DNA of 55,028 nt from a virus (IMGVR_UViG_3300025832_000011:1-55028), one strand, 5' to 3'; numbered from the stretch's first letter, positions 1 to 55,028 are shown. Notes: generated by a model from the sequence alone, not told the origin. Translations and numbers: made by a program.

Positions 1-3
1 TAG

Positions 4-30
4 AACCCCCGCCCCCGTGGCGGGGGTTTT
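4..30 (+). terminator. Rho-independent terminator-like hairpin
   Basis: AACCCCCGCC (4-13) / GGCGGGGGTT (19-28) 10-bp stem followed by TTCGTTT. Confidence 0.6.
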
Positions 31-49
31 CGTTTGCGCGCTCCACGGC

Positions 50-166
50 CCCGCCTATGGCCGTCCAGATCATGCCGCCCCCTTGCCGCCCGCCTATGGC
101 CGTCCAGATCATGCCGCCCCCTTGCCACCCGCCTATGGCCGTCCAGATCATGCCGCCCCCTTGCCG
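50..166. repeat. 3 x 39-bp tandem repeat
   Basis: CCCGCCTATGGCCGTCCAGATCATGCCGCCCCCTTGCC(G/A) at 50-88, 89-127, 128-166; one mismatch. Confidence 0.95.
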
Positions 167-180
167 CCCGCTACCCGGTA

Positions 181-230
181 AATAGGTCAGCATCCCTGTC
201 CTATTTTAGGTCAGCATAACTGTCCTATTA
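181..230. repeat. 2 x 24-bp tandem of an imperfect palindrome
   Basis: TAGGTCAGCATCCCTGTCCTATTT (183-206) and TAGGTCAGCATAACTGTCCTATTA (207-230). Confidence 0.8.
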
Positions 231-542
231 TTTCGCTCGTTTTCAGGGGACTATCGGTTGTTTATGGAACCTGATACCGTGCCTCGGAGTTGACTACCCA
301 TGGGGAATTTTTTCTGTGCTACTTTGCCGACCCAGCCCGTTCAAAATTTTTGGCCGCTACTTTGGGAGTCTGGCCCGTCGCAAAATTGCCGCCTATGCCC
401 ACCGGATCGTCGAACTCGCAATGCCCTCGACACTGTGCTACGCTGGCTGTACTGATAACGATCAGGCGAGGGCACAAAGCCACGCATTGTTCGATACTGC
501 CAGCCGGGAGCCTGTCGAGCACCTTCAACCCGGAGCCTGACA

Positions 543-1037
543 ATGGATAGCAAAATGACATCTTGGACCCTGAACGCCATGCTCGGAGCGATGGTCGCTT
601 CCGTGCTGCTTCTGCCCTCCCCTGCTGAGATCAAGAAAGCCATAGAGTTCAACCACTCGGACCCTGCTATCTCGCTGATCGAAAGACCAGACGAACCGGG
701 AGCCTTGATCACCATATCCGATGAAGAGTTTATCAATCCTGCGTCCATCGAACTCTCGTATGACCCTATCGTGGATTGCTTGGGAGAAAACCTCACGGGA
801 AGCACCATCAGCCTGCGCAAGTGCATCCCGGCCCTCGTTGAAGCGGTAGTCGAACACGACAACCAAGCGGAGCAGGAGAGGATGCTAGGCCGCACTGTGA
901 GACCCGAGCCGAAGATCGAGCAGATGCGTCTGGCTGTGATCAACGTGTGCCGGGCACAGTGGGCAGTTAAAGCAGGCACCGAAAACTCATTGAAGAACCA
1001 AGATTGCCTCGCCGTCAGCCAAGGTGTTGCTTACTGA
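543..1037 (+). CDS. Hypothetical protein with N-terminal hydrophobic signal/anchor
   Basis: 164 aa, GGAG RBS, hydrophobic N-terminus (LNAMLGAMVASVLLLP), four Cys. Confidence 0.75.
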   Translation: MDSKMTSWTLNAMLGAMVASVLLLPSPAEIKKAIEFNHSDPAISLIERPDEPGALITISDEEFINPASIELSYDPIVDCLGENLTGSTISLRKCIPALVEAVVEHDNQAEQERMLGRTVRPEPKIEQMRLAVINVCRAQWAVKAGTENSLKNQDCLAVSQGVAY

Positions 1038-1239
1038 GCGATTCGAGGATAAGTTCTCTCTGTCAGGAGAGATGCGTGGTCCCATACCATCGCAGGAAGC
1101 GGGTTCGTCGCGGGCTGGTCCCCCGCATAAACGAATCCGCTTCTATCGTTTCAACGGATCGCGCAAAACGAATCCTGAGCGACCATTTCACCAAAACGTG
1201 AGCGACTGAGGTCGAGCGACATTATTTTCGTAGGGGGGC

Positions 1240-1268
1240 TTGATAGGCAACCCACAGTAACCTATGTT
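1240..1268 (+). promoter_or_regulatory. sigma70-like early promoter
   Basis: TTGATA-N17-TATGTT upstream of the gene at 1308. Confidence 0.55.
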
Positions 1269-1307
1269 CAGTGGACAAGATTGATTCCCTGACCAAAGGA
1301 CCTGACC

Positions 1308-1622
1308 ATGCCCGACATGACGTATTACCAAGAACGCTTCCGCGATTGGCTCATGGAGTACAAGCGCGAACCTGATAGCCGAGATCGCATCACCCCCGGG
1401 AACCTCCGTATTGAGATAGCCAAGTTAGCCCTCGGTACGTTTGCCGTCACCAAGATTACCGATCTGACTTCGGATCAGGCCCGGCTTCTGTTGAAGGCTT
1501 TGAATATCGACGCTGCGAAGGCACAACCGCGCTCTCCTATGGTCACGCCCTTTACCCCGGACCCGACCAAGATCGAACTCACCATCCACGTAACCACCGA
1601 CCAGAAGAAAGTGACCCTATGA
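1308..1622 (+). CDS. Hypothetical protein
   Basis: 104 aa, AAAGGA RBS, ATGA overlap with next gene. Confidence 0.75.
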   Translation: MPDMTYYQERFRDWLMEYKREPDSRDRITPGNLRIEIAKLALGTFAVTKITDLTSDQARLLLKALNIDAAKAQPRSPMVTPFTPDPTKIELTIHVTTDQKKVTL

Positions 1623-1933
1623 CAATTTACGCACCAGACTACGCAGGCGCAGTCGTTTTCCGCTTCGTTGATACCCTCAACAAGATGCTGCACGATAGCC
1701 CCTCTTCCGCAGCCGCCCGTGAAGGGTCCCGCCGTCGCCGGATACGGGAAGCCAATCAGGCCAAGGCCATGAAGAAGTGGCACGCCAGCGCCACCAAGGC
1801 TCTCGACAAGATGCCCCCGTCACGGCAAGTGAAGCGCCGGATGGCACGGCAGGCAGTGGGCAGCAAGATTGCGCACCTGAAGAGCGAGACCATGCGCCAG
1901 AGCCTCCCCGGCGGCAGCGCAGCAACCCGCTAA
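1619..1933 (+). CDS. Basic Arg-rich hypothetical protein
   Basis: 104 aa, SRRRRIREANQAKA and SRQVKRRMAR segments; translationally coupled. Confidence 0.7.
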   Translation: MTIYAPDYAGAVVFRFVDTLNKMLHDSPSSAAAREGSRRRRIREANQAKAMKKWHASATKALDKMPPSRQVKRRMARQAVGSKIAHLKSETMRQSLPGGSAATR

Positions 1934-1992
1934 ACGGATTCGGCCTGAGCAATCGGGCCGATCCACACCCCCTGACATCGAGCGAGGACCAC

Positions 1993-2586
1993 ATGGCACG
2001 CATCCACCACCGCAAGGCCCGTAAAGATTACCCGGAGCACGGGATCAAGAAAGGCGATATGTACTATACCGCCCAGATCAAGACAGGCCCACGGTCGAGC
2101 CGCGTACTGCGCTCCCTGAAGCCTCTCAAGGCCAGTCAGATGACCACAAGCCCGTTCAGGCAGGACTACTATGCCATGCAGGAAGCATGGGACTCCACAG
2201 AGGCCCACACAGCCGAGGACATACGCTCTGCTGCCGAGGTGTGCCGCGAACTGTCTGAGCAGGCGTCCGAGTCCTTCGAGAACATGCCGGAGAGCCTGCA
2301 ACAGGCCGACACGGGCCAGATGCTTGAGAACCGCCGTGACGAGTGCGAGAGCAAGGCCGATGATCTGGACGGATTCGCTGACGAGTTTGAGGGTTTGGAA
2401 GAACCTGAAGAACCCGACGAGTTCGAGGATACCGACGAGCCGGGCATGGACCACACATACGACGAGCGCATGGCTGAGTGGCAAGAGTTGCACGACGACT
2501 ATGCTACGGCCATGGCTGAGTTGTCCGAAGAGCAAGAGCGCATCATCGGCGAAGCCGCCGAACTGATCGGAGATATGCCAGAATGA
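1993..2586 (+). CDS. Hypothetical protein, basic N-terminus and strongly acidic helical C-terminus
   Basis: Start reassigned to ATG 1993 (GAGGA RBS) within ORF 1777..2586; MARIHHRKARKDY... Confidence 0.8.
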   Translation: MARIHHRKARKDYPEHGIKKGDMYYTAQIKTGPRSSRVLRSLKPLKASQMTTSPFRQDYYAMQEAWDSTEAHTAEDIRSAAEVCRELSEQASESFENMPESLQQADTGQMLENRRDECESKADDLDGFADEFEGLEEPEEPDEFEDTDEPGMDHTYDERMAEWQELHDDYATAMAELSEEQERIIGEAAELIGDMPE

Positions 2587-3170
2587 ACGACTCAACCAAA
2601 GGAACCGCCCCAATGACTAAATTCCGCATCCAGATCGGCACGAAGATGATCGAAGACATGCTCAACGCCAAGCCCGAGGAACTGGACATCGGGGCGATTG
2701 AGTACAACCTGCACCGCATGGTTCGGTTCTCCAACGCTCAGGGTGCTCTGACGATCCACCAGCACCGTTGCCTCGTGCAGCGCATGTTTGCGATAGACCA
2801 CCTCCGGCTGGACCCTCTGATCGACTTGAACGAGGCCATGTACGACAAGTGCTTCGATTGGTGCTACCACCACGACGATCACGAAGGCATCACGGGCGAC
2901 ATCGTGGCCCCTGTGAAGACTGCCATCGTCAGTGAGACCAACATCCTGCAACGGATCGAGGACTCTCTCGACGCCGCTCTGTGCGCGGCCCGTGGCGTTG
3001 AGAACCCGTCCGAGATAGTCCGAGGGATCGTCCACCGCTATGACAAGGCAGCCGAGACCCTTGAGTGGGTGTTCGCCATGAACCGAGAGGCTACCGATTG
3101 GAACCACCGCTGCCCCCAGCATCTCATTGAGACAGGGCCGAGCCTGATCGAGTGGGCGCGTTCCCAATGA
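2583..3170 (+). CDS. HD-superfamily phosphohydrolase (YfbR-like 5'-deoxynucleotidase family)
   Basis: RFSN...TIHQH and HHDDHEGITGDIVAPVK match the RFxGH...SVAQH / HDAxEAYxGDIxxPxK pattern; alternative start 2613. Confidence 0.75.
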   Translation: MNDSTKGTAPMTKFRIQIGTKMIEDMLNAKPEELDIGAIEYNLHRMVRFSNAQGALTIHQHRCLVQRMFAIDHLRLDPLIDLNEAMYDKCFDWCYHHDDHEGITGDIVAPVKTAIVSETNILQRIEDSLDAALCAARGVENPSEIVRGIVHRYDKAAETLEWVFAMNREATDWNHRCPQHLIETGPSLIEWARSQ

Positions 3171-3787
3171 AGGACCCGCAAGCCCACATCGACTTGGTTC
3201 GCGTGCAGGACGGCTCTGTGACCTATCAGGCCCAGCGGCTCTGCTGCTCGCACCCGAACTGCAAAGAGACCTTCAACATGAAGAAGAAGGGGGTTCTCAA
3301 GCCGCCAGAGGCCGTGTGCCGGATGGCCAAGAATAAGGGATGGCTCCCAGACCTGAAGAAAGGTGGCCATCTCTGCTCCATTCACAACCCCAACAGCGAG
3401 GACCAGAAACCCATGGCTCACACAACGCGCCCTCTGCCAAAAGCATCGCCCACCCCTCGGGAGATGACTGTCCAAGATCGCCGCACGATCTTCCGCGAGA
3501 TTGATGACTGCTACGATGAATCACGGCAAGCCTACGTGTTCGAGGTCACGGACAAGACCATCGCCGAGAAGCTGAAGATGCCGTGGGGTTGGGTTGCAAA
3601 GGTCCGCGAAGAGAACTTCGGTCCTGCTGGCCCCGATCCCCGCATCGGGCAGATTATCGACCGCTTGGAGACTCTGAGCAAACAGGTTGCGCTGCTCGAA
3701 AAGCGCGCTCTCGAAACGGCTGAAGAAGCCGAGACAATCGCCAAGGAACTCCGTGAGTCCAAGGCCAAGATGGAGGCTCTGATATGA
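3167..3787 (+). CDS. Hypothetical protein (Cys/His N-terminus, HTH-like middle, coiled-coil C-terminus)
   Basis: ATGA overlap at 3167; CCSHPNC...CSIH; TDKTIAEKLKMPWGWVAKVRE. Confidence 0.75.
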   Translation: MKDPQAHIDLVRVQDGSVTYQAQRLCCSHPNCKETFNMKKKGVLKPPEAVCRMAKNKGWLPDLKKGGHLCSIHNPNSEDQKPMAHTTRPLPKASPTPREMTVQDRRTIFREIDDCYDESRQAYVFEVTDKTIAEKLKMPWGWVAKVREENFGPAGPDPRIGQIIDRLETLSKQVALLEKRALETAEEAETIAKELRESKAKMEALI

Positions 3788-4248
3788 GCGACAAGTACCC
3801 CAAGGGGAACAACGACACGTACAACGTGCTCCCCGGAACCTCTGATCGGGAGAGTTTCGGGAGCCGGGCCATGAAGGACTTCCGGGCGAAGTTCGCCTCT
3901 GGTGGTGTCGTGAACCCAGATCGTTATCTGGTGGGTGAGAGGCCCACCCCGTTCCTTCAGCCACTAGACCGGATGGCCCAGACGGACTTCTCGGATATTG
4001 AGACCCGTGTCTCGGCCCATATGGGGATTCCGCCTGACCGATTGGGCAGGCGTGATTTAGCTGATGCCGAGCAGGAGCACGCTTGGGAGCAGGTTGGGGT
4101 CGTCATGGATCAGATAATGAAGAGCATCCTTTTCGATTGCTTCCACAGCTTGGGGGGCGTCTTCGGTCTTGAGGACGCCCAACAGAACATAGACGAAGAG
4201 GGGTGTGGTGCTTTCTTCGCAGCCGCACGGGAGGTGGTATATGGATGA
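3784..4248 (+). CDS. Hypothetical protein containing a PolA motif A-like peptide
   Basis: 154 aa, GGAGG RBS, ATGA overlap; DFSDIETRVSAHMG. Confidence 0.7.
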   Translation: MSDKYPKGNNDTYNVLPGTSDRESFGSRAMKDFRAKFASGGVVNPDRYLVGERPTPFLQPLDRMAQTDFSDIETRVSAHMGIPPDRLGRRDLADAEQEHAWEQVGVVMDQIMKSILFDCFHSLGGVFGLEDAQQNIDEEGCGAFFAAAREVVYG

Positions 4249-4483
4249 TATTGATCGTAGAGCCGCAATCCTGACGCGCCGGGCGAGGATGATGGTCAAC
4301 CCGTTACGGGAGGACGGGTTCACGCCGATGGAAGCCGCCGTAGTGTGTCTCCGGGCAGCCACTTTCTGCGTGTCATGCAGCCAAGAAGGCATGGACAAGA
4401 AGACCGAGGAACTTCTCCGGTCGGCCCTCGAAGCCTTCATCGCGGACCCAGACCTGAACAGAGGCCCTGCCGATGGCGGGTAA
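4241..4483 (+). CDS. Hypothetical protein
   Basis: ATG 4241 with GGAGG RBS inside ORF 4205..4483. Confidence 0.65.
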   Translation: MDDIDRRAAILTRRARMMVNPLREDGFTPMEAAVVCLRAATFCVSCSQEGMDKKTEELLRSALEAFIADPDLNRGPADGG

Positions 4484-4706
4484 ATCTTGGGTGTTCTCAG
4501 CCCTGCTGTGCAACCACTGCAACCGCGTCATCTATGGCCACCAATCTCTGCGCAATAACGTGCGCCGTTCCCTACTTGAGAAGGGCGCACGTGAGGTTGG
4601 GGGAGTGAAGAGCCACGAAGATTGGTACTGCTGCCGAGGCTGCCGTACCGCCCACCAGATCAGCCCCGGCATGAAAAACCGCAGCATATTGCTATCAACC
4701 ACTTGA
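4473..4706 (+). CDS. Small putative zinc-binding protein
   Basis: 77 aa, CNHC...CCRGC. Confidence 0.55.
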   Translation: MAGKSWVFSALLCNHCNRVIYGHQSLRNNVRRSLLEKGAREVGGVKSHEDWYCCRGCRTAHQISPGMKNRSILLSTT

Positions 4707-4761
4707 TGCACACTACAAGTTGTACCATGAAGGTCCTTATGACCAAACTCAGGAGAATTTA

Positions 4762-7383
4762 ATGTCACGTTTCGCAGCCCCTATCGCAGAGCAAATCTGG
4801 GATATGAAATACCGTTTCAAAACAGCAGACGGCACGCCCATTGACGAAAACGTCGAAGCCACATGGGAGCGTATCGCCCATGCCCTGTCGGCCCCAGATA
4901 CCGCAGGACCCAACCGCAATGCAGGCAAAGCCGTTCGCCGCGATTTCTATGAAGCCCTCGAAGATTTCAAGTACCTGCCCGCTGGCCGGATCATCGCAGG
5001 CGCGGGCACAGAACGCACCGTCACGCTCTTCAACTGCTTTGTCATGGGCACCATCCCTGACTCGATGTCTGGCATCTTCGAGATGTTGAAAGAGGCCGCG
5101 CTCACCATGCAGCAGGGGGGTGGCATCGGCTACGACTTCAGCACGATCCGGCCCAAGACCTCGTGGGTCAAGGGCGTGGACTCAGACGCCTCGGGGCCTC
5201 TCTCGTTCATGGACTGCTGGGACGCCATGTGTCGCACCGTCATGTCCGCAGGCAACCGCCGTGGTGCGATGATGGCGACCATGCGCTGCGATCACCCCGA
5301 CATCATGGACTTCATCACGGCCAAGAAGGACCCGACGAAACTGCGCATGTTCAACCTGTCCGTTCTGGTCACAGACGACTTCATGGAAGCGGTCAAGTCC
5401 GACTCAGCATGGGACCTCGTGCATGTCGAGCCGTACAAGAGCCGGGGCACAGACGGCCCTATCCTCGACCACAAGGGGTCCGATACGCGGGGCCGCGATG
5501 ACCTGCCTCGCTACATCCACGAGACCGTTCGTGCCCGCGATCTCTGGAACGCGATCATGGAGAGCACCTACGCTCAGGCCGAGCCGGGCGTCATCTTCAT
5601 CGACCGGATCAACCGGACCAACAACCTCAACTATGTCGAGACCATCGCAGCCACCAACCCCTGCGGCGAACAGCCTTTGCCGCCCTACGGTGCCTGCCTT
5701 CTCGGGTCGATCAACCTCGCCCGCCTGATCAAGGGGGCCTTCACCCCGGTAGCCGGGATCAAGGAAGACGAACTGCGCAAATTGGTCAGAACTGCCGTTC
5801 GCATGATGGACAACGTGGTGGATGTGTCGAACTTCCCTCTCGACGCCCAGCGCGCCGAAGCTAAGGCCAAGCGCCGCATCGGTCTGGGGGTCACTGGCCT
5901 CGCCAACGCTCTGGCCATGTGCGGCCTGACCTACGGCTCCGATAGGGCCGTGGCTCGCACAGGGGCGTGGATGCGCATCATTGACGAAGCTGCATACGCA
6001 GCCTCGGTCGATCTGGCTCGGGAGAAGGGCGCGTTCCCTCTGTTCGACGCAGACAAGTTCCTCGCTCCGGGCACGCACGCCTCGGAACTGCCGATGAACC
6101 TGCAAGAGGACATCCGTGAGTTCGGCATCCGCAACGCCCTGCTGACCAGCATCGCGCCCACCGGAACGATCAGCCTGTACGCAGGCAACGTATCCTCTGG
6201 GATCGAGCCTGTCTTCGCTCATGGCTACACCCGTAAGGTGCTTCAGAAGGACGGCAGCAAGACCGAAGAGCGCGTGGAAGATTACGCAGTCGCCGAGTAC
6301 CGCGAGAAGTGGGAGAACGGCGACTTCAACGGCGGTATGCCACCCGTCCCTGCGTTCGACCCGGACAAGCACTTGCCTGACTACTTCGTCACCGCCCAGA
6401 CTCTCTCGCCGATGGATCATGTGCGGATGCAGGCCGTGGCCCAGCGCCATGTGGACAGTTCGATCTCCAAGACGATCAACTGCCCCGAGGACATCTCGTT
6501 CGAAGACTTCAAAGAGGTATACATGGCCGCTTGGGACTCCGGTTGCAAAGGCTGCACCACCTACCGTCCGAACGACATCACAGGCTCAGTGCTGAGCGTG
6601 GACGAGAAACCCAAGACAGTCGAGGTCGAGGCCGAGGACGAAGAGTATCCAACGACGAAGCAGGCCATCGGCATCGCAGCAGGGGCCGATAAGACATACG
6701 AACAGGTCTTAGCTGACTTTCCGCAGCCAGAGTGGCATGTCAACAACGGGATCGGGTCGATCCCAGAAGCCCTGCCTGCCCGTCCCGATGAACTGCTGGG
6801 GGCAACCTACAAGATCAAGGTGGGGGATCAGAAGGCGGTCTATCTCACGATCAATGATGTGGTAGAATCGGACGGCACGGTTCGGCCTTTCGAGATATTC
6901 CTGCGGTCGAGCGACCCGACACATGACGAGTGGATGGTTGCGGTGGCCCAGCTTGCCTCTGCGGTGATGCGTCGTCCCCATGACGCTTCGTTCATAGGCC
7001 CTCGCCTCATGCGGATCGCGTCAGCCAACTCTGGCGGCTTCCAGAAGGGGGAAGGCTACCAGCCCAGCCTCGTGGCTGCTATCGGTCGCCAGATCAAGGC
7101 TCACACCGAACGGTGCTCTGCGAAGACTCCGAACATGAAGTGGGCGTTAGAGTTGCCCGAACTGGACGTGGACTCTGAACGGTACACTCGGGCCAAGGCG
7201 TTCATGGATAACATGGAGCGGAACTCTTCGACTCTCTATGATTGCCCTCCCGATGCGGATCACGGCCCGTCCAAACTCAGCCACCCTCTCCATACGGCCT
7301 GCGCTGCGTGTGGGAGTTTCAATATCAAGCACGAAAGCGGCTGCTCGTCTTGTGCCGATTGCGGCAACTCTTCTTGCGGCTGA
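4762..7383 (+). CDS. nrdJ: Class II (adenosylcobalamin-dependent) ribonucleotide reductase with C-terminal TSCPD-like domain and zinc ribbon
   Basis: PAGRI, TLFNCFV, GGGIG, RRGA, TNPCGEQPL, IAPTGTIS, SISKTIN, KGCTTYR; C-terminal CxxC...CxxCxxC; AGGAG RBS before ATG 4762; no small-subunit gene. Confidence 0.95.
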   Translation: MSRFAAPIAEQIWDMKYRFKTADGTPIDENVEATWERIAHALSAPDTAGPNRNAGKAVRRDFYEALEDFKYLPAGRIIAGAGTERTVTLFNCFVMGTIPDSMSGIFEMLKEAALTMQQGGGIGYDFSTIRPKTSWVKGVDSDASGPLSFMDCWDAMCRTVMSAGNRRGAMMATMRCDHPDIMDFITAKKDPTKLRMFNLSVLVTDDFMEAVKSDSAWDLVHVEPYKSRGTDGPILDHKGSDTRGRDDLPRYIHETVRARDLWNAIMESTYAQAEPGVIFIDRINRTNNLNYVETIAATNPCGEQPLPPYGACLLGSINLARLIKGAFTPVAGIKEDELRKLVRTAVRMMDNVVDVSNFPLDAQRAEAKAKRRIGLGVTGLANALAMCGLTYGSDRAVARTGAWMRIIDEAAYAASVDLAREKGAFPLFDADKFLAPGTHASELPMNLQEDIREFGIRNALLTSIAPTGTISLYAGNVSSGIEPVFAHGYTRKVLQKDGSKTEERVEDYAVAEYREKWENGDFNGGMPPVPAFDPDKHLPDYFVTAQTLSPMDHVRMQAVAQRHVDSSISKTINCPEDISFEDFKEVYMAAWDSGCKGCTTYRPNDITGSVLSVDEKPKTVEVEAEDEEYPTTKQAIGIAAGADKTYEQVLADFPQPEWHVNNGIGSIPEALPARPDELLGATYKIKVGDQKAVYLTINDVVESDGTVRPFEIFLRSSDPTHDEWMVAVAQLASAVMRRPHDASFIGPRLMRIASANSGGFQKGEGYQPSLVAAIGRQIKAHTERCSAKTPNMKWALELPELDVDSERYTRAKAFMDNMERNSSTLYDCPPDADHGPSKLSHPLHTACAACGSFNIKHESGCSSCADCGNSSCG

Positions 7384-7403
7384 GAAAATCCCACAAAAAT
7401 TGG

Positions 7404-7467
7404 GGGGCCGGATTCAGTTTTGGCCCCTCGGATTTCTTAGACGCCTCCGAGGCGTCTTAAAATCCGA
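7404..7467. terminator. Two adjacent stem-loops after nrdJ
   Basis: GGGGCCGGA/TTTGGCCCC (7404-7427) and TCGGATTT..AGACGCCTC-C-GAGGCGTCT..AAATCCGA (7428-7467). Confidence 0.55.
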
Positions 7468-7493
7468 TTAGCAACTTTTCTTTGCTCATGGGG

Positions 7494-7522
7494 TTGAAGG
7501 TCTACCAACAGTAGCCTATATG
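7494..7522 (+). promoter_or_regulatory. sigma70-like promoter
   Basis: TTGAAG-N17-TATATG; spacer CCAACAGTAGCC resembles CCCACAGTAACC of the 1240 promoter. Confidence 0.45.
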
Positions 7523-7557
7523 TCAGTCACCGAACCCATCTCTACCCGGAGGACTCT

Positions 7558-7878
7558 ATGACTGCCACATTGAACATGACCGATCGTATGCTCCGCATCT
7601 TTAAGGAGATGCCAGAGCACCTTGAGGACCTTCCCACCTCCCGTTACGCGGTACTCTGGAACTACAAGGTAGTGGCCAACAGCGAGGACCATGATGGCGA
7701 ACTGGTGTGGGACGAAGGGATCGAATTTCTGAGTGACGCGGTAGAAAAGATGCACGAGGTCTATGAGGTCTTGCAAAAAGTCGAGGACTTTTGGGAAATA
7801 TCCCTGTGCGTAGAGACCCGCTGGACTGCGCATACCCACAAGACGGAAGAAAGCGAAGCCGATGACCAAGGATCGTGA
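7558..7878 (+). CDS. Hypothetical acidic protein
   Basis: 106 aa, GGAGG RBS. Confidence 0.7.
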   Translation: MTATLNMTDRMLRIFKEMPEHLEDLPTSRYAVLWNYKVVANSEDHDGELVWDEGIEFLSDAVEKMHEVYEVLQKVEDFWEISLCVETRWTAHTHKTEESEADDQGS

Positions 7879-8173
7879 GCAGAAGGAAGAAGAGTTTTGG
7901 GCCTACCACAGGCGCAATCCCCATGTGTACGAGTGGTTCGACCGCCTGACCCGTTACACTCTGTCCAAGGGCTGCAAGCACACCTCAGCCTACCTAATCT
8001 TCGAACAGATTAGGTGGGAGACCGGGGTCGAAGCGCAGGGAGACGAGTGGAAGGTCAACAATAACCACAGACCCTATTACGCCCGCCTCTGGATGGACCG
8101 TAACCCCGAGCACGAAGGTTATATGTTCGTCCGTGGCCCCCGCCACTTCCAATACGATTTTCACCTGATCTAG
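7862..8173 (+). CDS. Conserved-type phage hypothetical protein
   Basis: 103 aa; NPHVYEWF...IRWE...NNNHRPYYAR pattern. Confidence 0.75.
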   Translation: MTKDREQKEEEFWAYHRRNPHVYEWFDRLTRYTLSKGCKHTSAYLIFEQIRWETGVEAQGDEWKVNNNHRPYYARLWMDRNPEHEGYMFVRGPRHFQYDFHLI

Positions 8174-8184
8174 GAGACCAAGTA

Positions 8185-8589
8185 ATGTACTATGACATCA
8201 TCCCCCACCTCGCCCGGCAGGTTGCGTTCAGCCGCGCCACGTTCGGCCCCGGCCCACGCACCAAGGGGGTCACGGACCACATCCGCAAGGAACTGGTCGA
8301 GGTCGAAGCCGTCTACGAAGCGCACGACAAGCTGACCACGGACCCCTACGATTGGTCCACGCACACCACTGCTGCATTGGAGTGGACTGACGTGGCTATA
8401 CTCGCTCTTGACGGCCTGCTGCGCTCCATATGGGCCGCCAACCCGAACTGGTCGTCAGAGCAGGTAGCCGAAGAAGCCGTGGCTCACCTTCGCCAGAAGC
8501 AGGGCAAGAACGAACGCCGGGAGTGGCCCGATTGGCGCACCGCTGCGCCCGGCAAAGCAATCGAACACGTTCGCGGAATCGAAGACTGA
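8185..8589 (+). CDS. DUF550 family dATP/dGTP pyrophosphohydrolase (MazG-like fold)
   Basis: TFGPG..KGVTDHIRKELVEV, EWTDVAILALDG, KQGKNERREWPDWR, AIEHVR. Confidence 0.85.
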   Translation: MYYDIIPHLARQVAFSRATFGPGPRTKGVTDHIRKELVEVEAVYEAHDKLTTDPYDWSTHTTAALEWTDVAILALDGLLRSIWAANPNWSSEQVAEEAVAHLRQKQGKNERREWPDWRTAAPGKAIEHVRGIED

Positions 8590-8680
8590 TCACGGAAGGA
8601 GTCCACAATCGCGATAGATTGGGGGATTCCACAAGATCGCCCCGCACCTCTTCATCTTTTACTCCTGAAAGGTAGAAACT

Positions 8681-8944
8681 ATGGAAATTCTTGTACTCTT
8701 TATCGTCACGTTTTTCGCTGGGGCTTTCTTGTGGATCAGTGCCACCTCCCGTGACCAGCCCCCGAAGGACGAAGACCGCCAGTACCTCGAAGACCTGCGC
8801 AGGTTGGCCAAGGAGGGCTACCTGTTGGACGAGTTCGGCCTGACTATCTGCATGGTCTGCGGTAGCAACTGCGGCCAGTGTGGCTCTGGCACCGAGCGCG
8901 ACGGCCTGACCCTCGAACAATACCGTTTGCGGTACTGGCAATGA
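8681..8944 (+). CDS. Small membrane-anchored protein with CxxC..CxxC
   Basis: N-terminal TM; CMVCGSNCGQC. Confidence 0.65.
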   Translation: MEILVLFIVTFFAGAFLWISATSRDQPPKDEDRQYLEDLRRLAKEGYLLDEFGLTICMVCGSNCGQCGSGTERDGLTLEQYRLRYWQ

Positions 8945-9972
8945 AGAAGTTGCTCTCATGGCTGGTGATTCCCCTCACCGACCATATCCTCGACCGAATG
9001 GCTACGGCCTTAATCCCCCGACCGAAAGATTGGAACTCACCTATGGAAAACATACTGCCAATGAAACGTCCGAGCAGTGGCTTCATGGACAAACTGCTCG
9101 GGGTAGAACACCCCGTCCTCGACAAGGGGATGATCCGGGTCGTTGACTACATGGGCAACGACGAGGCCATCGTACAGGCAGCCCGTGTCAGCTATGGCGC
9201 AGGCACGAAGACGCCCAGCGACGACCGCAGCCTGATCCGGTATCTGACCCGCCACCGCCACAGCACGCCGCTTGAGATGTGCGAGATCAAGCTGCACGTC
9301 AAACTGCCTGTCTTCGTGGCCCGCCAGTGGATTCGTCACCGCACAGCCAACGTGAACGAGTACAGCGCACGCTACTCGATCCTCGACCGGGAGTTCTACA
9401 TCCCCGAGCCGGGCGACATCATGCCCCAGAGCAAGACGAACAAGCAAGGCCGTGAAGGTGAACTGCCCGAGGACGTGCGGCAGGCCATGCGCAAGACAAT
9501 CGAGATGCACTCAGCCAACAGCTACGACTTGTACAACGAACTGTTGACCGGGTGGCCGTGGTACAGCCCGGAAGGCCACGCTTGGGATGACTCTGACGCA
9601 GAGTTCGGCCAGCACGACAAAGATCACGGCATGGCTCGGGAGATGGCCCGCATGGTGGTTCCACCGAACATCTATACGCAGTGGTACTGGAAGGTGGACC
9701 TGCACAACCTGCTGCACTTCCTCTCGCTCCGTGCCGACCCGCACGCTCAGATGGAGATCAGAGCCTACGCAGAAGTTATCTGTGAGATCGTGCGCGGCTG
9801 GTGCCCCGATGCCTACGAGGCGTTCGAGGACTACCGGATGAACGCAGTCACGTTCTCTGCTCAAGAAGTCGCTGCGATCCGGCGCAGGCTCTACGGCAAA
9901 ACGGTCACGGCGACGGGCCTCTCGGTCGGCGAGCAGCGTGAGTTCAAGAAGAAGTTGGAGTACCCTAAATGA
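8941..9972 (+). CDS. thyX: Flavin-dependent thymidylate synthase
   Basis: AARVSYG, RHRHSTPLE, RQWIRHRTANVNEYSARY, AREMAR, HAQMEIR; ATGA-coupled start 8941 (core fold starts near 9085). Confidence 0.95.
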   Translation: MKKLLSWLVIPLTDHILDRMATALIPRPKDWNSPMENILPMKRPSSGFMDKLLGVEHPVLDKGMIRVVDYMGNDEAIVQAARVSYGAGTKTPSDDRSLIRYLTRHRHSTPLEMCEIKLHVKLPVFVARQWIRHRTANVNEYSARYSILDREFYIPEPGDIMPQSKTNKQGREGELPEDVRQAMRKTIEMHSANSYDLYNELLTGWPWYSPEGHAWDDSDAEFGQHDKDHGMAREMARMVVPPNIYTQWYWKVDLHNLLHFLSLRADPHAQMEIRAYAEVICEIVRGWCPDAYEAFEDYRMNAVTFSAQEVAAIRRRLYGKTVTATGLSVGEQREFKKKLEYPK

Positions 9973-10397
9973 GTGACCTGTCACAGGTAAATCTCGTGGC
10001 CGTCGCAGGAGCAGGAGGGGCTATTGGCCCCTCCGATGGTCTGCCGATGATGATAGACGAGGACGAGGCTCGGGCCTTCGAAGATTGGTTCACCGAACTG
10101 ACCCGTGGGGGTGTGATTGTCATGGGCCACAGGTCGTGGGTTTGGCTGCATGATCGGGGGTTCTCTGGCACCTTGTCAGACGAACATCTCTTCGCGCCGT
10201 GGTCTCGGGACTCCGTGGTCGATCCCGATCAGTTCATGGACCTGTGCAAGTCCATGGGCAAGCCGATCTTTATCTGCGGGGGGTTGACCACCTACCGGAC
10301 CTTCATGCCATATGTGCAGCAGTTCTTCATCCGCCGGGTTGCACTGCACCCGCCGCATGATAACTACATGCCACCGATGTTTGGGAGAACACAATGA
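9969..10397 (+). CDS. Divergent dihydrofolate reductase-like protein
   Basis: LVAVA..GAIG..DGLP, VIVMGHRSW, IFICGG.TTY match FolA scaffold motifs. Confidence 0.7.
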   Translation: MSDLSQVNLVAVAGAGGAIGPSDGLPMMIDEDEARAFEDWFTELTRGGVIVMGHRSWVWLHDRGFSGTLSDEHLFAPWSRDSVVDPDQFMDLCKSMGKPIFICGGLTTYRTFMPYVQQFFIRRVALHPPHDNYMPPMFGRTQ

Positions 10398-10723
10398 ACC
10401 GACAACAACGCCGCCGTCACGCCGCCATGCAGGCCAAGATGCCCCTACCCAAGGCCCGCGTGGATGGTCGTCCCCTGTACTATGACGTGGGGGCCGGAGA
10501 GCGCCGTGCGTGCTTCTTCTGCGAGCGCAACGGGCTGCTCGCCACCTACGGGGTCAATGATGTTTTCATGAACGATCCAGCCAACGCCCCGGACGGCTCC
10601 AACGATATGTTCACTGTCTGCCGCCACCACCTCCCCCATGACGCTGTGATCTACAATCAGGCCACCAACCTCTGTCGGAACAAAGAGGGCAGTGATTCAT
10701 GGACAGAGCCGAACGTGGGTTGA
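10394..10723 (+). CDS. Hypothetical protein with MNRQQRR N-terminus and CxxC
   Basis: 109 aa, GGAG RBS, ATGA overlap. Confidence 0.7.
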   Translation: MNRQQRRRHAAMQAKMPLPKARVDGRPLYYDVGAGERRACFFCERNGLLATYGVNDVFMNDPANAPDGSNDMFTVCRHHLPHDAVIYNQATNLCRNKEGSDSWTEPNVG

Positions 10724-10748
10724 CTACCAACCTATCGTTGACTATCTC
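10720..10748 (+). promoter_or_regulatory. sigma70-like promoter
   Basis: TTGACT-N17-TATCTC upstream of ATG 10779. Confidence 0.5.
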
Positions 10749-10778
10749 TACCTGTACACCAGACCAAAGGACCCTGAC

Positions 10779-11258
10779 ATGGCCACAAAACCCGAACTCT
10801 CTGGTGCCCTCGACAAACAGGTCGGTGGCAACCACTACAAAAAGGGCATCCAGCCCTTCCACCTCTCGTATGCCAACGGACATGATGGCTGCATCCACGC
10901 CATGACCAAGTACATGACGCGGCACCGTCGCAAAGACCCCGAGAAGGGGTACGAGGATTGCCAGAAGGCCCACCACATCACGGGCATCCGACTCGATCTG
11001 ATAAGTCTGGTCGGTGAACCTGCGCCCCCTCCGAGGCCGCGCCTTCCTATTCAAGACTACGTGGAAGCGAACGAACTGGTCACCCAAGACGCTGTTGCCG
11101 TCTACGCCATCGAAGCATGGCACGAGCGGTGGAACGCAGGAAGTGCCACACGCCAAGGGGCCACCCACGAGATGTGGCACAACAACATTCGCAGCCTTAT
11201 CCGCGCTGCCGCTCAGGCGGCGTACCCTGAATTTTACAATGAGAAAGATTTCGTATGA
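10779..11258 (+). CDS. DUF3310 family protein
   Basis: KQVGGNHYK, KYMTRHRRK..GYEDCQKA; ATG 10779 with AAAGGA RBS. Confidence 0.8.
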   Translation: MATKPELSGALDKQVGGNHYKKGIQPFHLSYANGHDGCIHAMTKYMTRHRRKDPEKGYEDCQKAHHITGIRLDLISLVGEPAPPPRPRLPIQDYVEANELVTQDAVAVYAIEAWHERWNAGSATRQGATHEMWHNNIRSLIRAAAQAAYPEFYNEKDFV

Positions 11259-11833
11259 ACGACCTACACCCCACCGACACGACCTATGTGATCGAAGTGA
11301 ACCCCCGCGCCTCGGAAGGATACGTCCGCATCCCCGTGGTTGGCTGGATCATAGAAGAGGGTCGCCCCCTGCCCATGACCCTCAACGGCAAGCACACCCT
11401 GATCGGGGGCTGCGCTGTCCTGTTCCCCGGCGGGATGGTCGAGAACCCGTCCGATGGGTACGCCTTTGACTCAATCGAAGCGTGGTTGGAGACCAACCCC
11501 GGCAAGGGCAAGGCCCATGCACCCGCAGAGAAGGCCAAGACGCCTGCTCAGGAGCGCGACGAGGGAGAGATGGGTGCCTACGACATCGAATGGACTGAGG
11601 ACACGTTCAAGAACAACTCGTTCTGGCACTACGATGACGGTGAGTTCGAGTTCGTCTTCCAGATCGACGGAGGCGAGGCTCTGCCCAAGGCTACCAAGTA
11701 TGTGGTCAAGATCAAGCGCGACGAGATGATGGCCCTGAAGAAGAACGTGGACCTCTTGTCCGTGGCCGACATCATGGACGCCAAGCCGCTTGAGGTCGAG
11801 ACAGAAGAAGATGATGGGATGGACTTGCTGTAA
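11255..11833 (+). CDS. Hypothetical two-domain protein, acidic tail ending MDLL
   Basis: 192 aa, coupled to both neighbours. Confidence 0.8.
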   Translation: MNDLHPTDTTYVIEVNPRASEGYVRIPVVGWIIEEGRPLPMTLNGKHTLIGGCAVLFPGGMVENPSDGYAFDSIEAWLETNPGKGKAHAPAEKAKTPAQERDEGEMGAYDIEWTEDTFKNNSFWHYDDGEFEFVFQIDGGEALPKATKYVVKIKRDEMMALKKNVDLLSVADIMDAKPLEVETEEDDGMDLL

Positions 11834-12132
11834 TGGCCGACCTGTCTGAACTCGATGACCTCATGGGTGATGCCCCCAGCGATACTGCTGGGGACGCCAC
11901 CTACCGAGTAACGGCCAACGAACTCCGTTCCTTCGTTGAGCGCATCGAATACAACAACGCGGAGAAGGCCGACCTCGCCGAACAAGGCAAGGAGATTTTG
12001 GCCGAAGCGAAAGCCCGTGGCTACGATACGAAGATACTCAACAAGATCGTAGCCATGCGCAAACGTAACGCTGACGACATCGCAGAAGAGGGGGCTGTCT
12101 TGGAGATGTACATGGAAGCCCTTGGCATGTAG
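11833..12132 (+). CDS. gapR: GapR (DUF2312) nucleoid-associated protein homologue
   Basis: ELRSFVERIE...KEILAEAKARGYDTKIL...RKR...LEMYMEALGM. Confidence 0.9.
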   Translation: MADLSELDDLMGDAPSDTAGDATYRVTANELRSFVERIEYNNAEKADLAEQGKEILAEAKARGYDTKILNKIVAMRKRNADDIAEEGAVLEMYMEALGM

Positions 12133-12341
12133 TGCCAGACTCCGACCTGCTCGATCAGATCGAGGCGATGGGCGCGGATACCGTCTACTTCATTAAGCGT
12201 GGGGACGGCCTCTGGGGGGTGCATGTGCGCCATCCGGGGGCTGGCCCCTGCGCCTACACCCTGACCAACTGCCGAACGCTCCGAGGTGCCGTACAGGCTG
12301 CCGTTGAGCCTTCTGACACAGAAATTGAGGACCTGCTATGA
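12132..12341 (+). CDS. Hypothetical protein ending EIEDLL
   Basis: 69 aa, GTG start overlapping gapR stop. Confidence 0.65.
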   Translation: MPDSDLLDQIEAMGADTVYFIKRGDGLWGVHVRHPGAGPCAYTLTNCRTLRGAVQAAVEPSDTEIEDLL

Positions 12342-12532
12342 GAACCATGACTGAGATTAACGGGGACATAAGCGCAGAAGAGCGCATCGCTGTTCAGGCA
12401 CTACAAGACGCCATGAATTACTTCCGAAGAGTCTCTGGAAAATCTTGTTTGTTGTACGCCTTCAAAACGGAAGAAGAAGCCGAAGCTGCTATGAAGAATT
12501 TCGACGCGGCTCTCGGGGGCACTAGCAAATGA
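12338..12532 (+). CDS. Hypothetical protein
   Basis: 64 aa, GAGGA RBS, ATGA overlaps both sides. Confidence 0.65.
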   Translation: MRTMTEINGDISAEERIAVQALQDAMNYFRRVSGKSCLLYAFKTEEEAEAAMKNFDAALGGTSK

Positions 12533-13260
12533 ACAAGAGCATCGACCCGGATAAAGAATACTCGTGCCCATCCTGCGGACTCGTAGGACCAGAGGCGTGT
12601 GGCTCTGCCGAGGACATGGAGGACTGTCCACACATGCGCATCGCTGACGGGCCTCTGGCTGGCCTCAAGATCAACCACTACAAGGTGATCTACGCAGACC
12701 CTCCGTGGTCCTACAAGACCTTCAGCAAACCCAAGGAGGGCACAGTGCCGCACCGCTCCAAGGACGAGCCGTACAAGAGCATGACCGCCGAAGAGTTGCT
12801 GGCCCTGCCTGTCCACAAGATCGCGGCCAAGGACTGCGTGCTGCATATGTGGGTGATCAGTTCCCATCTCGATCAGGCTCTCGCTCTGGGGGCTGCGTGG
12901 GGCTTCACGTTCAAGAGCCTTGGCATGGTCTGGGTCAAGACCCAGAAGCACAACCCCGAGGTCCCCAAGATGGGCATGGGCAAGTGGTTCCGGCAAGAGG
13001 CTGAGATATGCCTGCTGTTTACCTGCGGGAAGCCCAAGCGGGTCTCTGCCGGGGTGCGCCAGACGATCCTCGAACCTGCTCGGGAGCACAGCCGCAAGCC
13101 AGACGTGGCCTATGAACTGGTCGAAGCCCTGACAGACGGCCCCTACCTTGAGATGTTCTCTCGGTCGAGCCGCGAAGGCTGGGAGGCTATGGGGAATCAG
13201 GCTGGGAAGTTCGACCCCATCGACTTGTCCGAAGAAGCGGAGATCGACGGGCTTCTATGA
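12529..13260 (+). CDS. MT-A70 family N6-adenine methyltransferase with N-terminal Cys cluster
   Basis: VIYADPPW, LHMWV, WGFTFK...WVK, REHSRKP, LEMFSR..REGW..MGNQ; N-terminal CPSC...C...C. Confidence 0.9.
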   Translation: MNKSIDPDKEYSCPSCGLVGPEACGSAEDMEDCPHMRIADGPLAGLKINHYKVIYADPPWSYKTFSKPKEGTVPHRSKDEPYKSMTAEELLALPVHKIAAKDCVLHMWVISSHLDQALALGAAWGFTFKSLGMVWVKTQKHNPEVPKMGMGKWFRQEAEICLLFTCGKPKRVSAGVRQTILEPAREHSRKPDVAYELVEALTDGPYLEMFSRSSREGWEAMGNQAGKFDPIDLSEEAEIDGLL

Positions 13261-13764
13261 AGCTGGGAGAACTCTGAACGTGTTGGACCAACCGCGCATC
13301 TGTTTCACAGGAAAGTCGGGCTTGGTCATGTCTCGTGTCAGTTGGATACGATATGTGCCCGGCCCGACCGCGCAAGGGCGACCGAAGAACCAGTTCCAGT
13401 TGACCGTTCCGTCTGGTCCTAGGACATCCACGATGTCATAGTCATCGACCCCCGAGCCGGAGCAGTAATTCTGGAACACACCTTCTCGACCGCCGGGGTT
13501 GACCTTCTGAACTTCCGCGACCCAGAACCCTCTGTGAGACTCCAAGATCAGGCGGTCATAGATCATGCCGGGGTTACTGCCCTCGACATGATCCGGCACG
13601 TAAATCTCCTGAAGCACGAACCAATCGGTCGCCGGGATGTCCGCCTTCTGCAAAGCCTCCCGGTACACGATCATGTTGACCGTAAGGTACGCCAGCGCGG
13701 ACGCCACGAACAGTTCGGTCAGGCGGGAAAACCACCACCTCGGGCTTGTAAGGTTAGTCAGCAC
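13255..13764 (-). CDS. Lysis-cassette membrane protein (one TM plus periplasmic-type domain)
   Basis: 169 aa, TM LFVASALAYLTVNMIVY, two Cys; last gene of late arm. Confidence 0.7.
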   Translation of the reverse strand: MLTNLTSPRWWFSRLTELFVASALAYLTVNMIVYREALQKADIPATDWFVLQEIYVPDHVEGSNPGMIYDRLILESHRGFWVAEVQKVNPGGREGVFQNYCSGSGVDDYDIVDVLGPDGTVNWNWFFGRPCAVGPGTYRIQLTRDMTKPDFPVKQMRGWSNTFRVLPAS

Positions 13765-14038
13765 GGAGAACCCCTTTCACGAAGTCTGCGATGGTCCCCT
13801 CAGTAACAACCCAGAGTGTCAAAAGGAAGCCGAGAAGGATCGCGGTGTTCCTAATGCTGCTCAGGACCTTGAAGGTTCCTTCCCAACTCTGATACCAATC
13901 AATCGCCCGCAATGCTACCTTGCTCTGGTCTGCGGTGAGCGCAACAATGTGCCCTGTCTCTACCATCCGGCGCAGGTCTTTGAGGGTCTTAGCCTCTTGG
14001 TCTTCGAGCCGTGAACTATCACCGTTACCCCAAAACAT
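13754..14038 (-). CDS. Putative holin
   Basis: 94 aa, single TM (AILLGFLLTLWVV), directly after spanins. Confidence 0.55.
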   Translation of the reverse strand: MFWGNGDSSRLEDQEAKTLKDLRRMVETGHIVALTADQSKVALRAIDWYQSWEGTFKVLSSIRNTAILLGFLLTLWVVTEGTIADFVKGVLRAD

Positions 14039-14041
14039 ATC

Positions 14042-14326
14042 CTACTCCTTCTGTCCGAGTTTAGACGCGACATCCTCGTACTGAGCAACGACGTTCTGGT
14101 GTTTCTTTCGGCAGTCCGCAAGGGCTAACCGGGTATCCGCCACCGCGACATAAGCGTCTGAGTCCACGCCCGGATCGTAACAAACCTTCTTGTCTCTCGG
14201 ATCGAGGGGTGGTGCCTGATAAGGTGCCGCGCCCTCATTTGATCCCAAGCAACCGCTTGCGAAGGTCGTCAGGGATAGGACAAGAGCCAGCTTCCCCGGA
14301 TTCAATTTCTGTCTTGAGTTTTTCAT
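14042..14326 (-). CDS. o-spanin (Rz1-like lipoprotein)
   Basis: Lipobox-like LALVLSLTTFASG-C, Pro-rich linker, overlaps 3' end of i-spanin. Confidence 0.75.
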   Translation of the reverse strand: MKNSRQKLNPGKLALVLSLTTFASGCLGSNEGAAPYQAPPLDPRDKKVCYDPGVDSDAYVAVADTRLALADCRKKHQNVVAQYEDVASKLGQKE

Positions 14327-14597
14327 AGGCTAGTCCCAACTCGGTCAACTCCCCCTCGGTCTTGTCTGCCCGAGCACGGGCGGCTGCCGCTATATCCTGA
14401 GCGATCTCAGATTGGCGGTTCGCTTCTGCCAGTTCCTCTGTTTCATACTTCTCAATACACGCAGCGGTAGCATCGGCCCTTTGGTACATCGTCCAGAGAA
14501 CAAACGCTAGGACAACCACAAGGAATTTACCCGCCGGGCTGAAGAGGAACCCGGCGAATCGTTTGAAAGATGTGGCTGCGAGCCACCCGCTAATCAT
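14235..14597 (-). CDS. i-spanin (Rz-like)
   Basis: ATG 14597 overlapping endolysin stop; N-terminal TM, coiled coil, C-terminal CPIPDD. Confidence 0.75.
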   Translation of the reverse strand: MISGWLAATSFKRFAGFLFSPAGKFLVVVLAFVLWTMYQRADATAACIEKYETEELAEANRQSEIAQDIAAAARARADKTEGELTELGLAYEKLKTEIESGEAGSCPIPDDLRKRLLGIK

Positions 14598-15778
14598 ACT
14601 GGACCTGCGAAGGCTGTCTTGCCTGACCGCTGGTCGTCCAGACGGGCTGCGGTGCTCTTGCGGCTGTTCCACCAGACGAACGCGCCCACGGCCAACGCGA
14701 CCCACGGCAGCGCCGGGATCAGGAGGTCCATGTACGGCTCGACGGTGCTCAGGATGGACGAGACGGTGCCCGCCTGCTCTTCGACCTGCTTCAGGACCGC
14801 TGCGGTGCCCGCCACACCCCCTCCTACGGCTGTTACGGCACCACCTATGCCCGTGGCGTCGTTGGCGTCCACGATACGGCTGTTAGCGGCTCTGAGGTCC
14901 GCTACAGTGCTGCTGGCCCGCTCTTCACCCACGTCGCGCTCGGGTGCCCCGAACAGTTTCGTGATGAACTCGCTGTCGATCCCGTCATAGATCGGGAGAC
15001 CGCTGTCCACACGGAAGGCTACGATCCCTGCCCGCGTGCGACTGCCCATCTTGCCGTCAGCCCAGCCGACCTCGGTGTACCGGAGTTCGCCCAGACGGCG
15101 CTGGATGCGCTTGAGGAGCACCGCGTCCGGTACGATGATCTCGACCGGAGCCTTGTCCGCCTTCCAGCCAGAGTCCGCGATCCCGGTCAGCTTGGCATAC
15201 TCCCGAGCCATCTTCGTGTGGTAGCCGTTCTTCTCGTAGCCGGGGCCGTTGTAGATGCGCGCCACGGTGCGCCACCGCTCAGCCCGGAGGTCATCGGCGA
15301 TCCCGTTGACGAGGATGAACTTGACCATCGCTTCGACGTGCTCTTCTTCGTCACGCATGAAGGCTCGCACCATCTCTTCGGCGCTGCTGAAGCCGACCAC
15401 CGAGAAGTTCTCCCCGAGGACTTGTGAGGACCCCCACGAGCACGCCTTCAGGGCTGCCTCGACGTTGATAGCCATGGCCTTCTTGAGCCACTGGTAACGA
15501 GCGTCAGAGGTCTTGGGGTAGGGCTTCTGCCCCCACTTCGGGTAGGCCAACCCCTGCCGCACGGCCTCGTCGCGCTCAGCGCCTCGGAGGTTGCGGTAGA
15601 AGACATGCGGCTCGGTCAGGATGACAGGTCGTCCAGCGCGGTCGAAGCCCTGCGATCTGGACTCTACGTTGAGGAAGGCTTGGAGGTGGTCTTCGGATAC
15701 GCCGATCCGGTAGGCAAGCTGGGGCACGTCATATTTGTCGAGTGCTCTCCCTGCGCCTTTGAAGTCTGTGATAGTCAT
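14594..15778 (-). CDS. Endolysin: DUF3380 N-acetylmuramidase + peptidoglycan-binding domain + C-terminal hydrophobic segments
   Basis: VESRSQGF...ILTEPHVFYR, SWGSSQVLGENF, ARIYNGPGY; IQRRL..L.Y...ADGKMGSRTRAGIVAF. Confidence 0.9.
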   Translation of the reverse strand: MTITDFKGAGRALDKYDVPQLAYRIGVSEDHLQAFLNVESRSQGFDRAGRPVILTEPHVFYRNLRGAERDEAVRQGLAYPKWGQKPYPKTSDARYQWLKKAMAINVEAALKACSWGSSQVLGENFSVVGFSSAEEMVRAFMRDEEEHVEAMVKFILVNGIADDLRAERWRTVARIYNGPGYEKNGYHTKMAREYAKLTGIADSGWKADKAPVEIIVPDAVLLKRIQRRLGELRYTEVGWADGKMGSRTRAGIVAFRVDSGLPIYDGIDSEFITKLFGAPERDVGEERASSTVADLRAANSRIVDANDATGIGGAVTAVGGGVAGTAAVLKQVEEQAGTVSSILSTVEPYMDLLIPALPWVALAVGAFVWWNSRKSTAARLDDQRSGKTAFAGPV

Positions 15779-15781
15779 GGT

Positions 15782-15818
15782 GATCCCCTATGATTTCATG
15801 ATTCAACCATAGGGGATC
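15782..15818 (-). promoter_or_regulatory. Hairpin sequestering the endolysin RBS
   Basis: GATCCCCTATG / CATAGGGGATC 11-bp perfect inverted repeat ending 3 nt before ATG 15778. Confidence 0.7.
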
Positions 15819-15837
15819 GGTAGCTTATTGGGAAGCC

Positions 15838-16563
15838 TTACGCAGTCGCGTACCAATCAGCGATGGCGTTGTGGACGGCGAGGATGTCCGCGTCAGACAG
15901 GATGGCTTGGAACGCCAGAACGTCGCCCACGTATCCGCGCCATGACCGGGCAGGGAAACCCTTGTCCCCGAACAGCGTTCCCGCCGCCGAGAAAGAGGCG
16001 TTGTTCGTTACTGCGATCCCTCGCTTCACGGAGGGCAGCCAAGGGTCTGTTTTGAGGGCCGGAGCACCATCGTAGAAATAGGTCATGTTGTGGAAGAAGG
16101 TGGTCAGACCGGATGCGCCCGTGATCTCAGCGGACGCCCCAATACCGTCCGAGATCAAGCCGTCGAAGTCATCGAACGCAGCGTCGAGTCCATCCTTGTA
16201 TCCTGCGACGGCAATGAGCGTCCGAGCCTCTGCGATGTTGTCGAAGGTGTACTGCGCGTCGGCAGCTTGCAGGTCGAACACGTCGCGGTCGTTCCACTCG
16301 GGGCGGTTGGCCACCTTGGCACGACCTGCGTAGATCGGGGTCGCGTCGTTGGTGGCCCCGTTAGAGCCTTGGTTCAGGATTTTCGTGATGTTCCCGGACC
16401 CGTCAACCTCGACATCCCTAGCAGACCACCACCCGAGGGGGGCCGTGACGCCTTCAGGCATGACCGGAGCAGACGCCCCACCACCACCGCCACCACCGCC
16501 GCCAAGAGGCGAGCCGAGAAGGTTCTGGATTGTAGTGTGGCTGTTTCTGTTGGCGCTGATCAT
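15838..16563 (-). CDS. Tail-associated protein, LamG/concanavalin-like beta-sandwich
   Basis: Poly-Gly linker, GWWSARD...WRGYVGDVLAFQAILSDADILAVHN pattern; GGAGG RBS. Confidence 0.7.
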   Translation of the reverse strand: MISANRNSHTTIQNLLGSPLGGGGGGGGGASAPVMPEGVTAPLGWWSARDVEVDGSGNITKILNQGSNGATNDATPIYAGRAKVANRPEWNDRDVFDLQAADAQYTFDNIAEARTLIAVAGYKDGLDAAFDDFDGLISDGIGASAEITGASGLTTFFHNMTYFYDGAPALKTDPWLPSVKRGIAVTNNASFSAAGTLFGDKGFPARSWRGYVGDVLAFQAILSDADILAVHNAIADWYATA

Positions 16564-16573
16564 TGGTAGCCTC

Positions 16574-18604
16574 CTATGGGAAAGTCAGGGTTGCGACATA
16601 CTCGTTGTTGCCGTCATAGTCCCCTGTCGTGATGTTGAACACCCCGGCGTCCACCCAAGCCAAGCCGTTGTGGTACTGGATAGCAAAGTCCAAAGGCTCG
16701 TAGGTGTCCTCGGTCTTGATCATCACTTCCACAATGGACCGGGCCGTGAAGAACTCGTAGGCGAGCCATGTGTTTGAGCCGGGGGACATGGGGGCGCACC
16801 GCCAACCATTCACATCGAACTGCCCACCGAACGCGCCTGTTGAAGGGTAGTCGACGGTGATGGTCTTAGCGGTGGACTCGCCATTGGGGGTAGATGGGTT
16901 GAGGTCTGCCGTCTGGCCGCCACCCGCGCTCGTCCTCAGTTCCAGTTCAATGATCCCGACTTGCCCAGAGGCAGGCACGTTGGTCACAAGGATGCGCCAA
17001 TCGGTAGCTGACGGGGTGGGTGATGCTGCGCCGGGGACGGCAAAAATCTGCGCGTCTTGGGTCCACGCTGACGCCTCGCCGGACCAAGCGGTTGTCCATG
17101 TCGTACCATCCTCTGACCCCTGCATCGCAAAGGTCAAAGGTGCTCGTGCTGCATTGACCCCGGCAGGGGGTCTGATCCAGACCTCGTTGATAGCGATCTC
17201 GCCGTCCACGCCGTAGTCTTGGCCGAGCCATGTGTCTTCAGCAACGTCACGGTCGATCAACCAACTGCTGAAGGCGTCCGAGTCGTTGAAGGCACTGGTC
17301 GCAGCGAGATCGGGGGTCCCCCCGAAGATCGTCTGACCCGAGGTTGTGGTATCCGCCCCACCAACAGTGGCTCGGAACTCAATGCCTGAAATGCTGAAGA
17401 ACCCGGCGTCCGCGCCTGTGAGACAGAGAAGCCGCCAGTAGCGGTATTCCGATACCGCCCCACCCTCGCCCGATTGGAACCAGATAGCAGCTAGGCCGCC
17501 TTCGCCCACGACGCCCCCACCAGCCGTGTCGATCAGAAGATCGTCCCCGGCCAGCACAGGCAACGCAAAGGCCGCTTGGGTCTTGACGGCGACGTTCGCC
17601 AGAATAGTCTCCTTCACGCCGCCGCTGACCGTGATGTCCACATCCACGCCGCCAGATTCGAAGTGAGACGAGACGTGCGTGATCGCCGCGTCGTTGACCA
17701 TGACCGTGGGGCCGTAGTCGAAGGGGCCTGCTGCGTTAATGTCGTTGTCCTCTGTGAGCAACACCCAATTGTTGCCAATCGTCGGGGTGCCAATCGTGAA
17801 CTCGATAGCGCCGACCGAGTTGCCGTTCGCATTGTCCCCGTCTGCGCCCGTGAGGTACACGTTCTGCCCTGCCGTGACTGCGTGAGCCAAGCCTGTGAAG
17901 TTGACCTTCTGAACGCCGATCCCAAGGGTTTCTGTTTGCACGACCGCGCCGTTGACCCACAGCTTAACGGTGTGCTGGGTCGTCGTGGCCGGGGCGTCCG
18001 TATAGTATGAGAACCCCGTCACCACCACATCTTCAGGCAGGACCAGAGGCTCGTTGCCATTCTTCTCTCCGAGAGACAGGATACGATCAGACGTGCTGAT
18101 AAAACGGTTCGAGACGCGGACTTGGAACACGCCAGCGGTGTCCACCTCGTCACGGAACAAGAGGGTCATGCCGATGCTGTTGGAGAAGTTGTTGCCGGAA
18201 CCTTCGTAGCGCAGTTCGATCCAATCACCAGCAGACACAGCCACTTCCAGACCTGTGAGGGTTTCAACACCCTCGTACCCTACCAGTTCGTTGAACAGTT
18301 CGGTGTAGGTGCCATTGATCGAGTACCCACACCCGAAGGTGCCACGGAGACCTCCGACACGGGTCTCGAAGAAGGTCGCTCCCCGGATCACAGAGTCGAA
18401 CGGCATGTAGAAGGAAGCCCCTGTGAAGGAGTCGTTGGGTCCAGACGCCATGTGCCCGGAAGCGTTCGCGTCCTCGACGGCACCAGCCGCAAGGAAGACC
18501 GTAGGCACAGGCCCGCCACCCCCACCGCCGGGGTCTGTGCCCCCAGCAGCAGCGCCGTTCTGCGCGACCGAGGCTAGGTAGGATTCATACCAAGGTCCGG
18601 TCAT
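16574..18604 (-). CDS. Modular tail fibre / receptor-binding protein
   Basis: ATG 18604 (ATGA overlap); three repeated beta modules then two discoidin/F5/8-like modules (YRYWRL..., ATDWRI...). Confidence 0.75.
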   Translation of the reverse strand: MTGPWYESYLASVAQNGAAAGGTDPGGGGGGPVPTVFLAAGAVEDANASGHMASGPNDSFTGASFYMPFDSVIRGATFFETRVGGLRGTFGCGYSINGTYTELFNELVGYEGVETLTGLEVAVSAGDWIELRYEGSGNNFSNSIGMTLLFRDEVDTAGVFQVRVSNRFISTSDRILSLGEKNGNEPLVLPEDVVVTGFSYYTDAPATTTQHTVKLWVNGAVVQTETLGIGVQKVNFTGLAHAVTAGQNVYLTGADGDNANGNSVGAIEFTIGTPTIGNNWVLLTEDNDINAAGPFDYGPTVMVNDAAITHVSSHFESGGVDVDITVSGGVKETILANVAVKTQAAFALPVLAGDDLLIDTAGGGVVGEGGLAAIWFQSGEGGAVSEYRYWRLLCLTGADAGFFSISGIEFRATVGGADTTTSGQTIFGGTPDLAATSAFNDSDAFSSWLIDRDVAEDTWLGQDYGVDGEIAINEVWIRPPAGVNAARAPLTFAMQGSEDGTTWTTAWSGEASAWTQDAQIFAVPGAASPTPSATDWRILVTNVPASGQVGIIELELRTSAGGGQTADLNPSTPNGESTAKTITVDYPSTGAFGGQFDVNGWRCAPMSPGSNTWLAYEFFTARSIVEVMIKTEDTYEPLDFAIQYHNGLAWVDAGVFNITTGDYDGNNEYVATLTFP

Positions 18605-19269
18605 GCTGGGTCGTCCAGAGCACCGATCAGGTAGTAGTCGTCCGATGCTACGGGGATCAAGGTGACAGAAGCATTGGCTGCCGAGGTTGTCAGGACATCG
18701 CCTGCCGACCGGATCGTGACGCCTGCGCCTGCTGCAATGGTGAGAACGCCACCAGACCTGTTGATGATCGTGACAGGCTCGGTGCCCGTGATGCCGCTGT
18801 TGAGCGTGATCGTGGACGTGCCCGTGGAAGAGTGCTGGGTCAGGATTACGTTGCCTGCGAAGTGTGCGTCGGTCAGCGTATTGGATGCCGTCAAGAACTG
18901 CGATACCGCGATCCCTGCGGCTGCTGCGCCAGTAGAGAACGCGACCCAATCCGTGCCGTCGAACTGAACGAACTCGGTGTCTGCGATAACGTAGAACAAC
19001 CACCCCTCAAGGGGGGTGATGACAACCCATGCTCCGTTATCCCGGAAGATGATGTCGCCGGGATTGCCGAGGCCCCAGATGCCCGAAGCGATGTAGACAT
19101 CGCCATCGGTGGGAACCCCCGGCTCTGTCGCCACGACCGAGATTGCCCGCCCCTGAAGGAGCACGGAGATTTTGCGGAGATTGGCGTCCATGGCATCTTT
19201 CCATGTATTGTCGCCAAGGTCCCAATAGCCTGTGAGGCCGAGGCCCGGAAGAGTGCGTTCGCCTGCCAT
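18601..19269 (-). CDS. DUF2793-type tail fibre adaptor protein
   Basis: MDANLRKIS, P..PTDGDVYI, AWVVITPLEGWLFYV...FDGTDW. Confidence 0.8.
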   Translation of the reverse strand: MAGERTLPGLGLTGYWDLGDNTWKDAMDANLRKISVLLQGRAISVVATEPGVPTDGDVYIASGIWGLGNPGDIIFRDNGAWVVITPLEGWLFYVIADTEFVQFDGTDWVAFSTGAAAAGIAVSQFLTASNTLTDAHFAGNVILTQHSSTGTSTITLNSGITGTEPVTIINRSGGVLTIAAGAGVTIRSAGDVLTTSAANASVTLIPVASDDYYLIGALDDPA

Positions 19270-19281
19270 GGTCTGTCTCCC

Positions 19282-19566
19282 TTACGCCGGAGCCGTGCCG
19301 GGAGCGACCGCGATGACGCGATTGTTCTCAGACTGCCGAGACTTCACGAAGATCGAATCTCCTTCTTCCATCACCAGCACGGACATCTCGGTCAGGCCGG
19401 GATCGTTGAGCATGACGCCTTCGTCACTGCCTACCAGCGGGGCACTCTGCCCTACGTGGACCAGAACCGGACCTGCGTCTTTCAACTGCACGAAGCCCGT
19501 GGTCTGGCCAGTAACGACCGTAGTCCACGCTGTTTCGTCCACGGTAAATTCTTTGGTGTAACTCAT
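19282..19566 (-). CDS. Small virion-associated beta protein
   Basis: 94 aa, AAAGGA RBS, position in tail fibre cluster. Confidence 0.7.
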   Translation of the reverse strand: MSYTKEFTVDETAWTTVVTGQTTGFVQLKDAGPVLVHVGQSAPLVGSDEGVMLNDPGLTEMSVLVMEEGDSIFVKSRQSENNRVIAVAPGTAPA

Positions 19567-19591
19567 GGGATGTTCCTTTGCTTTCTAGGTT

Positions 19592-19620
19592 AAAGTACCC
19601 GAGTTGCCTCGGTTGCGCAA
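19592..19620 (-). promoter_or_regulatory. Internal sigma70-like promoter overlapping a GCAA-loop hairpin
   Basis: TTGCGC-N17-TACTTT; spacer contains CCGAG-GCAA-CTCGG. Confidence 0.5.
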
Positions 19621-22600
19621 TTACGGTGTAGCACGGACCCCACCATAGGCGATGCCGTAGCTGTTGCCCCAGCCGATCTCTGCTGGCTCCACTTCGAAGT
19701 ACCTGCGCGGACCCATGATGGACTCGATGCCGTCACGGACTGCGATGAACTCGATGAACCCCGTTCCCGAAGGAGGCAGGAGGCTTACCGCTATGGTGTG
19801 GGTCTCCCCGGTCAGGTCTTCAATCGTGTCGAACACGGACCCGTCATCGTTGAGGATTTTGAGCGTGGTGGTCTGGCCCACTTCGACTGCCACAGAGTCG
19901 CTATCCCAGCGCAGAGATACGGTGTCCTCTGTCGTCCGGTTGCGGTTTTTCCACGTCGCTACGATCTCTGTTGGGAACGGCTCTTCCAAGGCAATCAGAG
20001 GCTCGAAGCCCAGACCGTCTAGCTGCGCGTCGGCAGGCCGGAACGGCGCATGGGGCCGCTCGGATACCTCAATGGTCAGAGGCGTTGATTGGCTGCGCGG
20101 CAGGACGCCTGAGCCTGTGACAGGCAGCAGGTAATAGGTCATCTCTTCGGATGCGCTGCGCGCCACCGGATCGAGGTTCGATTCGGTCAGGTCGAAGGAC
20201 CACAACCGCGTGCCCGCAGGCCAAGCCCGAGGCACCGTGTCCCACATGCCGCGTGCTACCGTCCAGAAGCCGCCTGTGAGAGACACGAGCATCACCAGTT
20301 CGGATAACTCTTCGGTCGTCCCCAACATGAAGAAGTCGCCGGGTCCTGATCCTGTCCTGCCGATCCCTGAGATGATACCCTCGGGTACTTGGGTGTACGC
20401 TTCCGCGACCCAAGGTGAACTCGTGCGACCAGAGACGCTAACCGAGATGTCCGCGATCTTCTCCGTGCTTGTCGATCCGGTTGGGTTGACTTCCGTAGCC
20501 TGTACCTGAATCTTCGTCGGCCTATCGTCGTCGTCGTCCCCCAGCAGGGCGATGGCCACGTTAGGATACCGATCATCCACGTCAGCCACAGAGTACCCAC
20601 CGCGCAGGATCACGGGCATAGGGACGGCGACCGCAGCCTGCGCTTCAAGGGGCGTGGGAGTGCCGAAGTTGTTGCCGTTGCGCGCCCACTCTGTTGTCTG
20701 AGGTGCGGAATACTTGGCCTGACCGATGGAGAAGATGTCCTCGGATACCTTCAGCATGATCTTACGGTCATTGGGCTTGCCGTAATCTACGGCCATGATA
20801 CGCACCACGATCTGGTCGATCCCATCCTCGGGCCACGAGAAGACTGCTATGTCACCGGGGCGTGCAAGCCACAGACGGCGATCCACTTCGATCTCACAAG
20901 AGAAGAGAGGGTAGCCTGCTTCGGCCACATCCCGTTCAGCCACATACTGCGCGATGTTAGGGTTGCGGAAGCCGTGGTAGTCGCGGGTTTCGGAAGAGAT
21001 ACCCCCTTGAATTTGGATGTTGGCGTTGTTGTGGGCTGATACCGTGGCTGACTTCTCTGTGCGAGGGTCCGTGTAGCTGACCACGATCTCGTTGATCGTC
21101 TCGCCCCAGAGCCTACGCTTACGGTTGGTGGCCTTGCAGTTCGTCTCGTCCAACACGAAGGCATCGTTCAGATCATAGTCATCACGCAACAGCTTCATGG
21201 TCCACAGACCTGTCTCGGGGTCTTGGAAGAAGAACGCCTGAACGTGATCCAGAATCTCGCCGATGAAGTCTTCGATGGTCGCCTGATTAAACCAGCCGAT
21301 GGAGATACCCATGCGCTCGTTGAAGATGACTTCGGCGCACGCTTCGAGAGATGGTAGGTCGATCAGGCTCGGGGACTCACCCTTCCCCCAATCTTTGTTG
21401 GTCATCGCCTCGTAGATGATGTTGGCCGCGTTCGCGTCGGGGAGCGGGCCGAGTTCCTGATCGGGCGTACACCATACGGGGTCGTAGGTTTCTCCGTCAG
21501 CCACAAGAATTTTAAGGCCAGAGAACTGGAACGTAACGGAAAGCCCAACGCGACCGACATACCCACCTTGGACTTGCAGGAACCGCGTACCGGGTTTGAT
21601 CAGAGTCGATGTGGTTTCAATCGTACCGATGCTGCTCCCGATGTCGAACTCTACGGGCACAGGGCCGAAGGTATCCTCGGGGGTTCCTGTGACCTGAGCG
21701 TCATAGTAATTTACTGGCTCGACCGCGTGGTAGTACCCGAAGAGGAATGTCTCGACCGGAATGTCGTTCTCCAAAGCAGCGATACGTTGGGTGTCATCGC
21801 TCAAGATGTTCAGTGCCGCCCACCGGGCCAGACCCCCGTCAATCTGCTCTTCGGTCAGACCGATGCCGAGAAGGTCTACGACCGTACCGAGCCGGAAAGG
21901 AGGAACTTGCGGATTGTCTATGCCCGCCGCATAGATCGTCCGGTACTCGTCAGCCGAAGGGGTCGTCACCGGGGTCGCATCGTCTATCCCTGTGAAAGTT
22001 TGGTCGATAGCGAGGATGAACTCACCGACCGAATTGACACGGTAGGTATCGACCGCGTTGTAGCTGGTCATAATCTGGATGTACCGAGTGCCCACGGGTG
22101 CCGTGATGCTGCTGACCGTGTTGGACACAGCCCCCGAGAACCCTGCGGTCACAACCTCGTCCAAAGCGAAGGTCTGGCTCGTATACGCCAGCGCCTCTTC
22201 TCCGATCACAGGGGCCGTCTCCCCTGCCGTCTGGTCCCATACCGTAGGGACATCCGCATAGAACCTAATCTGCGTCTCTGCCAAGGCCGTGACGCCCGAG
22301 GTCCATGACCGCAAACGCACGTCCCAATTGACCCGCAGCAGAACCTCTCCCGCGTCGATCTGTTCTTGGGTTGCCCCCTGTTCGATCATGTCGATGATGG
22401 TGCCCGGCGTGGTCAGGTCAACCCCCGGCCCGTTGTCGTCTCGGATGATACTGAGCGACTGAGGGGTCAGGTCCTTTACCGCATCTCCTACCGTTCCGAA
22501 CTCTGACCCGAGGGGCCAGATGGCTTTGTAGGCCGGGTTCGGCATAGTCGGCAGCCGAGTCACGTTAGCCTTCAGGGACGGCATATAAGGGTTGTTAGAC

Positions 22601-23070
22601 CCCCACTTCCATCCGAGCGTGTTGGAGGTCTTCAGACCGTCCAAGTTGCCCGTGATGATGGCTTTTAGAAGGGTGAAAAAGAGGTTCAACCCGTCACCGT
22701 ACTGGTCGTCAACCGTTTGCGATGCTTCTTGAGTCCGAAAGCCTCGGAAGAACAAGTGGCTCAGGCCCCGGTAGCCCGGCATCTCCAAGACGGTGCGACC
22801 GTCACGGGAGGACAACTCGGAAGAGGAAAACTGATCGTCCGTCCCCATGTAGACTTCGAGCGTGCCGCCCACGCCACCTTCAGCAGTGTCTCCACCGAAC
22901 AATTCAGGCAGCCAAATTTCGATGTCTTTGCGGCGGTCCACGCGGTCACAGAGAATCGGCTTGTCTTTGATCCAGACCATGTTGAGGTGGTCAATGGGGC
23001 CGTGGCAGAGGCCGTAGTCCAAGGACATGAGGAAGTCATAGACCTTTTGCTTCTGGCTCTTACTTCCCAT
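19621..23070 (-). CDS. Tail tip / central tail (GTA-like hub) protein with inserted duplicated domain
   Basis: GLCHGPID, LFGG..EGGVGG, PGYRGL, DANAANIIYE..TN.DWG, LLRDDY, RPGD, VARGMWDT, PFRP; ATG 23070. Confidence 0.85.
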   Translation of the reverse strand: MGSKSQKQKVYDFLMSLDYGLCHGPIDHLNMVWIKDKPILCDRVDRRKDIEIWLPELFGGDTAEGGVGGTLEVYMGTDDQFSSSELSSRDGRTVLEMPGYRGLSHLFFRGFRTQEASQTVDDQYGDGLNLFFTLLKAIITGNLDGLKTSNTLGWKWGSNNPYMPSLKANVTRLPTMPNPAYKAIWPLGSEFGTVGDAVKDLTPQSLSIIRDDNGPGVDLTTPGTIIDMIEQGATQEQIDAGEVLLRVNWDVRLRSWTSGVTALAETQIRFYADVPTVWDQTAGETAPVIGEEALAYTSQTFALDEVVTAGFSGAVSNTVSSITAPVGTRYIQIMTSYNAVDTYRVNSVGEFILAIDQTFTGIDDATPVTTPSADEYRTIYAAGIDNPQVPPFRLGTVVDLLGIGLTEEQIDGGLARWAALNILSDDTQRIAALENDIPVETFLFGYYHAVEPVNYYDAQVTGTPEDTFGPVPVEFDIGSSIGTIETTSTLIKPGTRFLQVQGGYVGRVGLSVTFQFSGLKILVADGETYDPVWCTPDQELGPLPDANAANIIYEAMTNKDWGKGESPSLIDLPSLEACAEVIFNERMGISIGWFNQATIEDFIGEILDHVQAFFFQDPETGLWTMKLLRDDYDLNDAFVLDETNCKATNRKRRLWGETINEIVVSYTDPRTEKSATVSAHNNANIQIQGGISSETRDYHGFRNPNIAQYVAERDVAEAGYPLFSCEIEVDRRLWLARPGDIAVFSWPEDGIDQIVVRIMAVDYGKPNDRKIMLKVSEDIFSIGQAKYSAPQTTEWARNGNNFGTPTPLEAQAAVAVPMPVILRGGYSVADVDDRYPNVAIALLGDDDDDRPTKIQVQATEVNPTGSTSTEKIADISVSVSGRTSSPWVAEAYTQVPEGIISGIGRTGSGPGDFFMLGTTEELSELVMLVSLTGGFWTVARGMWDTVPRAWPAGTRLWSFDLTESNLDPVARSASEEMTYYLLPVTGSGVLPRSQSTPLTIEVSERPHAPFRPADAQLDGLGFEPLIALEEPFPTEIVATWKNRNRTTEDTVSLRWDSDSVAVEVGQTTTLKILNDDGSVFDTIEDLTGETHTIAVSLLPPSGTGFIEFIAVRDGIESIMGPRRYFEVEPAEIGWGNSYGIAYGGVRATP

Positions 23071-23269
23071 CTCGTTCGATCCTCTTTCTGGCGATACCAA
23101 CGGCGCGCATTACATTGGCGTCTGGCAGGTTCTCTACTTCAGAGAGAGGGATACCAACTTTGACCAACAAACGGAAGTTGATGTTGTAAGTCTCGCACGC
23201 TTTCTTGACGCCGGGGTGGATGCAGAACCCCGCGTCCCGGCAGTCTTGGATTGTCAGTTTGTCGGTCAT
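23060..23269 (-). CDS. Chi-like small tail assembly protein
   Basis: DCRDAGFC..GVK...GIP pattern; conserved position. Confidence 0.75.
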   Translation of the reverse strand: MTDKLTIQDCRDAGFCIHPGVKKACETYNINFRLLVKVGIPLSEVENLPDANVMRAVGIARKRIERDGK

Positions 23270-23511
23270 TTCTTACCACCAGTTCTCACCGTCCGTTCGA
23301 TCATCTCCTTGTCGAAGAAGCCGATCAGGTTGGGGCTTTCTAGTGTGATGCTGCCGAACACCACAGGGATAGGTTTGCCCGCTTCTGCCGTAGGGTCTTC
23401 CTGTTCCTGCATCGCCTCGGGCTTCTGCTGCTTCGGCTTGGGCATGAGCATATAGCCCACAATGCTCAGGCCAACGCCGATCACGAGTTGAAGGAGGAAT
23501 GGAATAGGCAT
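23266..23511 (-). CDS. Small tail assembly protein
   Basis: Hydrophobic N-terminus; PTAEAGKPIPVVFG. Confidence 0.8.
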   Translation of the reverse strand: MPIPFLLQLVIGVGLSIVGYMLMPKPKQQKPEAMQEQEDPTAEAGKPIPVVFGSITLESPNLIGFFDKEMIERTVRTGGKK

Positions 23512-23520
23512 GGTGCGTCC

Positions 23521-24375
23521 TTATGTGTGGTTGTTCTTCCCTACTGGATTGACCAGTGGAATCAAATGGTGTCCGCCGTAGTTTACCGCATTGTTGTGGA
23601 CATCCCGGCAGCCTGCAAGGTTATGGGGGCAACCCAGATACACATCCACAGCCCCACCGTCCGTGAAGTCGTGCAGCGCAGCGTTGGTCGTGACCACAGT
23701 GTCCGAGACGATGGTATGTATCGTCCGATACTCTCTGCCGTTGACCGAGTCCCACTCGATCAAGCCACCAATGTAGTTGGCCGTATCGTTGGACCCGTTC
23801 CAGCCTGCGGAGAGCGTCACCACGTTGCCTACTGCGGTCGCAGTGGCCGAGGACTCAGCGGCAGCCTTGTCGGCCCCACAGCGCGTGCCATAGAGAGCCA
23901 GAGGGCACGGCCACTGGAAGTGCTGACGCAGACCTACGCGCTTCATGCCTGCTTGTGCGTTGTTGCATGTCAGGATCGAAGATGGGCCGTTCCTGCGGCT
24001 CTCCAATACGGAGCCTGTCCAGACCACGGGAAACATAGAGCCTGTCTCGAAGCCTACCGGATCGTCGGGGTTGGGGAGGTGCCCCTGCCGGATGATCAAC
24101 GTGACCACTCGACCGGGAGGAAAGATGCGGAACAGTTCGGCGATCTCGCAGTTCAACGGAACCTTGACCGACATATCCAGACCTTCCCCGCGCCCTTCGG
24201 TCTTCACGTTGTCGCGTTCAATGGCGATAGGTTCATAGATGACCCCATCGTACCCGAAAGACTGTTCTGCATTGGTGTAAGACACGATCCGGCCAGCGTT
24301 GTCGCCGTACTGGAACAGGTACAGTTCAATGGGCTGCCCCCGGTCCACACTGGTTTCATAGTCGTTGATCGACAT
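23521..24375 (-). CDS. DUF2163 / BR0599-family baseplate-hub protein
   Basis: PIELYLF, CPLALYGTRCG, GCPHNLAGC...NYGG. Confidence 0.85.
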   Translation of the reverse strand: MSINDYETSVDRGQPIELYLFQYGDNAGRIVSYTNAEQSFGYDGVIYEPIAIERDNVKTEGRGEGLDMSVKVPLNCEIAELFRIFPPGRVVTLIIRQGHLPNPDDPVGFETGSMFPVVWTGSVLESRRNGPSSILTCNNAQAGMKRVGLRQHFQWPCPLALYGTRCGADKAAAESSATATAVGNVVTLSAGWNGSNDTANYIGGLIEWDSVNGREYRTIHTIVSDTVVTTNAALHDFTDGGAVDVYLGCPHNLAGCRDVHNNAVNYGGHHLIPLVNPVGKNNHT

Positions 24376-24376
24376 A

Positions 24377-25561
24377 TTAGACTTCCGGTTCTGGTGCGTA
24401 AATGGTCTTGATGGCCATGGTGATCTCGCAGGCTGCCATTGTCAACCATTGGGCCTCTATGGTGTCTGCGTTGAAGCGGCAATAGGGGAGCCAATAAATC
24501 TTGGTCGCCTCTGTCACCGGGTTAATCCAAGCGTCCGTGAAGGTGAGGTCTGAGTCCGTGGTGCCTCCGATAGCCGTCAGCCTATTGGCTTGGTGCGTGC
24601 CGTCATCCCAGACCGCGACCATGGCCACGTAGACCGGACTGCCCCCATAGACCGTGCGGAAGTCAGACCCATCCACTCGGAACGTATTGGCCCCAGCGAT
24701 GGTGGTCTCCGATGGCGTGAACTCCCGTGACCAGATGGGGGACCAGAAGCCGTTGCGACGGCCCCTCATGCGCAGGAAGAAGTCGATGATGGCGTGGGCC
24801 TCGGTAGGCCGGAGACCGCTGAAGAGATACTGCGCCATGTAGTGCGGAGCCAGACCGTAAGGCAGGATGAAGTCCCGCCCGATGCCCACATCCAGCTTGT
24901 CGCGGTTCTGCATGAAGTTGATCTCCGGCTGACTGCGCCAGTTGGGCTTCCGCATGAACAGTTCGCGCCCCTCGAACGTCTCGCCGGGGGTGGCGTCGAA
25001 CGTCTCGACCTGCCGACCGGGGATCACCTCGAAGCGGTTGTTGGCTGTCCAGATAGTCTCGGTAGACGCGCTCACCGTGAACGTCTCGGGGAACCTCACG
25101 GGGAGGGCCTTGTGGATCACGGTGCCTGCTGGGTACGCGGTAGATATAGCCTCTTCGACCGTGGCTGTCGTGGCCGTAGTGGCCGAGATCGTCAGCAGGT
25201 CTTCATGCGTGGCCGTGGTGGCGATGATGATCCCGCCTTCCACCATCCAATCGGGTGTCGCCTCGAACGTGAGCGTGTTGCCGGAGGCCGCAGCGACCGA
25301 GGTCTGGGTGCCGAGCCACTCAGCCCGGCAGGCGATCTCTGCGCCGTGCCCAGAGGTCAAGTCAGCCCGGAGCCGTGTGATGTGATCCCGCGTCATGAGA
25401 GTCGCCATGGTGGTGGCCTGCCGTGCGGTCTGGCGCATAGCCTCTCGCTGCTCGTGGCCGTCGCGGGACTCGATGATGCTTGTCTTGAAGCTGTACTCGG
25501 ACACAACCGGATTGTTCCAGTTGGCCCGAGGGGAGAAGATCGGCGCGTTGCGTGTCAGCAT
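24377..25561 (-). CDS. Distal tail protein
   Basis: After tape measure; NW..PV..EY.FKTSII.SRDG.EQR, FF.RMRGR...FW.P. Confidence 0.75.
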   Translation of the reverse strand: MLTRNAPIFSPRANWNNPVVSEYSFKTSIIESRDGHEQREAMRQTARQATTMATLMTRDHITRLRADLTSGHGAEIACRAEWLGTQTSVAAASGNTLTFEATPDWMVEGGIIIATTATHEDLLTISATTATTATVEEAISTAYPAGTVIHKALPVRFPETFTVSASTETIWTANNRFEVIPGRQVETFDATPGETFEGRELFMRKPNWRSQPEINFMQNRDKLDVGIGRDFILPYGLAPHYMAQYLFSGLRPTEAHAIIDFFLRMRGRRNGFWSPIWSREFTPSETTIAGANTFRVDGSDFRTVYGGSPVYVAMVAVWDDGTHQANRLTAIGGTTDSDLTFTDAWINPVTEATKIYWLPYCRFNADTIEAQWLTMAACEITMAIKTIYAPEPEV

Positions 25562-28500
25562 TAACCCAGAGCCGCCTTGATCTCAGTCCGTGAGCCTCGG
25601 ATCGTGTTGACCAGAACCTCTTGTCCCATGGGGGACGAGAGCGCACGGCTGAGCACTTCCTCGGGGTCGAACGTGTTGATGATGGTAGTGCCGCCCTTGG
25701 GCTGCGCTGGTGCCGCAGCACCCCCACCGTTGAGCATGTGGCGCGGGTCATCCCGTGTCAGCATCTCTTCGCCTTGCTCCGCAATGATTGGCACCTCGCC
25801 GGGGCGCAGGCCGATCATGCCGCCTTGGTGGTAGCGTGCCGCGCCTGCGAACATAGCGGGGCTGACCTGCCGTGTGCTGTTGCCGGAGCCTGCCCTGCTG
25901 CTGCCGATCAAGCCGCCCGTGTGCGCCGTACCGATGCCGATCAGGGAACCAAAGCTGGTACCTCCGAAGGCTGCCCGGAGAGCGTTGAAGATCGCCTGCT
26001 TGATGATCATCTGAGCGATCTGGATCAGGAAGTCGGAGGCAAACTTGAGGAAGGCGTCACGGGCTGCTTCACCCACGGACTGACCTTCAGCCACAGACTG
26101 AGCGAACGTGTCGAACGCGGACGCCAGACCGTTGAGGAACAGGTCTCCCACACGATCCCATTGCAGGTAAGCGTTCTTGGCCTCGGTGCCGAAGTTCTGC
26201 GTTTCCAGCTTGGCTGTTTGCAACTTCTGGATCGCCGCGTCAGCCTCGGAGCCACCAACAGCAGACCAGAGTTTCTGGGAGTTCTCGATAGCGGCCAACA
26301 GTTCGGCATTGATCTCGCCGATCTTCAGCTTCAGGTTCTCTTCCTGTTCGAGATCGCCTTGGCCCTTGGCGAGTTCAATCTGCTGCACCAGAGCAGCCCG
26401 TTGGCTCAAGAGGTTGTTGACCTCTTCCTCTGATTTCTTAGCAGCTTCGCTCGCTGTGACTGAGTTCTCTTTCGCCTTCTCAAGGTCAAACAAAGCTGCC
26501 GTCTGCTGCTTAATCTGTTCCAGTTCTGCGGTCGAGATATTCGGGTCCGCTTCCTTAGCCGCCCGGATAGCCTCTTCGATAGCGGCCTGCCGCTCCTTGC
26601 CTTGGTTGATCAACTCCTGCTGGGACAAAGCGAAAGTGCCGTCCGCGAGCCGTCCGTCCGTGGCTGCCTGCTCCGTAGCTGCCAGCTTGGCTGCTTCTTC
26701 TGCGGCCTTCTTGGTCGCTTCGATCTGTTTCTGGCGAGCGTCGACCACGGACTCTTGCACGCTGAGTTCCGTCTCGGAGATGCCGACCTTGCGCTGCGCC
26801 CAAGCGATCACTTCTTCCCGTGTCTTACCTTCGAGGATCGAGCGGTTCGCATTGATCTGGCCTGCGCCTAGGCTCTGGGAAGTCGGGGTTCCGGGGGCTG
26901 AGCCGATCAGGCTGGCTGCGCCTCCCGGCCCAAGGAAGTGCGAGAGGTACAGGTTCGCATCGTTGATCGCCACCCCTGCGGAGCGGAGATGCTTTGCGTT
27001 CTCTTGCAGGTAAAACTGGACCATCTGACGGCTGATCCCAGCATCCTTACGGAGTTCGAGGATCGCCGCGTTCGACATGCCCGTGGCGGCACCGGGGAAA
27101 TACTGCTTGAACATCCGCAGCCATGTGGACTCGATGAACTGTCCGAGACCTGTCGCGGATGATTTCGGGTTCTTGGCGTTGGGATCGCCACCAGATTCAA
27201 CACCGATGATCCGGTCAACGAGGGAGCCACCAACAAAATCGTTGTCCAGAGCGGTCTGCGCCCCGGCTGCGGCCTTCATAGCCTTCTCGACATCGGTCAT
27301 ATTGGTCGCCAGATCAATGGCCGTTGCCAGCATGTTTTCGAGGGCTTTGGATTCTTCGAGGTAATCCAGTTCACGTCCGATACCGGGGATCGAAGACTGA
27401 ATCTCTTTCAAAGCCGCATCGAACTTAGCAGCCGTTTCGGAGGCTGTCTCCATCCCTGCTGCCGACTCCTTGAGCGTGCCGTTCAGTTCTGCCAAAGCTG
27501 CTTCTTGCTCTTCGACCGAGCCTGTCATTGCTTGGATGATAAGGTTCAGCCTACGTACAGCAGCGGCTTTGTTTTCGATGTCCTTGGCAGCCGTGAGAAG
27601 CCCTTCCGCGTACCTGCGGTTGGCTTCGTTTCCATCGTTGAACTTCTCTGCGGTGTCGTCAATCGCGTCCGCCAGATCGGACATCTCAAGTTCGCCACGG
27701 TTGACGGCCCCTACGATCTTGTCGATCTCTGCAACGAACTCCTTAGAAGCCCCTGAACCCAGCCCCAGCTTTGCGAATATGCTGACGCCGCCCTGACCGT
27801 CTTCAATGTCGTTGAATGTCTTTACTGCATCCTTGAAACTGTCTTCCAGTTCGCGCAGGTTGCGACGGACATCCGTGAGTTTAAGGCTCTTGATGATCTT
27901 CTCGCCGAACTTCTCGACGTTCCGGCCCGCCGCGTCATAGGTGTTCTTGACCTGATCAACGATACGCTCGTGCTCGATCATGGCTTCCGTGGCGCTGGTG
28001 CCCGAGGTGGCCCAGAGCGCGATACCCGCGCCGATGGCTGCGACCAACAGGCCGAGGCCCGTGGTGGACAAGAGGGTCAGCAAGGCCACACGCACTCTGT
28101 TCACGGCACCCGCGAGGATTGTCATCTTCCCGGAAGCCCCAGCGGCAGCGTTGCCTGTGAGCGACACGCCCTTCGCAGCGTCTATCGAAGCCCGACCCAC
28201 GTCGCGCATCCCGTTAGCAATAGCAATGACTATCGGAGTGAATTTCAACCCGGCAAAACCTGCAAGAACCGTGAAGAAGAACTGGAAGTTCTCGATGGCA
28301 AAAGAGACTGTCCGCACCACCCCGGCCAGTGCCGAAGATACCCGAGCCGCGAAGTCTTGGAAGTCCGCAGACTTCAAGGTCACGACCAGCGTGTCTACCA
28401 TGTCGGTGAAGGCGTCGAGGAACCCAGCTTCGCCAAACCGGAGCAGGGCTTCAAACGCTTCGTTGGACAGTTTACCCAAAGACGCGGATGTGGACGACAA

Positions 28501-30591
28501 GGCGTCAGCCAGACCGGGGCCGAACCGCTTCTGAAGTTCTTCAGCAAACGGCAGCAGAGCGTCAGAGGTGACTTCTCCCTGCTCCATCATCTTGATCAGT
28601 TCGGCTGTACCAACACCCAGACCATCGGCCATGAGTCGGATCGCGCCGGGGAGCCTATCGCCCAACTGCTGACGAAGTTCTTCCATCTGGACCGCGCCTT
28701 TTGACACAATTTGTGTCAGGGCGGTGAAGACTCCAGCCATCTCTTCGGTGGAGTTTTTGTTGACCCGAGCGGACTCAGCAACGGCTGTGAAAATCTTGCG
28801 CGTGGCCTCACCTTCGAGGCGCGTGTTCTGCGTGGCGATGGAGAACTTCGAATACTCTGTCGCCAGCACACCGAACTGGATGCCAAGCCGATCAGCCGAG
28901 CGCCGCAGGAAGTCGAGTTCCTGTGCAGCAAGAGCCGTGTCGCCGCCCGTGGCGACCGTCAGACGGGCCTGAGCAGCCTCAAGCTGCTGGTAGGCGTCCA
29001 CAGTGCCCTTGAGGGTCTGGATGACCGCAAACAGGCCACCATAGGCAGCCACGAGGGACAGAACCTCGCCACGGATACGCTGAAGCAGACCGAGGGACTT
29101 GCGGTTGTCGCCATAGAACTGCCGATAGGCGTCGGCCAGACGGCCACCAGATGCAGCCCCCTTGTCGTTGGCCGCTGCTGCCCGGCCTGCCGCGCTCTCG
29201 TACCGTGTCATCGCCCCGGCAGCTTTGGTGGACTCGGTGTAGATGCGGCTCAAGGCCGCTTGGTTCTCACGAGCCTCTTGGGCGTTGCGCCCGAGGGCTG
29301 CTGTCGTCCGGGTCAGGATCGCTTGGAAGCGGGCCTGAGTCCCATTGATGCTTTCGATGTCTTGGCCCGTGTCACGGTAGGCGCGGCCCATGAGTTCCAG
29401 AGCCTCCCGCTGCTGGATATACTCCTGCTTCGCTGAAGCCCCTGCCGTCTTGGTCCGAGCGAACGCTTCGGCCATCTCCCGAGTGGGGACGCCAACCTTG
29501 CCGATGGCGGTTGCCAGCGTCGTGGCTTCCTTGCTCAGGTTGATGTACTCACGCTTGGCTTCCAAGGTGCTGCGCTTCTGATCTTGGAGCGCGGATGTCA
29601 GCTTGCCGAAAGACTGGCCGGACAGAGACCCGAGGGCCGCGTCGGCCTTGCCTGCTGCCTGTGCCAGTTCGACATAGTTGTCTTCGGCTTTATCAATCGC
29701 CTGCTGCTGTGATTGGATCGTCTTGGTGGCACCAGCGACCTTGCTTTGCAGCTTGCCTTGTTCCCGGCCCAGAGCGGCTGACTGCGCTGACACAGCGGTC
29801 AGGTTGTCTTTGATCTGGCCGAGCACCTTCTCCTGCCGGGCAACGGTGCCCGCAGCCCTCTCGGACTGTCCTGCGAAGATCGCCATGGCCGAGCCTGCTG
29901 CCCGTACCTGACCGCCGATCTCGCCGTATTCCGTGGTCAGCTTGTTCAGCTTGCCTGACTGCCGATCAACTGAAGCAGCCGCCGCGTCAAAGGATGTCTG
30001 AAGCGTGCGGCTGGGGGCTGCTGTCGCGGAGATGCGGTCAGCCAGATCGGCATACTTGGCCTTAGCCTTATCGAGGGCTGCGCTCTGGCGTTCGATCAAT
30101 CCGGGCAGCTTTGCCTGCCGGGCAGCGAACTTGTCCTGAGCAGCGGACGCCTGATTGTACGAGGCTGCCAGTTCTTTCTGGTCTTGCTTGGTCTGCTTGA
30201 TCGCGGAGCGTTGGTTCTCAAGAGCCTTGGTGGCCCCGGCCTGCTTGGAACCGAACTTCTGGACTGCGGCACCCGTCTCTGCAAGCTGTGCTTCTAGCGC
30301 GGCTGCATCCTGCTTGGTGCCGTCGAGGGCCTTCTCCAAGCGGGTCAGTTCGCCTTCGGCTGAGCGGAGTTCTTTTTCCAACTTCCCGGCGATGTCGAGG
30401 CCACCGAGGTTCTTCTGAAGATTGGAAATGGCAGCGCCAAGCTGACCTAGGGAGGATTCAGTCTTGTTGGCGCTGCCATCCACGCCCTTGGAGGCGTTGG
30501 TGAAGTCATCGAGCGCGGCTGTGATCTGGTCGAGGACCTTCTTTGCCTCGTCCTTCGCGCTGATTACTAGATCGACATTCCTGCGAGCCAT
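25561..30591 (-). CDS. Tape measure protein with internal transglycosylase-like domain
   Basis: 1676 aa Ala-rich coiled coil; SKGAVQMEELRQQLGDRLPGA; IGVESGGDPNAKNPKSSATGLGQFIESTW; C-terminal HTGG..RYHQGG..EVP. Confidence 0.92.
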   Translation of the reverse strand: MARRNVDLVISAKDEAKKVLDQITAALDDFTNASKGVDGSANKTESSLGQLGAAISNLQKNLGGLDIAGKLEKELRSAEGELTRLEKALDGTKQDAAALEAQLAETGAAVQKFGSKQAGATKALENQRSAIKQTKQDQKELAASYNQASAAQDKFAARQAKLPGLIERQSAALDKAKAKYADLADRISATAAPSRTLQTSFDAAAASVDRQSGKLNKLTTEYGEIGGQVRAAGSAMAIFAGQSERAAGTVARQEKVLGQIKDNLTAVSAQSAALGREQGKLQSKVAGATKTIQSQQQAIDKAEDNYVELAQAAGKADAALGSLSGQSFGKLTSALQDQKRSTLEAKREYINLSKEATTLATAIGKVGVPTREMAEAFARTKTAGASAKQEYIQQREALELMGRAYRDTGQDIESINGTQARFQAILTRTTAALGRNAQEARENQAALSRIYTESTKAAGAMTRYESAAGRAAAANDKGAASGGRLADAYRQFYGDNRKSLGLLQRIRGEVLSLVAAYGGLFAVIQTLKGTVDAYQQLEAAQARLTVATGGDTALAAQELDFLRRSADRLGIQFGVLATEYSKFSIATQNTRLEGEATRKIFTAVAESARVNKNSTEEMAGVFTALTQIVSKGAVQMEELRQQLGDRLPGAIRLMADGLGVGTAELIKMMEQGEVTSDALLPFAEELQKRFGPGLADALSSTSASLGKLSNEAFEALLRFGEAGFLDAFTDMVDTLVVTLKSADFQDFAARVSSALAGVVRTVSFAIENFQFFFTVLAGFAGLKFTPIVIAIANGMRDVGRASIDAAKGVSLTGNAAAGASGKMTILAGAVNRVRVALLTLLSTTGLGLLVAAIGAGIALWATSGTSATEAMIEHERIVDQVKNTYDAAGRNVEKFGEKIIKSLKLTDVRRNLRELEDSFKDAVKTFNDIEDGQGGVSIFAKLGLGSGASKEFVAEIDKIVGAVNRGELEMSDLADAIDDTAEKFNDGNEANRRYAEGLLTAAKDIENKAAAVRRLNLIIQAMTGSVEEQEAALAELNGTLKESAAGMETASETAAKFDAALKEIQSSIPGIGRELDYLEESKALENMLATAIDLATNMTDVEKAMKAAAGAQTALDNDFVGGSLVDRIIGVESGGDPNAKNPKSSATGLGQFIESTWLRMFKQYFPGAATGMSNAAILELRKDAGISRQMVQFYLQENAKHLRSAGVAINDANLYLSHFLGPGGAASLIGSAPGTPTSQSLGAGQINANRSILEGKTREEVIAWAQRKVGISETELSVQESVVDARQKQIEATKKAAEEAAKLAATEQAATDGRLADGTFALSQQELINQGKERQAAIEEAIRAAKEADPNISTAELEQIKQQTAALFDLEKAKENSVTASEAAKKSEEEVNNLLSQRAALVQQIELAKGQGDLEQEENLKLKIGEINAELLAAIENSQKLWSAVGGSEADAAIQKLQTAKLETQNFGTEAKNAYLQWDRVGDLFLNGLASAFDTFAQSVAEGQSVGEAARDAFLKFASDFLIQIAQMIIKQAIFNALRAAFGGTSFGSLIGIGTAHTGGLIGSSRAGSGNSTRQVSPAMFAGAARYHQGGMIGLRPGEVPIIAEQGEEMLTRDDPRHMLNGGGAAAPAQPKGGTTIINTFDPEEVLSRALSSPMGQEVLVNTIRGSRTEIKAALG

Positions 30592-30942
30592 TTACTGTTC
30601 CTTGCCGAATAGACCCTTCCGGGGTGTGACCTGCACGTTAAGCTGTTTTGTCATCTTTGAAAACTCCCCCCGTGCGGGCTTCGAAAGTAGGGAGTGTACG
30701 GCAAGTCGAATAAGCTGGCTCTCGGTTATGATTTTGTTGTTCTGTCTTTCTTCGACAAGAGCCGCCTCGTCTCCGAGACGGCCCAAGGGGTAGGACATTG
30801 CTTGGGGGTGGCCAGCCTCTATTAAGAGACTCGCCTGCCTTCGGATTCCCCAGTACCATTCATTGAACTCAACGGCGCTACCTCCGTCAGAACCCCAGAT
30901 ACCGCCGTTATCATTCGTCTCAGGGATTCGATCAACTTTTTT
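30592..30942 (-). CDS. Tail assembly chaperone frameshift extension (gpGT-like)
   Basis: -1 frame from slippery A AAA AAG (30942-30936) stays open to TAA 30592 (...WGIRRQASLLIEAGHPQAMSYPLG...). Confidence 0.8.
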   Translation of the reverse strand, partial: KKVDRIPETNDNGGIWGSDGGSAVEFNEWYWGIRRQASLLIEAGHPQAMSYPLGRLGDEAALVEERQNNKIITESQLIRLAVHSLLSKPARGEFSKMTKQLNVQVTPRKGLFGKEQ

Positions 30943-31292
30943 ACTTCCGCCTCCGAATAGAAGGTCTCGTGGAAGATCGCTTCGATCAACTCGATCTGGA
31001 CAGGGGTCGGCAGCTTGGCAGCCAGAGCCACCATCTCGGGATCATACTCGTCTGAGGCCAGAGCGATGGCTGCTGCCACCACCTCGGGCAAGTCAGACAC
31101 GAAGGTCATGATCGCTTTCTTGGTGTCTCCTTCGAACGTGCCGTCCGTGACCTTGCCGAAGATCAGAGCCATCTCAGGCCCATAGTCTTGTGCGGCAATC
31201 ATGAGGTCGGAGCCTGAGATACCGCGAACAGTGATGTCCTGTTCGCGGTACTTGATTGTGGTCGAGTGGATTGTAATGTCGCGCAGTCCCAT
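30822..31292 (-). CDS. Tail assembly chaperone (gpG-like)
   Basis: Between major tail and tape measure genes; ITVRGIS..., EVKKL at slippery site. Confidence 0.85.
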   Translation of the reverse strand: MGLRDITIHSTTIKYREQDITVRGISGSDLMIAAQDYGPEMALIFGKVTDGTFEGDTKKAIMTFVSDLPEVVAAAIALASDEYDPEMVALAAKLPTPVQIELIEAIFHETFYSEAEVKKLIESLRRMITAVSGVLTEVAPLSSMNGTGESEGRRVS

Positions 31293-31304
31293 ACTCTTTT
31301 TTCC

Positions 31305-32084
31305 TTAGCTGAGTGTCGGTGTGCCGTCGCGGTAGATCGCTTCGCCAACCGTGGGTTTCAGGATTTCGAGAGCCAGCGGAATCTGCTGCCACTCGTCGCC
31401 TTTCAAGGCATAGTCCCCATTGGGTGTGATCTTCACGTAAGGCATGAAGAATACCGCATCGGCCCCCTTGGGGTTCTTGGTGACGTACATCATCGCACCC
31501 TCAACAGGCTCGGAGCCTGAGATCACACGGTCGCGGCTGGAACCAGCAACAGCGTAGGTGACTTCGATGTTCGCATCGTCAACAGCCACGATGGATGCCT
31601 CAAGGAAGGTGATGATACCGTTCAAGAGATCGACCGTGTAGTCCGTATCCTCGACCAGTGCGACCGCACCGTCCGTCTCAACAGAGAAGCCAGAAGCGTC
31701 GATGCCGAAGTAGCCAGCCGGATTGGATGACGTGATGCCCAGCTTGTAGCTGTGACCGTTCTTAATGGCCGTCAGCGTCTCGACTGCACTGGCAACGGAT
31801 GCCTGCGTGACAACGCTGTCAGAACCGAAGAAGAACAGCGCGACGTTCTTCGGGTCGATGTTGTCCGTGGTCAGCGACCCGGTACGGTTGACTTCCAGAG
31901 GTACGGAGTCATCTTTTTCACGGATGCCTTCGTCAGAGGAATAGTGATCCAGAGTTTCGGACTCAATGGTCAGCGAGAACTCAGGGGTGTTACCGATGTA
32001 GAAGAAGCCATCCGGCGTCTGCGTCCCGGTCTTGAAGCGAGCGAAGTGAACCTGACCACGCCCGAGGGTATAATTGTTAGCCAT
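31305..32084 (-). CDS. Major tail tube protein
   Basis: MANNYTLGRG..F, YIGNTPEF, DHYSS..GIREKD, NPKG, LKGDEWQ; ATG 32084. Confidence 0.88.
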   Translation of the reverse strand: MANNYTLGRGQVHFARFKTGTQTPDGFFYIGNTPEFSLTIESETLDHYSSDEGIREKDDSVPLEVNRTGSLTTDNIDPKNVALFFFGSDSVVTQASVASAVETLTAIKNGHSYKLGITSSNPAGYFGIDASGFSVETDGAVALVEDTDYTVDLLNGIITFLEASIVAVDDANIEVTYAVAGSSRDRVISGSEPVEGAMMYVTKNPKGADAVFFMPYVKITPNGDYALKGDEWQQIPLALEILKPTVGEAIYRDGTPTLS

Positions 32085-32106
32085 GATGATGACCTTTCCT
32101 GCTTGG

Positions 32107-32643
32107 TTAGACCGTGTACTGGTCTGTGACATCCTCGACTATATCGAGAACAATTAGTAGCCAAAAATATGCCTTGGCTGAGATTTCATCGGGGGGCCGC
32201 ACGACCCCTGTTCCGATTGCGACCCGTGTGACTTGGTTCAAGAGGCCGAACGGGCCGTCCTCTTGCTTAGTCGCTAGGACCTTCTTGCTTTCCAAGGCCA
32301 GACACTTCTTAACATCTGCCAAGGCGACGTGCGCCGGATCGGTTGGGTTCTGCTTGTCGTCATCGACAAAGCCCTGAACCATTAACTCCCACCCACCGTA
32401 GCTGTAACCGGAGCCTTCAGGTGGGGGTATTTGATCGAGAGGGATGGGGCTTTCGAGAACGGAGAGCATAGGGATAGGATCGCCCTCGCCGAATACGGCA
32501 CGTCCACGAAAAACCCGGTTGTCCTCGGAGCCTTCCGCACCGGAGAAGTCCATGACGTAACCTTCTGCCGGAGTAATCCCCCGCAGGGTCTCACACATGC
32601 GCTTCATGATCTCCAACCGGAGCGGGCTTGTAATGGTGGCCAT
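32107..32643 (-). CDS. Tail terminator/completion protein
   Basis: VFRGR..FG..DP.PMLSVLE, NPTDPAH; position before tube gene. Confidence 0.75.
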   Translation of the reverse strand: MATITSPLRLEIMKRMCETLRGITPAEGYVMDFSGAEGSEDNRVFRGRAVFGEGDPIPMLSVLESPIPLDQIPPPEGSGYSYGGWELMVQGFVDDDKQNPTDPAHVALADVKKCLALESKKVLATKQEDGPFGLLNQVTRVAIGTGVVRPPDEISAKAYFWLLIVLDIVEDVTDQYTV

Positions 32644-32644
32644 T

Positions 32645-33265
32645 CTACAACTCCAACAATCTCAGGAACTCTTCAGATAAGTCTCTTTCTATCTCAGGAA
32701 TGAGGTCGTTGGCAACGCCGTCGCCGCTGATCGCCCTGAAGACCTGATCGACCGAGGGTCCGTAGAGAACATATAGGCCCTTTGCTACTCGCCGGGCGGA
32801 TGTCTTATTCGCGAGTCTCTCGCCGGGCCGGAGCCTGATCGCTAGACCCATGTTGGCGCGGCCCAGATCGGTGGAGCCTGCTTGGCCGGGCAGCCGGATC
32901 ATGAAGGCTCTCTTCATAAAGCGGGCTTTGCCGGGGGCGACTTCCACGACCACGCCGGGCTTGCCTTCCCGTGCGTTGCTGGTCACGAACCGAGCGAGGC
33001 TGGTGGCCCTACCGCGTGCTGTGATCTTACCCTGAAGGTTGCCCGGAGACGCCATCTGTGAGACCCACAGGCCCTTACCGCCGGGGGCAACATAGGATGC
33101 GGGCAGGTTCACTTCGTCTCGGATCAGCTTAGCTGCCCGTGTGCGCTTGTTCCGCGTGATGGTGTTGATGGCTTTCGATGCAGCGCGTTTGATGTTGCCT
33201 GCCGCGTCCTTGGTGAAGTCTACCTCGGTGAGGCCGTTCACGAATACCGCAAAACTCTCTGCCAT
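32645..33265 (-). CDS. Neck/tail completion protein (lambda Z-like)
   Basis: Basic; AIN, R.TSLARF, LYGPSVDQVF. Confidence 0.75.
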   Translation of the reverse strand: MAESFAVFVNGLTEVDFTKDAAGNIKRAASKAINTITRNKRTRAAKLIRDEVNLPASYVAPGGKGLWVSQMASPGNLQGKITARGRATSLARFVTSNAREGKPGVVVEVAPGKARFMKRAFMIRLPGQAGSTDLGRANMGLAIRLRPGERLANKTSARRVAKGLYVLYGPSVDQVFRAISGDGVANDLIPEIERDLSEEFLRLLEL

Positions 33266-33269
33266 GGCG

Positions 33270-33665
33270 TCATGCGCCTATCACGGAGCCGTCAGGCAGG
33301 GTCTTGCCCAACAAGTCTGCGGTGGACATCTCGGAGACTTCCACAGTGGTCGTCAGACCGTCCCGTGGCTTTACTGTCTCAACGAAGAAACCTTCGTCCG
33401 CTTCGAAGATGATCAAGCACCCCCGGCGGATTGAGGTCGATGTCAGTTCTGCGTTCCAGAGAACCACCTCGGTAGGGCGTTCGTGAGTCTCTGCATACGA
33501 AAGGTTGGTGCCTGCCAGATCGCCAGCCATCTTGGCTTCGTCATGGCGGCGCGCAGTAATGGGGTCGGGCAGCAGCGTGCCCGAGCGGTCGTAGAACGAG
33601 GCAGGCCGTGCCATGAACTCATGGAGTGCCTGCCTCGCTTTGGCTTTGATTTCAGCCAGTGACAT
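33270..33665 (-). CDS. Head-tail joining protein
   Basis: IKAKARQALHE..; position after capsid module. Confidence 0.7.
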   Translation of the reverse strand: MSLAEIKAKARQALHEFMARPASFYDRSGTLLPDPITARRHDEAKMAGDLAGTNLSYAETHERPTEVVLWNAELTSTSIRRGCLIIFEADEGFFVETVKPRDGLTTTVEVSEMSTADLLGKTLPDGSVIGA

Positions 33666-33667
33666 GA

Positions 33668-34033
33668 TTACAGCATGTCCTCGCCGTCGCCTTCGCCGTT
33701 GCCTTCGCCGTTGCCTTCGCCGTCGCCTTCGCCAGCATCTTTCTTGGCAGGGGCTTTCTTGGCAGGGGCTTTTTTGGCAGGGGCTTTTTTGGCCGAGCCG
33801 ACTTTGACAGGATCATGTTCTCTGTCAGAGTCTTTGCACAGTTCGATTGCGCCCTTGTCGAGCAGTTCCTTGCAAGTGTCGCTGTCCGGGTCGATCTCAA
33901 AGCGGCGTTTGGCCGGAATGATAACGACCTTCGGGGGCGTGGGCGCGATGCCTTTGGCTTTGTCGCCAGCCTTGCCGGGAACGTCTGTGATGTGGACCTC
34001 TGTGATCGCACGGTACGTTTTTGAAGCAGCCAT
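33668..34033 (-). CDS. Low-complexity protein after capsid gene (KKAPA and GEGD/N repeats)
   Basis: GGGAG RBS; KKAPAKKAPAKKAPAKK then GEGDGEGNGEGNGEGDGEDML. Confidence 0.75.
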   Translation of the reverse strand: MAASKTYRAITEVHITDVPGKAGDKAKGIAPTPPKVVIIPAKRRFEIDPDSDTCKELLDKGAIELCKDSDREHDPVKVGSAKKAPAKKAPAKKAPAKKDAGEGDGEGNGEGNGEGDGEDML

Positions 34034-34071
34034 TGAATAGTCTCCCTAGATAGCTGTTGTATGGTTGGGTG

Positions 34072-34095
34072 TCGGGGCAGCCGAAGCCGCCCCGA
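34072..34095 (-). terminator. UUCG-tetraloop hairpin after major capsid gene
   Basis: TCGGGGCGGC-TTCG-GCTGCCCCGA; no U tract, so possibly a pause/stability element. Confidence 0.55.
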
Positions 34096-34099
34096 TTGG

Positions 34100-35158
34100 T
34101 TACGCTACGACGCGAGCACGGAACGTCGCGTTCGGGTTCAGAGGAACCATGAGCGGAGCGGACTGTGACATCACGAACGTCGCTGAAGGGTCTTCCTGAT
34201 TCCACATCTTCGGGAAGATGGCGAGAGGCTGGAAGCCTGCCGACACGTCCTGAATTGCGCCGAAGCAACGGATGCCGCTGACGCTCGGAGAGGTCAGAAC
34301 GATGTCCTTCGGGTTCATGAAGTCTGTGACAGTGCCGTCAGCCAACTCGTAATAGTCCGAGTAGACATAGACTTCTGTCGTACCATTCAGCTTGCCGACA
34401 TACTCGACATCCAGACCATCCATGACGCCGAAGTTCAGATCGAGACCACCCTGCTGCGCGGGGCGGTAATCAGTCTTGATCAGGTCGCGGATTTCTGTGT
34501 CTGCCCGCATCACTTCCCAAGCATCGACGCCTACCGTCAAACGGTTGGCTACGCCGCCGTGCTTGGCCCGACGCATGGTTTTCTTCCACGTTTCCAGATT
34601 GCCCAAGATGGATACGCCAGCAGCGCCCCAAAGTGTGCCGCCAGAAAGCGTAACGGTGTGGCCTGCGGCACGCTGGAAGTCTACGACCTTCTTCGGATAG
34701 TTGTCATCCTCAAGGGTCACAGAACCGTTCAGAACGGCTTCAGCGGCCATCCATTCCCAGCGACGTTCGATGGCTTCACGGTGCTGACGAAGAATGTCGG
34801 CAACGATTGCCTGATACCGCTGAGCCGGGGACATCGGAGCAGACGAGTTCAGTTCACCAAAGCCTGCGGCCCGGCGGATTACACGGCTTGCGCTCACGGA
34901 ATCCTTGGGCTTGACGTATGCAGGCTTCACTGAGCCGCGCTCTTCGGCTGCGGAGTAGATCGGCACGCCCTGAGCGGTAGGGACTACGAGAGGCGCAATT
35001 TTGCGGTTCTCTTGCAGCTTGGAGAAGTCAATCTCTTCGGTGTCGAACTGGATGGTCTGGCCGAAGCACAAACCCAGCCAGTAGTTGGAAGGGGCTTCCA
35101 TGTGACGCATCGTGCCCAGCAGGGTTGATGTGTCGTAGATGTTATTTGCAAGTGACAT
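34100..35158 (-). CDS. Major capsid protein (lambda gpE family)
   Basis: FDTEEIDF, APLV.P..QG, KPAYVKPK, RRWEWMAA, QSAPLMVP. Confidence 0.92.
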   Translation of the reverse strand: MSLANNIYDTSTLLGTMRHMEAPSNYWLGLCFGQTIQFDTEEIDFSKLQENRKIAPLVVPTAQGVPIYSAAEERGSVKPAYVKPKDSVSASRVIRRAAGFGELNSSAPMSPAQRYQAIVADILRQHREAIERRWEWMAAEAVLNGSVTLEDDNYPKKVVDFQRAAGHTVTLSGGTLWGAAGVSILGNLETWKKTMRRAKHGGVANRLTVGVDAWEVMRADTEIRDLIKTDYRPAQQGGLDLNFGVMDGLDVEYVGKLNGTTEVYVYSDYYELADGTVTDFMNPKDIVLTSPSVSGIRCFGAIQDVSAGFQPLAIFPKMWNQEDPSATFVMSQSAPLMVPLNPNATFRARVVA

Positions 35159-35205
35159 GCTGATTAACCTTTCTTGCCTGTCAAACTGGTGTGATCAATC
35201 CCGAC

Positions 35206-35643
35206 TTACGGGTAGATCGCATCCGAGTCGAAATTACCCTTAGAGACGAAGATCGTCGGCGACACTGAGCCTTGGAAGGCAGCAGCTTTTTTCGCGTCGG
35301 TATCGTAGGTGGCGTCCCAAGTCAGGGCTTCCATCTCGAAGTGACCCATCACGTAGACAGACACAGAGGCCGTCTCGCCATCGGCGATGGTGATCGGCAT
35401 GGCTGCGATATAATCCGCCGTGCCTGCATCCGGGGTGGCATTGTAATCAGCCAGTGCCCCAGCGCCGTTAAGCACGTCGAGGAAGCCGATTTCAAGGTCC
35501 GCACCGGACGCGGTGAACTGGACAACCTGAGTGGTCAGCGCGGGCGTATCGCCGTACTGCCAGTTCTGCTTGTTGCCCCATGATTCCTTCTCGAAGCCTG
35601 CAATGCCGGGTTCGGAGTAAGGTACTTTATTGTCAACAGCCAT
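35206..35643 (-). CDS. Head decoration protein (gpD-like)
   Basis: Between protease and capsid; VYVMGHF..EALTW. Confidence 0.8.
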   Translation of the reverse strand: MAVDNKVPYSEPGIAGFEKESWGNKQNWQYGDTPALTTQVVQFTASGADLEIGFLDVLNGAGALADYNATPDAGTADYIAAMPITIADGETASVSVYVMGHFEMEALTWDATYDTDAKKAAAFQGSVSPTIFVSKGNFDSDAIYP

Positions 35644-35685
35644 GTTTTGATCTCCTGCTATTGAGTGGTTGTGCCGTTATCCGGC

Positions 35686-37059
35686 TTAGTTGGCTTTACC
35701 GGGGCGCATGTCGCGGCCCGTCAACATGGCGAAAGACCCAAGAAGGTCGTCGGACGTGGTGCCCTTCGCCTTGGGATCGCCACCCTGTACTTCGGCACCG
35801 ATCTCAGGGCCATCCATATTAGCAGCGAAAGGGGTCGGGGCAGGAGCAGGGGTTGTGGCTGCGGGAGCGGCCTCTGGTGCTGCGGCTGCGGGTGCAGACT
35901 CTTTCGGCATCTTGCCGAGAGCGACAACGGCGGCGTCAGCAGCCATGCCTGTGTCTGCGAGGGCGCGGGCTGCGGTAGGGCGGTCTTTTGCCTCTTCGCT
36001 GTCCATGATCGCAGAGGTACGTGTGCGCTCTGCTACTGCGCCTGCTGTTTCGCCTTCGGTACGAGCCGCTGCTGCTGCTGCGTCCATATCGGCCTGTGTG
36101 AAGCTACCTTCAGAGGCAGCCGGGGTCTTGGGTGTAGTGGTAGCCATGATTTGCTCCATTTCCGTTGCGGCCATCTGAAGTTCGGCCAGTTCATCGTTCA
36201 TCGTACCGACACGATCTGCGAAGCCAATCTCCACAGCGTTCGATGCGTCGTAGGTCAGCGCCTCAGTGTCCCGAACCGCCTGCTCTTCCATTCCTCGGTT
36301 GCTTGCCACCAGAGCGACAAACTCGCCGTAAGTACGGTCGATCTTCCCCTGAATACGATCTTTGGTCGCTTCAGGCAATGCTTCATAGGGGTTGCCGTCA
36401 ACCTTGTGCTTTCCGGCGTAGATGAACGTGACCTTGACGCCCATCTTATTCATGCGCTCGGTCATGTCCATGTGCATGGTCACGATCCCGACTGAGCCTA
36501 CACCGCCAGACCGGGCGAGGGTGATGCTGTCGGCTGCGGTCGCAAGACTGTACGAAGCAGAATATGAGTGGTCGTTCGCCACGGCCCGCATGGGCTTCTG
36601 CCCACGCATCCCGGCGATCTTCTCGACCAGTTCGAAGTTTCCCGCGACCTCGCCACCGGGGCTGTCGTGGTCGAACACAATGGCTTCGACCTCGGGGTCT
36701 TCCATGCCGCGCTCGACGGCCTTCTCGATGTACTGGTAGCCTGTCGCCATGGAACCGAACTTGACGCTCAGCTTGTTCATGAGGACGCCTTTGACCGGGA
36801 TTATCAGGGTGCCCGCCTGCACGTTGTACGGACGGAGCCACGCCATGAACTCGTCATCATCATCCCAGAAGTCGTCGGCCAGCATGTTCTCCGAGATTGC
36901 CATGGCGTCGGAGAACTTCTCGTGCATCTGCATCTCAATGATGCTGCTGGCAAAGAGGTCTTCGGAACCCGGCTGCAAGAGCATGGGGTTCTGGACCAAA
37001 CGGGCCATTAGGAGACCGCCTTCATTCCTCGTCTGCATTTGCTTCATCCTTGTCGCCAC
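35686..37059 (-). CDS. Prohead protease, S49 family (gpC-like) with C-terminal scaffold region
   Basis: DSPGGEV, SYSASYSLA, GSVGIV, AGKHKVDGNP; true start may be 37047 or 37038. Confidence 0.9.
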   Translation of the reverse strand: MATRMKQMQTRNEGGLLMARLVQNPMLLQPGSEDLFASSIIEMQMHEKFSDAMAISENMLADDFWDDDDEFMAWLRPYNVQAGTLIIPVKGVLMNKLSVKFGSMATGYQYIEKAVERGMEDPEVEAIVFDHDSPGGEVAGNFELVEKIAGMRGQKPMRAVANDHSYSASYSLATAADSITLARSGGVGSVGIVTMHMDMTERMNKMGVKVTFIYAGKHKVDGNPYEALPEATKDRIQGKIDRTYGEFVALVASNRGMEEQAVRDTEALTYDASNAVEIGFADRVGTMNDELAELQMAATEMEQIMATTTPKTPAASEGSFTQADMDAAAAAARTEGETAGAVAERTRTSAIMDSEEAKDRPTAARALADTGMAADAAVVALGKMPKESAPAAAAPEAAPAATTPAPAPTPFAANMDGPEIGAEVQGGDPKAKGTTSDDLLGSFAMLTGRDMRPGKAN

Positions 37060-38707
37060 TGTCGGCTTCCCGTGTCGTACCGGACGCCGCGTTCACGCTG
37101 TTGTCCTCGTAGAGTTCGATCCCGCGTTCTTCACGCGATGCCGCCTCTCGCTCAAGCTGAGCATAGACCTTGCGCCAATCTTTGCCAAGTCGGCTCAATT
37201 CGTCCTCGTGTGTGGACAGGCCGTACTTGATCCGAAGGACCGCAGCCTGCGTCTCCTTCAGTTCGTCAATCTGACCGCGTGATGCCCCGATCCAATCCGC
37301 CTGTGTCAGCGCATCGAACATGAGGTTCTGGTGGCCATTGGTGTAGAGCAGCCCTGCTTCGCTGGCACGGAAGGACTCGATCTGATCTTGGTTGATCGCC
37401 TCTTCGAGCCACAGGCGGTAGACGATATTGGCAAACCGATCAGCGACCTCTTTCTTCCGCGTCTGCATGAAGCGGTGGGTCTGCGCCATCGCCGCCCGAG
37501 CAGACGAATAGTTCGTCTTGGAATAGTCGCGGCTCAGTTCCTCGTAGGACACGTTGAGCGCAACGGCGATGTACCGCAGCAACGAGGTCTCGAAGTCCTG
37601 ACCAACGCCACCGGGGGTGCCCGCAGGAGTCAGGTTCAGCTTCGTGCCGGGGAACAGGTGTGGCACCCGCACGCCGTCAATCTGCATGTTCTTGGACGAT
37701 CCGGTATAGTCCGAGATCGCGGACAGGTAGTCCGTGGCGTAGTCTGTGATCGCGGATGCCGTATCGCCTGCGCCCATCTGAGCGTAGACGACTTCGGGCG
37801 GCAGTTCGCTCTCGATGCTGGCTGCGTAGGTCGCGTTCACGACCGCGTTCTGCAACGTGACATCGCGGAACTTCTTGGTGATCGCCAATTCGCGCAAGCT
37901 GGTGGAGATGTCAGATACCGCACGGCTCTGGTCCACACGCTTCTCGTTGAGGATGTGGATGACCTGCTGACGACCCCAAGGCTTCTGGAAGCCCACCTCC
38001 TTGTAATCGAGGAAGTCGGGCATCACCAAGTTCGGCATGTAGTCGTGGGGGTGGTGCGTGCGGATGAACGCGGAGACCGGACCACCGTAGCTGTCAAACC
38101 GGATGCCGCCCTTGACGTTGGGGTTGTGCATCTCTTGGAAGGGGGTGATCAGACGGTCGGGGTCGATCATCTGGATCGCTGTCTTGAACTCCCGCCGCTT
38201 GGTGCTGATCCACTCAGCCGTCGCCAGCACTTCGCCGCCGTAAACAAAGACGCCCACAGCCAACCGGATCAAGGAGGTCAGGTCAGACTTGCGCCGAGCG
38301 TCTACCCAATTGTGGGGACTCTCTGCCCAGACTTGGAACTTGCTCTCGACCTCTTCTTGGAACTTTTCTGCCTTATCGTCCGCCCAACCAAGGACGCGGA
38401 CGTTGGGCTTCGCGTTGAGCACGTACATATGGCCGACAATGGCGTCTTTGTGCAGTTGCTCCCCGCCAGCCACATAGGCGTCGTTACGACCGAGATCGCG
38501 CGACCGAGCGTCGAGCATCGCCTTCTCGGGGAGGATCGCCGCGTCGGCTGATTGCAGCGGGGGCGACCATGTGTTGATTTGTTTGTCGAACTGAGCCGCG
38601 CCGTCATAGGCACCGGAGAACGCCATCTCCTTGGCGTTGCCCCCGACCAGTTCGTCCAGCGTGCGTGCGATTTCCGCTTGTTCAGCGTTCAATACTTGGA
38701 TGCCCAT
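37022..38707 (-). CDS. Portal protein, lambda family
   Basis: ARSRDL.RND, DYSKTNYSSARA, IDELKE. Confidence 0.92.
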   Translation of the reverse strand: MGIQVLNAEQAEIARTLDELVGGNAKEMAFSGAYDGAAQFDKQINTWSPPLQSADAAILPEKAMLDARSRDLGRNDAYVAGGEQLHKDAIVGHMYVLNAKPNVRVLGWADDKAEKFQEEVESKFQVWAESPHNWVDARRKSDLTSLIRLAVGVFVYGGEVLATAEWISTKRREFKTAIQMIDPDRLITPFQEMHNPNVKGGIRFDSYGGPVSAFIRTHHPHDYMPNLVMPDFLDYKEVGFQKPWGRQQVIHILNEKRVDQSRAVSDISTSLRELAITKKFRDVTLQNAVVNATYAASIESELPPEVVYAQMGAGDTASAITDYATDYLSAISDYTGSSKNMQIDGVRVPHLFPGTKLNLTPAGTPGGVGQDFETSLLRYIAVALNVSYEELSRDYSKTNYSSARAAMAQTHRFMQTRKKEVADRFANIVYRLWLEEAINQDQIESFRASEAGLLYTNGHQNLMFDALTQADWIGASRGQIDELKETQAAVLRIKYGLSTHEDELSRLGKDWRKVYAQLEREAASREERGIELYEDNSVNAASGTTREADSGDKDEANADEE

Positions 38708-38943
38708 TAGATCATGTTCACTCTCATTGGGCCGAGCACGGTCGTTACGCCCAGCGTCAGCTTCAGTTCTTGGATATACGCCCGAAGCCTGTTGGCGTTC
38801 GCTGCGGTGAACTCGACCCGTTCGCCATTCTGGTCAACGAAGGTCCGAGCCTGACCTCCGATCATGAGGCTGTGCAGCGCAGCCTGCGCTTCCGAAAGCT
38901 GCTGGGTGTAGAGAGTTCTTTGTTCGGTCGTCAGGGTCGCCAT
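38707..38943 (-). CDS. gpW-like head completion protein
   Basis: A..ALHSL.IGG...VDQNGERVEFTAAN...LRAYI. Confidence 0.88.
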   Translation of the reverse strand: MATLTTEQRTLYTQQLSEAQAALHSLMIGGQARTFVDQNGERVEFTAANANRLRAYIQELKLTLGVTTVLGPMRVNMI

Positions 38944-38951
38944 GTTTCACC

Positions 38952-41132
38952 TCATGCAAGATTGGACGCTAGGTCCTTGAGTGAACGCCTGTCTTTGCGC
39001 TCTGTGCTATAGGGCTTATCTTCTACTTCTGGGTCAAATACCAGATCATTCATATCCCAATCCTCTGCCCACAGGGGAGGGTCTTGCCAGTTAATATGCT
39101 CGATGTTGATGGTTGGCGTCAACTGTGCTGCCAGACAGTACGCCAGAAGGTCCCAACTCTCGTTCCGGAAACCCTTGGGATTGAGCCACCCCTTCTGGGG
39201 GTCGCGGACCTCGACCGTCAGTTCGATGAAGAAGTTGTCGTCCAACCAATCGGGGAACAGGATGCCGTTGCCCGGCTCGATCCGGTCGAGCATGTTGTTC
39301 AAGGAATCCTTCACGAGATTGGTGTTGATGAAGAGCACAGGAACTTCGCCGCGTGCGCCTGCGTGCCTGTCTTTCCTCTGGCTATCTGGGTACGAGATCA
39401 TGGCCCGAGGTGCGGTCTTGGTCGAAGCACCCTTGAGCAACAGGAACCGCCCAGCTAGGCCCGGACGCCAACTGTAATCGCCTTCTTCGTTCTCGTCAGT
39501 GGACTCGTGACCCTCTTCGGAGCGGTCGCCCCACTTCAGCCAGCGGTAGAAGTCGTAAGCGTTGGCCGTGGTGCCTGCTTTACCTCCTGAGTCACAGACC
39601 GTGAACCGGACGCCCATGGCTCTGCCGGAGCCGTCGATCAGTGGGTACGTCTTGTCCAAGACCTCTTCGACCAACAGCTTCCAATCCTCGGGGTGGGCAC
39701 CGGGGTTGACCCAATACCGCTCACCTTCAGGATCATGCCGCTTGGACTTGCGGATGTCGAAACGATCTACGACCGAGATGTCTTTGTTCGCATGGACGCC
39801 GTGAACCTGTACGACAAAGCGGTTCTTCTGCACGTCGATGGATGCGATCAAGAACCGCACACCGACCGGAACCTGCCGGATCGCAATCGGCTTTGCCCGC
39901 GCCTTCAGGACCTCGGGCACGCGGTCGTTCGTCATGCTCTTGGGCGTATAGGGCTTCCCTTGGTCAGTGTTGACCGTGGTCTTGAGGGATTCCTCGGAAC
40001 CGTTGCTCTCGTACTCTCGTTCGGCTGTGATATAGTTGAACACCAGCGTCTTCCAATCAGAGAACGCAGCGGCCACACCCTTCAGCCAGAAGGACGCGAT
40101 TGACGATCTCGTGGGCGTGCCATGGATGACGCCGTGCTGGTCGATGTCGCAGTTGTCAGGCACCCACCGCCCATTGCGGTTCATCTCGTGCTTGCCGGGG
40201 CGACCGTTCGCCGGATCGTGGCGGTAGATGCCGCGTCCGGTCTCTGCGTCCCCGCAGTGAGGGCACGCCAGATGCGCGTTTTCCGCAGCCGTCATGGCGT
40301 CGTCAATATCTTCATAGACCAGCAGTTCAAAGTCAGGCTCAAACCAGTTGCGGCAATCTACGCACTGCCAGTACCACAGCCTGCGGTCGCCCTGATTGTA
40401 AATCCCCAAGATTCCCTTGGTAGGCGGGGCTTCGTGCTTCGTGGTCTTGATCCACTTGGGATTGTCCACCGAGTAGCCCGGAGATGATTCAACAGCACAC
40501 ATGCCGTGGCTACGGAACGTGGTCGCACGCTTACGAGCCAGAGAGAACGCGCTTCCCTCGCCGTCGATGTTCTCCGGCATCCGGTCATAGTCCGTGAGCC
40601 AGAGGCGCGGGATCGGCTTACCTGAGAGTTCGTTGATCGCAGGCCACGACATCGAAAGCATCATGCCCGTCCGGTACTGCTTGTCGAAAGTGTTGTCGCT
40701 CTGGGTGCCTGCCGCCAGCATAGCGCCGATCTCAGGGCTGTGACGGTGCAAACGATCTATCCGGCGAATAGAGAAGTCGCGGGATGTGGTCTGCGAGGTC
40801 TGAACGATCATCATGTCTGCCGGGTCGCATTTGGCCGAGTACCCGACCCAATTGATCACCATGTCCGTCTTGCCCGTCTGCGCGGGGCCAACGAAACACA
40901 TACCTGTGACCTTCTGTGATTGCAGCGTATCCATCGGCTCGACCAGATAGGGCGTGACCGAGTTCAGCCACGGACCCACATAGGAACCGGGGTTGTTCAG
41001 GTGGCGGTAGGCTTCAGCGGACTCGGATACCGACATGCGCTGTGCAGGTCGGACTGCTTCAGCAGCGTCGAGGATCAGGGCCTCAAGCGAGAACTCAAAT
41101 GAGGTCGGAGAAGTCATCTTCATCTTCGTCAT
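38952..41132 (-). CDS. Terminase large subunit (lambda GpA family)
   Basis: TPYLVEPM, GPAQTGKT, LTDYDR, SSPG, CxxC pairs, IDVQ, DSGG, RNE.WD. Confidence 0.93.
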   Translation of the reverse strand: MTKMKMTSPTSFEFSLEALILDAAEAVRPAQRMSVSESAEAYRHLNNPGSYVGPWLNSVTPYLVEPMDTLQSQKVTGMCFVGPAQTGKTDMVINWVGYSAKCDPADMMIVQTSQTTSRDFSIRRIDRLHRHSPEIGAMLAAGTQSDNTFDKQYRTGMMLSMSWPAINELSGKPIPRLWLTDYDRMPENIDGEGSAFSLARKRATTFRSHGMCAVESSPGYSVDNPKWIKTTKHEAPPTKGILGIYNQGDRRLWYWQCVDCRNWFEPDFELLVYEDIDDAMTAAENAHLACPHCGDAETGRGIYRHDPANGRPGKHEMNRNGRWVPDNCDIDQHGVIHGTPTRSSIASFWLKGVAAAFSDWKTLVFNYITAEREYESNGSEESLKTTVNTDQGKPYTPKSMTNDRVPEVLKARAKPIAIRQVPVGVRFLIASIDVQKNRFVVQVHGVHANKDISVVDRFDIRKSKRHDPEGERYWVNPGAHPEDWKLLVEEVLDKTYPLIDGSGRAMGVRFTVCDSGGKAGTTANAYDFYRWLKWGDRSEEGHESTDENEEGDYSWRPGLAGRFLLLKGASTKTAPRAMISYPDSQRKDRHAGARGEVPVLFINTNLVKDSLNNMLDRIEPGNGILFPDWLDDNFFIELTVEVRDPQKGWLNPKGFRNESWDLLAYCLAAQLTPTINIEHINWQDPPLWAEDWDMNDLVFDPEVEDKPYSTERKDRRSLKDLASNLA

Positions 41133-41781
41133 CCTCTGCTAGGGCTGGGTTCAATACTAATGATGTTTCTTCCTTGGCGTCCTTCAGGATGACATCCAGT
41201 TCGGCCAACTGGGGGCCTGTCATGTTAGCCTCTGCGTTCTCCTTCAGGGAGTCGAACAGGGTACTTTGCAGCTTATCGGTCATGGTGTTCAGCAGGTCGC
41301 GCTGCTCTTCGCTCAGGCCGACTTGCCGTTCGATGGTGTCGCCCCAAAGCTGGATCGTGAACTTCATGGTCTGGAACATCGCGCCGATGGTGGAGCGGAT
41401 GGTCTCGGTGCGCCAAAGCTGACCCGCGTTCTCTTCCCACTTCTGCCGCTTCAACTGCGCGTCCCAGAAAGCCGTGTTGATGGCCGGAGGCAGGTCTTCT
41501 CTCTTGATCTGGGACAGGATGTCTTCGACCTTGATCTTCGGCTCTACCAGATATGCGGCAGCCGTGGCGAGGTCGTACACGTTCTGCATTTGGGTGGTGC
41601 CGCGCTTGCGGTACTCTTTGACCGGGCAGTTGACCAGCAGCAGCTTCGTCTTCTGAGGGGCGATCTTGAAGGTCTGCGAGAGGAACGCGACCGTCACCCC
41701 CTGCAAGGCACTATCCGCCAGCACGCTCTGCGAGGCCCCTCGGGATGCCAGTTTCGTCAATCTCTCGTCTATGTCTTTCAT
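41095..41781 (-). CDS. Terminase small subunit (DUF1441-like)
   Basis: YDL..AA.YLV.P, DLPP..N..FW.AQ.KRQ.WE..AG.LWRT; directly upstream of terL. Confidence 0.8.
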   Translation of the reverse strand: MKDIDERLTKLASRGASQSVLADSALQGVTVAFLSQTFKIAPQKTKLLLVNCPVKEYRKRGTTQMQNVYDLATAAAYLVEPKIKVEDILSQIKREDLPPAINTAFWDAQLKRQKWEENAGQLWRTETIRSTIGAMFQTMKFTIQLWGDTIERQVGLSEEQRDLLNTMTDKLQSTLFDSLKENAEANMTGPQLAELDVILKDAKEETSLVLNPALAEDDEDEDDFSDLI

Positions 41782-43265
41782 CTCGCCGCCCTTTTCAATC
41801 TTACTCTCACCGCTTCGGTGATCTGGTCCTGTGTCGCGCCGCGCTGCTTGAGAACTTCCAGCACGTCAAAATCTCCGGTCCCTGCGGTTAGGATTCGGTG
41901 CAGGAACACCTTGTCTTCTTTCTGCCCAGATCGGTGCAGTCTCTTGATGAACTGGCGGTACAGTTCCAGTGACCAAGTTAGTCCGTACCAGACCGCGATA
42001 TTGCTCGCTTTCTGAAAGTTCAGACCGTGACCTGCGCTCGCCGGATGGGTGACGAGCATCTTGATCTTGCCAGCGTTCCAATCGCGCATGTCGTTCTTGT
42101 TTTCGCCAAAAACCCGGCACCACGGAAACTTCTTCTTGATCGCATCTTTATCGAATTTGAAACTATAGGCAACCAGTATTGGTCTACCCGCAGCTTCTTC
42201 GATGATGGACTCGAGCACGCCCATCTTGTGATCGTGGATTTTGAAGGCTGTGTGGTCTTCCCGATACAGGGAGCCGTTGGCGTACTGCAACAGCTTGCCC
42301 GTGAGCACGCCGTTGTTGACGGCTTCGATCACTTCAGGCTCACCCCACTTGTCCAGAACTTCGATGGCGGTCTCCCGCTCGAAGTCTTTGTAGCCCTGCA
42401 TCTCTTTCTTGGTCATGTGGACAACGTGGTCTACCGAGATCATCGGCGGCAGGTCGAGATAGTCCTCTTCGCGCAGAGAGAAGAAGATGTCTTCGATATT
42501 CTCCATGATCTCCCGCTCTGCGTGGGGGAACGGGCTTACCTTATCGGTGTACCTGTCGGTAGCGAACCATCGCCTCTTGTACGCAGCCAGAGAGGCCCCC
42601 AGACGCTTGCCTTGGTCGAGGGCGAAGATAGGGCCGAACAAGTCGATCAGGCCGTTCGGTGAGGGCGTGCCCGAGAGTTCGATGATCTTCTTGGTCTTGC
42701 CGTGGACCCTATGCAGCACGCCGAGTTCGGTCAGGCCGGGGTCTCCTACGGTTCCGTCTTTCCGGGGCTGGGGGTTCGTCCGCGTGACGCCCTTCTTGAG
42801 CCTGCTGGCCTCGTCATAGACGATCATGTCGAAGTTCCACCGCTTCATGCCGATGCCCTTCAGGAGCCATCTCAGGTTCTCTCGATTGACGATGGTGATT
42901 CGAGCAGGCCGCTTGAGGGCTGCGCGTCTTTCCTCTGGGGTCCCTGTGACAACCCGGTAGGTCAGGTGCCGGGCAAAGTCCCACTTGGCGATCTCTTCGG
43001 GCCACGTCTCTTCGGCCACCCGGAGCGGAGCGATGATCAGCACGTTCTTGATCAGCCCCTTGGCTACAAGATGCTGGATTGCCCAGAGCACGGCAGCCGT
43101 TTTACCCAGACCCATCTCTGCGCCGATGTAGGTGCCCGGCAGGTCGATCATCTTCTGCGCCATCCACTTCTGGTACGGGCGAAAGTTCGCGTAGCACAAG
43201 ACCTCTTCAGGAGGTCCGTAGAGCAGTTCGATGGCTTCGATGTCTGTGAGGTGCTTGGGGTTCAT
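41778..43265 (-). CDS. SNF2-family helicase
   Basis: EMGLGKT, IIAPLRV, VYDEAS, LSGTP, HPASAGHGLNFQ, RLHRSGQ. Confidence 0.92.
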   Translation of the reverse strand: MNPKHLTDIEAIELLYGPPEEVLCYANFRPYQKWMAQKMIDLPGTYIGAEMGLGKTAAVLWAIQHLVAKGLIKNVLIIAPLRVAEETWPEEIAKWDFARHLTYRVVTGTPEERRAALKRPARITIVNRENLRWLLKGIGMKRWNFDMIVYDEASRLKKGVTRTNPQPRKDGTVGDPGLTELGVLHRVHGKTKKIIELSGTPSPNGLIDLFGPIFALDQGKRLGASLAAYKRRWFATDRYTDKVSPFPHAEREIMENIEDIFFSLREEDYLDLPPMISVDHVVHMTKKEMQGYKDFERETAIEVLDKWGEPEVIEAVNNGVLTGKLLQYANGSLYREDHTAFKIHDHKMGVLESIIEEAAGRPILVAYSFKFDKDAIKKKFPWCRVFGENKNDMRDWNAGKIKMLVTHPASAGHGLNFQKASNIAVWYGLTWSLELYRQFIKRLHRSGQKEDKVFLHRILTAGTGDFDVLEVLKQRGATQDQITEAVRVRLKRAAR

Positions 43266-43585
43266 TGCATCATCCTGTCTATGTCACCCAACGTGGGTCC
43301 TCCGTTGTGGCCCGGCAAGAGCCAAAGGATGCGCAGAGCGTCTTCTATGTTATCACACACATGGACTTCCATGCCTGCCTTCCTCATGCGGTCGTGCTCC
43401 CTGATCTGGGAGAGCCGTGGCTTCTCGCCGGGGGCCTTGAACTCGATCCAGACCGTGCCCCGATCTTCTCGGGAGAACACACGATCCGGGGCACCCTTGC
43501 GCCCCGGCCACTGCACTTTCCGGCAGAAATAGTCAGCAGCTTCGGCCCGCTTGACCACTGGCATCTCTACCGCAGCTTCGCGCAT
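43262..43585 (-). CDS. VRR-NUC domain nuclease
   Basis: GAPDR...WIEFKAPG..P..SQ..EH. Confidence 0.88.
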   Translation of the reverse strand: MREAAVEMPVVKRAEAADYFCRKVQWPGRKGAPDRVFSREDRGTVWIEFKAPGEKPRLSQIREHDRMRKAGMEVHVCDNIEDALRILWLLPGHNGGPTLGDIDRMMQ

Positions 43586-43741
43586 CTAGTGCTCCTTGTT
43601 CAACACCTTGCAGACCTCGGTCGCGTGATGCACCCAGACCAGATGGGCTATTCCGCCCGGTCTCGCTATCGTCCTGTGATAGTAGTATTTATCACCCTTC
43701 TTGGCCAAACCGATACCGTACCCATCCCATACATACTTCAT
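43586..43741 (-). CDS. 51-aa hypothetical protein (not in ORF track)
   Basis: MKYVWDGYG...NKEH*; exactly fills the gap between MTase and VRR-NUC; AAGGA upstream. Confidence 0.55.
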   Translation of the reverse strand: MKYVWDGYGIGLAKKGDKYYYHRTIARPGGIAHLVWVHHATEVCKVLNKEH

Positions 43742-43743
43742 GC

Positions 43744-44625
43744 TCAATCCTTATCCTTTTCCATGCCGGAAAGTATGTGTGCGATCACATCCACCGTCCA
43801 GCCGTTTCCGAGCATCCTGATCCTCTGGGAGTCGCTCACACTTTTCGTGTATCGGTCAGGTACGGTCTGAAGCCTCTCGTATTCTATCGGGCTGAGTCTG
43901 CGTAAGACCCCATCTTGCATCGCTGCGTTGTGGTACTCTCTTCCCGGTATCCCTTTGTAGTCTCTGGCCACCACGCAGACGGCTTTATCGCAGTTCTGGC
44001 TCGGGTCTCTAAACGCTATCTTGCACGCCCCCTCTTCGATCTCTTCCAACCTCGTAACCCTCGGTAGTTGGATGTCGGAGACGTTGTAGTTTGGGGCCAC
44101 CATGAAAAGAGGCTCCAAGATGTCGTCAAACATTATGCCCCTGTCCTCCGGCTGCGTGACATCTGGAATGTTGGTCCAGTACATCCGGTTCCGGTTCTGC
44201 GCACTACAAAGCGCACTGTTGATCGTGATGGGTTCGACCCCAAGAAAGTCAGATATTGCGTCCGACCATTCCTTTTTCATTCGCACGTTTTCCAGCAAGA
44301 AATACTTCGGTTTAGCCTCTCGGAGGATGCGGACGAACTCGAAGAAAAGAGAACTTCTAGGGTCCTCAAAATTCAACTGTTTCCCTGCGTAACTGAAGCC
44401 TTGGCAAGGACTTCCACCAAGAACCAAGTCCACCTTTTCCGGCAAGTCTGCGCGTGTAACTTGGGTTACATCCCCTACCTGCCGGATGTCAGGATAGTTC
44501 GCCTGAGATACCTTAATTGCATGAGGGTCCACCTCGGACGCCACATACTCAGCCACATCGAAACCTGCTCTGTCGAGCGCAATACGACCACACGACATAC
44601 CGTCGAATAGAGACACAACATTCAT
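43744..44625 (-). CDS. Orphan C5 cytosine DNA methyltransferase
   Basis: SLFDGMSCG, GDV, GGSPCQGFS, ENV, Q.R.R, ERLQ, GNGW. Confidence 0.92.
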   Translation of the reverse strand: MNVVSLFDGMSCGRIALDRAGFDVAEYVASEVDPHAIKVSQANYPDIRQVGDVTQVTRADLPEKVDLVLGGSPCQGFSYAGKQLNFEDPRSSLFFEFVRILREAKPKYFLLENVRMKKEWSDAISDFLGVEPITINSALCSAQNRNRMYWTNIPDVTQPEDRGIMFDDILEPLFMVAPNYNVSDIQLPRVTRLEEIEEGACKIAFRDPSQNCDKAVCVVARDYKGIPGREYHNAAMQDGVLRRLSPIEYERLQTVPDRYTKSVSDSQRIRMLGNGWTVDVIAHILSGMEKDKD

Positions 44626-44627
44626 GG

Positions 44628-46742
44628 TCAGTCCTTTTTGAAAACCTTGGTCGTGAACCCTGCCGAACCGAGCGGGAGATCAAGCGCCCAGCGAGGGTGT
44701 TCTTCCATGCACTCGATCAAGAGAGTCAGATCACGGTCGGCCTTGCTCTCTTCTGTCAGGCAAACAATCTGGTCGTGAACGTGGAGCCGGATGTCCAACT
44801 GATACCGCTTGTGTGCCAGCATCATGCCGTTCGCCAACAGGTCGCGGCTGATCGCTTGGTCCACGTTCTCCGTCAGCTTGCCGGGGTGCGTCTGCTGCCT
44901 GACCCACTGCTTCCGATCATTCAGGCCCATATAGGTGATGGTGTCCTTCATGTCGCCCCATGGGGCCTTCTTCTGCTCGATCTTAGGCTCTTTGTAGTGT
45001 AGGTGCCGACCCGATGGCAGCTTGATCCTCATGTATGGACCCTTGAGGTCAAAAGTGACCTGATCGAACTTCTGCGGCTTTCCTGTTTTGATGCACTTCA
45101 TGGCTGCCCGTTCGATGGCGTACCAATAGGATTTCACTTCCTTAAATTCCCGGCGGAACGTGTCCACGCTCAGCTTGGACTCCTCGTGGGTGAAGTGCTT
45201 CACGCCCATGCCCCAAGCGTACCCAAGGAGACCTGTCGCTTCGATCTCTCCGGTTGTCAGGTCCTCGTAGGTCTGGCCGGGGCCGAGCATGTACCCACAT
45301 CCCAGCACGCCGGGCTTCGCAATGGTCCGCTTGGCGCTGTCACCAGCTTTGTACTCTGCGATCAGCTTGTCATACGGCTGGTGGAACAGATAGGTGGCGA
45401 AGTCCACATAGGGGTCGCGGCCCTTCTCGAACACGTCGAGGATTTTCTGGCACCGAGCCATCCAGCCAAGCACCCTGTTCTCGATGGCGTTGAGGTCTGC
45501 GTCGATGAACATCTGGCCCTCGGGGGCCTGCGCTGCCGGGCGGATACAGGAGGCCAGCACGTCGAAAGTGTTGGGATAGATCATCTCGATTGATTCGCGG
45601 TCCAGCTTCTCGATGTTGGCCGCATGAATCTCGATGCCCTTCTCGTACCGCTTCTCGGGGCGTGGGAGGTTCTGCGCCTGAAAGAGCCGACCTGCCCAGC
45701 GTGCCGTGCGCTGCGCTCCGGCGAACTGCAAGGTGTACCGGAGCAGTCCGTGCTGGCCGTTGCCAACTGGGTCCGTGGCCTTCTGCAAGGCGTGGAATTT
45801 CTTGATCGAAGACCGTGAGAGTTCAAGCCGCATGTCGAGGGCCTGCATGAGTTCTTCGTTGTACTGGTACTCCATCCACTGCATCTCGTCCCAATGGTCT
45901 GGCTTCTTATCGAAGTACGACCGAGCCTGCTTGACGTGGCCTTTCTTCAGGTCGTCAAACGGGTATCCTTGGGCTTGGAGCCACGGGAGCAACTGCTTCG
46001 GGGACATAGGGTTCCCGAGGTGTGTCACCTCCTGCATTTGCTGGAATCCGATAGCGTAGGACTCGTCGTAAAGCCGAACAGCATTGTGGACCATACCGAG
46101 GTTGATCGGCAGGCCCTTCCGGTTGATCATCTGGTCCAGTTCCCACAATTCCCATTCGTGGGCTGGGGGTGCGTAGGGGTCGATCAGCTTCTTGATCTCA
46201 TACTCTGCACGGGTGTCGCCTCTGTTGTATTCCAGATAGCCTTCCCAATCTTCCATGGCTTCGTACCAGTGAGTTCGGATCATCTGGCCCATGGTGGCTT
46301 TCCGGCGCGACTTCGACCGCATCGAGAACTTGCGCATGAGTTTGCGGCCCGTGTCCATCTTCAGCTTTTCCATGGGGATGCCGACCGCAGGGCCAGCTTT
46401 CTCCAAGGAGCCGGGGTAGGCGCAAAGCTGCGCCATCGCCATGGTGCATCGCCACTGTGCGACATCCACAGGGATGCCCAGACAGTTCTCGGTGATGTTC
46501 ATCTCGAAAGGTGCGTTCCATGCCCAAGTCGTAACTTCAGGATCGACAAAAGCCTCTTTGAGGATTTTTGGCATCTCCTGTCCTTCGGCAGGAATCCACT
46601 GCTGCATTGGTCCACCGTCTATCATGAACGCTGCCATGAGGACTTCGGTACTCTCGTGGCGGGAATAGACATCGGACCCAACTTTCGTAAGGTCTGTGTC
46701 AGAAAAAGTTTCAAAATCAATGTTCATGACGGACTTAGACAT
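44628..46742 (-). CDS. DNA polymerase family A (3'-5' exonuclease + polymerase)
   Basis: IDFET, NA.FE, T.RWAG...Q.QNLPR, motif A DLNAIENR, motif B RTIAKPGVLGCGY, motif C HVHDQ. Confidence 0.93.
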   Translation of the reverse strand: MSKSVMNIDFETFSDTDLTKVGSDVYSRHESTEVLMAAFMIDGGPMQQWIPAEGQEMPKILKEAFVDPEVTTWAWNAPFEMNITENCLGIPVDVAQWRCTMAMAQLCAYPGSLEKAGPAVGIPMEKLKMDTGRKLMRKFSMRSKSRRKATMGQMIRTHWYEAMEDWEGYLEYNRGDTRAEYEIKKLIDPYAPPAHEWELWELDQMINRKGLPINLGMVHNAVRLYDESYAIGFQQMQEVTHLGNPMSPKQLLPWLQAQGYPFDDLKKGHVKQARSYFDKKPDHWDEMQWMEYQYNEELMQALDMRLELSRSSIKKFHALQKATDPVGNGQHGLLRYTLQFAGAQRTARWAGRLFQAQNLPRPEKRYEKGIEIHAANIEKLDRESIEMIYPNTFDVLASCIRPAAQAPEGQMFIDADLNAIENRVLGWMARCQKILDVFEKGRDPYVDFATYLFHQPYDKLIAEYKAGDSAKRTIAKPGVLGCGYMLGPGQTYEDLTTGEIEATGLLGYAWGMGVKHFTHEESKLSVDTFRREFKEVKSYWYAIERAAMKCIKTGKPQKFDQVTFDLKGPYMRIKLPSGRHLHYKEPKIEQKKAPWGDMKDTITYMGLNDRKQWVRQQTHPGKLTENVDQAISRDLLANGMMLAHKRYQLDIRLHVHDQIVCLTEESKADRDLTLLIECMEEHPRWALDLPLGSAGFTTKVFKKD

Positions 46743-46762
46743 ACGCTTGCTCCCAAACTGCT

Positions 46763-46787
46763 GAGTACACCACGCTCCTGTGTACTC
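46763..46787 (-). promoter_or_regulatory. Hairpin just upstream of the DNA polymerase RBS
   Basis: GAGTACAC-N9-GTGTACTC perfect 8-bp stem, 20 nt before ATG 46742. Confidence 0.55.
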
Positions 46788-46809
46788 CTAATAGGCATCC
46801 AAAATTCCA

Positions 46810-46992
46810 TTAGCTTTTCCTTCTGAGCATAAACAGCAAGATCACCATGATCACGAAGTTGGCGAAGGGCCACAGAACAACACAGAGAACGTATGTAATC
46901 TTCAGCGCGAGGTTCTTCTTCTTGCCCTTCTCGGTCATGTACAAAAGCTGAACCATGACCATGGCCCCCATGATCCACAGAAATACAATCAT
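46810..46992 (-). CDS. Small two-TM membrane protein
   Basis: ATG 46992 (ATGA overlap); MIVFLWIMGAMVMVQLLY...VLCVVLWPFANFVIMVILLF. Confidence 0.6.
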   Translation of the reverse strand: MIVFLWIMGAMVMVQLLYMTEKGKKKNLALKITYVLCVVLWPFANFVIMVILLFMLRRKS

Positions 46993-47261
46993 TCCATGAT
47001 CTTCGTTCGGACCCGGTTCTCTGGTGGGCATATTCTCATGCTGGCCTTCCCGTCGCTGAGAATTACACGACCGGAATCCGTGAAGCACGTTACGCCTGTG
47101 ACTTCCATCCAGTTGCCATAGAAGTCTTCGACCCACATGCCGGGCTGCACGTTCTTGGCCAAGCGCGAGACTACCCGACCGGGCTTCTCTTCGCGGACTT
47201 CAGTTTGCTCTTGGATCGCTTTGCGCAGGTCCAAGAACATTTGTTCTATCGTTTTGGGCAT
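46989..47261 (-). CDS. Hypothetical protein
   Basis: 90 aa, GGGGA RBS. Confidence 0.7.
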   Translation of the reverse strand: MPKTIEQMFLDLRKAIQEQTEVREEKPGRVVSRLAKNVQPGMWVEDFYGNWMEVTGVTCFTDSGRVILSDGKASMRICPPENRVRTKIME

Positions 47262-47282
47262 GTCTGGTCCCCATGCTGAGTT

Positions 47283-47435
47283 CTATCTCTTGGGTTTCTT
47301 CGGAGGCTTCGGCTTCGGCTTCGGATTCGGCTTCGGCTCTTCGGGCTTTGTCTGTTCGATCAACAGGTCTAGCTTGACGCTGATCTCCCCCAACACGGTG
47401 ATGATCTTCTCTGTGCTGCGTGACATATAATCCAT
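47283..47435 (-). CDS. 50-aa protein with Pro-Lys repeat tail (not in ORF track)
   Basis: MDYMSRSTEKIITVLGEISVKLDLLIEQTKPEEPKPNPKPKPKPPKKPKR*. Confidence 0.55.
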   Translation of the reverse strand: MDYMSRSTEKIITVLGEISVKLDLLIEQTKPEEPKPNPKPKPKPPKKPKR

Positions 47436-47462
47436 CGTATTCGGCCTTCCGGATGGTAGAAG

Positions 47463-47484
47463 GGGGGCCAGTTGCCCGGCCCCC
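47463..47484 (-). terminator. GCAA-loop hairpin after SSB gene
   Basis: GGGGGCCGG-GCAA-CTGGCCCCC, weak U tract. Confidence 0.55.
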
Positions 47485-47490
47485 AGAGAC

Positions 47491-48177
47491 TTAGATCAGG
47501 CTGTCTTCGCCGTCACCCTCTGTCTCAATGTCGTCTTCGATGTCGCCCTCGTAAGACACGTCATCATCATCCAACAGATCGTCAGGATCGCCACCACGGT
47601 TCGCAAACGGCTCACCGTCACGGAGGAACTGGACCGTCGAAAAGGAAGCGTTGATGCGGTTGGGCATCTTGCGCTTCGGGTCTTTCTTCTGTCCGTACAG
47701 TTCAACGATCCCGTTGACATAGCACCCAGCATAAGGTGCGCCCTTGCGACCCTCTTCCGCTTCCAACCACTTGTCGTCGGAACCTTTACGGTTCGTGATG
47801 ACCCGTGGCGGGTACTTCGCGGGGCTTGAGCAGGACAGGATATAGTGCCCGGCATACTCGTCCCGAGGAGTCTGGAAGTGATCGTCGTTGTCGCCGTCTT
47901 TGAAGCACGTCATGGACGCGGGAATCTTCGGCCAATCGGCCTCGGACTCGCCCCATGCTTTGCGCTTCGCTTCCCGAGACCCTGCTTTGATCAGCGCCAA
48001 GATCGCCTTCAAATTGGGGTTATCTTCCTTCGGGATCATGAGGACACAGTTGAAGGTCTTACGGGTCGTACCGTCATCGTTCTCCTGCTCCTGCGGTTCG
48101 AAGATGTGCGGGAACGACAAGCGTGCCCCTTTCACAACAACAGTACGCGGGTCTTTCTTCTTTTTCTCAGTAGCCAT
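47491..48177 (-). CDS. DUF2815 single-stranded DNA-binding protein
   Basis: ARLSFPHIF, DGD, YAGCYVN, VQFLRDGEPF, acidic tail; ATG 48177. Confidence 0.88.
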   Translation of the reverse strand: MATEKKKKDPRTVVVKGARLSFPHIFEPQEQENDDGTTRKTFNCVLMIPKEDNPNLKAILALIKAGSREAKRKAWGESEADWPKIPASMTCFKDGDNDDHFQTPRDEYAGHYILSCSSPAKYPPRVITNRKGSDDKWLEAEEGRKGAPYAGCYVNGIVELYGQKKDPKRKMPNRINASFSTVQFLRDGEPFANRGGDPDDLLDDDDVSYEGDIEDDIETEGDGEDSLI

Positions 48178-48196
48178 GTTTTTCGTTCTTTCAGGT

Positions 48197-49513
48197 TTAT
48201 AGGAGTTCATCGAACTCGTCGGGGGTTTCCTCGTACATCTCGTCCAGCAAGTCGTCGTCGCTGGGGATCGCTGCACGCGGGTCGGTTTCGGGAACCAGTA
48301 TCGGTTTGCTGTCGCCTTGGACAACGTGCCGTTCATACCGGGTCTGGTATGCTGCTTTCCCTACTTCGTCCTCGACCATAGTCGGGGAGCGGAGTTTCTT
48401 GGTCCATGCCTCTTCCTTGAGATCATGCTCCAGTAATATCTGTGCCTTGTTGGCATCCTTCCACCGCCTTGCCCCAGAGCGACCCGGAACACGCTTCAGA
48501 CCGGGCGTAGGTAAGCCTCGGGATGCGTCTTCCATCGCCTCTTCGTGCAGTTGCTTGAGTAAGCTGGTGATCAGCTTCTCGTGCAGCAAAATCTGCGATC
48601 TCTGCTCCGGCGTCAAGGCCCTGCGATCCACGAGGTCGGGTTCGGCCCCGATCATGAGATCATCTTCCAGTTCGTCCAGTTGCAGGTCGATCAGATCGGC
48701 GGCGTACTCGATCCGAGTCTTGCATGTGTTGAAGAACGCCGCCTTGCAGAACTTGCACTGCTTCTCGCCGGGGGTGCGCGGCTGACCGGGCAACAACGTC
48801 TGATCGGCCAGCTTGCGGATGCGCTTCAGTTCCTTCAGGAGCGGCCCCAGCTTCGTGCGCCAGACGCCACCCCCACCGGGGGCACGGGGCTGCTCGATGA
48901 TGATCACCACTTCGATGTCGTCACGGGCTTCTTCCCACGTCTGATACTTGTCCCCCGTCTCGCCCAACTCGTATGCGTCACGGAACCGATCATGTGCGAA
49001 CGTGTCCCAGACGCCGCCCGTGTAGAGCGTAGCCTGTTCGTTGTGCTCAGGGCTGACCGGAACACCAGCGCCCCACTTCCAATCGAACGTGGTCAACATC
49101 CATTCGATGGGGTTGATCACGAAAGCGTCAGCAGTGCCGCTCTCGTCATCGCCCACCCAATTCGCAAGGTTCACACGCCGTTCTACGTAGAGTTCGGCAC
49201 CGGGAGTATCAGCCAAGGCCCAGACCATATCGAGGCCAGAGACCATCTTATTCGCCATCTCTGCGGTGAACTCCCGATAGGCTCCATCCTCGCAGAGCAT
49301 CCGGTCGCCCACGAGGGGCCACGGGTCCAGACCGAGTTCGAGACAGTCCGCAGCGTAGTCGTGGAAGACCGTGCCCTGAATAGCCTCTTCGCCTGCCGTA
49401 TCTTTCAGCCCCTCTTCCTCTTCAACAGAGCCGAGGCAACGCACCCAACGGTGCGCTGTCGAAGGCGACCTCTTGGAGTGGAAGCCGGGGACTTTGATCG
49501 GTTCAGGCAGCAT
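48197..49513 (-). CDS. DUF2800 Cas4-like PD-(D/E)XK exonuclease
   Basis: HS..SPS.AHRW..C.GS, GT..H, GTAD, DWKWG.GV.V, N.Q..LY, QPR, QCKFCKA...C. Confidence 0.88.
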   Translation of the reverse strand: MLPEPIKVPGFHSKRSPSTAHRWVRCLGSVEEEEGLKDTAGEEAIQGTVFHDYAADCLELGLDPWPLVGDRMLCEDGAYREFTAEMANKMVSGLDMVWALADTPGAELYVERRVNLANWVGDDESGTADAFVINPIEWMLTTFDWKWGAGVPVSPEHNEQATLYTGGVWDTFAHDRFRDAYELGETGDKYQTWEEARDDIEVVIIIEQPRAPGGGGVWRTKLGPLLKELKRIRKLADQTLLPGQPRTPGEKQCKFCKAAFFNTCKTRIEYAADLIDLQLDELEDDLMIGAEPDLVDRRALTPEQRSQILLHEKLITSLLKQLHEEAMEDASRGLPTPGLKRVPGRSGARRWKDANKAQILLEHDLKEEAWTKKLRSPTMVEDEVGKAAYQTRYERHVVQGDSKPILVPETDPRAAIPSDDDLLDEMYEETPDEFDELL

Positions 49514-49734
49514 TACAGCAAGTCCTCGTCGTCGATGGCCTCGAACAGATCGTCACCCTCTTCCATCTTCTGCTCTTCGGCGAGATGGTGAAGCAGAGCA
49601 ACTGCGTGGCTCAAGGTTGTGGCATAGTCGAACTGGTTCGCGGCTATTGCTCCGTCGCGGACCTCGATAACAGCCTGCCGGATTCCCATGATGGCTTCGG
49701 AGTCGAAGTCTTGGTCGTCGATTGTAATGGGCAT
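49513..49734 (-). CDS. Hypothetical acidic protein ending DDEDLL
   Basis: 73 aa, GGAGG RBS, TAATG coupling. Confidence 0.7.
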   Translation of the reverse strand: MPITIDDQDFDSEAIMGIRQAVIEVRDGAIAANQFDYATTLSHAVALLHHLAEEQKMEEGDDLFEAIDDEDLL

Positions 49735-49862
49735 TATCTGTGGCCCTCCGAGGCTGGTTTACCGTCGCTCTCCCACTTGTGGCGGGCGATGGCCATGTCC
49801 CGGATCAGGCTGTGCGCCGATGTCGGGTTCGTCGTCATGACTTTGATCGGTTCAGGCAGCAT
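49734..49862 (-). CDS. 42-aa ORF starting with the same 8 codons as the DUF2800 gene
   Basis: MLPEPIKVMTTNPTSAHSL...; coupled to next gene. Confidence 0.55.
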   Translation of the reverse strand: MLPEPIKVMTTNPTSAHSLIRDMAIARHKWESDGKPASEGHR

Positions 49863-50121
49863 CGAAGACCTGCTCGAAACGCTTATCGCCGTTGCTGCGA
49901 TTGGCGAAGAAATTGTCAACTGAGCGCACGCACAGGACAGGGTTATCTTCGCGGACGTGGGCCAGACCCCAATGGTCTTCTTCCCCCAGCCAGCAGCACT
50001 CTACGATCTTGTAGACGTGGCCGTTTCCTGAGTGTTTCCAACGAGTTCCGATCAGATCGGTCGGGGCCACGCGCATCCGTTCATCGAGCGTCTGGTGGCT
50101 GAAATTCGGGTCCTTGGGCAT
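49852..50121 (-). CDS. DUF1653-like small beta-barrel protein
   Basis: GTRWKH.GNGHVYKIV...VR..DNFF....KRF; ATG 50121 with AAAGGA RBS. Confidence 0.65.
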   Translation of the reverse strand: MPKDPNFSHQTLDERMRVAPTDLIGTRWKHSGNGHVYKIVECCWLGEEDHWGLAHVREDNPVLCVRSVDNFFANRSNGDKRFEQVFDAA

Positions 50122-50214
50122 ATCTTGTCCTTTGGTCAGGAGGGCTGTTTCGACCCCACGCACGTCCCGTGACCGAACGTGGGGTCAGGATGCTACGAGG
50201 CACCCAGAAGACGA

Positions 50215-50604
50215 TTACATGAGGTCGCCGTCTTCTTCTTCTTCCCCGCCGCCGAAGGGGTCTTCACCCGCTTTGTACTGTTCCAAGAGCGCAAGCGCCT
50301 CTTCATAGTCACTGGCTTCGAGGTTTGAGATACGATCTACGCTGAAGTGCGTGATGATCGCTTTGGCCGCTGCCTTGGCACTCTCACGTTCGTCCTTGTC
50401 CCCTGTCTTCAGGAACTCGCCGAACGCGGAGATGACATCATCGGCTGTCGGGCCTTTCTTGGCCGCAGGCTTTTTCGCCGCCGCCGCCTTGGCTGCTGGT
50501 TTCGCTGCTGGTTTCGCCGGGGCTTTAGCTTCGCCCCCTGCGAGGGCTGCGGTGTTCGCTTCGACCGCTGCGGTCAGTGCTGTGATTGCTGCTTCGAGAG
50601 ACAT
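50215..50604 (-). CDS. Chi-like Ala/Lys-rich protein with acidic tail
   Basis: MSLEAAITALTAAVEANT...KPAAKPAAK...EEEEDGDLM; ATG 50604. Confidence 0.8.
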   Translation of the reverse strand: MSLEAAITALTAAVEANTAALAGGEAKAPAKPAAKPAAKAAAAKKPAAKKGPTADDVISAFGEFLKTGDKDERESAKAAAKAIITHFSVDRISNLEASDYEEALALLEQYKAGEDPFGGGEEEEDGDLM

Positions 50605-50640
50605 GATGGTCCTTCCCATGGTTTCTGTCTTTGGAGCCTG

Positions 50641-50700
50641 ATACATAGGATCGGACGCATGGGGTTGTCAACCCCCTGTTGACCATCTATATGGTGATTA
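50641..50700. promoter_or_regulatory. Divergent promoter/operator region
   Basis: Palindrome GGGGTTG-T-CAACCCC (50661-50675) containing - strand TTGACA; + strand TTGACC with ACCAT-CTAT-ATGGT. Confidence 0.65.
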
Positions 50701-50718
50701 AGCAAAATGGAGAATGTA

Positions 50719-51012
50719 ATGCCCACCTATAAGAAACCCTCGGACGCTGCGAGCAAGTTGCACCAGCTTTTACTGACGGCTGTGCCTCCCAATAAGCATG
50801 GGAACAAGACCCTGACCGAATTGGCCCGCCTCACTAAACTCTCAAAATGGGCGATTCGCAAATGGATTAACAACGAGAAATTGTCCCCTGAGCGCGCCAT
50901 GCAGATCGTCAACATATCGAAGATCACGGGATATGATGTGGATGGTAAACCGATTCTTGGCATGGCTCGTGTCAAGCTAATTGATTTCCACGAGTTCGTT
51001 TACAAAGACTAA
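50719..51012 (+). CDS. Cro-like HTH regulator
   Basis: LTELARLTKLSKWAIRKWI...LSPERAMQI; GGAG RBS before ATG 50719. Confidence 0.8.
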   Translation: MPTYKKPSDAASKLHQLLLTAVPPNKHGNKTLTELARLTKLSKWAIRKWINNEKLSPERAMQIVNISKITGYDVDGKPILGMARVKLIDFHEFVYKD

Positions 51013-51082
51013 AGCCCCAGCCTAATCTGACCGGGCCGTCTCCTGACCGGGCGTATCCCCTTTGTAACGAATAGGACCTGCA

Positions 51083-53887
51083 ATGACCACGCTTTCTGAC
51101 CTTTACTCGAATACGATTCTCTTCTCACTCGGGGCTGGCGACAACCTCGGAAAAGCCAAGAACACCTCGGAGACGATCCGTAAATTCGTTGATCGTTTCC
51201 GCAAGCCTCATGTGACCCCGGAGAAGTACCGGGAATACAAAGCCATGAATGATCAGCGCCAGCGGACCCTGAAGGGGATCGCCGGATGGATGATGCGCGG
51301 CTCGATCAAGAAGGGCGAGAATCGCAACCGCAACTCGATCCAGCCCAGCAAGTTGATGACGCTGGACATCGACTATGCGACCCCCGAGTTCGTTGAGATG
51401 CTACTGGCCGGGAAGATACTGCCCGGCGCGGCCTTCATTGCCCACAGCACACGCTCCCACACCCCCGAGAAGCCTCGCCTCCGAATCATCATCTTCCTGA
51501 AGGATGCCGTGAGCCGCGACCGCTATCAGGCAGCCAGCCGGATCACCGCGCAGGCAGCCGATCCCGAGATGCAGTGGGTGGACAAGGTATCGTTCCGTCC
51601 TGCTCAGATGATGTACATGCCAACCGTCTCCAAAGACATGGAGAAGCACTATGTCTTCTACGAACAGGGTGGCGAACTCTGGGACCATGAAGACGCCATC
51701 GAACAGTGGGAATTGCTGAACGACTCGGCCACCGACATCGCAAACCTGCCCCGGACGCCGGGCGAGGACGAGTTGCGCGAAGCAGCCGACTTTGCCGAAG
51801 ACCCTCTGGACAAAAAGGGTCCGGTCGGAGACTTCTGCCGCGCCTACTCGATCACCGATCTGGTCGAGGGCAAGGATGGCGAGCCGGGTATTCTGGCTCA
51901 CCTTTACACGGCGACCGAGTGGCACAACGGGGCCATCACACGGATGACGTGGCTCGGGGGCGGCAGTTCCAACGGCGCGGTCGTCTACGATGACAAGTTC
52001 GTCTACTCGCACCACGGCACCGACCCGACTGCCGACAAGCTGGTCAACGCCTACGATCTGGTCCGCATCCACCTCTTCGAGAAGTTTGACGAAAAGGCTG
52101 ACAGTGACACGGCGATGAAAGACCTGCCGTCCACCAAGAAGATGACCGAGTTCCTGAGCGATAATAAGCACTTCAGGATCGCCCAGACCGAGAGCCGCTA
52201 CAACATCGAAGACATGCTGTCCGATGATGACGTGGATTATGATGCTGGGTCAGAACGTGACATAGACGAAGGCGAGTTGTCCGAGATGGACGACCTGCTG
52301 GGGACTCCTGTCGCCAGCATTGCCGCGCCTAGATTGCGCAAGAGCCACCGCAGGAACCTCGCCGAAAAACCGCCGAAGAACTGGATCGCTTCCCAACTGA
52401 GCCTAACGGCTGACGGGAAGATCGAGAACAATTCGTGGAACATAGGGATGATCCTCATGAACGATCCCCGTCTCTGGCGGAAGATCGGGCGCAACGAGTT
52501 CAACTACCAGATCGCTATGGTCGATGACGTGAAAAGCAAGATGGAACTGCTCGTCCCCTACGAGTGCAAAGACAAAGACAATGGAGACCGCTGGCAGGAC
52601 CACTTCGACAATCTCTGCCGCACCTTGCTTGAGGCCCCTACGGACAAGGGTGGCTACGGGATGTCTGTGCCGATGGAGAAGGTGCGGCAGCAGATCGACA
52701 ACGTGGCTCGGAGGAACAGTTTCCATCCGGTTCAGGAGCGCATCCTCGACCACGCAGAGAACGGCGAACCGGGCTTCGACATCGAACGGGTGTTCCTTGA
52801 TTACTTCGGGGCCAAAGAAGACAACGCTTATACGCGGCAGGCTTCGCGGCTGTTCATGATCGCCTCGGTCGCTCGGGTGTTCGAGCCGGGCTGCAAGTTC
52901 GACTTCGCTGTGATCTTCGAAGGCAAGCAGGGTCTCGGTAAATCGACCGCGATCAAGAGGCTCTACGGGCAGGAATACTTCGGCGAACTTGAGACCGATC
53001 TGGGGAACAAGAAAGAGACCGCAGAACACATGATGGGCAAGTGGGCCTTGGAACTGCCGGAATTGTCAGCCCTGACCAAAGGTAAAGCTGACGCCAACAG
53101 CACCAAGTCCTTCATGTCGCGGCAGCATGACGATGTGCGTCTCTCCTATGAGAAGCATATGGCACAGTTGCCGCGCCAGTGCGTGATCTACGGTACGACC
53201 AACAACAAAGAGTATCTGAGCGACCCGACCGGGAACCGTCGCTTCTGGCCCATGCCTGTAAAGGACGAACCCATCGACTCCATCGCCATCATGCGCGCCA
53301 AGGCGAGCATCTGGCGTGCAGCCTATGAGGCGTATGTCGAGATGCGGTCCAACACGCACACATCTCTCGACCTGCCCTTGTTCCTGACCGGAGAAGCCGC
53401 CGAGATCGGATTGCGGATGCAGGAGGGTGCTCGCAAAGAGGGGACCGCCGAGAATTGGGCGAAACAGGCGGTAGAGTGGGCCGATGAAAAGATGACCCTG
53501 CAATCCTTCATATCTGTGTCTAACTTAGGAGACGGCTTAGAACAGCGGTACAAGGGCTACGATGTAGACAACACGCTCGTCTGTCGGGTTGGGGTCGCAC
53601 AGAAGGAACTGTTCCGCGAAGTCCTCGGGGTGAACAAGAACACCTCTATCTCGCAGCAGGAGCAAAACCTTTACCTCGAATACCTAGAACATATGCAGCG
53701 GCTAGGTTGGGTAAAATCTAGGAATTTGATCGGTGGGGTTCAGGCCGTTCGCATGATCCGACCGGACTTGACCAGAAACGAAAAGTACGAAGGCTTCCGG
53801 GTGGTCGGATCGGCGGATGCCCCAGAATCCGCGACCCCACAAGTTGACGATGACGAAGGCTACGGAGACAACAACGACCTACTTTAA
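51083..53887 (+). CDS. Primase-helicase (PrimPol-like N-terminus + VirE/VapE ATPase)
   Basis: LDID, HSTRSH..EKPR.R, YSHH..DP; PGCKFD...EGKQGLGKST, ELPEL, GTTN..EYL.D.TGNRRFWP. Confidence 0.9.
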   Translation: MTTLSDLYSNTILFSLGAGDNLGKAKNTSETIRKFVDRFRKPHVTPEKYREYKAMNDQRQRTLKGIAGWMMRGSIKKGENRNRNSIQPSKLMTLDIDYATPEFVEMLLAGKILPGAAFIAHSTRSHTPEKPRLRIIIFLKDAVSRDRYQAASRITAQAADPEMQWVDKVSFRPAQMMYMPTVSKDMEKHYVFYEQGGELWDHEDAIEQWELLNDSATDIANLPRTPGEDELREAADFAEDPLDKKGPVGDFCRAYSITDLVEGKDGEPGILAHLYTATEWHNGAITRMTWLGGGSSNGAVVYDDKFVYSHHGTDPTADKLVNAYDLVRIHLFEKFDEKADSDTAMKDLPSTKKMTEFLSDNKHFRIAQTESRYNIEDMLSDDDVDYDAGSERDIDEGELSEMDDLLGTPVASIAAPRLRKSHRRNLAEKPPKNWIASQLSLTADGKIENNSWNIGMILMNDPRLWRKIGRNEFNYQIAMVDDVKSKMELLVPYECKDKDNGDRWQDHFDNLCRTLLEAPTDKGGYGMSVPMEKVRQQIDNVARRNSFHPVQERILDHAENGEPGFDIERVFLDYFGAKEDNAYTRQASRLFMIASVARVFEPGCKFDFAVIFEGKQGLGKSTAIKRLYGQEYFGELETDLGNKKETAEHMMGKWALELPELSALTKGKADANSTKSFMSRQHDDVRLSYEKHMAQLPRQCVIYGTTNNKEYLSDPTGNRRFWPMPVKDEPIDSIAIMRAKASIWRAAYEAYVEMRSNTHTSLDLPLFLTGEAAEIGLRMQEGARKEGTAENWAKQAVEWADEKMTLQSFISVSNLGDGLEQRYKGYDVDNTLVCRVGVAQKELFREVLGVNKNTSISQQEQNLYLEYLEHMQRLGWVKSRNLIGGVQAVRMIRPDLTRNEKYEGFRVVGSADAPESATPQVDDDEGYGDNNDLL

Positions 53888-53901
53888 CCAAGGAGACTGC
53901 A

Positions 53902-54291
53902 ATGACTATCCAACCATATCTTGACCAGCATGGCGTACCTTACCCCCACGACCTCGTGGACGAGGATTACGAGAAGAACCGCGATCTGATCAAGAATACC
54001 CCCTACGGTGTCTGGCTGCTGGAAGACGGCACGGAGATGCTGTTCAATCGGAAGTACAAGGCCATCGCCCAGCGCGACTCAGAGGGTTCTCGTCGTGTCG
54101 CCATGGATGGTACGAAACACATCTCTGACATACTCAAGGTCAAGTATCACGAGCGGTACTTTCGCTCTGAAAGGCACTTCAACCCCCTCGTCAATCAGGG
54201 GAACATGGACCGTTGCACCATGATCCTCGGTAAGTTCTTTCTCGGGGATGACATCGGAGAGTTCGTGATGGGGCCGAACGTGTACCCGTAA
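53902..54291 (+). CDS. Hypothetical protein
   Basis: 129 aa, AAGGAG RBS; PYG.W...DG.E.LFNR.Y. Confidence 0.75.
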   Translation: MTIQPYLDQHGVPYPHDLVDEDYEKNRDLIKNTPYGVWLLEDGTEMLFNRKYKAIAQRDSEGSRRVAMDGTKHISDILKVKYHERYFRSERHFNPLVNQGNMDRCTMILGKFFLGDDIGEFVMGPNVYP

Positions 54292-54316
54292 CCCCACCCA
54301 CCGTAAACTACCCACA

Positions 54317-54351
54317 GCCCTCTCACGGTGATCCCCGTGAGGGGGTTTTTT
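54317..54351 (+). terminator. Rho-independent terminator
   Basis: GCCCTCTCACGG / CCGTGAGGGGGT stem followed by T run. Confidence 0.8.
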
Positions 54352-54443
54352 GTTACCTGTGTGGGTAGACAACCCTCAGTAGCTTACCCACACAGGGGAT
54401 ATTACCCTCACCGTGGGTATTATAGTACCCACCGTCACGGGGA

Positions 54444-54823
54444 TTTGCAGGGCATGTCAGGGGGAATCCGGTATTTGCAGGGGGGTTGCTGGGGGGTTGC
54501 AGGGGGCCTGCTACACGTAAGTCATTGATAACAAAAGAGAAATTGGCCTCCTGTCAGGGTTGCATGGGGGTGGGGCGTTTTTCAGAATTATAAGAGAAGA
54601 AAAAAGAAGAAGAGAGGATGTGTGCAGAGCATATCAGGGGGATACCCCCATATACGCCCCTTCCCCTACTCTTACCATTATACCCCCTACCCCCCTGCAA
54701 CTTACTATATATACTTTATATATTGTATATATTATTGTTATATAACAATAGGATGGCATAGAAAAATCAGTTTGCAGGGGGGCCTGCTAACCCCCTGCTA
54801 CCCCCCTGCAACCCCTGCAAATA
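54444..54823. other. Candidate replication origin
   Basis: TTGCAGGGG(G) repeats in both orientations around an AT-rich block 54701-54750 with 18-bp palindrome; IHF-consensus site 54518-54530; next to primase-helicase. Confidence 0.6.
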
Positions 54824-54934
54824 AACCCCACAGCAAAAAATATCCCCCACAGCCGTTACCCACGGGGAAAATGCCCCCTCACGGTAAAATGGGTAAGCCA
54901 TGCTGACCTTTCCCAAAAACGCTGCCAACCCGAG

Positions 54935-54946
54935 GCTCAGCGCACC
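54935..54946 (-). other. Candidate cosN (12-nt cohesive end)
   Basis: GGTGCGCTGAGC on - strand, 11/12 identical to the Chi cohesive end as recalled (GGTGCGCAGAGC); GpA-type terminase present. Confidence 0.65.
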
Positions 54947-55028
54947 CCCTGACGCACCCCCCAGAGCGGGGAAGGACCCGAGCGACCCCTCCACGGGGGA
55001 GACGGCCACGCACCCGGCCCCACGGCCC

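Follow-up and report, generated by a model that had tools for sequence, protein, structure and literature searches.

Ten unrelated proteins encoded by a Casjensviridae cyanophage end in one short acidic tail with an aliphatic tip, and related phages carry the same kind of tail with an ending of their own. The window, meaning the whole stretch of DNA that was analysed (IMGVR_UViG_3300025832_000011, 55,028 nucleotides), is nearest to phage S-ESS1. Of its 63 gene calls, 10 end in D.?[LM][LIM], against 0.14-0.25 expected. Across the family, six syntenic genes carry an acidic tail, and the endings agree within a genome far more than permutation allows. This suggests that the tails co-evolve and probably share one recognition partner, with a docking code private to each genus as the most likely, though inferred, function. 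The observation made in the preliminary description, that ten C-termini share this tag, is confirmed in full; its interpretation as a docking code or a proteolysis signal read by one hub is supported only in part.

Acidic tails of ten unrelated proteins

The genes were called with a codon-usage score trained on the long ORFs. The ten carriers, and the polymerase considered below as a candidate receptor, are:

11255..11833 (+), 192-aa protein of unknown family, acidic tail ending ..DLL, with an internal ..DLL.. about 25 residues upstream
12132..12341 (+), 69-aa protein of unknown family, tail ending ..EDLL
12529..13260 (+), MT-A70 adenine methyltransferase with a short acidic extension after the catalytic domain, ending ..DGLL
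33668..34033 (-), 121-aa head-module protein encoded directly after the major capsid gene, tip ..DML
41095..41781 (-), terminase small subunit (TerS), tail ending ..SDLI
47491..48177 (-), gp2.5-like (Enc34-type, DUF2815) ssDNA-binding protein (SSB), 228 aa, conserved internal ..DDLLDDDD.. block plus the tip ..DSLI
48197..49513 (-), DUF2800 (PD-(D/E)XK, Cas4-like) exonuclease, internal ..DDDLL.. plus the tip ..DELL
49513..49734 (-), 73-aa very acidic protein (pI 4.05), internal ..DDLF.. plus the tip ..EDLL
50215..50646 (-), 143-aa protein of unknown function, conserved upstream of the exonuclease, tail ending ..GDLM
51083..53887 (+), primase-helicase (VapE/D5-like), tail ending ..NDLL
44628..46742 (-), family A DNA polymerase (PolA), untagged

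Each of the ten tails has at least 5 acidic and 0 basic residues among its last 12. Comparison with acidic-tail composition had been named in advance as a test of the observation, and the motif is far commoner than composition predicts: 0.14 matches per 63 proteins are expected from amino acid composition, and shuffling the last 12 residues of each protein gives a mean of 0.25 and a maximum of 3 in 20,000 shuffles. Among ORFs of 40 aa or more that are not called genes, 1 of 419 matches. Of the 12 strongly acidic tails in the window, 10 end in [LM][LIMV]. With the last 15 residues removed, the ten bodies show no similarity; the best BLASTP E-value is 0.036, and that hit lies in an out-of-frame overlap region. 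The last 30 coding nucleotides are on average 49% identical (maximum 67%), only positions 1-2 are constrained in the last three codons while third positions vary, and the stop codons and downstream sequences also differ. The similarity is therefore at the protein level.

The family annotations of the preliminary description are confirmed by Pfam and PHROG searches: MT-A70 (PF05063 at 4e-30, phrog_359), DUF1441/TerS (PF07278, phrog_141), Enc34/gp2.5-like SSB (PF10991 at 4.8e-27, phrog_112), DUF2800 (PF10926 at 2e-51, phrog_69) and VapE (PF05272 at 1e-62, phrog_256), and its guess of Casjensviridae is also right. The same searches return no family for the proteins at 11255..11833, 12132..12341 and 49513..49734, and only PHROGs of unknown function for that at 50215..50646; the Atlas gives no usable hit for the first of these and no annotation for the last. 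Two points required correction. The SSB gene, whose start and conserved blocks were placed by alignment, is 47491-48177, and the longer ORF to 48336 overlaps the nuclease gene. The claim that structural-module proteins lack the tag is not strictly true, since 33668-34033 lies in the head module, although the MCP, portal, tail and lysis proteins do lack it. The nucleotide-metabolism enzymes (RNR, ThyX, DHFR, pyrophosphohydrolase), PolA, the SNF2 helicase, VRR-NUC, the C5-MTase, the GapR-like protein and TerL are likewise untagged.

The head-module carrier occupies the position of lambda gpFI: TerL is of the GpA type, and Ad1, portal, protease, decoration protein and MCP follow in lambda order. 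The protein has a predicted N-terminal small beta-barrel, a Lys/Pro/Ala-rich linker and an acidic Gly/Asp/Glu repeat before the tip. In the AF2 model the N-domain has pLDDT 81-91 and the linker is below 50. The top Foldseek hit of this model is 2LSM at a weak E of 0.49 (probability 0.84), and VIA-align to gpFI gives Z 3.9 and rmsd 3.1 over 48 residues, at rank 20, below GINS B-domains at Z 5.2; no Pfam or PHROG family matches. In the AF2 model of the SSB the core is confident, while the tail, with pLDDT below 50 (47-48 for the conserved blocks), is not placed anywhere with confidence.

Conservation and private endings in Casjensviridae

Of 40 orthologues found in six relatives at 41-93% identity, 37 keep the aliphatic tip while the acidic linker drifts; the 3 exceptions are all in the S-ESS1 record, where the ORFs look frameshifted. 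The orthologue of the 192-aa protein in the relative G002 (67% identity) ends ..DML, and those of the 69-aa protein in G002 and S-ESS1 end ..DLI and ..DLL. Six TerS orthologues end ..DLI, ..DLL, ..DLI, ..DLI, ..GLI and ..SLI, six orthologues of the 143-aa protein end ..DLM (three times), ..SLM, ..GMV and ..ALV, and the primase-helicase tail is conserved in 6 of 6 orthologues, which end ..DLM, ..DLL, ..DMI, ..SLL, ..DLI and ..DLI. Five intact exonuclease orthologues keep an aliphatic tip, the S-ESS1 copy being broken. No orthologue of the 73-aa protein was found in the six relatives, so it is a lineage-specific carrier or a doubtful gene. Among the 120 best homologues of the MT-A70 methylase, 86 carry an acidic tail ending [LM][LIMV], whereas more distant ones end ..LLG, ..LIG or ..LLA, or stop right after the domain. 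Of 16 aligned after-MCP sequences (the window's protein and 15 homologues), 15 end in two aliphatic residues although linker length varies widely.

The tag is a family-wide trait and not a peculiarity of this genome. The six syntenic genes with an acidic tail encode the primase-helicase, a small protein upstream of the exonuclease, the DUF2800 exonuclease, the gp2.5-like SSB, TerS and the protein after the major capsid gene. The ending differs by genus: ..DEV in Enc34 and Chi, ..DLLG in Ruegeria V11, ..DDL in Pseudomonas SS2019XI, ..DL[IV] in Klebsiella N133 and ..D[LM][LIM] in the window. The gene after the MCP gene is tagged in Enc34, Chi, Ruegeria V11, Pseudomonas SS2019XI and Klebsiella N133, TerS is tagged with the local ending in Enc34, Chi, Pseudomonas and Klebsiella, and the small gene upstream of the exonuclease is tagged in Enc34, Chi, Ruegeria V11 and Pseudomonas. 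Each genome has many proteins with its own ending and almost none with the others': 8 of 84 in Enc34, 9 of 73 in Chi, 7 of 80 in Ruegeria V11, 10 of 63 in the window and 9 of 81 in G002, with a single off-diagonal hit. Klebsiella N133 and Pseudomonas SS2019XI behave likewise. This cross table is partly circular, as the endings of the other genomes were defined after looking at them, although the window pattern came from the preliminary description.

A permutation test, which uses no pattern, was applied to 7 Casjensviridae genomes and 6 syntenic families. It finds 65 within-genome pairs with an identical last residue, against a permutation mean of 25.9 (maximum 47), and 57 pairs identical in the last two residues, against 12.4 (maximum 36). 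In both cases 0 of 50,000 permutations reach the observed agreement, and the result still holds without Enc34, but the test treats genomes as independent although they are related. A narrower test on metagenomic loci outside the family was not significant: the SSB and nuclease tips in 12 clusters share 8 of 36 positions against 5.2 expected, a value reached in 1,919 of 20,000 permutations. Loktanella phage pCB2051-A has only a weak, degenerate version of the tag, and its primase has none.

Interpretation of the tails

The tails are best explained, with a probability of about 0.6, as a short linear docking motif composed of a disordered acidic linker of variable length and sequence, often a second upstream hydrophobic-acidic element, and a 2-3 residue aliphatic tip at the free C-terminus. 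In this view the six syntenic proteins form the core set of carriers in Casjensviridae, with lineage-specific additions that include the MT-A70 methylase and three small proteins here and RdgC-like, ParB-like and PAPS-reductase-like proteins elsewhere. Since all copies in one genome share the same tip and the tip differs between genera, they most likely fit one recognition surface that co-evolves with them and is most likely phage-encoded. By analogy with T7 and T4, the acidic run would steer the tail to a basic patch, and the terminal aliphatic residues with the carboxylate would plug a hydrophobic pocket, tethering replication, recombination, methylation and packaging proteins to the same place on replicating phage DNA. 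The sequences themselves demonstrate that the motif exists, is under selection and co-varies within genomes; that it docks, that it binds a single receptor, and which protein that receptor is, are inferences without any binding result behind them. PolA is a tentative first choice and the ssDNA groove of the SSB a still more doubtful one, both by analogy only. PolA (PF00476) has no PDB sequence match; it has a conserved basic loop at about residues 128-155 and a conserved basic C-terminus, which is never tagged in the 55 loci where the match includes it, out of 62 with a PolA match. It is not obvious why TerS and a head-module protein should meet a replisome component.

A host hub, such as the beta sliding clamp or the pockets that normally receive the host SSB C-terminus, appears unlikely but is not excluded; docking there would recruit host machinery to phage DNA or block it. 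Most endings fit a loose [DE]-x-aliphatic-COOH rule that a single tolerant pocket could read, hydrophobic-acidic C-termini are what the T4 clamp binds (PMC2988020), and the carriers (nuclease, methylase, primase) resemble a clamp 'toolbelt' clientele. No phage clamp gene is present: PF00712 and PF00705 give no match in the 92%-complete record, and neither does PF02916, in a search that had no positive control. However, the penultimate residue is also uniform within a genome (E in Chi and Enc34, L or M in the window), and it differs between phages of closely related enterobacteria (..DEV in Chi and Enc34, ..DL[IV] in Klebsiella N133), whose clamp and SSB partners should be nearly identical. This argues against a conserved host pocket and favours a phage-encoded hub, if only indirectly. 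The beta-clamp-binding motif of the QL[SD]LF type has a glutamine 4-5 residues from its hydrophobic end, and none of the ten tails has Q in its last six residues. Moreover, the polymerase, the usual first client of a clamp, is untagged.

It is also unlikely that the tails lack a common receptor and that each folds back on the DNA-binding surface of its own protein as a DNA mimic, sharpening specificity or preventing premature DNA binding, as described for T7 gp2.5 and the Enc34 SSB. Every carrier of known function binds DNA, the nucleotide-metabolism enzymes lack the tag, removal of the Enc34 SSB tail lets that protein bind dsDNA (PMC5686142), and the T7 gp2.5 tail is reported to compete with ssDNA for its groove. 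Yet unrelated DNA-binding folds would not be expected to demand the same 2-3 terminal residues within a genome and different ones between genera, and other DNA binders in the window (PolA, SNF2 helicase, C5-MTase, GapR-like protein, TerL and VRR-NUC) are untagged. A degradation or processing signal timing the removal of early DNA-handling proteins is less likely still, although none of the tests applied here separates it from docking: C-terminal hydrophobic residues are typical protease determinants, and a common reader would also produce the within-genome agreement. The carriers, however, include proteins needed throughout and late in infection (SSB, TerS and the head-module protein), the documented function of equivalent tails in T7 and T4 is docking, and no protease other than the prohead protease was seen among the proteins scanned, which did not include all 63. 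Chance, composition or a DNA-level artefact, such as Shine-Dalgarno-like purine runs for the next gene or gene conversion between tail-coding segments, is refuted as far as sequence analysis can refute it. Acidic codons are purine-rich and several carriers are followed closely by another gene, but the methylase ends a convergent gene block with no downstream gene, the tips are conserved across orthologues while the purine-rich linkers are not, and the shuffles and the divergence of the tail-coding DNA point the same way.

Comparison with known tail-docking systems

The preliminary description regarded the tags as the best candidate for an undescribed system, which needs qualifying, since the principle is documented for two proteins of T7 and three of T4. 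In T7, the acidic C-termini of gp2.5 (SSB) and gp4 (primase-helicase), each ending in Phe, dock on basic patches of the family A polymerase gp5, and PDB 6P7E holds the gp4-tail peptide on gp5 (PMC12339929); the gp2.5 tail also acts on gp4 and on the nuclease gp6 (PMC4124056). The window has the same replication gene set of gp2.5-like SSB, primase-helicase and family A polymerase, with an acidic disordered tail and a hydrophobic last residue on the first two. In T7, however, only 2 of 52 annotated CDS share the ending, against 10 of 63 here and 7-9 in related genera. The T7 gp2.5 and gp4A tails end ..DF, whereas 0 of 10 window tails end in F, W or Y and all end in L, I or M. The carriers extend to the nuclease itself, TerS, a head-module protein and a methylase, the ending is genus-specific, and the PolA, as a putative receptor, is too divergent for any PDB sequence match.

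The similar hydrophobic-acidic C-termini of T4 gp43, gp55 and gp33 bind the sliding clamp gp45 and are interchangeable (PMC2988020). There, too, several unrelated proteins of one phage carry one C-terminal epitope on a divergent flexible linker, sharing one phage-encoded hub that links replication to another process. The window, in contrast, yielded no clamp gene in the searches above, its polymerase is the one untagged replication protein, and there are 7-10 carriers per genome against three in T4. The bacterial SSB C-terminal tip is likewise an acidic linker with a hydrophobic end that acts as a portable docking peptide, but the topology is reversed: one tail with many receptors in bacteria, against many tails with presumably one receptor here. 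The tip residues differ, and the SSB of the window belongs to the gp2.5/Enc34 family and not to the bacterial family (PF00436). The Enc34 ORF6 SSB, a homologue of the window's SSB with a crystal structure, has an acidic tail that lies in the groove of a neighbouring molecule in the crystal (PMC5686142). As far as we could see, the tail is treated there as a feature of the SSB only; our comparison shows that seven other Enc34 proteins end in the same way.

Gene content of the record and the ten acidic tails

The 55,028-base virus record, estimated to be about 92% complete, has Synechococcus virus S-ESS1 (Casjensviridae, Sessunavirus) as its nearest named relative, at 75% nucleotide identity over 58% of a 24-kb query. 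Its gene order matches Enc34, Chi and Ruegeria phage V11, and runs from the primase-helicase through an HTH regulator, small proteins, the DUF2800 exonuclease, the gp2.5-like SSB, the family A polymerase, VRR-NUC, the SNF2 helicase, TerS, the lambda-type TerL, Ad1, portal, protease, decoration protein and major capsid protein (MCP) to the neck and tail genes. Genes were called with a codon-usage score trained on the long ORFs, yielding 63 genes.

The preliminary description claimed that ten unrelated proteins share one acidic C-terminal tag, and this observation holds: all ten C-termini are as described. Ten of the 63 proteins match D.?[LM][LIM]$, each with at least five acidic and no basic residues among the last 12. 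The expected count is 0.14 from amino acid composition and 0.25 from shuffling the last 12 residues of each protein (maximum of 3 in 20,000 shuffles), and 1 of 419 non-gene ORFs matches. With the tails removed, the ten proteins are unrelated (best E-value 0.036). The tail-coding DNA is 49% identical on average, and only the first two positions of the last codons are fixed. Stop codons and downstream context differ, and the methylase gene ends a convergent block with no downstream gene. The resemblance is therefore selected at the protein level, and is not a by-product of ribosome-binding sites or gene conversion. Several tails also contain a second, upstream hydrophobic-acidic element, and in the SSB this internal block is conserved across relatives.

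Further features of the record:

11833-12132 (+), a GapR-like DNA-binding protein (PF10073, 2.6e-26), encoded between two tagged genes and itself untagged
12529-13260 (+), the MT-A70 methyltransferase, one of two DNA methyltransferases of the phage, tagged
43744-44625 (-), the C5-cytosine methyltransferase, the other of the two, untagged
33668-34033 (-), the tagged protein encoded after the MCP gene, with an invariant PGKxGDKxKGIAP motif in its N-terminal barrel and a basic Lys/Pro/Ala repeat followed directly by an acidic Gly/Asp/Glu repeat
41778-43265 (-), the SNF2/DEAD helicase, with a conserved, strongly basic C-terminal helix
47283-47435 (-), a 50-aa ORF with a Lys/Pro-rich, very basic C-terminus that scores as coding
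47455-47490, just downstream of the SSB stop codon, a G+C-rich inverted repeat (GGGGGCC....GGCCCCCC) that looks like an intrinsic terminator or a regulatory hairpin between the SSB and the polymerase

Conservation of the tails in relatives and across Casjensviridae

Six relatives were compared, namely the genomes G002 (98% complete), G001, G003, G004, G005 and S-ESS1. Of the 40 orthologues found, 37 end in an aliphatic pair at 41-93% identity, while the acidic linkers change in length and sequence. The three exceptions are all in the S-ESS1 record (NC_052968.1), where the tails are lost in what look like frameshifts. Many genes of this record are split or overlapping, including primase and helicase, two PolA pieces and two SNF2 pieces, with the DUF2800 gene present only as a misc_feature, which is probably sequencing or assembly error rather than biology. 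The 73-aa carrier (49513-49734) has no orthologue in these relatives. Among the 120 best database homologues of the methylase, 86 carry an acidic tail ending [LM][LIMV] directly after the conserved end of the MT-A70 domain, and more distant ones have other endings or none. In the protein encoded after the MCP gene, 15 of 16 aligned sequences (that of the window and 15 homologues) keep the tip despite linkers that differ by up to about 50 residues. A search of IMG/VR with TerS returned only four close relatives, and look-ups of the 143-aa and 192-aa carriers in the ESM Atlas gave no annotation.

In 74 more distant loci that encode a DUF2800 nuclease, the SSB and the nuclease, and often the primase, also end in an acidic run with a hydrophobic tip of varying type. 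The same holds in cultured phages with this replication module from Streptococcus, Bacillus and E. coli. Within Casjensviridae the pattern is sharp: the same six syntenic genes carry the tag, and the ending is private to each genus.

C-terminal endings in Casjensviridae genomes (genome; ending; proteins with that ending)
Enc34; ..[DE][DE]EV; 8 of 84 gene calls
Chi KFS-SE1; ..[DE]D[DE]V; 9 of 73
Ruegeria V11; ..D[LI]L[GSA]; 7 of 80
Pseudomonas SS2019XI; ..[DE]DL; at least 9
Klebsiella N133; ..D[DSE]L[IV]; at least 9
Window; ..D.?[LM][LIM]; 10 of 63
G002; ..D.?[LM][LIM]; 9 of 81 (one hit is not acidic and is probably chance)

No genome has proteins with the ending of another, apart from one hit in Loktanella; Loktanella pCB2051-A displays only a weak version of the tag. 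Additional carriers in other genera are RdgC-like, ParB-like, PAPS-reductase-like and methylase proteins. As the patterns for the other genomes were chosen after inspection, we also performed a pattern-free test in which tails were permuted among genomes within each of six gene families. The observed number of within-genome pairs with the same last residue is 65, against a mean of 25.9 (maximum 47), and for the last two residues it is 57, against 12.4 (maximum 36). Neither value was reached in 50,000 permutations, and the result is unchanged in kind when Enc34, which shares its ending with Chi, is dropped. A narrower test outside the family, comparing SSB and nuclease tips in 12 clusters of metagenomic loci, showed no significant agreement.

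Candidate receptors

No receptor emerges from the sequence data, and the candidates rest on indirect grounds. PolA is untagged in every locus where its C-terminus is present, and has a conserved basic C-terminus. It also holds the most basic 30-residue window of any protein in the phage, in a loop conserved across the family. The groove of the SSB is the other candidate, as the Enc34 tail lies in the groove of a neighbouring molecule in the crystal (PMC5686142). The basic C-terminal helix of the SNF2 helicase (..LLEAMKRRKKK type) is conserved across very distant lineages (homologues in loci L010-L082 of the comparison) and is the charge opposite of the tag, while TerL would be the natural partner for the TerS tail, as judged from lambda. 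No clamp family was found in the record, and no PDZ- or TPR-like domain appeared in the 40 window proteins scanned with Pfam.

Complex prediction of PolA (alignment of 44 rows) with the last 43 residues of the SSB returned a score of 0.00 in both runs, without controls, and says nothing either way. An AF2 model of the whole SSB, built to see whether its tail docks in cis, leaves the tail unplaced: the tail blocks have pLDDT 47-48, with only a short helix at 198-201 over the internal ..DDLL.. block. The protein encoded after the MCP gene is predicted to contain a small beta-barrel, for which gpFI is the top Foldseek hit, but at E 0.49 and VIA Z 3.9 it does not stand out from other small barrels. 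The Lys/Pro-rich ORF at 47283-47435 was considered as a counter-ion partner, but it has no counterpart in the relatives.

In one lineage of DUF2800-module phages the family A polymerase is split at about window residue 388 (N-terminal halves in loci L045, L057, L062, L064, L065, L072 and L074, C-terminal halves in L067 and L075, around locus positions 12000-18000). The N-terminal half initially appeared to have gained the tag (..AEDLV or ..AEDLL). Alignment shows, however, that this is the native internal PolA sequence at the split point, the break falling right after a native ..EDL[VL] sequence. In L057, L064 and L067 an ORF of 99-308 aa lies between the halves, and in L075 the halves abut; this may be a homing-endonuclease or intron-type insertion. 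Unrelated to the tag, the flank of the APSE-7 replication module (L112, locus 5127-6026) includes the annotated CdtB toxin cassette known for these aphid-symbiont phages.

Interpretation and comparison with T7 and T4

The tails of the window are the local form of a family-wide, co-evolving C-terminal tag, and the observation is highly non-random. Six unrelated folds would not be expected to converge on the same two or three terminal residues in each genome, and on different ones in different genera, unless one recognition partner sees all of them. The interpretation offered in the preliminary description, a docking code to one hub, is the best reading and is partly supported. The analysis itself establishes the tag, its selection at the protein level and its agreement within genomes, whereas docking, the existence of one receptor and the identity of that receptor are inferred. 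The recognition partner is more likely encoded by the phage than by the host, since Chi and Enc34 on one side and Klebsiella N133 on the other infect closely related enterobacteria yet differ at the penultimate position in every carrier. This evidence is indirect, however, and most endings still fit a loose [DE]-x-aliphatic-COOH rule. On present evidence, degradation is not distinguished from docking.

A more far-reaching possibility, which we regard as tentative and somewhat less likely than not (about 0.4), is that Casjensviridae run a private, fast-evolving C-terminal address code, in which one phage-encoded receptor reads a genus-specific tip of 2-3 residues on 7-10 otherwise unrelated proteins. 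This would physically couple replication, recombination, DNA methylation and genome packaging on the same DNA, giving a clamp-less viral counterpart of the PCNA/beta 'toolbelt'. Because tip and receptor would co-evolve, related phages co-infecting one cell would not cross-recruit each other's machinery. If the tails do share one receptor, the family offers a direct handle on how siphoviruses of the Chi/Enc34 type organise a replication-packaging factory without a clamp, a simple sequence rule for assigning unknown small proteins to that factory (four of the window's carriers have no family), and a natural set of orthogonal peptide-receptor pairs. The question is open to test, as Chi and Enc34 are cultured phages and one carrier, the Enc34 SSB, already has a crystal structure.

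Literature searches on the Enc34 SSB, on DUF2800 with DUF2815, on acidic C-termini in Casjensviridae and on short linear motifs found no description of a multi-protein tag, although subscription journals and supplementary files were outside their reach and prior mention cannot be excluded. The Enc34 study treats the tail as a property of the SSB (PMC5686142). The mechanism we favour is provided by published precedents. In T7, the acidic tails of gp2.5 and gp4 bind basic patches of the gp5 polymerase, with the terminal Phe in a pocket, and PDB 6P7E holds the gp4-tail peptide (PMC12339929; PMC4124056). Suppressors of tail mutations in T7 mapped to gene 5. In T4, the similar hydrophobic-acidic C-termini of gp43, gp55 and gp33 bind the clamp gp45 and are interchangeable (PMC2988020). 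As a check on T7 itself, only gp2.5 and gp4A among 52 annotated CDS were found to share the acidic ..DF end. Shared acidic C-terminal tails are textbook for two proteins in T7 and three in T4, whereas in Casjensviridae the same device marks 7-10 proteins per genome across a whole phage family, including the small terminase, a head-module protein and a methylase, and its tip changes in step in all carriers from genus to genus.
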